Positions 1-64,000 of a stretch of DNA of 64,000 nt are shown piece by piece. Below the pieces are notes generated by a model. The model saw only the letters and a program-made list of their open reading frames with translations, was not told the origin of the DNA and ran no database searches. The DNA lies in NCBI GenBank assembly GCA_964016885.1, contig OZ024740.1, positions 135,408,001-135,472,000 of the forward strand, in the 5' to 3' direction. The stretch comes from Eledone cirrhosa (taxonomy: Eukaryota). The translations under genes and the position numbers were made by a program. Each line of letters opens with the position of its first letter. Within the stretch, counting starts at the first letter, position 1.

Positions 1-52
1 GGGGTGTTTTGATAGAGATGCCTACTGACTGTAGTAGGTTTTTACTTTGTAT

Positions 53-3000
53 TTAGGTAAGGCGGGTCTTCTCTATTACTGAGTACCGCCAAAGGTCTCG
101 GTCCAGTGACATTGTCTTGGAGAGGTGTAAGCGTGTGAGGTCGGAATTTATCAGCTCGTCCCATGTTTTTCTGGGTCTGCCTACTCCGTGGCTACCGTCT
201 ATCTTTATTGCCCTGCACTTTGTTATACAGCTGTCGTCTTTCATGCGCATCACGTGACCGTACCAACGTAGCCTTCTCTCGAGTAAACAACATCTGATCC
301 CTCTTATTTCTAATTTTTTCCTTAGTTCGTTTATGCTTTGCTGTTCACGTATATTACTATTGCACATCCAGCGGAGCATGCAAGCTTCGTTCCTCTCTAG
401 TCTGCGTATATCCTCTGCACACAATGCCCAGATCTCACTGCCATGCAGCATTGCTGTTCGTATGCAGGCATCGTATAACCTGCCTTTCATTTTTAGGGAG
501 AACCCTCTAGCGGCTAATAGTGGTATAAGCTCTCTGAACTTTTTCCATCCAGTTCTGACTCTAGCTACTGTACTTTCAGAGCACCCTCCCCCACTGCTGA
601 TTTTGTCACCCAGGTAACGGAAGCTGTCTACTATTTCTATAGAACCCTCTGCGCAGTTGAAGGAGCTAGTATTTTGTGGGCGCTTGCTGCTACTTATTGC
701 ACCAGAGCACCGGCCACATGTAAAATTTATGTTCTTAGTTAGCTTACCTGTGATCCCACTACATCTTTTATGCACCCATACTTTGCATTTGGGACATAAA
801 ATGGAGTTTCTACCTACGCCTTTCCTACACACTGAGCATGGCCATTTCCCAGATGGGACTGCCGCCTTATTTTCTTTCCTACAAACTAGAACTTTAGTCT
901 TAGCCAGGTTAATTTTAAGGCCTTTTGATTCTAGGCCGTGCTTCCATGTTTGGAATTTCTTCTCTAGTTCGGTCATTGATTCAGCTATGAGCGTTAGATC
1001 ATCTGCGTATAGGAGTTCCCATGGGCAGCCGGTCTTGAACTCCTCTGTTATAGCCTGAAGGGCAATAATAAATAGTAGGGGGCTAAGAACAGAGCCCTGA
1101 TGGACACCAACTTTTACGCTAAACTCTTCACTATATTCGTTGTTAATTCTAACCTTACTGACTGTTTCTTTATACATGGCTTGTATAGCTCTCACAAGCC
1201 ATTCGTCAACACCTAGTTTTCTAAGAGACCACCAGATAATGGAACGGGGGACTCTGTCGAAGGCTTTCTCCAAGTCGACGAAAGCTAAGTATAGGGGTTT
1301 ACTTTTAGCTAGGTACTTCTCCTGTAGTTGTCATACAATGAAAAGAGCGTCTGTGGTACTTTTGCCTGACACAAATCCGAACTGCATTTCATCTAGAACA
1401 ATTCTCTTTCTGATTAGTTGCGCTATTACTTTTTCCGTGACCTTCATGACCTGGTCGATTAATTTAATGCCTCTATAGTTACTCCTATCTAGGGCATCTC
1501 CTTTTCCCTTATAGCAGTTAACGATGATGCTGCTACGCCAGTCCTTCGGAACAACCCCATTCTGTACGAGTTGGTTAACTATCCGGGTGACCATGGTGTG
1601 TCCCACTGAACCAGATGCCTTCAGCATCTCAGCAACTATTTCCGAAGGACCAGCCGCCTTACCCGTCTTCATATCTTTGATTGCCTTGCTTATTGTACTA
1701 CCCTGGACTAACACTGCTGGTCCCTCTATTGGGTCGATGTGGGGGAGACTGTCTTTCTCCCATTTGTTCTCCTCATTTAGAAGCCTTTCGTAGTGACACT
1801 TCCAAGCTACCTTCTTATCAGCGTCGGTGATGGCAAGTATGCCATCATCGTTAAGTACACACTTCTCCCCGACAATATCACGGTTTTCCTTGACACATTG
1901 CCTGGCAATCCTGAACACCTCACGTTTTTGGTCCTCACGTTGTAGAACATGCTTGAACTTTCTTTCCTCTGCTTCCCTTCTTGCGAAGTACACTTGTCTC
2001 CTAGCTTCCCTCCTGGCCACCTGATAGTCTTCTCTACTTCCCCCATCCCACCATGCTTTCCAAGCCTGCTTTTTGGCCTTAATTGACTCCTCCACCTTAC
2101 TGTTCCACCACCATGTTACTCTCCTCCTACCTACAGGCCTGCTCCAGCCACAGACTCCGTCTGCCGCCGTCAGCAGGTTTGCTCTCAGGAATTCCCACTG
2201 TTCCTCTATATTATACGACTCTAATTGCTCTTCCTTACTGTCGAAAGCGTCAAGTAATATGCTTTGAAATTTATTTCTGGCTATGGGGTCCTTTAGCTTC
2301 CATATTTTTCTCCTGAGGATAGTCCTCTTCCGCTGTCTAGTACGTCTCGTCCTGACTATGAGGTCGCTAATTATCAGTCTATGTTGGGAGGTGAATTCTT
2401 CATGGGGGAGGGATTTAGTGTTAACAACAGACACTCTGTCACGTCTCCTGGTAAGGATATAATCTACCTGGCTTGTGTGTTCCCCCGATCTATAGGTGAT
2501 CAAGTGATTGTCTCGTTTTTTGAAGTTAGTGTTACAGATAGTTAAGTTATTTGCGTCGCAGAATTCCAGGATTCTGGAGCCTTCCTCATTTCTAGTACCG
2601 AACCCATAGCCTCCATGTATTCCGTCATAGCCGTCACAATGTTGTCCAACGTGACCATTTAGGTCGCCTGCAATAACTATATAGTCACTGTCGGTTATTT
2701 GGGAGGTAGCGAGCATCAGTGTCTCGTAGAATCTGTCTTTTATAGCACCGGGCAGTCCGGATTGTGGTGCGTACGCAGATATTACTGTCACCGTAGTTTT
2801 ATTGAGGACAAGTCTTATTTTAATTATTCTGTCGTTCACTCTATTTACGTCTATTATCTTATCTGCCCACTTTTCTGCTACCATGATTCCTACCCCACCC
2901 AACCCATTGTCATTTCCCACCCAGAAAAGCTTATAGCATCGTTCTTTACCCACAATGAATCTAGCCGACCCTCCCCTCCACCTGGTCTCTTGAATACAAC

Positions 3001-3214
3001 AAACATCGACCTCCTTACGTTCAAGCATTTCTACAACCTCGTTAGAGCGACCCTTTAAGGTGCCTACATTCATGGTACCAACTCTGAAGTTTTGGATTGC
3101 GTTTGGAGGGTGGGAGCGGGGGGGGGATGGGGTTATGTTAGCCATCCTGGGCCGAAACAAGGCGGAGTGCTTGCATTCTCGTCCACGAGGTGAATTTGTC
3201 TTTATCTTTGGCAT
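53..3214 (-). pseudogene. RTE LINE EN-RT polyprotein (~1053 codons) broken by one in-frame TGA
   Basis: ORFs 1331..3214 and 53..1273 are in the same frame. The stop at 1331-1333 reads IV*QLQEK where the other three copies read IVRQLQ (CGA), consistent with a CpG transition. Confidence 0.93.
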
Positions 3215-3381
3215 TGTCGCTGAGCGTCCACATTTTTTTCTCTCTTCAACTCTCCAGAATTCCGTAGTCCATCCATCATATCGAAAAGCAACCAGTTAAG
3301 CGATAGTATGGGCCTCTGACTTATGATTGGTCCACGTAATAATGGTGGTGCGTTGGGGCGGGTGGGAGGGATGATGTGTTG

Positions 3382-3940
3382 TTAGCGAGAATGTAAGGTT
3401 TAAGATAAGATCGCCGTATTTTGGGCATAATTTAACAATAAACGAAAATACAAGATTTGTTTTGTTTAAGAAAATATGATAGAGAAAATGCGGTGATAGG
3501 GAAAATATGATTTTTAGAGAAAAAATATGATATAGAATGGTGAAAATATGATATAGTGTGAAATTAGGACATAGAATAGTGATTGAATGAATGGATTCAA
3601 TTAGCGAGAATGTAAGGTTTAAGATAAGATCGCCGTATTTTGGGCATAATTTAACAATAAACGAAAATACAAGATTTGTTTTGTTTAAGAAAATACGATA
3701 GAGAAAATGCGGAGATAGGGAAAATATGATTTTTAGAGAAAAAATATGATATAGAATGGTGAAAATATGATATAGTGTGAAATTAGGACATAGAATAGTG
3801 ATTGAATGAATGGATTCGAATGGAGAGAAGAATCGAGAAAAAATATGATATAGAATGGTGAAAATATGATATAGTGTGAAATTAGGACATAGAATAGTGA
3901 TTGAATGAATGGATTCGAATGGAGAGAAGAATCGAGAAAA
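3382..3940. repeat. Tandem duplications in the RTE 5' UTR (219-bp unit x2 plus ~99-bp sub-unit repeat)
   Basis: ttagcgagaatgtaaggtttaagataagatcgccg starts at 3382 and 3601. gagaaaaaatatgatatagaatggtgaaaatatgatatagtgtg occurs three times (~3517, ~3736, ~3835). Confidence 0.9.
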
Positions 3941-6586
3941 ATATTTGAACGTTACTTTATACCGCAGGAACAGCCATCCCAGAAATAGCGAGTTGGCGAT
4001 TGTGATATATAATGTGTGAGGTAAAGTGTTTATGGTGAAAATACAAAGTAAATGCAGATTAATGTAAATGCTAAAGGGTTAATGTCTGTTTTTGTGCTAG
4101 CAAGGTTTGGACGGGTTGTCAACAGAGCTATTGAACTCTCAGATGGGCTGGGAGCCTGCATCTCACTTACATAAGTTTCTGCACTCTACTAAGTGCTCTG
4201 ATAGGCCAGGAGACTGCATCTTACATATGATTTCACAGTCTAATAGGTATATTTTATCATGGCACCATCACTAGGAAGGTTGTCATGTCTTTGACACAGC
4301 TGAAAAATCCTCATGACAGTATTTTATTTTCATGCAATATATTAAAAATGTTTCTATTATCAAAATTTTCTCTACTTTTCTAAACATGTACCCCAACTTA
4401 AAATCATCTCTTCATCTCTTCTTTTTATTTTCACTGGCTATACTATAACCCTCTTGTTAAAAATAAGAACAGATGTTCTAGTAGTAACAGTAATTTCCAA
4501 ATTTTTCAGTCCTCTGCTTCCATGGTGTTTCAAACTACACTTTTGATGGCTTCTACCCGGCAGTTAAGCAGAAGAATAGGTCGCACAACTGAGCAGAGTA
4601 GAATAACAGATGATAATAGAGGGAATGGACACACACATTCTTTCTCTCCCTCTCTCTGGGAACTTCTGATCTATGTGAATGTGTTAGTAAATGTGATAAT
4701 TGATGGCATATATCACCTAATATATTATGTTCATATGACCATTCATTGCTTACATTATTTTTTCTCTGTTCTACATATCTGTATTTTGATCTTTCATCAT
4801 AGAAAGCTGTTGCCACAAAGTTTTCAGTTATGGGAAGAATCTAGAACAAGGAATTCCCATGTTACAAGAAATTTCATATCTTTCTTGCATTCAACATAAA
4901 CATTTGATATAAATGTATACTTTGTTTTTATGTAGCAAATACTTCTTGATAAATACATGCACACACACACATACATATGGGTGTACATACATACGAGGGA
5001 GCAATGATTGAAAATATCAAAATAAAAAAAAATAAAAATTGTTTTAAAATCTCTTGCTAGTTATTGTAAATCTGTTACACTTTTGTAGTTCCTAAACATT
5101 TTAAACAATACCTAAACTTGTTAAGTTTCTATCTTGAAAGTTCTTTCATAAAAGGGATTAATTCTAAATTCTAGAAAAATCTATAAGCTTAGAATAACAT
5201 TATTCTTATACATGGCCTTATCTGTATTCTTGGCTTATTTTCCCATTTTTTATTCTTGGGGTGGAAAAGAACCGCTTATAGCCGTTTTGGGGCTTTATAA
5301 GACTGTGGCATTAAAATAACTGTGAGGTTGTGTAGTTAATATTCAGTTTCAGTTATTGCAAGTTTGTATTATGTTCGTTTGCATGCATGCTGAGGGATTG
5401 TTCTAGAGAAGATTATGCAGTATGGAAAAAGAGGGTGATAGTATGCATTAGATACAATGAGAGTATTGGAATTTGAATGAGAGTAGGAGTGATTTCATTG
5501 AAATAGTCTTGGCAGAGAGAGAGAGAGAGAGAGACACCACCATCATCATCATCATACATCATTTTATCTATGATGACATGAATTGATCAGGTTGTGATAG
5601 TCAAGATCAATACTTATTTTGAGTTAATGTGTTCCTAGACAGATTGGGGTACCATATCTCACTTGTACATTCCCTTTTTGGCATGGCTTCTACAGCTTGA
5701 TGCATTTCCTAACACCAATCACTTTACAGTGTGCTGGGTGCATTTTATCATGTTACCAGTACTAGAGAGGTTGTCTTGTCTTTGATGTGGCTGAAGTGTT
5801 TTCTCTACCCAGCATTGTTACTGTTCAAACACCAACCAGCACACAGGGTGTACAGGGTGCAGTTTATCATGCCCCCACACTAAAAGGGTTTCCTTATTGT
5901 AATTCCAAAGAGTCCTCTTTACTCCATATAGTTTTCATTTTTCCAAGGGAAACATTTCCAAGAGTGAGATGAAAGAGGACTGGTGACTAAGTGGGAGAGG
6001 ATGGGGAAGAATAGATATATGAATATGAGTGTGATGGGGGAAAACAGTGTAATAGGATTGTAAAGAAGGGAGTAATGGCAGAGATAATGAGTGATAACTA
6101 TGTTGATAGTTGTTGGTAGATGATTGAATAGATAACAGCATGAGAAACATGAAGTAGCATAATATTTGAGGTCACGTGTCACCACATGTCTATGACTACT
6201 ACATTTGTGATGGCAGTGACTGGCCGTGTACCAGTTGTTTAAACAGACCTTTCCATTCATGGAGGCTACCACCCGCTGACATAGTACTCCGAGCCTAATT
6301 ACGTAATGTCTGCTGATATTATTTAGCTTCCAGTTGGAGCTATTTTTGACACATCAGAGTATAGAAACTGATGCATTGGTCCGGATATATTTGATATATT
6401 AATATCAACACACAAACGTAGCCATTTATCTTACTGATTAATGTATGTGTGCTCTCTGAGTAATGTATTTGCATTTCTAATAATATAAACCTTATTATAT
6501 CATTGAGTGAATAAGAGATAGCCAAAGTAGTACTGATTTACTTCAACTAGCTTTGTAAACATATATTTATATATATGTATATACAC

Positions 6587-6792
6587 GTGTAGGCGCCACG
6601 GGGAAAAAGCACCCAGCACTCACTGTAAATGAGGTTGGTGTTAGGAAGGGCATCCAACTGTAGAAATCAAGCCAGAATCAGTTCCCATATGAGCAAGACA
6701 AGGTCAGCCGACTGGACACTGTCCACAACAGGACAACCCGTCTAACCCATGCTAGCATGGAAGAACGGACGTAAAAGGGTGGTGATGATGAT
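6587..6792 (+). mobile_element. 5'-truncated SINE (RTE-tail family)
   Basis: Matches the 3' half of SINEs at 25611 and 61389, ending aacccatgctagcatggaagaacggacgtaaa followed by gatgatgat. Confidence 0.8.
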
Positions 6793-6839
6793 ACATATAT
6801 TATTATAGAAAGGACTTCTACAGGACTAGAACTATTTCA

Positions 6840-6863
6840 CTCTCTCTCTCTCTCTCTCTCTCA

Positions 6864-6960
<97 letters not shown>
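6840..6960. repeat. (CT)n-(TA)n microsatellite abutting the PLE 3' end
   Basis: Direct reading of the sequence. Confidence 0.95.
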
Positions 6961-7154
6961 ATTGGTTATGCACGAGTGCATTAAGGTTTTCCAGGACACA
7001 GTGTTATGTACCGTGTAGGGGAAGGTCAGCTTACAACAGAGTGGTGCTCAACGAAATGTCGAAAATAGGTGTATATTCCAGTTTAGCTATACTCCGGGGT
7101 GTGTATAAAGAATCAAAAAGAACAGAAAGATGCAGTAAAAGAGATTTATTCGGT

Positions 7155-7270
7155 TTTAACGTACGTTTCAATAGACATCAATTTGCCTAGATCTCGCTGC
7201 ATCTATAATATTATATAGTTAGTAGAGCATTCGACATCCAATGCACAATCGATTCCATATCATCAGAGAT
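7155..7270 (-). ncRNA. Hammerhead ribozyme-like motif in the PLE 3' pLTR
   Basis: Minus strand reads CUGAUGA - 90-nt imperfect hairpin - GAAAC GUAC GUU, with palindromic stem III ACGUACGU. Stem I is weak (ucu/aaa). AAUAAA follows 8 nt later. Confidence 0.55.
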
Positions 7271-7652
7271 TATGTTTACCGTACCAGAATGTTCAGGTTT
7301 TTATAGGAATTCATGTGAAGTTGAAGTAGAGAAGAAGGAGGATGTGACAAAGACGAGAGAGATAGGGGGGTTTTTCATGGTTGTTGAGGTAAAACAGAGG
7401 GGAGGATAAAATACGATAATGAAGTCTAGATATGGACTAGTCCAACTGTGTGTGTGCTAGGGAGATGGTAGACGTTGATAGGTTTATGATCTATGATAGA
7501 TGGAGGCAGGGGAGATTAGGCCGAGTGACTTGTAAAGTATGTAGGAGGAGATGTTGAATAGGGGAGATGTGGTCAATAGAAGGCATAGCAATAATCCATG
7601 GGGACAGATAGAGGAGGTAGAAGGAAGATAGAGGAAAGCAGAAGTCGCAGGA

Positions 7653-9969
7653 TCAAATCAAGCCAGGTTTGTATTTCGAGAACGTAGCCTTGAGTCTATG
7701 ATTGCAATATAGAGTCCGTTCCGTTCTGTTGTTGAGAAGAGTATAATTCGATTTTAGTATGTAAAATAGCTCCATATTGCATAATCGGCAGTAAGGCTGG
7801 CCTGCACGATATACGGAAGCACTAGAGAGTTTTGTCCATTTCAGAGTGTATTGCAGGTTACTTTCGCGCAACTGCCAAATTGTATTGGCTAAGGTAGTTA
7901 CGGAACGGTATTTGATGTTCTTCATCGAACTACGGTGTTGGTACCAATGAGATTTAAAAGTGGTAGAGGTACAGCCGATATAGTGCCATCTCCGGTTATC
8001 CGATTCAACGGTGCATTGATACACCATATTGGATTCCATGCATTTGTTATTCAGAGGGCAACGATCATGTAGGTTGCAGTTGCACTTATCAGCTCTTGTA
8101 GTATTATTATCTTGTACAGGTTGCATTAGGTTTATATGTGTGTCTGCTGCAGGAGGGTTTACATTCAGTGGTTGAGAGTTTGAGGAAGTGTTAACGTAGT
8201 TTGGGGTGCTTCGTGTGGATGTGCTGACTAATCGTTTGGAGTTAAGTTTTTTAATAATTAGATCGAGATTGGGTGCTGTAGAATATGAAAGCTTAATGGA
8301 CCTTAGATTTAGTATTTTAGCGTATCGATGTGCAGGAGGAAAATGTGTTTTGATTAAATTGAAGAAAAGTGAAGAAATTTTAGGAGATGTTGAGGCAGCT
8401 ACGATTCCGCTTTCTAGCTAGGTTGGGTTGTGTGCTTCTATTTCGACTATGCCTGTGCGGAAAGTGTATGTTGTGTATCGTACCTATATTATTGTTTATG
8501 CTAGTGCGTTGTGAGCCCTTATTTCTATATTGGTGTGCTGGATCTATGTACTCTATTTTGTCTTGGTATCCAGCCGCCTTAAGCGCGTTGTTATAGTAGT
8601 AAGCGTGCTCACTAAAGACCTGGGGGGTAGATGACAGGCGTGATATTCTAAGGGAGATGGCCCAAGGGATAGACCGTATAACCGAGGGTGGATGATTAGA
8701 TTTATGGTCAACATACATAATATTTTCATTAGATTTATGGAATGGGCGGATTTCCCCCGTCTCTAGATTAAATGTTACATCCAAGAAATTTGTTTCAGTC
8801 AGGTTGTACTCAAAAGTAATGCTAAAACCAAGACTGTTTAAAAATTCGCTAACTTGCTTACGTAATCTTTCTATTTTCTGGTTGTTTAGGTGTTTAGCTA
8901 AAAGGAGCGCATCGTCGCGGTAGATTCCCCCTTGTAGATTGCGGAATTTTTTCTCTAGTGCTTGAGCGATGAAGATGCTCACTACGTCTGTAACTTCGGC
9001 CGAATCGTTTGAGCCCATCGTGATATCAAAGAAAGATGGTCGATCTTTGCGCACCCAGTAGCTATCATCAAACTTAATTATGGTTTTTCTGGCCTCAAGG
9101 ATGATGCCTATTTCCGCGTCGGTTAGGTCAGAATTCTCTCCGGCAAACATTAGGGTCTTATGCAGGGTATCGGGTGATATGGAAGAATAGTAGTCGTTTA
9201 TGTCGAATTGGATAAATTTTGATTCATCCCTATCCTTGATATTACTAAACCAACATACCGCCTCCTCAGTATTTGCCCAGAGTTTTATGCCAGTTATCCG
9301 TTTTAACTGGGGGATTACTCTATCTAATATATATTTACTTACTCTACCTATATCCGATTTCGATGGGCATATTAGTCTAATCTAGGGGTTTGCATGGAAG
9401 TTGACTTTGTGGTCCTTTAAATTAAAGGATGGGGTCGCTGGAATTATTGGTTCTGTCCTGTCATCTATACCCAGGTTCTTAACTATTTTGTGTGCCTCAT
9501 TGTTAATATGTATAAGAGTAGATTTACCTGTTTTTTTGTACTTCTTGTGTAGTTCAGTACGGATGAAGTTATTATAGGTGTTTACATCTGGGGTGTACAC
9601 GTTGGATGTTTTATCGGCCTTAATGATAATCCCACTGGTATTATTAAGTTTGTGGACCAGAGCTTTGATGTTCTTTTGTAGTGTATTTTCCTTTCGGCAG
9701 TAAAATTTAACTCTCGTAATAGTTTTTTAGAAGGCTTGTTCAAAGGCGTCAAGAAGAGGGTTAGACGGAGGGTTTTTGCAGGATCTAAATCCATAAGATT
9801 GCGTATCTGAGTTGGACTCCTGGTTATTACAGCCCATGTTGAAATGAAAAGCACTCCATCTGACACGGCAGATAAAGTCATTGGTGCGTCGAATCATCCC
9901 CAAAGTATATTCTCTTTTATCCGGTACGGGTATGTTCCTAAGAGACATACCTATATGGTGCCTTTCCAT
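7653..9969 (-). pseudogene. PLE RT + GIY-YIG endonuclease ORF with premature stops and frameshift(s)
   Basis: Fragments 9727..9969, 9382..9600, 8380..9381 (open, RT) and 7653..~8400 (Cys-rich linker CNC..CPLNNKC, GIY-YIG, CRLC..CNH). TAG stops at 9727 and 9382; frameshift near 8400. Confidence 0.9.
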
Positions 9970-10212
9970 TCTTGGGTTGTAAGCTGATTTTGTTGCTCGA
10001 CAATGTAGGAGGAAGATAATTGGTTATGCACGAGTGCATTAAGATTTTCCAGGACACAGTGTTATGTACCGTGTAGGGGAAGGTCAGCTTACAACAGAGT
10101 GGTGCTCAACGAAATGCAGAAAATAGGTGTATATTCCAGTTTAGCTATACTCCGGGGCGTGTATAAAGAATCAAAAAGAACAGAAAGATGCAGTAAAAGA
10201 GATTTATTCGGT

Positions 10213-10328
10213 TTTAACGTACGTTTCAATAGACATCAATTTGCCTAGATCTCGCTGCATCTATAATATTATATAGTTAGTAGAGCATTCGACATCCAAT
10301 GCACAATCGATTCCATATCATCAGAGAT
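10213..10328 (-). ncRNA. Second copy of the hammerhead-like motif (5' pLTR)
   Basis: Same sequence as 7155-7270 at offset 3058. Confidence 0.55.
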
Positions 10329-10842
10329 TATGTTTACCGTACCAGAATGTTCAGGTTTTTATAGGAATTCATGTGAAGTTGAAGTAGAGAAGAAGGAGGA
10401 TGTGACAAAGACGAGAGAGATAGGGGGGTTTTTCATGGTTGTTGAGGTAAAACAGAGGGGAGGATAAAATACGATAATGAAGTCTAGATATGGACTAGTC
10501 CAACTATGTATGTGCTAGGGAGATGGTAGACGTTGATAGGTTTATGATCTATGATAGATGGAGGCAGGGGAGATTAGGCCGAGTGACTTGTAAAGTATGT
10601 AGGAGGAGATGTTGAATAGGGGAGATGTGGTCAATAGAAGGCATAGCAATAATCCATGGGGACAGATAGAGGAAAGCAGAAGTCGCAGGATCAAATCAAG
10701 CCAGGTTTGTATTTCGAGAACGTAGCCTTGAGTCTGTGATTGCAATATAGAGTCCGTTCCGTTCTGTTGTTGAGAAGAGTATAATTTGATTTTAGTATGT
10801 AAAATAGCTCCATATTGCATCTTTCTGTTCTTTTTGATTCTT

Positions 10843-10886
<44 letters not shown>

Positions 10887-11659
10887 TATCTGCTAATTCA
10901 TGAGAGCAGAGATTATATTCGTGAAGGGATTGAAGACTTGTCTTTCAAGTAGATTTTATTTATAGTAGTCAAAGATGCTGTTGTGTATCTCCAGGTGAGC
11001 TAATAACAAACTGTCATGCAGGTAGTCATCTAAATAACCATGAGTAACCTGCTTTTTCCAGTTATACCAGTAGGATCTTAGAAATAATTAATGCTTAGAT
11101 CGGCACAGTATATCAAATATATAGGTAGAAAATGTAAACTGAGTTGCTAAACAAGAGGAAGAGAGAGTGGAAAAGATGATATAAAAATGAATTTTCTAAT
11201 ATGACCCATCCCAGTACATGTTGTAAAGTGGTTAGTGTTAGGAACCCATGCTCCCAGTAAATGCTGTAAAGTGATAAAAAGAATTCCAGCTGTGTCCATC
11301 TTGTCTTTTTAGGGGTATTGAAGATGATAGTATGTGATTTGGTTGTTATTTCTATAAGGTAGACTGGACACTTAGGGGCTTCTGCATTGATTTGATCTTG
11401 AGGAAATGGTGGGTGTTACTCCAAAATTTATCCTTGTGGAATTACGAATAGCTATTTTATTGTACTTGGATAGAGAAACTATCAACTGGAATAGGTAAAG
11501 TAAATAAGATAGGTTCATGTGCTCTAAGAAGAGGTGAGTTTTGGGAGGTGTGTTAAATGGCTATGAGAAGCATTTTCACAGCCTTCCAACATACTTTCTA
11601 TTTCTTCAAAAGAGGACACTGTCTGGTATATCAATATTTACTTATCTTCAAGCCACATA

Positions 11660-12850
11660 AATTAATCTTATTTGCACACATGCCTTCTAGTAGGTTCTGT
11701 CAGAAGCAACTGTCTCCAGTTGATCTGGCTGGATCACCAAGCAAGACCAGCCAAGCTCAAGGATGTTATTAAACCATCTTGCTCTGGGTTGCCTGCCGGT
11801 TGGCTTTGCTCATAAAATCTGTCCACTGATTCTCTCCTGAGATATTGTAACCATATATTTGTAGTATCAGAATTGTGATCTCTTAATTCAGAGAAGTAGC
11901 AGCTCTACCTGGAGTGACTCTGATCTCTGAGCTACACACTCTATCAAGTAACGTTACTCCAAAAACCCTTCAGAGAAACCTCATGTCAGCCACTTGTATT
12001 TGCAATTGTATTCTTTCAGTTATTAACCACGATTCATGACCATAAGTAAGGGTTGGCTTGAATACCGAACTGAATATAGTGAGTTTGATTCTTACACCTA
12101 CCGCCCTTCTCCTGATGACCGAATTCTGAAGCTGGCACATTATTCCACCAGCTCCGTCAGTTTTTGCACTTAATTCAGTCTCCTGCCTTCCATCACTCTT
12201 GTACTTCTCCACCTGCTTCAGTGGAATTCTACTCACTCGCATTGTGCACTCACAGACTTCCTTTAGAGAATGAGTATCTTGGTCTTCAATGCACTGATTT
12301 TCATTCCAGCTATGCATCACCTGGCATCAAACCTATCACATGCATGCCAGAGATCACCTTTTGACAAGTTAAGTAATACCATGTCATCTTGATACCAATT
12401 CCAACCTGGCTGTCAATCCTGTTCATGAAGATTATGAGCTGGAGAGGTGACAGTATGCACCCTTGGCAGAGTCCACCAACATTGAACAGTTTCTATTTAT
12501 CCTCATTTATCCAAATACAACAGGGCAACAAGAAGCTGTCCTTCGATCCCATACTCCTGCAGAACCTTCCCCAACAAATCCCTTGGAATTCAGTCATATG
12601 CCTTTTCAAGGTTTATGAAACAAGCATACACCTCTTGGCAATACTCCCATGATTTTCTAAACACCTGTCACAGTGTGAATATTTGGTCGGATGTGCTGTG
12701 TCTGTGGTAAAAACCACACTTCATCAGCTAGCTTGGACTCAAAAATATCCCTACATCTCTTTGTCAGACACTTAGTCTAGACTTTGCTAAAGAGGTCCCT
12801 CTATAATTAGAGCAATCCCTCTTTTTGAAAATTGGGATTATCATTCTCGA
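11660..12850 (-). mobile_element. Decayed RTE LINE of a second family (no PHD insertion)
   Basis: Translated remnants GMKISALKTKIL..LKQVEKYK and KLTIFSSVFKPTLTYGHESW...DMRFL. Homologous to 37880-38357 and 47731-48560. Confidence 0.8.
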
Positions 12851-13275
12851 TTGTCATTGATAAGGTACATATAAATGATTTTATTGCATCTATTGCAGTA
12901 TTTTGGTGGTGTTATTCATACCACTCATCAATTTAGAACTTTTCTCAGACTGCCATTACTCACCTCATTGTAGCTACATCACTGGGTTGTGACAGTTTTT
13001 TTTAAAGCTAACAGCCAACACTACTGATTCTGCTAATTCATCATGTAATATTAAAAATAATTCATCATAATCATAATAAACTTCGAATAACAAATGATAA
13101 TTATGTTTTGTTTCGCCGTTCATACCCGAGTATAAAAAAGGAGAGTGGAGAGAGAGAGAAAGAAGTAAAGGTATAAAAGACACAACACAGAATTAACAAT
13201 ACTAACTAAAAATGTTTACATCAATATAACAAATCATCCTCTGGAAATTAGATATTGGTATGTGTGTGTATACAC

Positions 13276-13324
<49 letters not shown>

Positions 13325-14076
13325 CATCATCATCGTCGTTTAACATCCATCTTCCATGTTAGCATGGGTTAGACGGTTTTGTTCCATTTGATGAGGGAAT
13401 GGTCGGGAGACTGTCTCGCTTGCACAGAAGTGTCATATATCTATATATATATATATAAATATGTATACACATATACATATAAGCATATAAATTTTATTAA
13501 CGTTTTTTTTTTGTTTTTTTTAATAGCCTTGTATGGTCATCACTAGTTTCTTGAGATTTCAGTTTTTATAACCTTATAAATATTATGACCACCAGTTTAA
13601 TGTTTAAAAATACATACATACAAGAAAAAACATGTACAAACACATAAGCACACATGCTAATACACACACTCCCTTGTAAAGTTTTGTCAATTTGTATTTA
13701 ATATGAACAACAACAGAACTTCACCTCTTGCACACATTAGCCAATACTTTTAATACCCGACTGCATTCTCAATTCTTTTCCACTTAATGGTGCACATCCA
13801 ACATCAAATTCAACTAATTTCTTTTCAACTTCTTAAAGATATCCACACCTAATGCCCATATCTCATTATCGACTTGTATTAAAGTTTTTAGACATGCAAC
13901 ATACACACAGTTTGACCCCCCCCCCCCTTTTTTTTTAAAATCCTAAATAAAAATGCTTTTCATGGAGAAAAGAATTTAAAAAAAAAAATCTGTTTTAAAA
14001 TTATTGATCAATGTTTTTTAGTTGCAGATCAGCCCTGTTAGTCAAGTGAATAGGTACAATTAACAGATACATAGAT

Positions 14077-15100
14077 CAGGGTTTCCCAACCTGGGCGATT
14101 TCAACTGTTGGGTGGGTGATGAGCAGCTAAACAGAAAATGGTGGGAAATTGGAAATTTTGGTGAGCGATATAGGATTTTGAGTATTAAAAAGGTATTTCA
14201 ACGAATGCTACCTGAAAAAGACCATCAAAGAAGACATGCAAAGAATCTGTATAAAAGTAACAGGAGGCTAAATAGCAATAACTAAGCCACATTCCTAGAT
14301 TAAAGATATTCTTGCAAACAAGGAACATTTTGATATTTTCTATAGTTTTGAAAAGGGTCATTTAATATTTAAATAGTTCTTCGTTTTTTTTTTTTTTCTT
14401 TTTTAATTTTATATAAATCAGATAATGAAAAACCAAGAACAAGTTTGCAAGTAATTTTTTTTTTATTTACATCTGTGCATAAAACATTACTTTGATTAGA
14501 TTTGCGTAGATTTTGAATGCTTCTGTTTTCTCTTTCATGAATTTTCCACATACTCACTCACTTGATGATAAAATGAAGCACAAAATTCGTGCACCATTTA
14601 TAACAGTGAGTGATTTCAACAGTGATTATGTTTTGCACATGCGAAAGTTAAATAGGACTGAAAAAGTATTAGACATTACAAAAATATATATATTCGCTGA
14701 TTTTTTATTAGTTGCTAGCAGTGTATTTAATTATGAACAGAAATTGTTTAAGTTTTTTTCTCATCACTTGCAAACGCTAACCGTAACCATAAAACTAACC
14801 TTGACCATAAAACTAAATCATATCCTTTATAATTAAATTCAATAAATCACAGTTTCAAATGGTTGATTTCACTTTCATATGCTCTTTAATATGGTAGCAT
14901 CAATTGCTGCATAAGTCAGCATTATTTGTTATTAAAACATATTTTTACTACATCATAAAAAGTCAATTTAGGAACCAGTAACAAACTTTTACCAAACATC
15001 TTGCGTATGCTTTTGAATATTTACTATACAGATGGGCAATAAAAAGTTTTTCCATGTCGTGGGCGATGATAAAAAAAAGGTGCAAATTTCCCACCGTAGT
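14077..15100. mobile_element. Possible old hAT-type non-autonomous element
   Basis: Left end cagggtttcccaacctgggcga resembles a hAT TIR. The right end (tgggcgatgataaaaaaaaggtgcaaatttccca) is degenerate and no TSD is confirmed. Confidence 0.35.
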
Positions 15101-15959
15101 TCAGGCCTATATTGTGCAGTGGTTTATTATATGCAGTGTGGCAGTAAATACATGATGCTTTTTTTCTTGTATGCCTGTTGTCATTGTTCAAACCCTCCCG
15201 CATCCCAGTCAGCCCTGAACAAGCTGACTAATGACCAAATGCATCCAGTCTATATCATTCAGTGTGTTCTTTTCTTCAAGATTCTATAGTGTCGTTGCAG
15301 GGAAATTTGATTGCTATTTCCAGCAGATCAAGCAACTGTATAGAGGCATTCATTGGTTCTTTTGAATGCCTATAAGTTGTATTGATGGCCACAACAGAGG
15401 ATTGGGGCACCAATCATTAAAACACTAAGAGAGCTCCTATGATATGTAACCTCATAGTAGGTTAACTAAACCTACCCAGATGTGAGTTGTAACAATAACA
15501 ACACAGAAAAGGTAGGAAAGTAGGTTTTGGTTGGTGAGTTGTTGCTCTGCACAATGTTTGGAACTAATGTAGTTATAGAGATGACTCTGCTATATGTTTG
15601 TGTCTATCATCATCATCATTTAACGTCTATCTTCCATGCTGTTTTTTTAATGTTTATCTGGATTGAGTTGGAGGAATAGTGTTCTGAAAATGTTATAGTA
15701 ATAATTTTATAGATGTATACTGGTATTGTATAAAGTACTCAATACATCAGAAGATAGTGTGTGTTGTTTATTGTATTCATATATTAGTTTCAATAATTAA
15801 TTCCATTTCAATTTTATCAGATTCCTTATGAATCAAAATGGAATTAATTCTGTAAAGCTAATGACAAAAGTATGCAACAGGTAGGGTTGGCTGTACTGGA
15901 AATGACCTGTCCAAACTAGGCAAATGGCTATAAAAGAATGATGGTGATTGATATATATA

Positions 15960-16961
15960 TTCTGAGGACTTTCCCAGGAATAACTTGAATTAGTCTGGAA
16001 GCTTAAACAACAGAATATAGAACACTCCTTATCCTGGTCCATAATTTGCTCAGCCCAGCCATATAACGGCAACACTGGTGTATGTAATTTGTGTATAACT
16101 GAAACCTTTAATATTATTAGAGGTGGCCCCCTATTAATCAATAGGAGAGCGGACCTTTTCAGCAACTGCCAACATAGAACCTCGAAAACCTTCCGTAGGA
16201 TTTTTGGAAAGTAACCTACCACTAACTCCTCCCTCTCTACCTTAGCCATAGAGTTCTCTCAATTAGCAAAAAACAGACAATCACACACTCAGGTAGTTAG
16301 ACAGCGAAGATCGTTTGCGCGCTTACAAACGGTACTCGGCCTGTTTCCACAGAGTTCTCACAGCTGAGTGCACATTAGAATACCTAGTTAGTAAATAGTT
16401 AGAAAGATTACACACTCAGGTAAGACCGATTATGCGCATTCACCATTACTTTGGAATACTCTAACCATTGGGTTCTCTCAGTTAGGATATAGCTAGGCGT
16501 ATTACATACTCAGTTAAGACTAATTACGCTATCTATACATAACTCTACACACAGTACCCGGTTTCTTTTGACACTGAGTTCCCACAGTTATTACTGGTCA
16601 TGTTCCTATCGATTGAACACTACACTAGGTTTTGATCCGTGATCATCTAACCTGTGAGTGAACGCCGTTAATTTTCTCCCTCATATCAAGGATTTGAAGA
16701 CAATTCATTTTCACCTGACGAGATCAGTGATAATCGATCATGGCTACGCGATCGATCTATCTCTTATTGAAACATGTGTCATGATTAAAATGATTGGAAA
16801 ATTATACCATGCCTCCGGATCTTTATTTTGATACAAATACTCCGCTTTACATCATCTAGCTGTTCCCATATATGGAATTGGAGATATACAAAAGCGTGGA
16901 GAACTTAATATTGCTAACAAAAATTTTATTGGACCGTTTGACACAACCAATAATACACCTT

Positions 16962-16965
<4 letters not shown>
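15960..16965 (+). mobile_element. 5'-truncated Penelope-like element (second family): GIY-YIG C-terminus + 3' UTR
   Basis: 15987-16214 translates as ELVWKLKQQNIEHSLSWSIICSAQPYNGNTGVCNLCITETFNIIRGGPLLINRRADLFSNCQHRTSKTFRRIFGK*, aligning with the end of ORF 7653..8126 (absent from the ORF track). A hammerhead lies downstream and (TA)n on both sides. Confidence 0.88.
16706..16790 (+). ncRNA. Type I hammerhead ribozyme motif
   Basis: ucac CUGACGA (16715-21) - 47-nt stem II containing the aucgauc/gaucgau hairpin - GAAAC AUGU GUC (16769-80) auga. The first stem I pair is a C-A mismatch. AUUAAA follows. Confidence 0.65.
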
Positions 16966-16993
<28 letters not shown>

Positions 16994-17000
<7 letters not shown>

Positions 17001-17232
17001 ACTAGAAATTGATTAACATATAAATAAACATGAATAATCACAGAAGATAATTTTTACAAGTGTGTAAAATTATCTCCTGTGATTATTCATATTTATTTAT
17101 ATGTTAATCAATTTCTAGTTATTATAAAATGCTCGGACCTATTCGTTAGAATCTTAGAGCTTATTTTGCGGGTGATATGGCGCATGTCTTTCTGGCATGA
17201 CACCCATAATTTTGATTATCTTAATTTTGGAT
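16994..17232. mobile_element. Fold-back mini-insertion (near-perfect ~133-bp hairpin + ~105-bp tail) in (TA)n; probable PLE 3' remnant
   Basis: 16994-17057 and 17064-17126 are inverted repeats. A unique tail follows, and (TA)n flanks both sides. Confidence 0.6.
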
Positions 17233-17245
17233 ATATATATATATA

Positions 17246-19168
17246 TCATCATCATCATCACCATCGTTTAACGTCCATGTTCCACGCTTGCATGGGTTTA
17301 GATGGGAGTTTTCCCACTTGAGGCAAGAGTGGTTGTCTTGCTCGCATAGGACTGTCTGGCGGATTTTCTACAGCTGGATGCCCTTCCTAACACCAACCAC
17401 ATTTACAGTGTGGGGCTGGGAGTTTTTACCGTGTTGCCTACATGGCCACATTACAGCGTGGACTGTCTGGCGGGTTTTCTACAGCTGGATGCTCTTCCTA
17501 ACACCAACCACATTTACAGTGTGGGGCTGGGAGGTTTTTACCGTGTTGCCTACACGGCCACATTACAGCGTGGACTGTGTGTTTTTTTGTCGTGACACCT
17601 ACACGATCTCATTTGTTTCGGCCTGGATGTTGTGGCACCAACATAACTTTACATTGAAAGGGGCGGTGTGGATGGGGGGGGGGGGGGGGGAGGTGTATTT
17701 TGTTAGAGATGCCTACTAACTGTAGTAGGTTTTACTTTGTATTTAGGTAAGGCAGGTCTTCTCTATTACTGAGTACCGCCAAAGATCTTGGTCCAGTAAC
17801 ATTGTCTTGGAGAGGTGTAAGTGTGTGAGGTCAGAATTTATCAGGTCGTCCCAGGTTTTTCTGGGTCTGCCTATTCCGTGGCTGCCATCTATCTTTATTG
17901 CCCTGCACTTTTTTATACAGCTGTCGTCTTTCATGCGCATCACGTGACCATACCAACGTAGCCTTCTCTCGAGTAAACAACATCTGATCCCTCTTATTTC
18001 TAATTTTTCCCTTAGTTCGTTTATGCTTTGCCGTTCACATATATTACTATTACACATCCAGCGGAGCATGCAAGCTTCGTTCCTCTCTAGTCTGCGTATA
18101 TCCTCTGCACACAATGCCCAGGTCTCACTGCCATGCAACATTGCTGTTCGTATGCAGGCATCATACAACCTGCCTTTCATTTTTAGGGAGAACCCTTTAG
18201 CGGCTAATAGTGGTATAAGCTCTCTGAACTTTTTCCATCCAGTTCTGACTCTAGCTACTGTACTTTCAGAGCACCCTCCCCCACTGCTTATTTTGTCACC
18301 CAGGTAACGGAAGCTGTCCACTATTTCTATAGAACCCTCTGCGCAATTGAAAGAGCTAGTATTTTGTGGGCACTTGCTGCTACTTATTGCACCAGAGCAC
18401 CGGCCACATGTAAAATCTATGTTCTTAGTTAGCTTACCTGTGATCCCACTACATACATCTTTTATGCACCCATACTTTGCATTTGGGACATAAAATGGAG
18501 TTTCTACCTACGCCTTTGCTACACACTGAGCATGGCCATTTCCCGGAAGGGACTGGCGCCTTATTTTCTTTCCTACAAACTAGAACTTTAGTCTTAGCCA
18601 GGTTAATTTTAAGGCCTTTTGATTCTAGGCCGTGCTTCCATGTTTGGAATTTCTTCTCTAGCTCGGCCATTGATTCAACTATGAGCGTTAGATCATCTGC
18701 ATATAGGAGTTCCCTTGGGCAGCCGGTCTTGAACTCCACTGTTATAGCCTGAAGGGCAATAATAAATAGTAGGGGGCTAAGAACAGAGCCCTGATGAACA
18801 CCAACTTTTACGCTAAACTCTTCACTATATTCGTTGTTAATTCTAACCTTGCTGACTGTTTCTTTAAACATGGCTTGTATAGCTCTCACAAGCCATTCGT
18901 CAACACCTAGTTTTCTAAGAGCCCACCAGATAATGGAACGGGGGACTCTGTCGAAGGCTTTCTCCAAGTCGACAAAAGCTAAGTATAGGGGTTTACTTTT
19001 AGCTAGGTACTTCTCCTGTAGTTGTCGTACAATGAAAAGAGCGTCTGTGATACTTTTGCCTGACACAAACCCAAACTGCATTTCATCTAGATCAATTCTC
19101 TCTCTGATTAGTTGCGCTATTACTTTTTCCGTGACCTTCATGATCTGGTCGATTAATTTAATGCCTCT
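17246..19168 (-). mobile_element. 5'-truncated RTE-PHD LINE copy with (GAT)n tail
   Basis: ORFs 18449..19141 and 17743..18321 are nearly identical to copy 1. A 4-bp acat duplication at ~18451-18458 shifts the frame. The 3' UTR has a 110-bp unit x2. Confidence 0.95.
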
Positions 19169-19179
19169 TTAATTACTCC

Positions 19180-19214
<35 letters not shown>

Positions 19215-19218
<4 letters not shown>

Positions 19219-19385
19219 CTGGAACTTCTTATCTAGTTCTTCTATTATTTCATCTTTGAGGGCTAGATAATCAGCATACAGGAGCTCCCACGGGCAACAG
19301 TCTTGAATCCTCCGAGGCCTGGGAGACAATAAACAGGAAGGAACTAAGGACTGAGCCTTGGTGGACCCCCACCTGCACATTAGAC
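19215..19385 (-). mobile_element. Small diverged RTE RT fragment
   Basis: Remnants VGVHQGSVLS and CCPWELLYAD...ELDKKFQT. Confidence 0.65.
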
Positions 19386-20176
19386 TCTGTAAAGAGGTTG
19401 GTGATACGAGGCATATCCAACCTTAGAAAACTTGCCAAACAAAGGGTCGAGAGGACTCATTAGCTGACCTCCCTAGTGTTAGTGATTTACACGATAAACA
19501 CACCCAGTGCACTCTCTAAAGTAGTTGGTGATAGGAGGAAACGCATTCAGCCATAGACAATCTGCCAAAGAAAGGGTGTTTCGAATACATTACAACCTCC
19601 CTAATGCTGGAGTCATGATAGTATGCAGGATTGTATGTTAATGACTTTCAGGCCACTAGCTTGTCTGAGCACTCAGTAAGGTGCAAGAGTGTGAGATGCA
19701 GGCTCCTATTTTAAGTACCAATCTGATCTTCTGGTGACCATCCAACTCTTGCTAGCAGGGAAAGCAGATATTAAACAATGATGATGATACACACACATTT
19801 TATTTATACACTAGTTTTACAGAATTAAATATAAATATCTATAAATAAACAGTTGTTATTTAGATAACTCGAATCATCGTGACTATGGCCATGAGGGGGC
19901 ACTGCCTTCAATGAAAAGATAGAAAATACTAAAAGCTTGTTTGTTTGTTTACATTTTTATTAATATCTCGGAAGGCATGGAAAGAAAGCTATCAGTCTTA
20001 TAGCATCAGTTATATATATATATATATATATTGTTAGGGTCACTGTTATCTTTAGTGGCAGCATTCACAAGTGTACATAAACATATCTTACTAACTCTAC
20101 ATGTCTGTATAAAGCATTCTTAGTCTTGGAAGATCTGCAAAGCAAAGGCCATGAACATCAATCCTTCCTCTGGACT

Positions 20177-20239
<63 letters not shown>

Positions 20240-20609
20240 AAAACAGAAACACATTGTATCTGTGTGTGAGAGGAAGGTGGGTACATACAAAAGTGAAAGC
20301 GTGATTCTGTGTCCAGATGTGTGTGTATGTATATATTGACTGTTGACTCGTTATCGGATATAACCACCTTTTGAACCCCTTGTTCCTGCCCTTCTAACAT
20401 TGTAACATTGTGTTTCCGTATGGGTTCTCATAGTGATGAAGGGATACATTATCATTGCAAGACCGCAACTCCCTTCCCCCAACCACCTACAGTACTTCAT
20501 CAAAGGACGGAACAACATTGGAAATCAAAGAATTTTGACTATGCCTGTCTATACAGCCTCTCTCTGTCTTTCTCTCTCTTCCCTATCAGCCTATCCTGGA
20601 CACTAATAT

Positions 20610-20800
20610 AATTGTTTCTACATTTGGCACAAGGCCAGCAATTATCACAGTGTATTACTGGTACTTTATTTTATCGACCCTGTAAGGATGAAAGGCAAAG
20701 TTAACCGTGGCGGGATTTGAACTTGGACCATAAAGGGCCGTAACTCTTTGCTGCAAAGCATGGCGTCCGACCCTCTACAGATACTGCCAATCCACCGCCT
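20610..20800 (-). mobile_element. tRNA-derived SINE, family B, with 13-bp TSD
   Basis: Minus strand has box A-like tggcagtatctg, box B gttcaaatcc and central gcctttcatccttacagggtcgataaaataaagtaccag. TSD acactaatataat at 20600-20612 and 20803-20815. Confidence 0.88.
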
Positions 20801-21504
20801 GAACACTAATATAATACCTAAGTTTCTATTAGTGTCTACTGGACACTAATAGATTATTATATTCCATCAAGTATGGATTTTCTTGAATGACAATGATAAA
20901 CAAAAATGATACATTTGTGTAACTGGTAACCTAATCTCTCTCTCTCTCTCAATATATTTATAAATGATAGCTGCTGTGTGGAAATTTGAGCATGGTTTGT
21001 TGCTCATCTTGTTTTCATATTTCTGTAGCTCTGAGTAAGGATTACAGTTGAAGTGATCGACATAAATTGATGTGTCATAGCCTTAATTCTTTGGAATCTA
21101 TTACAAAGAGGAAAACAAGCCCAGTTTAGAATTTGGCTCTAGAAAGAAAACTGCTTTGGTAATATTGTGAACTTTCAGGCATTTAGAATAGAAGAAATCC
21201 AAACATAGAATGAATTAATTAGGAATGAGTTGAATTTTGAAATAACCCAGACATGATCAGCAATAAAGACATCTATTATCCAAGGCCCTACCTCTCTGCA
21301 ATAAACTACTGCTTTAAGCTTTTATCTTTAAAGCAACAGTACTATTCTAGAATTTAGTTTTCATTCATGTATTTTTATCAACTGGTTTCTGCCAGCTACT
21401 TCAAACTACTGTTATCTCATCCTATACATACACATATATATATATATGTAAATCTGGAACTAGCTGTTGAAACAGCAAGAGCTAAGCTGTCGGATCCTGA
21501 CCCT

Positions 21505-21552
<48 letters not shown>

Positions 21553-21832
21553 ATGAGATAACAGCAGTTTGAAGTAGCTGGCAGAAAGCAGTTGGTGAGA
21601 ATAGAAAATAGAAGACCAATTTTGATTCAGGAAAGGCCTGCTGATTCCGTGTTATTGTAACGCCATGTCATCCCCAAATGTATGTCTATATATATATATG
21701 CATGTATATGTATATATATATAAAAAATTTGTTTGAATCTAGCTGTTGAAACAGCCAGAGGTCAGCTGTCGGGTTCCTAAATTTTTTCATAATACCCACT
21801 CTACGACCCCAAGTAATGGTTTAACTGGTTTT

Positions 21833-21875
<43 letters not shown>

Positions 21876-22563
21876 TAAAGTGGTCCTTCATCAATGATCT
21901 TCCAACCATCATCGGTATTTCTTCGCTTTAAAGACCATATACCTCCGGTTGGTGCGAGCAACGGCTAAAAAAAGTCATTGGGACACGTAAATAAAGAGGA
22001 CACGAGAGTGTAAACAAACAAAGATGGTGAAGCAACGAAAAGTGAGGAAGAACGAGTCAAGTCCCAAATTTCCATGAATATAAGTTTGGTGAAATCGTGA
22101 ACGAGAGAGAATAAAGACCATCAAACCTGGTTGGAATGTGAGCAAGGAAGGAATTCCGTACAGGTCTAACGGGAGGAAGAAGGAATCTAGTCTGTGAATT
22201 CGGTGAACATAAGTTCTGTGAAATCGTAGACGAGAGAGAGAAAAAAGGCGAACCAGCCTGACCAAGCATGCGAAAGAAAAGAATTACACACAGGTCAAAC
22301 GGGAAGGAAGAGGAGGAGAGGTAGTAACAGAGAGTGAGTGAGTGAGGGGTGAGGAAGAGGCTAACAGAGAGAGTGACTGTTAGAGAGGGTAAAGATACAG
22401 AGAAAGAGGAAGCAGTAAGAACGAAATAGATGGGTCACAGCGGGGGAAAAATGTGTAAATATGAGAATAAACGTGCTGCGTGGTTGCAAATGGGTTACAT
22501 ATATATATATTATATATTATGGAATACTGTTGGCTTCTTGCTACAATAATTTCTATACTTTTC

Positions 22564-22596
<33 letters not shown>

Positions 22597-22599
<3 letters not shown>

Positions 22600-23240
22600 A
22601 ATTACAAAATATGAGGAAATAATAGACAAAAATATATCTATTCTTTGTTGAAAGTCCCGACTGCAGTTTCACCAATCCATGTGCACTGATTTCTGCACTT
22701 TAAAAGTGTATCATCACTGTGAGGTTGATACGGCTTATCAGAAGGGTAGTAAGGTGGACAGTGAGCGAATAACGTATTTGCTAGAAAAAGCAGTTAATAC
22801 ATTCGTGGTTAACTCTACCCTTCTGTGATCGCTGTATCATGTGTTTATCTCTCTCCTTGCCTCTCGAGAAATTCTCACTTGCTACGAAAGAAACAATCCT
22901 TTTTTTTTTACCACTGTATCACGTGTTAATCTCCCCCTCCACCTCTGAGACTTTCTCATTTGCTATAAACGCATCAGGAAACAGTCCTTTTTTCGGAGGG
23001 GTCTCTTGATAAGCCGTATCAACCTCACAGCGATGATGCACTTTTAAAGTGCAGAAATCAGTGCAAACGGATTGGCGAAACTGCAGTCGGGACTTTGAAG
23101 AAAGAAGAGGTATATTTTTGTCTATTATTTCCTCATATTTTGTAATTTGATAAATAGCTCTGATTATGGAGTTGATTTAATTATTTTAGTTATTTTAACT
23201 CTTTTGGTCATCGAGCAAAACTTGTTAAAGCGGACACCAC
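22597..23240 (+). mobile_element. Fold-back PLE-derived mini-element (inverted arms 22597-22740 and 23007-23150, tail to ~23240)
   Basis: The ~144-bp inverted arms contain a hammerhead, and the insertion sits between (TA)n runs. Confidence 0.75.
23001..23093 (+). ncRNA. Type I hammerhead ribozyme with U3-A8 core variant
   Basis: gucuc UUGAUAA gcc..(64-nt stem II)..ggc GAAAC UGCA GUC gggac. Stem I is 5/5 paired (one G-U), stem II closes gcc/ggc, and stem III is the palindrome ACUGCAGU. Confidence 0.8.
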
Positions 23241-23277
23241 GCACACATATACATATGAATATATATGTGTGTATTTC

Positions 23278-23344
<67 letters not shown>

Positions 23345-25610
23345 CTATAGCATATGCAGCACACACATATATACAACAGTATGTATACACAGACACACAC
23401 ACAGAGTTTATTTCTAGATCGTAAAAAAAAATTGCTGCACATGCTATAAGTACTGTTATTTTTAACTGGCTCAATAATAACTGAAAGAAAGGATATTTAA
23501 TATTCAAACCAACACCAAGCATAGCATTAGTCCCTCTCGTAAAGTGTGCCTCATCATCAACATTATCATTATGTAATGCCAATTTTTCCCTGCTGGAGCT
23601 CAACCCTGTAGCAAAGTGACATCCCACCCAAGGGAAATTTCTTAACACCAAAGAAATTAGAATAAGCTCCAGCCTGATCTTCCTTCAGGTTCAAGAAAAA
23701 CTAACTCTTAACACACATACACACACACGTATCTAGTTAAAAAATAAGTACTTTAATAATAGAATGTTTATTACTAGAATTAGCAATTGATTCACCTAAC
23801 TTTATCTACAAACTGTCTAAATTTGCAATCCTCTGTAGAGTCATTTGAAGTATGACTAACATTTCCTTTATTATTTTACTATTTCCTGTCATAGGACTGC
23901 AGTCATGCTGGGCTGTGTGCTTTAGTCAATCATTTCGACCCCCAAAACTTAATGTTAAGTCTGTTACTCATTTCATTCATTTCTATTTGCTGAACTGCTA
24001 TATTTCAGGACAGGGCATAAACAAACGATACTGCTTGTTAAGCAGTGTAGACTAGATTATCATATGTGCATTTTTCCATGCCGGTAGGGGTTGGTTTTTA
24101 TTATAGATATACTGTATCCTTGTGACTAAAAGGATTGTTGCCAGGAAGGGTATCTGGCTGTAAAACATTGTCTCAAATACATCCTATCCAACTCATGCTA
24201 GCATGGAAAAGTGGATGTAAAAACGATGATGAAACAATGATATATATAGTAGGAACTTCTGCACAGTTTTTTCCAACCAAATTTCATTCTCAAGCCATTT
24301 GTTAACCCAAGGCTATAGTAGAAGACACTTGCTCAAGATGCCACACAGTGGGACTAAACCCAAGGCTATGTGGCTGCATAGTGAACTTCTATGCCCATAC
24401 ATATGTATAAGTGATTTGACTTACATACACACTTGTCAAATGTATTGAGTTTCTTGTAGATTGACATGTCTTAATAGCAAACAGTAGATCAGTACACCAG
24501 TTAGCTCTACCTCACCATTATCAAATTACTTATCCTTTTATTCTGTTCCTTGGTAACTAATCATCCATTCAACATAAGTGTGATTTTTGCTAATAAGCAA
24601 ACATTTAAAGCTTTCATGCTAGCCATAAATAAAACCAAATAAGATCAAATAGATAAGATTAATTTCCTTGTTTTCTTTATAATTATCTGCCCTGCTTCAA
24701 CAATTATGCCTACCTTAGGTTTCTTCCAGTGTAATCACATTCAATTATTTACTATTGTGACCAGTAGGCTGTAGTGATCTTAAGCTCCTGGGGAATAGGT
24801 GGTGATAGAGAAAGAACTAACAACTATACATAGTGGCTGACTGAAAATGTTATTTAGCTGATTTAAATGGCAATGGGGAAAAAATGGCTGATTCTTTATA
24901 TGTATAAAAGCTAAATTATATGAAACATATATAAGAAGTATGATGCTGTAGCGAAATGAAATATGGACAGTAATTTGAGAAGAACTGGTATTTGGAGAGG
25001 GAATGGTCTAATCGTGGGGAAATATTGATTTAATTTAAAGATTAGGGAAATAAAGAAGATTGTATATTTATTTATTTAATTAACAACCTACTGTATATAA
25101 TCATATATAAGCTGAGAAATATGACAAAAAAATCAATGGTAAAATGGAGGGTTGGCTTATATTTGAGGTCAATATTTTGCCTATTTTCACTAACTTCAAA
25201 ATTCTACATATATAAGGTGCTAAAATATTTTCATTGTGAAATTCCTATTTCCTATTGACTTTGTGTTTTGACTGAATATGGCCTTGAAAATGGTCAGAAG
25301 TTGGTGGTAAAAAAAACAAACCATTATGTAATAGTGTTGTGAAATAAAAACTATTCTCTAAACCACAGGTTCTCAACCGATTTAGGCCAAACGTTCCCTT
25401 TTGTGCCTCAAAATCATAAAATGCCCCCCTACCCTATTTTTCCATTTTTCAATATACTACTGATTTTGATATCAGTCGATTACTAAAAAATTGATTAACA
25501 ATATTCCAAAGATACCATTGCAGGCAGCTGAGAGTATAAATACATTTCTTCAAAGGAAATATATAAATTTCAAAAAAAGGAACATAAATGTTCTTTTTTT
25601 ATGAATAAGG

Positions 25611-26020
25611 AAGGCGCATGGCTTAGTGGTTAGAGCTGCAATCGAAAAGTTGTGAGTTCAATTCTCGGACCGGGTGATGTGTTATTTCCTTGAGCAAGAC
25701 ACTTTATTTCACATTGCTGTACTCAGTTTACTCAGCTGTATAAATGAGATGATAGAACTGGGGTCCCTTTCATTCCACTGCAGTGGTCGTGGAGGTGCCA
25801 CGGCAAAAAAAAGCACCCAGCCCACACTGTAAAAGTGGACGTGAGGCACCACGGAAAAAAGCATTCAGCACTCACTGTAAATGAGGTTGGAAGGGCATCC
25901 AGCTGTAGAAATCAAGCCAGAATCAGTAAGACAAAGTCAGCCAACCGGACTCTACCAAGAACAGGACAACCCGTCTAACCCATGCTAGCGTGGAAGAACG
26001 GACGTAAAACGGTGCTGCTG
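25611..26020 (+). mobile_element. tRNA-derived SINE family A (RTE-type 3' tail) inserted in the hAT
   Basis: Box A tggcttagtgg, box B gagttcaattc, central tccttgagcaagacacttta, and tail aacccatgctagcgtggaagaacggacgtaaaac. Confidence 0.88.
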
Positions 26021-26423
26021 AAGGACCAGTTGAATTTGTTATATTCCCACCAGGCGATACCAGCTATTTTGAATATTTATACAAGAGCAACTCTGTCTAT
26101 CCAAAGAGTGGTCTTATCTGGAAGAAAGTGGCAATTATATCATTTCAAACCTTTCCAATTTTCCCTTTATTGAAACAGACAGAATAAATGTTGATATCTA
26201 ACTTGATGTGCCCTCCGCTTTGTGAGCTTAGAGACCATGGAAGAGGGTTTTCATGACTATATAAGAGGGTATATTTATTAGTAAATGGTAAAATATATAC
26301 AACAAGATGAGTAACTGAATTGTAGTAGATGGTTTCCAGTCCAGTCAGACTGCAACTACAAATAAAAAAAATTGTTAGTTTGCTTTGTAACAATAGCATA
26401 TCCAAGTTTTCGGATAAATCAAC

Positions 26424-27550
26424 TTACTTTAACTTTGACCTGATTTCAATGGAACCCTTGAGCTTCATAGAGTCTGGCTGAATTTTTGTAAGATGTAGCC
26501 AGTGATCTCCACTAGCTAACTCTTTGTCGTGAGGCTGAATTTTCGTAAGATGTAGCCAGTGATCTCCATGTGTAATTACATTGTATTGGTTGCAAGACTT
26601 ACTGTGCAGTCTGGAAACAGCACCAAACCTCCTCTCAACTAGGTATGAGATTGGAAAAGGTAGAGCAAATCTCTTAGCCTCTGCTTGTAGGAATGGAAAT
26701 CGACGCTGAATTTCCTCTTGCATCCAAAAAAGGGGTTCACTTATTTTGGGAAATCTAATTTTGATCATGTCATCTGCTTGAAGTTCAATGAATTCTTCCT
26801 GAAATTTAACGTCCAAATCGTTGATGGTAGCTATGAAGGGATCTGCTATCCACATTGTGATGTCCATCAGCAAACGGTCAACAAACTGTTCTCTCATGTT
26901 GTCTTGTAGTGCACGGAGGTGAGCGGTATAAATTTGGAGTTGGTCATCGCTTACAATGTTTTGAACATTGGCGACACTAGGAAAATTATAGAATTCCCAT
27001 CAACAAAGATTCCTTTCGATGACATTCAATTTGGCCAGGAATGTTTTCACAGCATTCCTTGCTTTAAGCAAAGTGATCTTCTTTCCCTGCAAAGCCATAA
27101 TGACGCTATTGCATTTGTCAAAGATGTTAGCGAGGCAGGCGCAGTCTTGCCTCACATCGAGGGTTTTCTTGTACAGTTCTGTGTTGCATCCTCGAAGAAA
27201 CTCAACGATAGAGTCGAACAGTTTAAAGAAGTGAATAAGGCACTTGCTCTTTGAAAGCCACCTCATTTCAGTATGAAGGAGCAACTTGACGAATTCTTCG
27301 TCATTATCTTGGCACAGTTGCCGAAAAATTCGTTTATTGAGGGAATGGTGTTTGATAAAATTGATGACATCAATGGCCACCTGCAAGGACTTGCTCAGCG
27401 TCTCACTGAGTTTCTTCGCAGCCAAGTGTTGTCGATGAATGACACAATGAACAGCAAATACAGATAGATTTTCTCTCTTCAGAAGAGTGATGAAACCCTT
27501 ATGTTGGCCGACCATTGCTCTTGTGTCGTCCGTAGCACATGATACAATGT
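26424..27550 (-). pseudogene. hAT transposase remnant (catalytic and dimerization regions)
   Basis: IVSCATDDTRAMVG, VHCVIHRQHLAAK (CxxH), LLLHTEMRWLSK and PFPISYLVERRF. Frameshifted, N-terminus missing, with a 57-bp duplication giving GDHWLHLTKIQP twice. Confidence 0.88.
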
Positions 27551-27790
27551 TGTATGTAGTCCTAGATGTATGTATTACCTGCTTGTGTGTTGTATGTGGT
27601 CCTAGATGTGTGTATTACCTGCTTATGTGTTGTATATGGTCCTAGATGTGTGTATTACCTGCTTATGTGTTGTATGTGGTCCTAGATGTGTGTATTATCT
27701 GATTATGTGTTGTATGTGGTCCTAGATGTGTGTACTATCTGATTATGTGTTGTATGTGGTCTTAGATGTGTGTGCTACCCGCTTCTGTGT
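27548..27790. repeat. 40-bp minisatellite, 6 units
   Basis: tgttgtatgtggtcctagatgtgtgtattacctgcttatg recurs at 27548, 27588, 27628, 27668, 27708 and 27748. Confidence 0.95.
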
Positions 27791-30396
27791 TTTTTCTTTT
27801 CTTTTTTTTTGTGTTTGTAATATTATTTATACAATAAGGAATAAAATGGATCTACATAGTGTTAACTTGTTACGGTTGAGTCAATAATATCAGACATGAA
27901 ATATATTGTTATTGGTGAAGGAAAGACAAGATTCTAACTGGCCGCGCTCAAAGTGTCCTTGACTCAGTTGACTGTGGGTTTTTTCCATTTTTAAGATCTC
28001 AATTGCCGGTTAATGTCTAGACACGCCTGCAGACCTGCTTACAGCTGCGGTCAGACCATAGTTATGCTGTCTGCATGCACATTCTAATGCATTCACACTG
28101 GCTGTCTCAGAGACATACAAATATGGCTTATAAAACTTACCAAAGTAAAGAGCCTTCCAGTGCCCCCCCCCATTCCCCCGACTCCCCCTTGCTCCCCCCC
28201 CTCCCGGAGTTGCAAAACGCCCTCTGGGGGGTGCATATGCCCCCCATTGAGAACGTTTGCTCTAAACGACACTTAAAACATTTTAAATATCAAAATATTA
28301 AAACTTCATAAATATATTCTCCACTCATGAGAATTTCAAAACTACACCATGTAAACATAGTGTGTTGATAACTTACCTTGGCCTATAAACAGGGTTTGGA
28401 TTTTTGCCTATTTTTCAAGACATAAAATAGGGGGTTGGCTTATATTTGAGTATATATGGTAATCCCATTTGAAAACTGATGCACTGAAAAACTTCACCCT
28501 TTCACTACCATATTTCTAATGTAAACACTGCTTATTATTTTAAAATAACTTTGGAAATAATCAAGAATTTGAAGGGTTTGCGTAAATTAACGTTTTTCAT
28601 CATTAAGCTGGGGAACCAGAAAGATTCATACATAAAATGATGAAATATTTTTAGATAACATAAACATTTTATAACAAACAGTTTTGTATGGTATAACCAA
28701 TGGTGGTTCCAAGTATATTGTAAGAGTTAATCAAACTCAAATTGACAGATATAAACAAGATGATTGCATTTCAGAAGATTTGTCAGACCATAATTCTAAA
28801 TTTAAATCAATGTCTTGTCAATGGTTGAGTCATCCCTGTAAAGTCAACAATATAATTACTTGGGGAACATATGTAAACAAGATGTGGACCCCCAGTCCAT
28901 TTGAGTGGTCAGTAGCCTTTCAGCTATATTGCTGGTGGAAATTATGCTTCCCATCTCATCTCTTTTTTGGCCTGCTGTCATTCTGCCACCAAATATAATG
29001 GCCCTTTTGAGTCCTTGAGTTTGAGACCCCTGGTGCACCCAATAACAACTATTTAGAATATATAGTTCATTACTATTAATTATTTAATGGGTACCAGAAT
29101 CATTAATAGCTAAGCTTATAGTAACAAGATTTGGGCAAGTGCAATAATAAGGTTGGAACCCTACTTTCTGGAATTCAACTTCTGCCTCTGTCACCTTCAA
29201 CTTTCATCATTTTAATACTGGAATATTTATTCAATTAACTCTACTAGGTAAGAGTAAAGTGTATCAAAGGCCCATCAGATCAGAGCTTATCCTGGTCTCA
29301 TTGGCATTTAGCAACTGAGAGTACAACACTCTCTTCCTGGACATGACAAGAGTTTGTTACAGGGTTAACCACCAATTGCTGCTAGCACTCATTTTCTTCA
29401 GCTGAGTGTACTGGAGCAATTTGAAATAAAGTGTTTGGCTCAAGGATATGTGTCACTCCATCTGAGAATCAAACTAACAGCCTTACAATTATAGGCCCAA
29501 CATATGCATTCATTAATCAACTATATTACTCAGTCCTAGTCATAAGATTTTAATATTTCAAAATATAGCATAAACTGTCTTATTTTCATTTAACAGTTGG
29601 GTACAAATAGTTTGCTTTAGGGTAATTTTATTGTATAATACTCAAGTTCATTGCATGTCAGTTTCGTCAATTAATTCATAGATCCAGGAATAAAAATTGT
29701 AGAAGCTTACAGGATTACTTTTAACTTTCATCTACATTTTTGTGAGTGAAATTCAAACTATTTATTATTGCTGTTTAACACCAGATCAACCCTCATAAAG
29801 CTGGCCTATGATTATAGATGTTCAAACCATGACCATCCCATATTTTTTAGTGTCTCTCAGAATGACATAAACTTGTTTCCTTCCATGTTTTAAAACAGTA
29901 GTGTGATTTAAAGAGAATTTGAATACCGTTTCTAGCAAGTCAAATGATTATACAGAGGCACCTTCAAATTATTTTGTAATCTTATATATATTTATTTCAA
30001 GATCTATGTCCTTCTTTACCTATTAAATATAGTCAGAAGTTTTTTGAATAATGTCATTCTTTACTGATACAACACAGCCCAGCATGAATATTTTTAAAAA
30101 TTAGTATACAAAAATAAAGAAATATATATCTTTAAAGCATATATAGTCTTGCTTTGAAATATAATTTACACTCCAAGATATAAGCAAAGTATCTTATCCA
30201 GTGTAAACTGACACATTTTCCATATGCCTCAACAGTATCATGGTATTGGAATTAACACTAAGTTAAGCGTTAAAATAATTAAGTAATATACATTTATTGG
30301 ACTATAAAATTAAAAAAATATTCAATAATTAAAGCGTAAATGAGGTGAAATATTCATCCAGTTGAAACATTTTTCTTTTTCTGTGTTGGTTCTTAA

Positions 30397-30598
30397 CCCT
30401 TTAGCCTTTACATTACTCTATATTTACTATTATATTTTCATGGTAAAGGCTTACCTCACATAATTATCTCACACAATATTGAATCTAGAGATTTTGATAT
30501 TATTTATTTTGAGAACAATATCTTAACATCAGTATGAGTGGCCAGCTACAATCAGTTTGAACAGAAAGAGGTGAGAGAATTCTGGCTGGATAAGGTGG
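30397..30598. mobile_element. piggyBac-type MITE (degenerate right end)
   Basis: Starts ttaa|ccctttagc and is homologous over ~200 bp to 40393-40601. Confidence 0.6.
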
Positions 30599-31000
30599 TT
30601 AAGGTCTGCCAATTATGGTATTAGCTTAACAATTCCATTTTGTATTCATTAATTAGTGTTTACATTAATCATTTTGATCTCCTCCTCCTTCTTCTTCTTC
30701 TTCTTCTTCTTCTTGAAAGGGTCGTTGGGGCAGAGTCCTTACAATGACTGGAAAGAGGGATTTCCAGAAGGGTGACATCCTTGGGAAGAAGGAATAGTAT
30801 TTTGGTTAATATGGGTCTTGGTTGTGGGTGGACACAATATGACTGATGAAAGGAGGAGAGATGAGAAAGCCAGAAGCGGAGGTGGTATAAGACCAGCCAT
30901 TTCCAAGGGGAAGAGACCACTATGGTAGCAATTTATCTAATTATATATGTATGTATATATATAAAATAATTCTTACATTTGTCTCTGTTCTTATCTACAG

Positions 31001-31081
31001 GTGTTGCAAAACCTTGGGAAAGCTGCACGCACCACAGACCAAACATTTGATGAATATGTGAGCAATTTCAACAAGCAGCAG
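31001..31081 (+). CDS. Amph: Internal coding exon (exon 2 equivalent) of amphiphysin/BIN1 N-BAR protein
   Basis: Acceptor ttgtctctgttcttatctacag|, donor CAG|gtaaga, 81 nt, phase 0-0. It encodes VLQNLGKAARTTDQTFDEYVSNFNKQQ, compared from memory with BIN1 [27 protein letters not shown] and fly Amph ILQNLGKVDRTADEIFDDHLNNFNRQQ. Confidence 0.92.
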
Positions 31082-32544
31082 GTAAGATGTTTAAATATAT
31101 AAATAAATAAATACATAGCTTAAGAGAAAATTCAATATCGAATACTGATCTATAAAGCCTAAGTAAATTCTTTTAGATCAGAACTTAATCTATATTAGTT
31201 TCTGATCTAAAAAGGTTTTAAAATGTGATTTTATTTTAACTTGAGAACATATTCAGAGCTACTGATACTACTCTTTCCGCAGCACTTGTTATGTTGCATT
31301 CTATAGAATAATGTATTAGGATTAGAATAAATAAAATAGGAGTATTAATAATACCTTTTGTATATTGTGTTGATGTTGTTGTTGCTTTGCTTTTAATCTG
31401 GGAATTTTTCTGGTTATTTTTGAGTGAGCTTTTTTATTGTTGTTATTGTTATTGTAGTTGTGTAGATTTGAGCATATATATTGGGTGATGTGACAGTGAG
31501 GAAAAAAATATAGAGAGCAGCTGGAGGGGAACAAATAATAGTATATATCATATATAGTCATCTATAAGTTGCACTTCATTTTGCATACAACATTTACAGT
31601 GTCTCTTATACTTTAATTAAGCTGTTGTAGGTCCAGTAGATAAGATGCATGCTGGTATTTTTGTGAAAAAGATGTGTCTAACACACAAGTATATACAATT
31701 GTTGAACCTCTGTCACTTCTGATGACAAGTTTTCCAACATCGTGTTCATGAAATTAACATGCAAATGGCTGAGCATTCCACAGACATGTGTACCTTTAAC
31801 GTAGTTCTCAGGAAGATTTGGCTTGACATAGTGGATGACAAGGTTGGCCATTTGAATTATAAGTACAACACGATTTTACCAGATGAGTGGACTGGAGGAA
31901 TAGGAAAGAAAGTGTCTTGTTCAAGGACACAATGTACTGCTGAGAATTGAACTTGCAACCTTACAATCATAAACCAAACACCCAAACCACTAAGCTATGC
32001 ACCTTCACAACGTAAGTATATGTTATATTAAATATGCACTAGGAACTTGAGAGAGCTCAGATGAACTGAGAAAAGGGGTGACTATGTAGGTCTTGGTGAA
32101 TGCATCTATGAGGGAGAATTGTGATGCATTAGACATGATGAAAATGAAGAATACAAACCTGTCTCTGTTTCTACAGGGGTGAGGTGGGGGAGATAATTTC
32201 TTGTTAGCTGCTAGTTGAATAGAACACAAAAAGAAGTCTTAGAACTGTTATTAACTAGTTAGATTTGATCTGGAGGGAACTAGTCTTTATAGAAAAACTA
32301 ATAAAGAATAAAAATAGCTGAAATATAGGCTGACCTATCCATGTGACCATAGATGAGTAGGTGTTAAAACAATTGTAAGTTTTTAAAGCTATGTGATGAA
32401 TTAACTATTACTAACTATGCTTTGTGAATATTGCATTATTGAAATTTTTTCTAAATGTTATTTTTACCTGCATTCTCTCCATACCTGAGCTTTCAGGTGT
32501 CAAATTTTTGCATTCCTTACATTAATTTTGAAAGAAATGTAGGT

Positions 32545-32599
<55 letters not shown>

Positions 32600-32764
32600 A
32601 ATTCCATTTATATACAATATTATAGGAATGACATTTAATTTCCTGACAATATGACATTTTATATGATTCAGAGTAAATTGCTTATAAAGTCAGATAATAA
32701 AACTATGATTAAGTGTAGTCATGTTGAATGCCTACCTGAAATTGAATTTCTATACTGATTATAT

Positions 32765-33450
32765 ACATCATCATCATTCCTTTTTCTATCTGTTTTCCCA
32801 TGCTTGCATGAGTTAAATGAGTCTTCTCTGGTAGATAATCTTTTCAGTTGTTTTCTTTGTCTTCTTCGTTGTGAGGTTCAGTATCCTGAGAGCGGCCTTC
32901 ACCACCTCTGCCCATGTCTTCTTAGGTTTTCCTCTTCTGCATCTTCCTTCCACTTTTTCCCCCAATGGTCATAATCTATGTACATTACTTGCCCATACAA
33001 ATGCAATCTTATCTCATGCACACTACAAGAGAGATATGTCATGATTCCTCTCAAACCCAATTTTTCTCTTAACTAGTTATGCTCTGCCATTCATGCATAT
33101 TAACATTACATATCCAACAAAACTGGCTTGATTCATTTCTTTCTAACCTTTGCATATCTTACATTTAGTGCATATGTCTCACTACCATGAAGCATTGCAC
33201 TTCTCCTGCAAGCATCATACAAACATCATACCTTTCATTTGAAGAAAGAATCTCTTTGTTACTAATATAGGTAGTAGCTGTCTGAACTTTTTGCACCCTG
33301 CTTTTATTCTAGCTGCTATGCTTTCAGAGTATCTTCCTTCACTGCTAACTAGATTAACTAGATCACAAAGTTTTAAACTATTAAATGGAACTTTTCTCTG
33401 ATTGAAAAAACTTTATTTCTCTGGTGCTCCTACTGCCAACTGCCCATCTG
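32765..33450 (-). mobile_element. Old, decayed RTE 3' fragment
   Basis: (cat)n tail plus cccatgcttgcatg. Degenerate nucleotide similarity to the C-terminal coding part of the RTE copies. Confidence 0.7.
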
Positions 33451-33649
33451 CCACATACAAAGTCTACATTCTACATATAAAAATATAATTTATTTTTGTT
33501 CTTAGTACCTTGATTAATCAACTCTGATAAAAACAGGAAAACTTACATGGAAAAAGACAGTCAACATTGCACAGACATCTAAAAAGACTCTAAAAATAAA
33601 TTTTATTTAAATTATGATCTCAAAGTTGTACAATTAGATCAACAATATA

Positions 33650-34812
33650 TCTATACATATAAAACTAGTTGTCTGTGTGTGTCCTCATTTTTGCAAAGTC
33701 TATGCAAATCCACATTTCTACTCTGATTGACTTCAAACTTGCATTTATATATTCCTTGCGGTCTAAAGATATTAACTGCAGCTTTTATCTTTCAATTTTC
33801 TGTTGTTAAAGGGGTGTTAGGCGCCGGTTATCCATCTCTGTCGCGCTCTTATGATATCTGTCTGTATGCCTGGCTGTCTGCATTACGACATTCTGACGAA
33901 CATTGATGACGTATTATGTTCGCTATTTTCCGTTCATTGCCAGGGAATCTCTTCACGAACCAAAGTATCGTTTACCTGTTTTCCTTCGGTTGCAACATTT
34001 TTCGAAATATTTACTTCTGTGTTCATAGATTGATTTTTTTAGTTTCAGAAGATCCCGTTAAGGGTGAAAGCAGCGATTCTTTGCTTAAACTTTAATCTGT
34101 TATTTTAATATATAATATAAATGAGGCAAGCCAGCCCAGTTGCACTTCTTGCCAATAAACATTAACCCTTTGTGCGCCATTCATCTAACTGTATACCAAC
34201 AAATACCAACTAAACGGAGCATTGACAAGAACGATGGCAAATGAATATTCGAGGTAAGCAGTTTCCTCCCGAGCTGTTAGTTCACGCAGGATTCTCTGCT
34301 ACACCTTTTCGTAATAATACTGAACAATGTACTGTTGGTCACTCCTTCCTCCAAAAGCCGTACAAAGCAGACATGTGCATCAGGTAGATGGATCGGGTGC
34401 AAATCTACACCAGGTCTACGCGAGAAATTCGCAGGCGACTGCACCGACAGGGATAGAGAGAAAAAGTAACTTAGTGGAAAGAGTGCGAATGAACTTTTGA
34501 GGTAAGTAGCCTACGCCTTACTGCTATGACACTGGAACCTTCTGCCAACTTAACCTGTGACTTTCTCTTTCACATTTACTCCAAAAGGCCAAAAGAGAGG
34601 AGTATGAAAAGAAGGGGCTCAACAATATTTCTATGAACAATGCACGTAGACAGCTAAACTGTACTTTCAACTTCTTAATTTTCTCTAAATAAAACAAGTT
34701 TCCTGTTGGTATATTTTCGTGAGTTTTTAACAGGCACTCACAAATAAACGTTTCTCATTGGAGGTGCTATTACCAATGTTCTTACTCGTGCAACGCCGGG
34801 ATACACTGCTAG
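33650..34812 (+). mobile_element. Non-autonomous Helitron
   Basis: Starts A|TCTATACATATAAAA and ends ctcgtgcaacgccggg (imperfect hairpin) atacactgCTAG|T. Inserted between A and T with no TSD. Confidence 0.75.
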
Positions 34813-35846
34813 TTCCCTATAAAAAGGCAGTCAACATAAAGACATTTAAAATGTTCATGATGAAATAAAACCTTCCCTTTTTTTAGAATATAAAGATATT
34901 GGAATTTTTATTATGTTAACTTCCATTTTATAAAGGGAAAATTTGATATATAAAATATGACAAAATTCTCTTGTTTAAAACAACTACAAACCTCCTCTGA
35001 ATGACAAAATACTCATTACCCTACAATATCTGAATTATCAATATGTAAATATATAAGATTTTAACATCATTGCATGCAATAATGTTCAAATGTAAAGATC
35101 GCCCAAGCTTTCAATTTTTCAAATTCTTGTCGGTTTCTTCTGATAATGTTGTATTTGAAGCATCAAGAATTTTAATATGCATAGCCGAGGTTGACTTTGT
35201 CTTTCATCCTTACGGGGTCGATAAAATAAAGTACCAGTAATGCACTGGGTAATTGCTGGCCTTGTGCCTAAAGTAGAAACAATTATAAAGTTAAAAAGGA
35301 TTCTGAGAACAGCACAAGTTGTTTTGGACTAGTGTTATTTAAATGAAGACATTGAATCAGTTTACTTAGGATAACTATTGTTTTAACATGTTAATTTTAA
35401 TGAGCATGCTTAAATTAACAAGAGAAGTGATTAAATGAATTCATTATCATTTGTTCTCAAATATTGACTTGATAAGCCATCAAATTACACATCAATATAT
35501 TTAGTTCTCTAGAAATAGAGTTAGAGAAGCAATGCCTGTGTCTATTGCTGGCTCTTCTAGACTGGAGAGATTAATGTAGTTGATATCCAAACTGAACATC
35601 TGAAGATAAGTCTGTTGATACATGTGGGTAAGAAAGGAGTTTAGTTTGAATATTAGTGAACTTTGCTAAAGACACTAAAGGATCAGGTGTTAGTTTAGAC
35701 CCAAGTCAGCCCTGAACAAGCAGACTTATGATGTTCCAAGAATAACCACTTTATCCCTTTTTTAAAATTCGAATATCAGTGTACCTTGTGTAATGTTATC
35801 TAATTATTTTCAGGACTACATTATACAACTTTTTCCTTGTTTTTAA

Positions 35847-36094
35847 CCTTTTTGCTACCATATTACTAACAACAGATACTGTGTATTCTTTTCAAAACAT
35901 TTTGAAAATAATCAAGAATTTGTAAGGATTTACTAATATAACTAGCTTTCTCATGATTAAGCTGGTGTTTGTTTGGAACATAATATAACAAAGGTTCTTA
36001 CATAAAATTATGATAGGTTTTTAGATAAATAACACTTTAAAATACGGAGCTTTGTATTATAGAACCTGTTTCAGATGGTTTGGTATCGAAAGAG
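35847..36094. mobile_element. TTAA-flanked MITE (piggyBac-type), second family
   Basis: ttaa|cctttttgctacca...tggtatcgaaagag|ttaa. Related decayed copies lie at ~28496-28730 and ~45460-45815. Confidence 0.6.
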
Positions 36095-37879
36095 TTAAGA
36101 TAGTAGTCTGTGATTTGAGGGAGGTTGCAAGCTATTTCTATACAGTCAGAGTTAGAGGTCCTCTTGTTTGCTCATGCCTCAATAGGTTGTCAACTTTGCT
36201 AAAGAGAATGGATGTTCAGTATCATTCAACAAAACAATGTAGCATTAGCCACAAAATCTGAACATCCAGTTCTTTGAGGATCAAACTGTTTACCACCTTA
36301 TCATTAAATATTTAGCTATATTTTGCTTTATTCCAGTTTTCTCTTAACCCACCACCCTTTTATTAACTAGATAAACTGCTGTTTTAATAAGTTATGTAAA
36401 AAATATTTAACCTTGAAAAGATTCCTTTTTTCTCCTTCTTTCCTTTTCAGCTTTATCTATCCCCCCTTTTTTTTCTCTGTTTCTTTCTTATCTTTCTCTT
36501 TGCTTTTCTCATTTCTCTCTCCATTTTTTTCACTCTTTTAATTTCCCTGATTTTCCTCTTTCTCTTCCCCCTCTCTCTTTCAATTTCTCCTTATTTTCTT
36601 CTTTCCCTTCCCCTCTCTCTTTCATTCTGTTATAACCTATTTTACTCTCATTACTTCACTTTTCTATATTCTTAGTCTTTTATATTTTTTTTTCATTTTC
36701 TGTTTGATTCCCTTTTCTTGTTTACATTCTCCATCCCCTCTCTTATGCACATACAAATCTGTATAACCTCGCATTCAGACAAACAGAGAAAAAAATAGAA
36801 TGGAGAATCAAGGTCTTTAGTTATTGAAATTCAAGAAAATTGTATCAAAAGGATTAGTTATCTTGCTGGATGTGAACATGTATATGTAAACATTCTCCAA
36901 TCTACATAAAAGTAAATTTCAACCCCCACCCCCACCTCTGATGTTTTAAAAACAACATGTATAAATGAATAACAAATAATTTTATACCACCACTTTCGCT
37001 TACATGTACTGCGTAACACAGCTTGTCTCAGTTTACCTGGATAATAACAGCTTTGGTAACTAACATACCCGATTTTGAACTGTTTGTGAATAAATATGTA
37101 TGGTTGAAATCAGATGAAACAGAAAATCAATATTACTGTATAAAATTATCTGGAAGAAAAATTCAAAACACCCAAAACCAATTGAGTGAGGCAATTTGCA
37201 ATTATTTTTTAGTTCAATTACTGCTGCTTAGTTCTATAAAAAATAAGTACCAGTCAAATACTGGGATCGATATAATCAAATTTTTCGTTATTGTTGTTAT
37301 TGCATCAGAGAAATGAGTTGTAGTGTGTAATAGAGAGGACTGTACTGGCATGATGGGTATGAGAGACAATTGTGTAAAGAAGTGTCAAGCAGTCCTTGTG
37401 GAAGGAACATACAGAAAAGAAAGATGTGGAAATAAATGGTGAGGACTGATTTTAGGATGCTGGATTGCATGAAGGAGATGATGAGGGACTGAGAAGTGGT
37501 GAGATTTTGTACTTGAGAAGATCTAGTCAATACATGCAAACAGGTAAAAAAAAAATAAAACAAAGAAAAAAAGGAAAAAAAAAATTTTTTTAATGTTGAC
37601 TTTTTCTTTTTAATATTTTGATGTATGAGGAAAAGCAGTGTCCTTGACATCTGCTGCACCTCTCAAATTGATGAGATCAGTATGGTTAATGTTCAACATG
37701 ATTGATACCAGTTGGGGAAAATATCATAAGATAGTATTCCAGAAGGATACAGTTTTGGGCAGGAATGATTGGAAAACAATTAGCAATAGTGTACAAAGTG
37801 TGGACACATCATGGCTGAATGGGTAAGAAGTTTGCTTCATTGTTAAGAAATTATGGATTCAATCCCACTGTGTAACATC

Positions 37880-38357
37880 TTGTTTGCCCACTTATTCCTG
37901 ATAGGGTCATGAAGGCAGTCCTCAAACCCTCCTTCCAGCAGGTCCTATCAGAAGCAACTGTCTCCAACTGATCCAGCTGGATCCTTAATCAAGACCAGCC
38001 AAGCTCATGGATGTTATCCAACCATCTTGCTTGGGGTCTACCTCTGGGTGTCCTGCAGGCTAGTATTGCCTGTAAAATCTGTCCAGCAATTCTTTCCTGG
38101 ACTCTAACCACATGCCCATAGTATTGGAGCTATGATCTCCCAATTTGGAGAAGTAGCGGCTCTTCCTGGAATGACTCTCTGATCCCTGAGCTACTCACTC
38201 TATCAAGTAATCTTACTCGAAAGACTCTTTGGAGGAATCCCATTTTGGCTGCTTGTATTCACGATCATATTCTTTTGGTCATTATAAAAGATTCATGGCC
38301 ATAAGTAAGGGTTGGCACAAATACCAAATTGAAGATAGCAAGTTCGGTTTTTACACT
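37880..38357 (-). mobile_element. 3' fragment of second RTE family, inserted in a SINE
   Basis: Homologous to 11660-12100 and, inverted, to 48070-48560. A SINE head lies at ~37808-37880 and its continuation at ~38358-38440. Confidence 0.75.
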
Positions 38358-38656
38358 TTGTGACATCTTGGGCAAAATCTTTATTCCATACCTTGTGAGT
38401 GAAATTAGGTAGATATAAACTGTTTAGAAGCCTGTCACATCAACTGTCCCTGGAATTCAGTGGGCCAGTCTTTTTATACACTGTATTGTACAATATTCAA
38501 CCACTTAGCACATTAATTTAATCAGTAGTCTGCTCCATTGATTGAACAACTAGAAAACTCGTGGTCAAAATAGATGGAGATCCATTTACTTTATTGATAA
38601 GCAACTCTTTGCTAATTAGGAATTCTTGGACATTATTATATCTTGATTAAAAAAAA

Positions 38657-39520
38657 TAATTGTTTCTACTTTTGGCACAAGGCCAGCAATTATCCCAGTG
38701 CATTACTGGTACTTTATTTTATCGACCCCATAAGGAGGAAAGGCAAAGTTAACCTTGACGGGATTTGAACTCAGACCGTAAAGGGGCGTAACTCTATGCT
38801 GCAAACATGGCGTCCGACTCTCTACCGATACTGCCAATCCACCACCCTATCTTGATTAAAAATAATAAAAAATAATTGTTTCTACATTTGACACAAGGCC
38901 AGAGATTTGAAGGTAAGGGGAAAGTCAATTAAATCGACCCCAATGCGTTACTGGTGCTTTATTTTATCAATCCTGTAAGGATGAAAGACTAAGTTAACCT
39001 CGGCGGGAATTGAACTCAGAACGTTAAGGGCTGTAACTCTAAGCCACAAAGCATAGTTGGATGCTTTACTGTAATAATGATAATGATAATAATAATAATA
39101 ATGCTTTCTACTATAGGCACAAGGCCAGAAATGTGGTGAGAGGGGAAAGTCGATTAAATCGACTCCAGTGCATCACTGGTGCTTTATTTTATCGACCCCA
39201 TGAGGATGAAAGCAAAGCTAACCTCGGTGGGATTTGAACTCAGAATGTCAAGGGCCATAATGCTATGCTGCAAAGCATAGCATTATGTTTTACTGATACT
39301 GCCAATCCACCGCCCTTGTATTAATAATAATAATGGTTTCTTATCTAGGCACAAGGCCAGCAATTTTTGTGGGAGGGAAAAGTCAATGAAATTGACCTCA
39401 GTGCGTGACTGGTACTTTATTTTATCCACCTTATAATGATGAAAAGCAAAGCTAACTTCAGTGGGATTTGAACTCAGAACGTAAAGGTCCGTAACTATGC
39501 CGTAATGCATATTATATGAT
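38657..39520 (-). mobile_element. Four head-to-tail family B SINEs
   Basis: Units start at ~38657, 38873, 39101 and 39333, separated by (aat)n. The first has TSD tatcttgattaaaaa (38639-38653 and 38848-38862). Confidence 0.88.
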
Positions 39521-40392
39521 GCTCTACTGTAATAATAATAATAAGTTATTAAAGAAATCATTATCATATCTTGATGGTGATTATTGTTCTTGGCCTGCCC
39601 CAGTCAAGCAAACCTGTAATCAAAGATGTTCAAGTTGTAACTATTTCATCTTTTATATATCAAAGACTACATTGTCCAATATATACTTCTTCATTTAAGA
39701 TGGTATGGTGTGATCTGAGGGAGACCTGGCTACTATTTCTAGCAAGTGTTCTTAATTTGTCTTATGCCATACCCCACTATGAGACCACAACGAATTTGAT
39801 GTTCTGCCTCAATATAAAAGCATATTTGGTGTCAAAAAAAATAAAATGAAAAATTTTGAAAAACTGCCTTACAAAATATTAAATTTGATTAAAAATTAAT
39901 AATCATACTCTTGTGGTGGCATGTATCCTACATTCAGAATCATAGAGGTTAATGGAGATTGTTGAATGCAGTGATGCTTGAAATGGAAAAGGAAATCTCA
40001 ACTCACTTCTATGCGTCTCATAGAAAGTTTTTTGGGTGTTATAAGGACCCAAGACCTATCATGAAGTGCAACATGAAATAAAGTGACTTGCTCAAGAACA
40101 GAAAACAATGTTCAGTGCAAGAATCAAACCCTATATATTGTGAGTACTATACACAAACAACTAGGCTACACATCTTCACTTAATGATGTTTACTTAGTGG
40201 CTTATGCCTGTGGTGGCTATTATTGTAAAGAATATCACTTATAAATGTTATATTTCTGCTACTGCAGTTTGAGAACATATCTATCCATTCTGCATTGTTC
40301 ACAGCTGTTCTTCTATTTTGTAAGTCAGTAGATTAATTGTAGCAGGAAACTAGGCAGTGGATGACCTTTCTACTTTATAGAAGAGTGTTTAA

Positions 40393-40601
40393 CCCTTTAG
40401 CATTTACATTAATCTATATTTTCACGGTAAAGGCTTTACCTCACGTAATTATCTCACATAATATTGAATCTATGAGATTTCAATATTATTTATGTTGAGA
40501 ACAATACCTTGACATCAGTATGAGTAGCTGATTACAGCCACTTTGAACAGAAAGAAGTGAGAGACTTCTGGCTGGATATGGCTGATTTAAATTTTAAAGG
40601 G
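40393..40601. mobile_element. piggyBac-type MITE
   Basis: TTAA|ccctttagcattta ... taaattttaaaggg|TTAA. Confidence 0.75.
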
Positions 40602-42379
40602 TTAATCGAAACATTTCAGGAAAGAAAATTCAATGAAGGTGGATAGATTGTTGTTGTTAAGCCTCAGATCAACTCTAATTGAGCAGACTCAATGATCAAA
40701 TACATCCTAGTGATAAGCATTCCTTCTTTTTTTTTTCAGGGGGAATATCAAGGACTACATTATCTAATGTGTTCTTTACTTAAGATGGTATAGTATATAA
40801 TTTGAGGTGGATTTGGCTGTTATTTCTACCAAATTAAGGAACCATGTAGAAGCTTCCTTATTGGTTTGGGTGTGGGCAGATTAGATTTAAGGGACAGCAT
40901 ACTTGTTTAACCAATGTTGTGTTATTTTAGTTTCAGGCCAGTCCTGGTTGATCAAACAAACCTATGATCAAAAGCATTCCAACTGTGACCATCCTATTTA
41001 TTATTATTTTTATTTATTTATTGTATATTTTGGGCCACATTCTTTAATATGTTCTTCATTTCTTAAGATAGTAGCATGTGATTGGAAGGAAATTTCGCTG
41101 CTATCTTTAGCATTCCTCATGACCACAGTTTCCCATGTTTAGCTCACTTAAATAACCAGGCAGAGGCGCCTTTGTTATTAAAATTGGATGTAACAGGGTA
41201 AAACAGATGAACAGTTTGGCTGGGTAAAAGATGTGAACATAAAGATTTGTAGTGTTTTATTTAGATCTTTGTGTGTTTTAACTTGCTCAGAATGGTTGAA
41301 GAAACCTCAGCTGAAAACTAAACTCCATTATTTATAGTGACTCCTAATCCTTGTTCGTTTCTTCATCCTGTTCCCCATCTTATTATTACAACATACATGT
41401 TAGAAATGAATATTATTGCTATGTACTCTCTGTACCATAATCCACAATGTGGGTCACACAGTAAGCAGTCAAAACATGTTTTGAGTTATGTCAATGGATT
41501 CTTTAATGTGGAGGATGGCAGATTCAGTAAAACTTCATACAAAACGTTTTGTAATATTTAGTTACGACTCTTTGCATTCTAACTTAGGATGAATTAGAAT
41601 TTCATTTTTCCAAGATTGATAAAATAAAGTACCAGTTAAGTACTGATGTCAATTTAATTGACTATTCTAACCTCACACCTTATAGGTTTAGCCAGCCGAC
41701 TATAAGGTTACAACTTATAGGTTTCTTTGGTGTTTTTAATGAGAAGGATCCCAGTCCTATCATTCACTATTTCTGGCCTTGTGCCTAAGTTAGAAATCAT
41801 CAGAAGAAAACAACTATCTGGATGATTTTCTCCTGGTTTATATAACATATTTATATTGTCCCATTCTTTTTGTGTATGTGTGTGTGTGTGTGTGTATATA
41901 AGCTGATATTGTCCAATGTGTCCTTTCTTTACTTTTAAAAACTGAACTTATAAAATACTGAAATATGACTGGGAAACAAAAAGATTAGTGAAATACTCTC
42001 TAAACATTTATAAGTTATATCAAAATTTATAAAATACTGAAATGTGAAAGTATTTTGATTTGAATACATGACAATATTGTCTCTATTTCTTTAAAATTAT
42101 AGTTTGCTGTCACAATATTGTCACGACAGTAACAGTTAGATTGGCAGACAGAAGCGACAAAGAAGTGATTCTAAGTTTAAAGACAGATGAAGACAAGCAG
42201 TAGCAGAAAAGGTCACCACAATGAATGAAATCTGTAGTGTTTTAAAATGAGCCATATGGTGAAAATATAGATGGAAATTGGTGTTTTAAAGCTTTTACTA
42301 TCATTTAGATTGGTCTAAGAGGTTGTTTAGAGTTTAGATTACATATGTAGATATATTTGAAATAGCATATGATACATAA

Positions 42380-43195
42380 GGGAGTTGAGCAGTATAATTG
42401 GCAGAGCATTAAACTTGCAGTATTTAGCTATATACTTTTTCTTTTATTCTGAGTTCAAATTTTGCTGAGTTCAACTTTGTCTGTTATTCGAGTGAGGTCA
42501 ACAAAACAAGCACCAGTCAAGTACTGGGGTAAATTTAATTAACTCCACGTCCTTCCAATTTGTGGTTTTGTTCCTAAATTAGAAATTATTATAAAACAGA
42601 GAAGTGGATGGCAAAATTGATGGAGCATTGAATAAAAGCATTTAGTACTATTCTATTATGTTCTGAGTTCAATCTCACTGGGGATTGTCTTTCTTTAGCC
42701 TATTTTTAGTGTCTATAATAAACACTAGTCAAGTACTGGTGGTCAATCATATCAACTTTGCTCTCTCACAAAATGATGATTGCTTCATTCTTATAGTAAA
42801 AACAAAGCTAAAGTGGGAGAGTGGTGAACATATGCCTTACTGTATTTATATCTTACTGATTTTATATTCTGCTTTTCATCATTTTGGGGGCTGATGGAAT
42901 AAAATACCTTTTTAGTACTTGGGTCAATATTATCGACTTTACCACCCACCACCAAAAAGAAAAAATGGCAGCCTTGTACCTATATTAGAAATCATTATTA
43001 CAGAGAAGGTTAGCGTATTAGATTGGCAGTGTCGGTAGAGCGTTGGACAACATGCTTTATGGCATAGATTTACATTCGGAGTTCAAATCCTGCTAGGGTT
43101 AGTTTTGCCTTTCATCTTTATACAGTTGATAAAATAAAGTACCAGTAATGCACTGGGTAATTGTTGGCCTTGTGCTTAAATTAGAAACAATTATT
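42380..43195 (+). mobile_element. Cluster of ~4 head-to-tail family B SINEs of differing age
   Basis: Repeated tggcag..., gagttcaaat, ttcatc...ataaa..aagtaccagt and ccttgtgcctaaattagaaa blocks. Confidence 0.7.
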
Positions 43196-43282
43196 ACAGG
43201 AGTGATTGATTGTATTTACAATACATACTTATGTACAAGTTACATGGGTAAACACTTCCACTTTATTTACATAAATTATGTA

Positions 43283-44540
43283 TCATCATCATCATCGTTG
43301 ATTAACGGCTATCTTCCACGCTAGCATGGGTTAGATGGGTTTGTCCCATTTAGAGGCAAGTTGGGTCGCTCATATAGGGGAGTTTCTGGCAGGTTTTCTA
43401 CAGCTGGATGTCCTTCCTAACACCAACCACTTTGACAGTGTGTGCTGGGTGCTTTTTGCTGTGTCTTTTACACATCCACTTTACAGTGTGGGTTGGTTGT
43501 TTTAGGGCTGGTTTTCTACTGCTGGATGCCCTTCCTAACATTAACCACATTTACAGTGTGCTGGGTACTTTTTGTCGTGACACCTACACGATCACTTTAC
43601 AGTGTGAGCTGGATGTTCTTTACAGTATGGACAGAGCACCTTTATTGTGTCACCCACACAACACAGTGGCGACTAGGGAGGGTGGAGGGGCTTGGGGGGG
43701 ATGTGGACATGGTAGTAGGGGAGGTTACCGCTAAGGGAGGTAAATGAGAGGGGATAGCAGGTTGAGGAAGGTGCCTACATGGTATAAGCCTCATCCTGAG
43801 AATAATAGAGGGCGGGTCTTCTGTAAAACTGCATAGCGCCAGAGGTCGCGGTCCTAAGTCATTGCTTTTGAGAGGTGTAATTGTGCAAGATCAGCTTTTA
43901 TTATCTCATCCAAAGTCTTTCTGGGCCTGCCCACACCACGGCTACCATCGACTTTGAGCGCTCTGCACCTTATTATACAGCTGTCATCCTTCATATGCAT
44001 CACATGTCCATACCAATGCAATCTCCTCTCCTGCATGCAACGACTGATCCCTCTTAAGCCTAATTTCTCACACTGTATTTATACTTTGCCATTCACGTAT
44101 ATTGCTATTGCACATCCAGCGAAGCATGGAGGCTTCATTTCTTTCCAATCTTTGCAGGTACTCCGTACACAGTGCCCAGGTCTCGCTGCCATGCAACATT
44201 GTTGTTCATATATATGCATCATACAGTCTGCCTTTCATTTTGAGAGAAAAACCTTTTGTAGTTAGCTCCCTGAATTTTCTCCAACCCGATCTCACTCTGG
44301 TTACTGTGCTTTTGGAACACCTTCCTCCACTACTGATTTGGTCACCCAGGTAACGGAAACTATCTACCACTTCAACCGAGCACTCTGAACATTTGAAGGT
44401 GGTTGTATCGTGAGGTTTCTTACCATACTACTGCTAACTTGTACAGCCGGTCCCTCAACATATGACAGATTGTCTTTATCCCATGCATTCTCCTCATTCA
44501 GCAATCTTTTATAGTGGCACTTCCATGCTACCTTCTTTTC
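43283..44540 (-). mobile_element. Diverged, internally deleted RTE copy
   Basis: (cat)n tail and MQERRLHWYGHVMHMKDDSC..GRPRKT. KKVAWKCHYKRLLNEENAWDKD is joined almost directly to the DSFRYLG region, so the RT core is deleted. Confidence 0.85.
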
Positions 44541-45049
44541 ATAATTACAATCGACTGTGCTTTGCTTCAAAATTTGTGGCATTGTGCCCATACAAGATAT
44601 CATTGTTCAGCTATCAGCCAAAGTATATTGTGAAGATTAACCACTACCCCCCTTTAGCTGGGAAGAACAAACAGTTTCCCTCTGTCTGGCAGCTATTATG
44701 AAAGATGTTATATGATGGGCATTACTGAAACTACTAAAGATAGACTTTTTTTTCTTCAACTTGGCTCTTATCAACTTCATTAAGTTCTACTTGGAGAGAG
44801 ATGTGTTGCCCTTATAGTAAATTTGTTGAAAGGCGGGTGAGAGTGACTAGCATGGCCTAAGTGAATGGGCTTACTCTTATAATGTGCTTGTAAACATGGA
44901 AATGACAGATTGGTAGTTAGTGTAATTTTGAATATATAGGTTATTTTTTTTCTTCTAATTTATAAGATTTCTGTGTAAAGCCTTACATGTTTTACAATCT
45001 GTCTCTTTATCCATTACCCTTGTGACAATAAATGAAATTATTATTATTA

Positions 45050-45452
45050 GAGTGGTGGATTGGCAGAATCATTAAGGCATTGGACAACATTCTTAGCATT
45101 ATTTATCCTAGCTCTTTATATTGAGTTTAAATTCCTCTAAAGTCAACTTTACATCACATCATTCCAGGGTTGATAAAACAAAGTACTAGTTGAGTACTGG
45201 GGTTAATTTAATCATTTAATCCTGTTTCCCAAATGCCTAGTCTTGTACCTATGTTAGGAACTAAATTTTGCCGAGATCAACATTACCTTTTATCTTTTGG
45301 GGAGGAGGAGGGGTCCAAAAATTAAAGTGTTTATATTTATCTAAACAATTTCCTTTATAACTTTGCCTTTCATCCTTATGGGGTCGATAAAATAGAGTAC
45401 CAGTAATGCACTGGGATAATTGCTGGCCTTGTGCCAAAAGTAGAAACAATTA
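45050..45452 (+). mobile_element. Family B SINE copy and fragment
   Basis: ggtggattggcagaatc head at ~45054; ctttgcctttcatccttatggggtcgataaaatagagtaccag at 45361. Confidence 0.7.
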
Positions 45453-47160
45453 TAACTTAATGCAAAACCTTTACATTCCAAACACCAACTTGATGAGAAA
45501 GTTAGTTATATATCTAAATCCCTTCAAAGTCCACATAGGAGGCACTGCTCAAACTGGGGTGTAGTGTCTGTCCCTCCCCCTCCATTTCTTTTTTTGATCC
45601 TTTTTTCTCTTCCTTTTCTTTTTTCTTCTTATTTGTTCCTTTTAACAGTGTTTTGTTTCTATTAGATACGGCTCATTTCTTTTTATGTAATTATAACCTA
45701 GAAATAAAAGTTTATTGTAAGACTAAAAACACCCTTTACTAAAAGCATCCTTTACTATTTTCAAAATTATTTGAAAATTTCAAGCAGTGTCTTTCAATAG
45801 AAATATGGTAACAAAAAAAAGAGATTAATCAACTAACCCTTCTTTCTAATTTTGTAACCTTGTGCCTCTGTTAGAAACTGTTATTATAATCATCATCATA
45901 AGATAGAAGCTTACTGTTAAGTATTTCAGTCTACTTCTTGTTGATTGATATCAATACTGGCAGTATTAAGTATTTGCTTTACTCCCTACTCTCTTTTTCT
46001 TCTTGCATCATACATTTACTTTGGAGGAAGATACTTAAGCACTAAAATGATCCCCAATGAAATAGAAACTCACTAGTTTAGTTGATTGACTCAAATGTAT
46101 TTAACATAATACATATATACATACTACAATCTGTAGAATCTTGTGGCTGCTGTAAAAATTACTTTTGAGAAGTAATTTTCTATGTATCATTTTTCATATT
46201 ATGTCTCTTTTTTTTTTTTTTTTTTTTTTTTTTTCTAAAGCCTATTACTATTGCTGATTCCATTCCAATATCTTGTATCCTTCTACTAACAGACATTACT
46301 TCAAGGCTAGATCATTTCTTTTAATCCTTTAAATCCCGAATAAGCTTCAGCAACTCTAAATTGAGGTTTAGGCTTAGTGTATTTACTTTCTCTTCCATCC
46401 CATCCCATTCCCTTACCCCCCCCCCCCCGCTCTATATTTCCCTTCACCCTTCATTTCCTCCTATTTGAGTTTTCCCCAAATCTTTCTATTTTTTTTCTTT
46501 TATCGCACTGTCTTCCTTTTCTCTTCCTACCCTTTTTTTTTTATCCAATTTAGTATTGCAGTTTGGGATATTTTGGTGTAACTTTCCAAAGTTTTCATTT
46601 TGTTATTTTCTCTTCCTTCTTTTCTTTCTCCCCTTCCTTCTAATCTCCCCTTTTTTCTGTCATTCCATCTTCTTCCTCTCTCTTTTTCATTACTCCCTCT
46701 CCCCCATTTCTTTTTCTAGTTTTCTTTCATCAATGATGGGGACATCATTTAAGAAAACAAAATTTATCTAAATGTAAACACTTAACTAATGAAAAAGATA
46801 TGAATAATTTAGGGCACAATTATAGCTGCGTAGTTAAGGAGTTTGCTTCACAACTACTTAGTTTTGGGGCTCAATCACACTACATAACAACTTCTATTAT
46901 GATCTTGGGTTGACTAATGACTTACAAGTGAAATTTGGTAGATGGAAACTGTGCTGAAGTCCATCATATATGTATATATATGTCAGTGTCTGAGCATATG
47001 CCTGCCTGTGTTTGTTTATATCCTGTAAAATATGTACATAACTTAACAAATAAGTACTAGGGTTGATATGATCGACTAAGTCCCTTCACGGCCATGGTTT
47101 AGCACGGCGACTGTCTATTGACAGAAATTAGTAAAAGAATAAAAGAAAAAGTATAATTTG

Positions 47161-47730
47161 CATCATCATCATCATCATCATCATCGTTTAACGTCCGTGT
47201 TCCATGCTTGCATGGGTTTGGACGGGAGTTTTCCCACTTGAGGCAAGAGTGGTTGTCTTGCTCACATAGGACTGTCTGGCGGGTTTTCTACAGTTGGATG
47301 CCCTTCCTAACACCAACCACATTTACAGTGTGGGGCTGGGAGGTTTTTACCGTGTTGCCTACACGGCCACATTACAGCGTGGACTGTCTGGCAGGTTTTC
47401 TACAGCTGGATGCCCTTCCTAACACCAACCACATTTACAGTGTGGGACTGGGACGTTTTTACCGTGTTGCCTACACGGTCACATTACAGCGTGGACTGTG
47501 TGTTTTTTTTTCGTGACACCTACACGATCTCATTTGTTTCGGCCTGGATTTTGTGGCACCAACATAACTTTACATTGAAAGGGGCGGTGTGGATGGGGTG
47601 GGGGTGGTGGGACGGGGGTGTATTTTGTTAGAGATGCCTACTGACTGTAGTAGGTTTTACTTTGTATTTAGGTAACGCGGGTCTTCTCTGTTACTGAGTA
47701 CCGCCAAAAGTCTCGGTCCAGTGACATTGT
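47161..47730 (-). mobile_element. Short 3' fragment of the RTE-PHD LINE
   Basis: (cat)8 tail, 3' UTR with 110-bp unit x2, and the last ~20 codons. Confidence 0.93.
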
Positions 47731-48560
47731 AGAAGGTTCTGCAACAGTATGGGATCGATGGACAGCTTTTTGTTGCTCTGAAGTCTTTATACAAATGTTT
47801 AAAAAATCATTCAATGTAAGTGTCATACTATCAAGGATGCGAACTGTCTCTTTTCTTGTTCATAATCTTTGTGGACAGGATTGACATGTGTAGTTGGGTT
47901 GGAAATGATATCATGACAGGCAGATGTAGGATCAGTTGGCTCGAATTTACAGACAACAAGGAACTACTTAATTTATCAGAAGGTGTTCTCTGATAGGTTT
48001 GCTGCTGAGTGCTGCAAAGACTGAGACACTCAACCTCTCAAGGAAGCCTGCTTCATCAGTCGGTTATCAAAAGAAGAGAGGTAGGTGTAAAAGCTAAACT
48101 CAATATCTTCAATTCGGTGTTTGTGCCACTCTTACCTATGTTCATGACTGAAAGAATACAATCACAAACACGAGTGGCCAGAATGGGGTACCTCCGAAGA
48201 ATTTTTGAGGTAATGTTACTCAATAGAGTGCATAGCTCAGAGATAAGTGAGTTACTCCAGGTAGAGCAGATACTTCTCTGAATTGAGAGATCACAGCTTT
48301 GATATTACAGACATGTGGTTAGAATGTCTCAGGAAAGAATCACTGGACAGATTTTATGGGCAAAACCAGCCAGCAGAAGAGCCAAGGGTAGACCCTGAGC
48401 AAGTTGGTTGGATAACATCCATGAGCTTGGCTGATCTTGCTTGGGGATCCAGCTAGATCAATTGGAGATGGTTACTTCTGACAAGTCCCGCTGGATGGCA
48501 TGCTTGAGGACTCTGCTCCCTCGACCTTCCCAGGAATGAGTGGACTAAGAAGAAGAACTC
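47731..48560 (+). mobile_element. Decayed second-family RTE LINE
   Basis: SVIKRREVGVKAKLNIFNSVFVP...MTERIQSQTRVARMGYLRRI; ends in gaagaagaa. Confidence 0.8.
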
Positions 48561-48589
48561 TTGGGTGCTTCAATTTTCATAATATTTTG

Positions 48590-48880
48590 TTTCATGTGAG
48601 GAGACCACAGTATTCAACGTGGGGCCAGGCAAAGGTAGAGAAGAGAATGATGGTGTTGCTATCTCTTGACCAGAAAGTTCTAAGAATCCAGGAACACATC
48701 TTTTAGGCCATGTCAACTTTGTTGTTTATGTGAGTACCCCAGCTTAAGTTGCTATCAACAATTACACCATGGTCTCTGATGTTGTTGGATTCCACAAGGG
48801 TTTCACCTGAGGGAAAAGAATATGGTAACTTCAGTGCATCCTCTTTTCCAAAGTGGATTAGTTCAAATTTATCTTGGTCA
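48590..48880 (-). mobile_element. CR1/L2-type LINE RT fragment
   Basis: DKFELIHFGK...NIRDHGVIVDSNLSWGTHINNKVDMA, similar to the xKDLGVxxDxxL motif. Confidence 0.7.
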
Positions 48881-49069
48881 GCAGTGTCTGCTGGCTGACT
48901 GGCTGTATGTATGTACGTAAATACATACATGTAAATCTTGGGTAGACAAGAAATGTAGTGGGATAATGGGAAGACTAACAGGAAGAGAAGACTTTGTAGA
49001 AGATGCACAGGGGTAACCGAGGGGAAGATAGCCAGTGATGTAAGCCTATTCCAATCACAGGAAGGACTC

Positions 49070-49690
49070 ATAGAAGTGGTTGATAGCTGCTGCTATCTAG
49101 ACAACATAATTAGCAGTCGGGGAGGGTGCTCTGAGAGCATAATAGCTAGAATAAGGATAGGATGGAAAAAGTTTAAAGACCTACTTCCACTGATGACCAC
49201 AAAAGGTTTCTCCCTATGTACAAAAGGACAACTGTATGATGCCTGTGTGCAAAGTGCGATACTGCATGGTAGTGAAACATGGGCTGATACTATAGAGGAG
49301 ATACGTAGACTGGAGAGAAATTAAGCAGCCATGCCCTGTTGGATATGCAATGTAAGTGTGAGAGAAAGGCAAAGCCTGGACGAGTTGAGGGAGAAGTTGG
49401 GTTTAAGTGGAATCCAAGGTGGTGTGTAAGAAAGAAGACTGCTTTGTTTGGACATGTGATGCACATAGACAATGATCATTAGGTGAAGAAGTGCCAATAA
49501 ATGCCAGTGGAAGGAAGCTGCAATAGATGTTGACCAAGAACGACCTGGGCAAAGGATGTGAGAGCTGACCTCAAATCACTGAGACTCACAAAGGTGATTA
49601 CAAAGGATACCGACATATGGAGAGATGCTATGCTGAGAAGTACCCTTGCAAGCATGGAATAGCGGACATAAAAATGATGATGATGATGCA
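49070..49690 (+). mobile_element. Old RTE 3' fragment
   Basis: VDSCCYLDNIISSRGGCSESIIARIRIGWKKF...HGSETW, followed by a (gat)n tail. Confidence 0.85.
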
Positions 49691-49707
49691 TACATCTCTC
49701 TCTCTCT

Positions 49708-50040
49708 CATCATCATCATTTTACGTCCGCTTTTCCCTGCTTGCAAGGGTGGGACGGGAACTGATTCTGGCTTGATTTTTACAGCTGGATGCCCTTCCTA
49801 ACACCAACCTCATTTACAGTGAGTGCTGGGTGCTTTTTTGCCGTGGCACCTCCACGACCACTTTACAGTGGAATGATAGGGACCCCAGTCCTATCATCTC
49901 ATTTCTACAGCTGAGTAAACTGGAGCAATGTGAAATAAAGTGTCTTGCTCAAGGAAACAACACATCACCCGGTCTGAGAATTGAACTCACAACCTTTCGA
50001 TTGCAAGGCCAATGCTCTAACTACTAAGCCATGTACCTCC
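49708..50040 (-). mobile_element. Full-length family A SINE
   Basis: Near-identical reverse complement of 53082-53418. Confidence 0.9.
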
Positions 50041-50165
50041 ATATATATATATAACAGAGTGTTGTAGTTTGCTTGAAGCATTGTTGAATAGGAAACACAA
50101 ATTTAAATAATTTGTAAACCATACAAACCATACATACAATACAGTGAAAGGCATGTGTGAATATG

Positions 50166-50207
<42 letters not shown>

Positions 50208-50299
50208 AGTCGAGTCGATCGACTTTCGTCAAATCGGACCGAGGGAACAATGTTTCCGTTGGTCTTTCCAATTGCTAATACTATCTATCGGTCGCAACT

Positions 50300-50427
50300 C
50301 CAGGTAGAAGGAGCAACGTGAAATAAAGTGTCTTGCCCAAGGACATAACGCATCGCCTGGTCCAGGAATCGAACTCACAACCTTATGATTGCGAATCCAA
50401 TTCTCTAACCACTCAGCCACATGCCTT

Positions 50428-50430
<3 letters not shown>
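50300..50430 (-). mobile_element. Family A-related SINE head
   Basis: Minus strand reads gaaggcatgtggctgagtggttagagaattggattcgcaatcataaggttgtgagttcgattcctgg (tRNA-like A and B boxes). Confidence 0.8.
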
Positions 50431-50511
<81 letters not shown>

Positions 50512-53003
50512 CATGTTTATGTGTGTAATAAGAGGCAGTTTATGTATGTAAAACTTCTCCTTTGCCCTTCAACACTCACTTACACAGCTAGCTAAAGATT
50601 TGATATTGGGCAATTTAATTTGTTGATTGTTTTCTCTGTGACACACACACCCTACACTCAAACTCTCCTTTAACATCAGTTTATAGCTTATTATATTCCC
50701 CCTTAATGAAGTCAGTGTTGAACTAACTGTAAATGACTAATTGATTATATAAAGTTGAAGAGCAACCAATTTGGGGTCGGCAATGTCTGCCGGCTGGCTG
50801 TATTTCTATTCTTGTAAAGTAAAATCAATCTGGTTAAAAAGCTGGGGTTTTTTTTCTATTCTCCTTTCTTTCCTGTAATTCATGAGATGTTTAGATAAAT
50901 CCTCATCATACTAGTGCAGCACCCCCACCAACATCAGTTACCTTATCGTTAATGTTAACCCTATCAGTACTGGTCTTATCTTCATGTAGCTTTTCTCTAT
51001 CCTGTTTCTGAAAAGAGTATCAGACTTTATTTAACTCATATTTTCATCATCAAAGTTATCACCATGAACAACATCAGCTGCATTGGTGTGGAGCCTGTCA
51101 ACCCTCTAGTTTTATTATCCCTGCTACTACCACCATCACCATCATCTTCATCGTTATTGACAAAACCACTGTCTTTTGCATTACTGCTACTACTACCACC
51201 ACCACCAATGATAAAAAAAAAACCCTCCTTCTTATGCATTGCTACTACCACCACCATCACCACCACCACTGACAAAATCTTTTATGTATTACCACTGCTG
51301 TCCTTCTGCCACCACCAGCACCATCACTGTTTATGACAATCACTATCATTATCAGTGACAATGCCACGACCATCATCATTGATAAATCTACTGTTGTTTT
51401 ATTTTGTTTTGTTTTTTTATTTTTCCTGCATATCCATCTATCTACTATACTTTTACATCACCATTGTCAGTTCTTTCATAATCATAGCTATTACAGTTCC
51501 TATTCCACCTCTTCTCCCTCTTTCATTCCAACACTACTACTGCTACATTTTCAGTACCAGGGGGCTCATCTATGCTGAAATAAATAATGACTCTCTAATT
51601 TTATGAATATATAGGTATTTAACTCCTATTAAATCATTATTATTGAACTGGATGTTTTTTTTCATGATTTTTATTGACTTCATCTGTAGGTGATTCAAAT
51701 TTGGATGAGGGCAAGATTTTTTTTATAGTCACAGGGTACCATACTCTAATTAATTGCTCAAATTGGTAGAAATATTAGACAATTTCTGCTCTGCTCACAC
51801 CCTGATATCTTAAGAAACTGAAAATTTAGACCATCTACTCCTAGATATACAAAACAATGACAACATTGGTTTGAGAGGGCTCCTCAATGACTTTGAAGTA
51901 CTCTTCATGGCAACTGACAACTTCTCTAGTGCTGCTGACAGTAAAATACATTCAGTGCAATCTGAAAAGTGGTTGGTGTTAGGAAGAGCATCCAACTTTA
52001 GAAACTGTGCCAAAACTGTAAGGATTCTTACACCAAATGCCATAAAATTTTCTGGTGCTGGGAACAATAAAATGTACCCAGTACACTCTGCAAAGTGGTT
52101 GATGTTACGAAGGGCATCCAGCCATAGAAACCATACCAAAAAAAGAAATGTGTTTTATCAAGACCTTGACCTGTCTAGGAGGACTGTGGTAAAATACTGA
52201 CCTATTCAACCTATGCCAGCAAGAAAAATAACTGTAAAATGGAGAATGGGGATAATCATGATTGAAATGACTTTGATCCTAGGTATACTTAGTCAGTGCT
52301 GACCTGAGGTTAAACAACAACCACCACCACCACCACCATTAACAATAACAATGAATCACTCACTGTTCATCCTCACAACCCATCTCATCCTACCTCATAG
52401 CATGTGGTAATTGTCATTACAATCAATACTACCACCACCTCCACTTTATTGCATTGTAAATTTTACCACTAATAGTAGATTAAGATAATATTCATAAGAC
52501 CTCATTGCCACTATTTCTCTTCCTCTTTCTTTAATCAAGTAAAAAACAAATGAAAAATAAAAAAAAATAAATATGTAACTTTTTTTTTTTACATTTCTAT
52601 ATTGATCTCATTTTATTTTCATATTTCCATTAAAAAAAAATTAAAATGTGATAAAAACAAAAATGGAAGGAAACAATTAAAATGGTTGAATAGAAATTTT
52701 CATTGTTTTTGCTTTTTTTTTTCTATATTCAATAAGGAAATTTCTCATCTTGATTTTTATTCCCCTCAATTGTCTGTCTGTTTGTGTTAAACTTTTCTCC
52801 CTGATTATTTATTGGGTTTATTGATCTTATCGTTATTATTATTATCATCATCATTTTATTTATTTGCTTTATTGGTTGATTCCATTCATATTTATTTATT
52901 GGGGGAGGTGGACTACAAAAAAATGCCCCCCCCCCCCCATATTTTATATGCTGGCCTTTTTTTTTAAAGTCGTTAATTACCTCTTCTTAACATCTTCCCT
53001 TCT

Positions 53004-53080
<77 letters not shown>

Positions 53081-53081
53081 G

Positions 53082-53418
53082 AAGGCACATGGCTTAGTGG
53101 TTAGAACATTGGCCTTGCAATCGAAAGGTTGTGAGTTCAATTCTCAGACCGGGTGATGTGTTGTTTCCTTGAGCAAGACACTTTATTTCACATTGCTCCA
53201 GTTTACTCAGCTGTAGAAATGAGATGATAGGGACTGGTGGTCCCTATCATTCCACTGCAAAGTGGTCGTGGAGGTGCCACGGCAAAAAAGCACCCAGCAC
53301 TCACTGTAAATGAGGTTGGTGTTAGGAAGGGCATTCAGCTGTAGAAATCAAGCCAGAGTCAGTTCCCGTCCCACCCTTGCAAGCAGGGAAAAAGGGGATG
53401 TAAAATGATGATGATGAT
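53082..53418 (+). mobile_element. Full-length family A SINE
   Basis: tRNA-like head, central tccttgagcaagacact, and RTE-shared tail gttggtgttaggaagggcat...gatgtaaaatgatgatgat. Confidence 0.9.
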
Positions 53419-53707
53419 ACATTGAGTTCTTCATGCAGACTAGACCCCCACAACTTACCGTGGATATTTCTGTGTATATATAAATAAATATATATTAGGT
53501 TCTGCAAGAAATGCTTAGGATTATCATGAATGCAGTAATGGTTAATTACTACTCTAGATAGAGTTGATGTGCGGTGAGGGGTTACTCAATGAGTTACAAA
53601 AGAACAGTTAAAGAAACGTGGTTTCCGATTCTTCTATATTCCGGAGTGTAGATAAAGAATAATTAATAAAACAGGTAGACATCATAAAATGGTAATTTAT
53701 TCCTAGT

Positions 53708-53825
53708 GTTTACAAATGTTTCGTTAGTAGTTACACGGCCTAGTCATGCTATATACAAATTGGTAGTTGTTAATTTGCAGATACTCAATTTTCAAATGCT
53801 GTTCGTACCACCAAATCTTCAGAAT
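53708..53825 (-). ncRNA. Hammerhead motif in PLE pLTR
   Basis: auu CUGAAGA - 93-nt stem II (uuggugg/cuacuaa) - GAAAC AUUU GUA aac. Stem I is only 2 bp in this copy. Confidence 0.55.
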
Positions 53826-55484
53826 GAATGGCTGAATCATAGTTTCTTTATATTTCTTAAAGGGAGTAATTGGGGAAGATAGAGTAGAAAAAGAAGAGAG
53901 AAAGAAAGAGAGAGATAGATGTAGGGGTAGGAGAAATGGGAGAGAGTGGTTTGAAGAATACAGATAGCTTAATCTAAATGTTGTGATAGGGGTCCAACAA
54001 GTGGTTTTATTATACTGCTTACTCTCAAAGTGACAACTTAGGCATTGTGTTGATATTATCAAGTTTGGAATTATTTATTGCTACAGAGAGCAGGTTAATA
54101 GATGTATGGAAGGAGGGAGATAGACAGAGAGCGCGAGAGAGAGAGAGAGGGGGGACAGAAAAAAGTTAAGAGAAGGGGAAGGAAAGGTGATATACACTGA
54201 GTTGATAGTTGTAGTTTGCTGATCGTACTTAAGTATCTATTTATTATGATAAGCAAGGTACTGGTTAGTAGTGGAGGGGGGGGGGGGATATAGTTAGGAA
54301 GTAAGTATTGAGTGAAATTAGTAAGTGAGAAAGTGGTGTAATAGTCTTGGGTTCAAATTATGTTAAGTTACTTTTATAGTGAGAAAATTTAGCCTTCAGT
54401 TTGTGGTTGCATTCGATTCTGTCATTTAGTAAATTGTTTTTAGATTTTAAGATATAAAAAAGTTCAAGGTTGCATAATCCACTCCAATATGCACTAGCGC
54501 TGGATAATTTATCCCATTTTAGGGTGAACTGCCGGTTGTATTCACGGAGTTGCCAGATCTTATTAACGGTGTTCAGGATGTTTAATCAAAAATCGATGAC
54601 GATACCAGCGTGATTTAAAGGAAGTAGTGGTAGACCCGACGTAATACCATTTCTGGTCGTTTGATTCGACAGTGCATTGATAAACAATGTTGTTCTCCAG
54701 GCATTTATTCTTCAATGAGCATCTCTCGGGTAGGTGGCCATTACAGTTTTTGTTATGGGTAACAACTGTACCATGGATAGGTTGGGATAACAGTACCAGT
54801 GGGTTGTGTAATACTTGTCTCCCATTTGGTGGTTGGGAAGTTGATATTACGTTATGCCCATCTGTGTCTAAAATATTTTGTTTTGTAGTGTTGTTTAATA
54901 ATCGCTTTATGGTGCAGTGAAGTATGATAGCTTAACAGTCTTAGAGTTTAGAATTTTACTGTATTTATGGGAATTAGGGAAGTGCTTGTTAATTAACTTA
55001 AAGAATAAGAGATAGTTTTGTACTATCGAAGCAGATCAGCAAACTATCAACTCGGTGTATATCGCCTTTCCTTCCCCTTCTCTTAACTTTTTTCTGTCCC
55101 CTCTCTTTCTCTTTCCCTCTCTTTCTTCCCCTCTCTCTTCCCCTCTCTCTCTTTCTTTCTCTCTCTCTCGCTCTCTGTCTATCTCCCTCCTTCCATACAT
55201 CTATTAACCTGCTCTCTGTAGCAATAAATAATTCCAAACTTGATAATATCAACACAATGCCTAAGTTGTCATTTTGAGAGTAAGCAGTATAATAAAACCA
55301 CTTGTTGGACCCCTATCACAACATTTAGATTAAGCTATCTGTATTCTTCAAACCACTCTCTCCCATTTCTCCTACCTCTACATCTCTCTCTCTCTCTCTT
55401 CCTTTCTTTCTCTCTTCCTTTTCTACTTTATCTTCCCCAATTACTCCCTTTAAGAAATATAAAGAAACCATGATTCAGCCATTC

Positions 55485-55602
55485 GTTCTGAAGATTTGGT
55501 GGTACGAACAGCATTTGAAAATTGAGTATCTGCAAATTAATAACTGCCAATTTGCATATAGCATGACTAGGCTGTGTAACTACTAATGAAACATTTGTAA
55601 AC
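55485..55602 (+). ncRNA. Hammerhead motif in the inverted pLTR
   Basis: guu CUGAAGA (55488-94) - 93-nt stem II - GAAAC AUUU GUA aac, with 3-bp stem I and AAUAAA 9 nt after the cleavage site. Confidence 0.65.
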
Positions 55603-55689
55603 ACTTGGAATAAATTACCTTTTTAAGATATCTACCTGTTTTATTAATAATTCTTTATATATACCCCCCCCCCCCTCCCCAATATATCG

Positions 55690-58600
55690 TATACGCGCCT
55701 GCAGGTTCTCTCTCAATCCCTTCCTCTACAAATATAAAATAAACCTGTTGTGAGCTACGAAACTCAGAATTTGTCAATCCCTTATTCTTGGCTACTTCGC
55801 TTGCTTGCTCTTCTGTGAAATGTAATGTACAAATCTTATTTTTCTCATTTCTCCATGTTCCCCAGTCCATTCATCTATCTGTATCATATCGTCCAGAATC
55901 CAATCTTTTCTTTTTCAATGCTATTCGATAATTCTGTCTGATTGTTCAAAATAATCTTCTTGTATTTTAAAATCCCATGCTTCTGTCAGACCCCCGAGAA
56001 CGATCTTCTACTTGTATTTAAATTTTTACTCTTATTACTGTTATATGCTCGTTAATTATCGTCGAAATTCTAGGATTTTATTTTATAAAATAACCTTCTC
56101 GCTAACTACCCCTGATCCCCTCCCCTCCTCCCCCACTCGCCACCATTATTATTTGGATCAATCATAATTCAGTGGCCTACGATATCACTTCTTAAGTTTA
56201 GACCTGGTTGCCTTTTGATATGATGGATGGACTACAGAATTCTGAAGAGTCTGAAAAATCTGGACACTCAATGACAATGCCAAAGATAAAGACAAATTCA
56301 CCTCATTCTGCCGGACGAGAATGCAAGGACTCCTCCTCTTTATTTCGGCCGTGGATGGCTAACATAACCCCATCTCCCTCACACCCACCAAACACAATAC
56401 AAAATTTCAGAGTTGGTACCATGAATGTAAGCACCTTAAAAGGTCGCTCTAACGAGGTTGTAGATATGCTTGAACGTAAGGAAGTTGATGTTTGCTGTAT
56501 TCAAGAGACCAGGTGGAGGGGTGGGTCTGCTAGATTCATTGTGGGTAAAAAAAACGATGCTATAAGCTTTTCTAGGTGGGAAATGACAATGGGCTGGGTG
56601 GAGTAGAAATCATGCTAGCAGAAAAATGGGTAGATAAGATAATAGACGTAAATAGACTAAACGACAGAATAATTAAAATAAGACTTGTCCTAAATAGAAC
56701 TACTGTGACAATAATATCTGCGTATGCACCCTAATCCGGACTGCCTGGCGTTATAAAAGACAAATTCTATGAGTCGTTAATGCTCACTACCTCGCAAATA
56801 ACCGACAGTGACTACATAATTATTGCTGGCGACCTAAATGGTCACGTTGGACAACATTGTGACGGCTATGACGGAATCCTTGGAGGCTATGGGTTTGGTA
56901 CTAGAAATGTGGAAGGCTCCAGAATCCTGGAATTCTGTGACGCAAATAACCTAACTGTCTGTAACACTAACTTCAAAAAACGAGACAATCACTTGATCAC
57001 CTACAGATCAGGGGAACACACCAGTCAGATAGATTATATCCTTACCAGAAGACGTGACAGACTGTCGGTTGTAAAAACTAAATCCTTCCCCATGAAGAAT
57101 GGACCTCCCAACATAGCTTCATAGTTAGCGAGCTCATAGTCAGGACGAGACATACTCGACAACAGAGGAGGACTATCCTCAGAAGAAAAATATTGAAGTT
57201 AAAGGACCCCACAGCCAGTAATAAATTTAAAAGCATATTACTTGATGCTTTTGACAGTAAGGAAGAGCAATTAGAGTCGTACAATATAGAGGAACAGTGG
57301 GAATTCCTGAAAGCTAACCTGCTGAAGGCGACAGATGAAATCTGTGGCTGGAGCAGACCTATAGGCAGGAGGAGAGTAACTTGGTGGTGGAACAGCAAGG
57401 TGGAGTCAATCAAGGCCAAAAAGCAGGCTTGGAAAGTATGGCAGGATGGGGGAAGTAGAGAAGACTATCAAGTGGCCAGGAGGGAAGCTAGGAAACAAGT
57501 GTACTTTGCAAGAAGGGAAGCAGAGGAAAGAAAGTTCAAGCATGTTCTACAACACGAGGACCAAAAACGTGAGGTGTTCAGGATTGTTAGGCAATGTGTC
57601 AAGGAAAACCGTGATATTGTCGGAGAGAAGTGTGTCCGTAATGATGATGGTGTACTTGGCATCACTGATGCTGATAAGAAGGTAGCTTGGAAGTGTCACT
57701 ACGAAAGGCTACTAAATGAAGAGAATAAATGGGAGAAAGATAGTCTCCCCCACATTGATCCAATAGAGGGACCAGCAGTGCAAGTTGAAGGTAGTATAAT
57801 AAGTAAGGCAATCAAAGATATGAAGACGGGCAAGGCGGCTGGGGCTTCGGAAATGGTTGCTGAAATGCTGAAAGCATCTGGAACGGTGGGACACACCATG
57901 GTCACCCGGATAGTAAACCAAGTCATACAGAATGGGGTCGTACCAAAGGACTGGCGTAGCAGCATCATCATTAACTGCTACAAGGGTAAAGGAGAAGTCC
58001 TAGATAGGGGAAACTATAGAGGCATTAAATTAATTGACCAGGTCATGAAGGTCACAGAAAAAGTAATAGCGCAACTAATCAGAGAGCGAATTGATCTAGA
58101 TGAAATGCAGTTCAGGTTTGTGTCGGGTAAAAGTACCACAGACGCTCTTTTCATTGTACGACAACTACAGGGGAAGTACCTAGCTAAAAGTAAACCCCTA
58201 TACTTAGCTTTTGTTGACTTGGAGAAAGCCTTTGACAGAGTCCCACGCCCCATTATCTGGTGGGCTCTCAGAAAACTAGGTGTTGATGAATGGCTCGTGA
58301 GAGCTATACAAGCCATGTATAAAGAAACAGTCAGCAAGGTTAGAATTAACAACGAATATAGTGAAGAGTTTAGCGTAAAAGTTGTTCATCAGGGCTCTGT
58401 CCTTAGCCCCCTACTATTTATTATTGCCCTTCAGGCTATAACAGAGGAGTTCAAGACCGGCTGCCCATGGGAACTCCTATACACAGATGATCTAACGCTC
58501 GTAGCTGAATCGATGGCTGAACTAGAGAAGAAATTCCAAACATGGAAACATGGAAGCATGGCCTAGAATCAAAAGGCCTTAAAATTAACTTGTCTAAGAC

Positions 58601-59798
58601 TAAAGTTCTAGTATGTAGGAAGGAAAATAGGGCACTAGTCCCCTCTGGGAAATGGCCATGCTCAGTGTGTAGGAAAGGAGTAGGCAAAAACTCCATTTTA
58701 TGTCCCAAATACAAAGTATGGGTGCATAAAAGATGTAGTGGGATCACAGGTAAGCTAACTAAGAACATAGATTTTATCTGTGGCCGGTGCTCAGGTGCAT
58801 TAAGTAGTAGCAAGTGCCCACAGGATACTAGCTCATTCCATTGCCCAGATGGTTCTATAGAAATAGTGGACACCTTCCGTTACTTGGGTGATAAAATCAG
58901 CAGTGAAAGTACAGTAGCTAGAGTCAGAACGCGATGGAAAAAGTTCAGAGAGCTTATACCACTATTGGCAGACTATAAGTTCAAAGAGCTTATACCACTA
59001 AAGGCAGACTGTATGATGCCTGCATACGAACAGCAATGTTACATGGCAGTGAGACATGGGCATTGTGTGCAGAGGATCTACGCAGACTGGAGAGGAACGA
59101 AGCTTGCATGCTCCACTGGATGTGTAACGGCAAAGCATAAATTAACTAAGTGAGAAATTAGGAATAAGAGGGATCAGATGCTGTTTACTCGAGAGAAGAC
59201 TACGTTGGTATGGTCACGTGATGCGCATGAAAGATGACAGCTGTATAAAAAAGTGCAGGGCGATCAAAATAGGCGGTAGCTACGGAGTAGGCAGACCCAG
59301 AAAAACCTGGGACGACTTGATAAATTCCGACCTTACACACTTACCTCTCCCAGACAATGTCACTGGACCGAGATCTTTGGCGCTACGCAGTAATACAGAA
59401 GATTCGCTTTACAAAGCGAAACCTACAGTCAATAGGCACCTCTTAACCAAAATACACCCCCGTCCCACTACCTCTACCCCCACCTCCATCTATACCACCC
59501 CTTTTGATGTAAAATTATGTTGGTACCACAACATCCAGTCCTCAATAAATGAGGTTGTGTAGGTGTCACAACAAAAAAAACACAGTCCACGCTGTAATGT
59601 GGCCGTGTAGGTAACATGGTAAAAACCTCCCAGCCCACACTGTAAATGTGGTTGGTGTTAGGAAGGGCATCCAGCCATAGAAAACCTGCCAGACAGTCCT
59701 ATACGAGCAAGACAACCAATCTTGCCCCAAGTGGGACAATTCCCGTCTAAACCCATGCTAGCATGGAAGATAGACGTTAAACGATGATGATGATGATA
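55690..59798 (+). mobile_element. Near full-length, decayed RTE-PHD LINE (sense to the host gene)
   Basis: ORF pieces 56208..56606, 56780..57124, 57193..58566, 58542..59153 and 59218.. are colinear with copy 1, with several frameshifts and stops. (gat)n tail present; 5' boundary approximate. Confidence 0.93.
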
Positions 59799-59885
59799 AT
59801 TTCGAAATATTTACTTCTGCATTCACAGATTGATTTTTTTAGTTTCAGAAGATCCCGTTAAGGGTGAAAGCAGCGATTCTTTGCT

Positions 59886-59945
<60 letters not shown>

Positions 59946-60333
59946 CCTCATTCCTTACTTTCCATCTTCGCTCCTTCTATAACTTTCCCATCCCCTCACT
60001 TTCACTCTCAATTCCGCTTCCATCTGTTTTTCTCTAGTCACTCTCCCCATCTTTCCCATCCCTCTCTCTCTATTAAGACACCCTATCTTTCCCATCTTTA
60101 TTCACTCTCTGTACATCCAACATGCACAAATATCTAGACACAGTATCATATACATTATATATACATTAAAGCATTATAAAACACTCTAATTTCACCCTGC
60201 CACACATGTATATCATCTTCATAGTCATCATGATCATCATTTAACATCCATTTTTTTCCCCCTTATTTGCATTATATATATATATAGGTATTTATCTATC
60301 TGTCTATCTATCTATCTATCTGTTTATATATAT

Positions 60334-60670
60334 ATATCACATAAGAAACGGAGAATCAGTGTTGCGACGAATAAAATTTATTAGATGTATTACAATCGTT
60401 TCTCTGGCGACCAGCTCGAGGCACGATCAATGCAATGATTGAACCTAACTCTGAAATCGCAAGATCCTCAGATACGTCTCGATTCTACGAAGCAGTTTCC
60501 AAATATCCAGAGCTGGTCGCCAGAGAAACGATTGTAATATGTCTAATAAATTTTATTCGTCGTAACACCGATTATCCGTTTCTTATGTGATATTATACTC
60601 TGCTCTGTAAGAGCATCGAGTGCTCAAATGGCCTACCGCTTACGGACGCTTTAAGCATCCCACACCAATT
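60334..60670. mobile_element. Fold-back PLE-derived mini-element (arms 60334-60417 and 60510-60593; tail ending ..accaatt)
   Basis: ~84-bp inverted arms with a hammerhead inside. It ends accaat+(TA)n, like the 6961 PLE terminus. Confidence 0.75.
60384..60478 (-). ncRNA. Type I hammerhead ribozyme
   Basis: gacguau CUGAGGA ucuugcga..(62 nt)..ucgccaga GAAAC GAUU GUA auacauc. Stem I is 6/7 paired and AAUAAA follows. Confidence 0.8.
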
Positions 60671-60707
60671 ATATATATATATATTATAATAATAATAATA
60701 GTAATAG

Positions 60708-60896
60708 TAATTGTTTCTACTTTTGGCACAAGGCCAGCAATTACCCAGTGCATTACTGGTACTTTATTTTATCGACCCTGTAAGGATGAAAGGCAAAGTC
60801 AACCTCGGCGGGATTTGAACTCAGATCGTTAAGGGACGTAACTATGCTGGAAAGCATGGCGTCCGACCCTCTACCGATACTGCCAATCCACCGCCT
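60708..60896 (-). mobile_element. Young family B SINE
   Basis: Highly similar to 20610-20800 and 38657-38846; flanked by taatagtaat on both sides. Confidence 0.88.
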
Positions 60897-60899
60897 TTA

Positions 60900-60930
<31 letters not shown>

Positions 60931-61388
60931 ATGTAAAGACTAAAATAAGGATAAATATATATCAAATATATAAGAACCCTTATTATTACTTTTATGATTT
61001 TATTAACCTCTGCCATTTTCGTTCAACTAATTTATTTACATTATTCTTAACTCCAAAGCCGAGAACCATTCGACTTCCTAAATAGAATATTAGTCTTATG
61101 ACTCTATTTATACCATAAACGTGGTTTTGTCTTTGCATGTATTTGTTCTCATCGTTCCACATAACAACGTATTATCTTCGCTTTTTTCTGTTCATTGCAA
61201 GGGAACATCTTCACGAACCAATGTATTGTCTTCCTGTTTTCGTTCGGTTGCAACGTTTTTCGAAATATTTACTTCTGCATTCACAGATTGATTTTTTTAG
61301 TTTCAGAAGATCCCGTTAAGGGTGAAAGCAGCAATTCTTTGCTTAAACTTTAATCAGTTATTTTAATAAATATATATATATATATATA

Positions 61389-61783
61389 TGAGTTCAATAC
61401 TCGGACTGAGTGATGTGTTGTTTCCTTGAGCAAGACACTTTATTTCACATTGCTCCAGTTTACTCAGCTGTAGAATTGAGATGATAGGACTGGGGTCCCT
61501 ATCATTCCACTGCAAAGTGGTCGTGGAGGTGCCACGGCAAAAAAGCACCCAGCCCACTCTGTAAAGTGGACGTGTAGGCGCCACGGAAAAAAAGCACCCA
61601 GCACTCACTGTAAATGAGGTTGGTTGTTAGGAAGAGCATCCGGCTGTTGAAATCAAGCCAGATTCAGTTCCTGTATGAGCAAGACAAGGTCAGCCGACCA
61701 GACACTGCCCACAACAGGACGACTTGTCTAACCCATGCTAGCGTGGAGGAACGAACGCAAAACGATGATGATGATGATGATGA
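61389..61783 (+). mobile_element. 5'-clipped family A SINE
   Basis: Starts at box B, has an internal duplication of gccacgg..aaaaaagcacccagc, and ends in the RTE-type (gat)n tail. Confidence 0.88.
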
Positions 61784-62160
61784 TATATATATATATATAT
61801 ACATAGACACATAGCTAAACTTGCAAATATACATCTATTCATATATTTTTAGCCTTCTCTCCTCACTCTCTAGTTTATCTTCCTCTCTTTTCACCTGTGT
61901 TTCCTCCTGTCTCTCCATTTCTTTCTCCCACCCCAACCAACTTCATATTTTACTTTACTCTTCATTCTCTCCCTACTATTCTATTGCCAATAGCAACAAA
62001 ACATCCTCTTCACTATAAACATCTATTGTAATTTTCAGCTATTTAAGGAATATTTGGAGAGATTTATTTTTATGTGGACCTAAGTAAACAATAAAAATAA
62101 TCATTACTGCCTGTATTTGTGAATATGTATATGCATACATACATGTGTATATATATATAG

Positions 62161-62193
<33 letters not shown>

Positions 62194-62246
62194 GGAGGAG
62201 GTTATAGTTCACTTGAAGCATTGTGTAATGAGGTATAAACGTTTGT

Positions 62247-64000
62247 ATCATCATCATCATCATCATCAACGTTTAACGTCCGTGTTCCACGCTTGCATGG
62301 GTTTGGACGGGGGTAGTCCCACTTGAGGCAAGAGTGGTTGTCTTGCTCGCATAGGACTGTCTGGCGGATTTTCTACAGCTGGATGCCCTTCCTAACACCA
62401 ACCACATTTACAGTGTGGGGCTGGGAGGTTTTTACCGTGTTGCCTACACGGCCACATTACAGCGTGGACTGTGTGTTTTTTTGTCGTGACACCTACACGA
62501 TCTCATTTGTTTCGGCCTCGATGGCGCGGCACCAACATAACTTTACATAGAGCGGGGTGGTGTGGATGGGGTGGGGGTGGTGGTGGTGGGACGGGGTGTA
62601 TTTTGTTAGAGATGCCTACTGGCTGGAGTAGGTTTTACTATATATTTAGGTAAGGCGGGTCTTCTCTGTTACTGAGTACCGCCAAAGGTCTCGGTCCAGT
62701 GACATTGTCTTGGAGAGGTGTAAGTGTGTGATGTCGGAGTTTATCAGCTCGTCCCAGGTTTTTCTAGGTCTGCCTATTCCGTGACTACCGTCTATCTTTA
62801 TTGCCCTGCACTTTGTTATACAGCTATCCACTTTCATGCGCATCACGTGTCCATACCAACGTAGCCTTCTCTCGAGTAAACAACATCTGATCCCTCTTAT
62901 CTCTAATTTTTTCCTTAATTCGTTTATGCTTTGCCGTTCACGTATATTACTGTTACACATCCAGCGGAGCATGCAAGCTTCGTTCCTCTCTAGTCTGCGT
63001 ATATCCTCTGCACACAATGCCCAGGTCTCACTGCCATGCAGCATTGCTGTTCGTATGCAGGCATCGTACAACCTGCCTTTCATTTTTAGGGAGAACCCTT
63101 TAGCAGCTAATAGTGGTATAAGCTCTCTGAACTTTTTCCAACCAGTTCTGACTCTAGCTACAGTACTTTCAGAGCACCCTCCCCCACTGCTGATTTTATC
63201 GCCCAGGTAACGGAAGCTGTCCACTATTTCTATAGAACCCTCTGCGCAATTGAAAGAGCTAGTATTTTGTGGGCACTTGCTGCTACTTATTGCACCAGAA
63301 CACCGGCCACATGTAAAATCTATGTTCTTAGTTAGCTTACCTGTGATCCCACTACATCTTTTATGCACCCATACTTTGCATTTAGGACATAAAATGGAGT
63401 TTCTACCTACGCCTTTCCTACACACCGAGCACGACCATTTCCCAGAAGGGACCGCCGCCTTGTTTTCTTTCCTACAAACTAGTACTTTGGTCTTAGCCAG
63501 GTTAATTTTAAGTCCTTTTGACTCTAGGCCGTGCTTCCATGTTTGGAATTTCTTCTCTAGCTCGGCCATTGATTCCGCTATGAGTGTCAGGTCGTCTGCG
63601 TATAGGAGTTCCCATGGGCAGCCTGTCTTGAACTCCTCTGTTATAGCCTGAAGGGCAATAATAAATAGTAGGGGGCTGAGAACAGAGCCCTGATGGACGC
63701 CAACTTTTACGCTAAACTCTTCACTATATTCGTTGTTAATTCTAACCTTGCTGACTGTTTCTTTATACATGGCTTGTATAGCCCTCACAAGCCATTCGTC
63801 AACGCCTAGTTTTCTAAGAGCCCACCAGATAATGGAGCGGGGGACTCTGTCGAAGGCTTTCTCCAAGTCGACAAAAGCTAAGTAGAGGGGTTTACCTTTA
63901 GCTAGGTACTTCTCCTGTAGTTGTCGTACTATGAAAAGAGCGTCTGTGGTACTTTTGCCTGACACAAACCCGAACTGCATTTCATCTAGGTCAATTCTCT
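62247..64000 (-). mobile_element. RTE-PHD LINE copy continuing past the right edge
   Basis: (cat)n tail at 62247, 3' UTR, then an uninterrupted ORF. Confidence 0.95.
62646..64000 (-). CDS. RTE LINE ORF, C-terminal part (RT + PHD), open to the window edge
   Basis: The 444-aa ORF has intact YADD and PHD ligands. The frame stays open upstream of the listed Met, so the start lies outside the window. Confidence 0.85.
   Translation of the reverse strand, partial: RIDLDEMQFGFVSGKSTTDALFIVRQLQEKYLAKGKPLYLAFVDLEKAFDRVPRSIIWWALRKLGVDEWLVRAIQAMYKETVSKVRINNEYSEEFSVKVGVHQGSVLSPLLFIIALQAITEEFKTGCPWELLYADDLTLIAESMAELEKKFQTWKHGLESKGLKINLAKTKVLVCRKENKAAVPSGKWSCSVCRKGVGRNSILCPKCKVWVHKRCSGITGKLTKNIDFTCGRCSGAISSSKCPQNTSSFNCAEGSIEIVDSFRYLGDKISSGGGCSESTVARVRTGWKKFRELIPLLAAKGFSLKMKGRLYDACIRTAMLHGSETWALCAEDIRRLERNEACMLRWMCNSNIRERQSINELRKKLEIRGIRCCLLERRLRWYGHVMRMKVDSCITKCRAIKIDGSHGIGRPRKTWDELINSDITHLHLSKTMSLDRDLWRYSVTEKTRLT

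What the first reader, a model, noticed from the sequence alone, without database searches (positions are those of the whole stretch)
7155..60478. Five unrelated PLE families share an atypical hammerhead design: giant stem II, minimal stem III, adjacent poly(A) signal
Seen: hammerhead cores at 7155/10213(-), 16706(+), 23001(+), 53708(-)/55485(+) and 60384(-). All are type I with GAAAC-N4-GUH (a 2-bp, often palindromic stem III). Stem II regions are 90, 47, 64, 93 and 62 nt, unrelated in sequence but folding as long imperfect hairpins. Four of five have AAUAAA/AUUAAA within ~10 nt 3' of the cleavage site, and two families have a U-pyrimidine mismatch at 10.1-11.1. Established: PLE pLTRs carry minimal hammerheads that can work as dimers through palindromic stem III, typically with short stem II. 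Inference: this is a structural subclass that ordinary descriptor searches would miss, possibly coupling self-cleavage with 3'-end formation or offering an RT-binding hairpin.
Basis: partly seen in the sequence, partly recalled or inferred. Interest (0 to 1): 0.75.

Follow-up and report, generated by a model that had tools for sequence, protein, structure and literature searches.

The report
Long-armed hammerheads of Hydra retrotransposons
These are hammerhead motifs (predicted self-cutting RNAs) at the ends of Penelope-like jumping genes; their second arm is stretched into a long rod that keeps its pairing and a small recurring loop across diverged families, likely a docking site for the element's own protein, though cutting and binding are untested.

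Summary
All seven cores are present as described; about 0.1 long-stem matches are expected by chance per window. Four of the five families (A, B, D, E) are Hydra-clade Penelope-like elements; C has a U3-A8 core and no linked ORF. Long stem II is genome-wide: about 39,000 matches with 61-122 nt against 2,027 control matches. Hydra elements from other sources have 10-31 nt (57 of 58). The arms are not unrelated. A, D, E and many other families share a 2x1 loop, X-A-N-U/A-G-X'. One clade carries it twice, 9-10 bp apart, amid compensatory changes. Rfam and published descriptors miss these motifs. AAUAAA/AUUAAA after the cut site is real, but equally frequent in short-stem Hydra hammerheads. The U-U mismatch, palindromic stem III and U3-A8 core are already published. 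Best reading: a dimer-dependent hammerhead whose arm is likely a binding site for the element's RT/endonuclease (0.5); no RNA data were available. This scan noted the two-loop rod before on another piece of this genome (e1-10323020). New variant of a known kind.

The parts
6957..10846 (-). Family A: near-complete Hydra-clade PLE (short inverted piece 10813-10846, upstream pLTR, ORF, downstream pLTR, ~150-nt tail) inserted in (TA)n
7653..10023 (-). RT + C-terminal GIY-YIG ORF of family A, broken by two stops and a frameshift; shows DKT, YRDD, CxCx5C, CxxC..E..N..CxH and no CCHH
   Evidence: criteria from PMC8557442 section 11
7154..7270 (-). Hammerhead A1: core 7266-7260, 90-nt stem II region 7259-7170, palindromic stem III octamer, predicted cut 3' of 7158; this copy has a substitution in stem I relative to most family members
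7186..7243 (-). Two X-A-N-U/A-G-X' loops in stem II of A1: proximal 7243-7240 with 7188-7186, distal 7232-7229 with 7198-7196; 9 bp apart
7145..7150 (-). AAUAAA 7 nt after the A1 site (predicted poly(A) signal)
10212..10328 (-). Hammerhead A2 in the upstream pLTR, identical to A1, 3,058 nt away on the same strand; AAUAAA at 10208-10203
15965..16964 (+). Family B: 5'-truncated, internally deleted Hydra PLE (endonuclease end 15984-16211, pLTR, tail)
16711..16789 (+). Hammerhead B: 47-nt stem II region without the loop module; AUUAAA at 16784-16789
22998..23096 (+). Hammerhead C: U3-A8 core 23006-23012, 64-nt stem II region without the module, no hexamer; part of a ~590-nt ORF-less unit
22659..22741 (-).
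53696..53827 (-). Hammerhead D1 (93-nt stem II region, two modules) with AAUAAA at 53701-53696
54361..54931 (-). Broken Hydra-type GIY-YIG remnant of the family D copy
55483..55614 (+). Hammerhead D2 in the inverted arm; modules at 55512-55515 with 55569-55571 and 55524-55527 with 55560-55562; AAUAAA at 55609-55614
60377..60478 (-). Hammerhead E: 62-nt stem II region, one module (60451-60448 with 60416-60414), 7-bp stem I, AAUAAA at 60382-60377
60510..60672 (+). Inverted partial E copy (3' half of the hammerhead plus ~75-nt tail) ending in (TA)n

Best explanation
These are type I hammerhead motifs in the pseudo-LTRs of Hydra-clade Penelope-like elements, predicted to cut only as dimers, whose stem II has grown in this genome's lineage into a 45-116-nt rod that keeps its pairing and a recurring 2x1 loop (X-A-N-U opposite A-G-X'), likely a binding site for the element's own RT/endonuclease protein. 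Shown: the cores, the Hydra linkage of A, B, D and E, the compensatory changes, and the loop (twice, 9-10 bp apart, in the clade that includes A and D; once in E-like and 99-116-nt families; absent in B and C). Predicted: stem III has one Watson-Crick pair as a monomer but a self-complementary octamer, so two hammerheads of one tandem transcript would pair through it. Inferred: the protein would bind the loops (two loops about one helical turn apart would face the same side), select the element's RNA, assist folding and cutting as reported for the Anolis element, and start reverse transcription at the fixed points 45-65 nt and 130-200 nt downstream. The adjacent A(A/U)UAAA is likely a poly(A) signal of Hydra elements generally. 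It would lie on the 3' product of cleavage, so uncut RNA would be polyadenylated and cut RNA would not.
For: Unconstrained flanking positions pair in 109 of 170 cells, against 54-67 when slid and a mean of 83 in 5,000 column shuffles (none reached 109). A hand count on the 7-family tree gives 9 double substitutions at 4 pairs. Unsupervised RNAalifold on 13 E-like sequences recovers the loop, with U-A in 13 of 13. A model built from 7 non-window families aligns family A through both loops (35.9 bits). Loop present in 25 of 40 long-stem representatives, against 2 reversed and a mean of 6.5 shuffled; at family level 26 against 5 flipped; 17 against 4 and 2 under a stricter rule. The two-loop pattern has 19,087 genomic hits against 906 control. 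The distance from the loop to the core varies (12, 14-20, 24-28 or 38-43 nt on the 3' strand), which fits a free-standing binding site better than a fixed tertiary contact. Protein-assisted cleavage and internal RT initiation are shown for another PLE (PMC11167929). Octamer self-duplex energies are -9.8, -6.0, -11.1, -2.9 and -5.8 kcal/mol, with monomer pair probability 0.001-0.19. Among single-letter variants of AAUAAA (20 of 63 families, 2.7 expected), only AUUAAA (9, 3.1 expected) is clearly enriched.
Against: There is no RNA, cleavage or binding data. B, C, the 94-98-nt families and all short-stem families spread without the loop, so it is not required for mobility, and it was not found in their flanks above controls. 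Loop letters are invariant partly by construction of the anchors. The families are related, and 3 of the 17 came from a list found with the loop pattern. The alignment was fitted to the structure. In the Anolis element binding was suggested at the RT start site, not at stem II, and cleavage was not needed for insertion in vitro. Stem I is weak in A (3 proximal pairs in most copies, one of them broken in the window copies). Many families use GUA or GUU triplets. The 105-116-nt families lack the hexamer yet have the same kind of fixed end.
Confidence: 0.5

Rival explanations
1. The loops are RNA-RNA docking sites: they would receive stem I, the A-rich strand after it or a partner molecule, and replace the usual loop 1-loop 2 contact to speed up cleavage without protein.
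For: Natural hammerheads depend on stem I-stem II contacts (PMC3088659). In the two-loop clade the proximal loop sits at a fairly constant 14-20 nt from the core, and the hexamer starts further out in long-stem families (mostly 7-9 nt) than in short ones (3-4 nt).
Against: Loop distance differs widely between clades (12 to 43 nt). Stem I is only 3-7 bp and would not reach the distal loop. The hexamer is absent in loop-bearing 99-116-nt families and present in loop-less short ones.
Confidence: 0.2
2. The arm is read by a host factor (export, localisation, dsRNA-binding or editing protein, or 3'-end machinery), or the loops break up a long duplex to avoid editing or silencing.
For: Long stems are confined to this genome's radiation in my sample: 57 of 58 hammerheads from other sources have 10-31 nt. 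The same loop is kept beside endonucleases only about 36-38% identical (A or D-like vs E), as expected if the partner is one conserved host protein.
Against: Avoiding duplex sensors would not require fixed letters and a fixed orientation (26 against 5 flipped). No host factor was identified.
Confidence: 0.18
3. The arm is a tolerated expansion. Selection only keeps stem II closed at its base, and the loops are inherited remnants without a function; the ribozymes may be nearly inactive.
For: Families with 11-20-nt stem II also reach thousands of copies (12,404 hits against 1,283 control). Some single copies fold no better than shuffles. PLE hammerheads cleave poorly in vitro (PMC4209133).
Against: Compensatory changes occur 20-30 nt away from the core, and loop letters are kept while the neighbouring pairs turn over at a median stem II alignment score of 0.39 per position.
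Confidence: 0.12

Closest known systems
Hammerheads of Hydra-clade C-terminal EN+ PLEs (Craig et al. 2021, PMC8557442, section 11 and File S2; includes Hydra-1_Obim)
   Same: Type I, sense strand, in the pLTR 3' of the ORF; short palindromic stem III; U-U or G-C at the stem II base; (TA)n insertion; same protein motifs.
   Different: The Hydra rows of File S2 have stem II regions of about 10-26 nt (by eye); here 45-116 nt with conserved internal loops. The closest long case in that file is a Chlamys element (PLE-X1_sMoe, about 54 nt, marked as deviating).
Minimal hammerheads of metazoan PLEs (Cervera and de la Pena 2014, PMC4209133)
   Same: Dimer design through palindromic stem III, U3-A8 core variant, U-rich 5' and AU-rich 3' flanks.
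   Different: 'Larger than usual' helix II there means 7-8 bp; the descriptor is capped at 7 bp plus a 10-nt loop. No internal loops, and no poly(A) signal named in the parts I read.
Anolis Poseidon element PAc (Frangieh et al. 2024, PMC11167929)
   Same: Hammerhead upstream of two fixed genomic ends (pLTR end and tail); a model for protein-assisted cleavage.
   Different: Different clade; short stem II (cut site 26 nt from the start of stem II); no loop module described.
Metazoan non-LTR retrozymes (PMC7229834; bioRxiv 10.64898/2026.07.22.740005)
   Same: Family C is an ORF-less ~590-nt unit found as more than one unit length, as expected of a non-autonomous PLE derivative.
   Different: Dispersed, truncated and often inverted copies rather than long tandem arrays; long stem II; U3-A8 core.

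Membership tests
Type I hammerhead ribozyme | Core CUGANGA (or U3-A8) ... GAAA ... NUH in type I order | tested here: met
   7 of 7 sites
Type I hammerhead ribozyme | Stems I and II close the junction | tested here: met
   Basal stem II pairs 2-5 are canonical in 15-17 of 17 families with several pair types; stem I 76% paired with changes on both sides at all 5 pairs (fitted alignment); weak in window copies of A
Type I hammerhead ribozyme | Self-cleavage at NUH | not testable with these tools
   No assay possible; no RNA run was available
Type I hammerhead ribozyme | Match to an Rfam hammerhead model | tested here: not met
   No hammerhead among 34 matches at E<=5; likely due to the long insert
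PLE dimer-type hammerhead | Minimal, self-complementary stem III | tested here: met
   Predicted self-duplex for A, B, C and E, weak for D; loop palindromic in 23 of 37 long families
PLE dimer-type hammerhead | Short helix II (3-8 bp) | tested here: not met
   47-93 nt in the window, up to 116 nt elsewhere in the genome
Hydra-clade PLE | RT with DKT and RWK motifs, C-terminal GIY-YIG | tested here: met
   Family A has DKT and YRDD, with RWS in the window copy; RWK in sister families. For B, D and E only the endonuclease was inspected motif by motif
Hydra-clade PLE | CxCx5C linker, no CCHH, CxxC and CxH around the conserved E and N | tested here: met
   A, D-like, B and E endonucleases
Hydra-clade PLE | pLTRs, inverted 5'-truncated copies, tail, insertion in (TA)n | tested here: met
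Hydra-clade PLE | RT phylogeny with named reference elements | not tested
   Only endonuclease trees with unnamed environmental relatives were built
Hydra-clade PLE (family C) | Linked ORF | tested here: inconclusive
   No ORF was contiguous with C in the copies inspected from 30 loci; a nearby CCHH-type endonuclease proved separate
Poly(A) signal | A(A/U)UAAA above chance | tested here: met
Poly(A) signal | Poly(A) addition 10-30 nt downstream | not testable with these tools
   No RNA data

The most novel reading that the evidence does not exclude
In this lineage the hammerhead has become a protein-gated switch. A recurring A-N-U/A-G loop, doubled one helical turn apart, is the recognition element of a telomerase-related reverse transcriptase. 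Binding licenses dimer cleavage, and cleavage competes with the adjacent poly(A) signal to decide whether a transcript becomes mRNA or the (possibly circular) template. Tens of thousands of such motifs are invisible to current ribozyme searches.
Probability: 0.25. Interest if true: 0.8.

Novelty: new variant of a known kind. Interest (0 to 1): 0.55.

Why it matters
How PLE proteins recognise their RNA and what pLTR hammerheads are for are open questions. A small, covarying, sometimes doubled loop inside the ribozyme gives a precise target for binding and mutation tests, with natural controls (two-loop, one-loop, no-loop and short-stem families) in one genome. It also shows that descriptor searches undercount hammerheads badly here: among matches to one strict pattern, spacers of 61-122 nt (39,232 hits, 2,027 control) outnumber those of 8-29 nt (12,404 hits, 1,283 control). 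The Hydra-wide A(A/U)UAAA right after the cut site is a second testable lead.

Tried and rejected
RNA evidence: no RNA holder was listed. Contigs of three runs from one sample only confirm high copy number and ends in (TA)n. Site 41803-41712(-) matched only a looser pattern (6-nt loop) and was not followed up. About 32 of the first 100 hits with 30-60-nt spacers (counted by eye) look like LINE RT coding sequence, so that bin is not used for headline counts. The MAFFT alignment of 17 families misplaced 4, and RNAalifold on 11 sequences gave only 9 pairs and -0.03 kcal/mol, so anchored and model-based alignments were used instead. In the first tree family B had a wrongly linked endonuclease, corrected; the link of L465 to the 82-nt family was dropped. 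A CCHH-type endonuclease near C and E copies proved to be a neighbour. The idea that short-stem families carry the loop in a flanking hairpin was not supported. Viral contigs gave no Hydra relatives. Of 95 environmental Hydra loci, 58 gave a hammerhead call; the one long call (69 nt, L403) lies inside the ORF and was treated as false; most of the other loci end soon after the ORF or show short core spacing, and none gave a long call. Likeness of the loop to S-turn, UA-handle or tetraloop-receptor motifs was considered from memory only and did not fit letter for letter. Two relevant papers (Lunse et al. 2017, PMC5785218; Arkhipova et al. 2017, PMC5850863) were not available, and supplementary file 1 of PMC4209133 could not be searched; long-stem examples could be there.
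Full report
Observation. A motif scan finds six C3-G8 hammerhead cores with GAAAC-N4-GUH at the stated places. The seventh, at 23006-23088, has the U3-A8 core. Stem II regions are 90, 47, 64, 93 and 62 nt, the hexamer follows in 4 of 5 families, and the base of stem II is U-U or U-C in A and D. The genome-wide backwards-pattern control predicts about 0.1 such match per window. Rfam reports no hammerhead among 34 matches at E<=5.

Context. Family A is a near-complete PLE, with two identical hammerheads 3,058 nt apart around a broken RT plus GIY-YIG ORF. Its DKT motif, CxCx5C linker, missing CCHH, CxxC/CxH motifs and (TA)n target are the published marks of the Hydra clade (PMC8557442 section 11). 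D carries a Hydra endonuclease remnant. B is linked to a Hydra endonuclease about 1.4-1.6 kb upstream in 6 other copies, and E to one about 1.9 kb upstream in 3 copies. C is a roughly 590-nt unit without an ORF that occurs as more than one unit length, likely a non-autonomous derivative. The organism was not determined; earlier notes of this scan suggest an octopus relative.

Scale. In the 3.0-Gb genome the strict pattern gives 12,404 hits with 8-29-nt spacers (control 1,283), 16,156 with 30-60 (2,672, inflated by a LINE coding match), 20,360 with 61-91 (976) and 18,872 with 92-122 (1,051). Hits can overlap, and other stem III lengths were not counted. From the loci fetched, 306 distinct hammerhead candidates clustered into 106 groups; 75 were kept after a first filter and 63 after a second. 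By contrast, 95 Hydra loci from metagenomes and MAG bins gave 58 hammerhead calls, 57 with 10-31 nt and one doubtful 69-nt call inside an ORF. The Hydra rows of Craig et al. File S2 are also short. The long arm therefore looks lineage-specific in this sample.

The arms are structured and related. Across families a 2x1 internal loop recurs, X-A-N-U opposite A-G-X'. In 17 families, including A and D, it occurs twice, separated by 9-10 bp (range 8-12 nt per strand). With anchors chosen by sequence alone, the loop-1 closing pair is U-A in 10 and C-G in 7, and the pair outside loop 2 is U-A in 9 and C-G in 8, with no mixed pairs. Free flanking positions pair in 109 of 170 cells against 54-67 when slid and a mean of 83 in 5,000 shuffles. 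Seven of these families with an endonuclease form a clade with SH-aLRT 100; a hand count on that tree gives 9 double substitutions at 4 pairs. A covariance model from 7 non-window families aligns A through both loops and scores D, E and B mainly through the core. Its fitted alignment shows 85.7% paired cells against 62.1% shuffled (biased by fitting). Unsupervised folding of 13 E-like sequences recovers a single copy of the loop. Overall 25 of 40 representatives of 55 nt or more hold the loop, against 2 when reversed and 6.5 in shuffles. The two-loop 3' pattern has 19,087 genomic hits against 906. B, C and several other long families lack the loop. Caveats: loop letters are fixed partly by the anchor rule, families are related, and 3 of the 17 came from the loop-pattern list.

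The other two traits are not tied to the long arm. A(A/U)UAAA begins 0-15 nt after the site in 6 of 15 short, 4 of 11 medium and 19 of 37 long families here (shuffle means 0.9, 1.0 and 3.7), and in 16 of 48 environmental Hydra hammerheads (mean 2.9). AAUAAA and AUUAAA are the enriched forms, as expected of a poly(A) signal; Cervera 2014 noted only an AU-rich flank. In the visible part, copies end at two fixed points, about 45-65 nt and 130-200 nt past the site, never at the site or in poly(A). This matches the two RT start sites shown for the Anolis element and gives no direct evidence for coupled 3'-end formation. The 10.1-11.1 mismatch is seen in 13 of 17 two-loop families and 21 of 48 environmental ones are U-U; it is published.

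Mechanism. Shown: sequence, linkage, covariation. Predicted: dimer dependence, since the monomer C15.2-G16.2 pair has probability 0.001-0.19 while the octamer self-duplex is stable except in D; in A the two hammerheads share a strand and could pair in one transcript. Inferred (0.5): the loops bind the element's protein, which would select and fold the RNA and start copying just downstream. The variable loop-to-core distance and the doubling at about one helical turn favour this over RNA-RNA docking (0.2), a host factor (0.18) or neutral growth (0.12).

Literature. Seven full-text searches found no description of PLE hammerheads with stem II of this size or of this loop; 'long helix II' in PMC13725137 means 6-8 bp. 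What I saw: PMC4209133 main text parts 1-2 of 4, passages, and supplement 2 (part 2 and a search); PMC8557442 passages, section 11 and supplement parts 1, 2 and 52 of 59; PMC11167929 passages and section 3 part 2; bioRxiv 10.64898/2026.07.22.740005 parts 1-2 of 5; passages only of PMC7229834, PMC6765202, PMC3088659, PMC13725137 and PMC2377424. Lunse 2017 and Arkhipova 2017 were not available; the latter used relaxed descriptors according to Craig et al., so prior notice of long loops cannot be excluded. This scan had already noted a two-loop long-armed Hydra hammerhead elsewhere in this genome and long arms in other genomes; my reading was written before that look-up.

Verdict. Real and non-random: a new structural variant of the known Hydra/PLE hammerhead with a conserved, covarying internal loop. 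Activity and function are untested. Interest 0.55.

Noticed in passing
window 53-4078(-), 17743-19168(-), 56368-59562(+), 62633-64000: Four copies of a LINE with endonuclease, RT and a PHD finger directly after the RT (Pfam; repeats).
   Followed up: no
L193:733-3222(+), L194:4029-6518(-): Uninterrupted 830-aa Hydra ORF of the 116-nt family, with hammerheads about 6.5-6.7 kb apart, implying an unusually long 3' UTR for a clade described as under 3 kb.
   Followed up: partly
L436/L461, L448/L462, L450/L463: Family E has about 1.9 kb of non-coding sequence between the ORF end and the hammerhead.
   Followed up: partly
L123, L131, L198, L335, L146, L337: Core variants CCGANGA (U4C) and UUGANAA (U3-A8) occur in several separate Hydra families, both short and long stem.
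   Followed up: partly
L259 (family C unit): The ORF-less unit begins within stem III of the hammerhead and runs more than once around, compatible with a circular or tandem template.
   Followed up: partly
L421-L435: Hydra PLEs sit in contigs of bacterial genome bins, likely host-animal DNA binned with symbionts.
   Followed up: no
L337, L290: A short-stem U3-A8 family sits tail to tail beside E or B copies, sharing (TA)n target tracts.
   Followed up: no
window 27508-27827: Tandem array with a 40-bp period.
   Followed up: no
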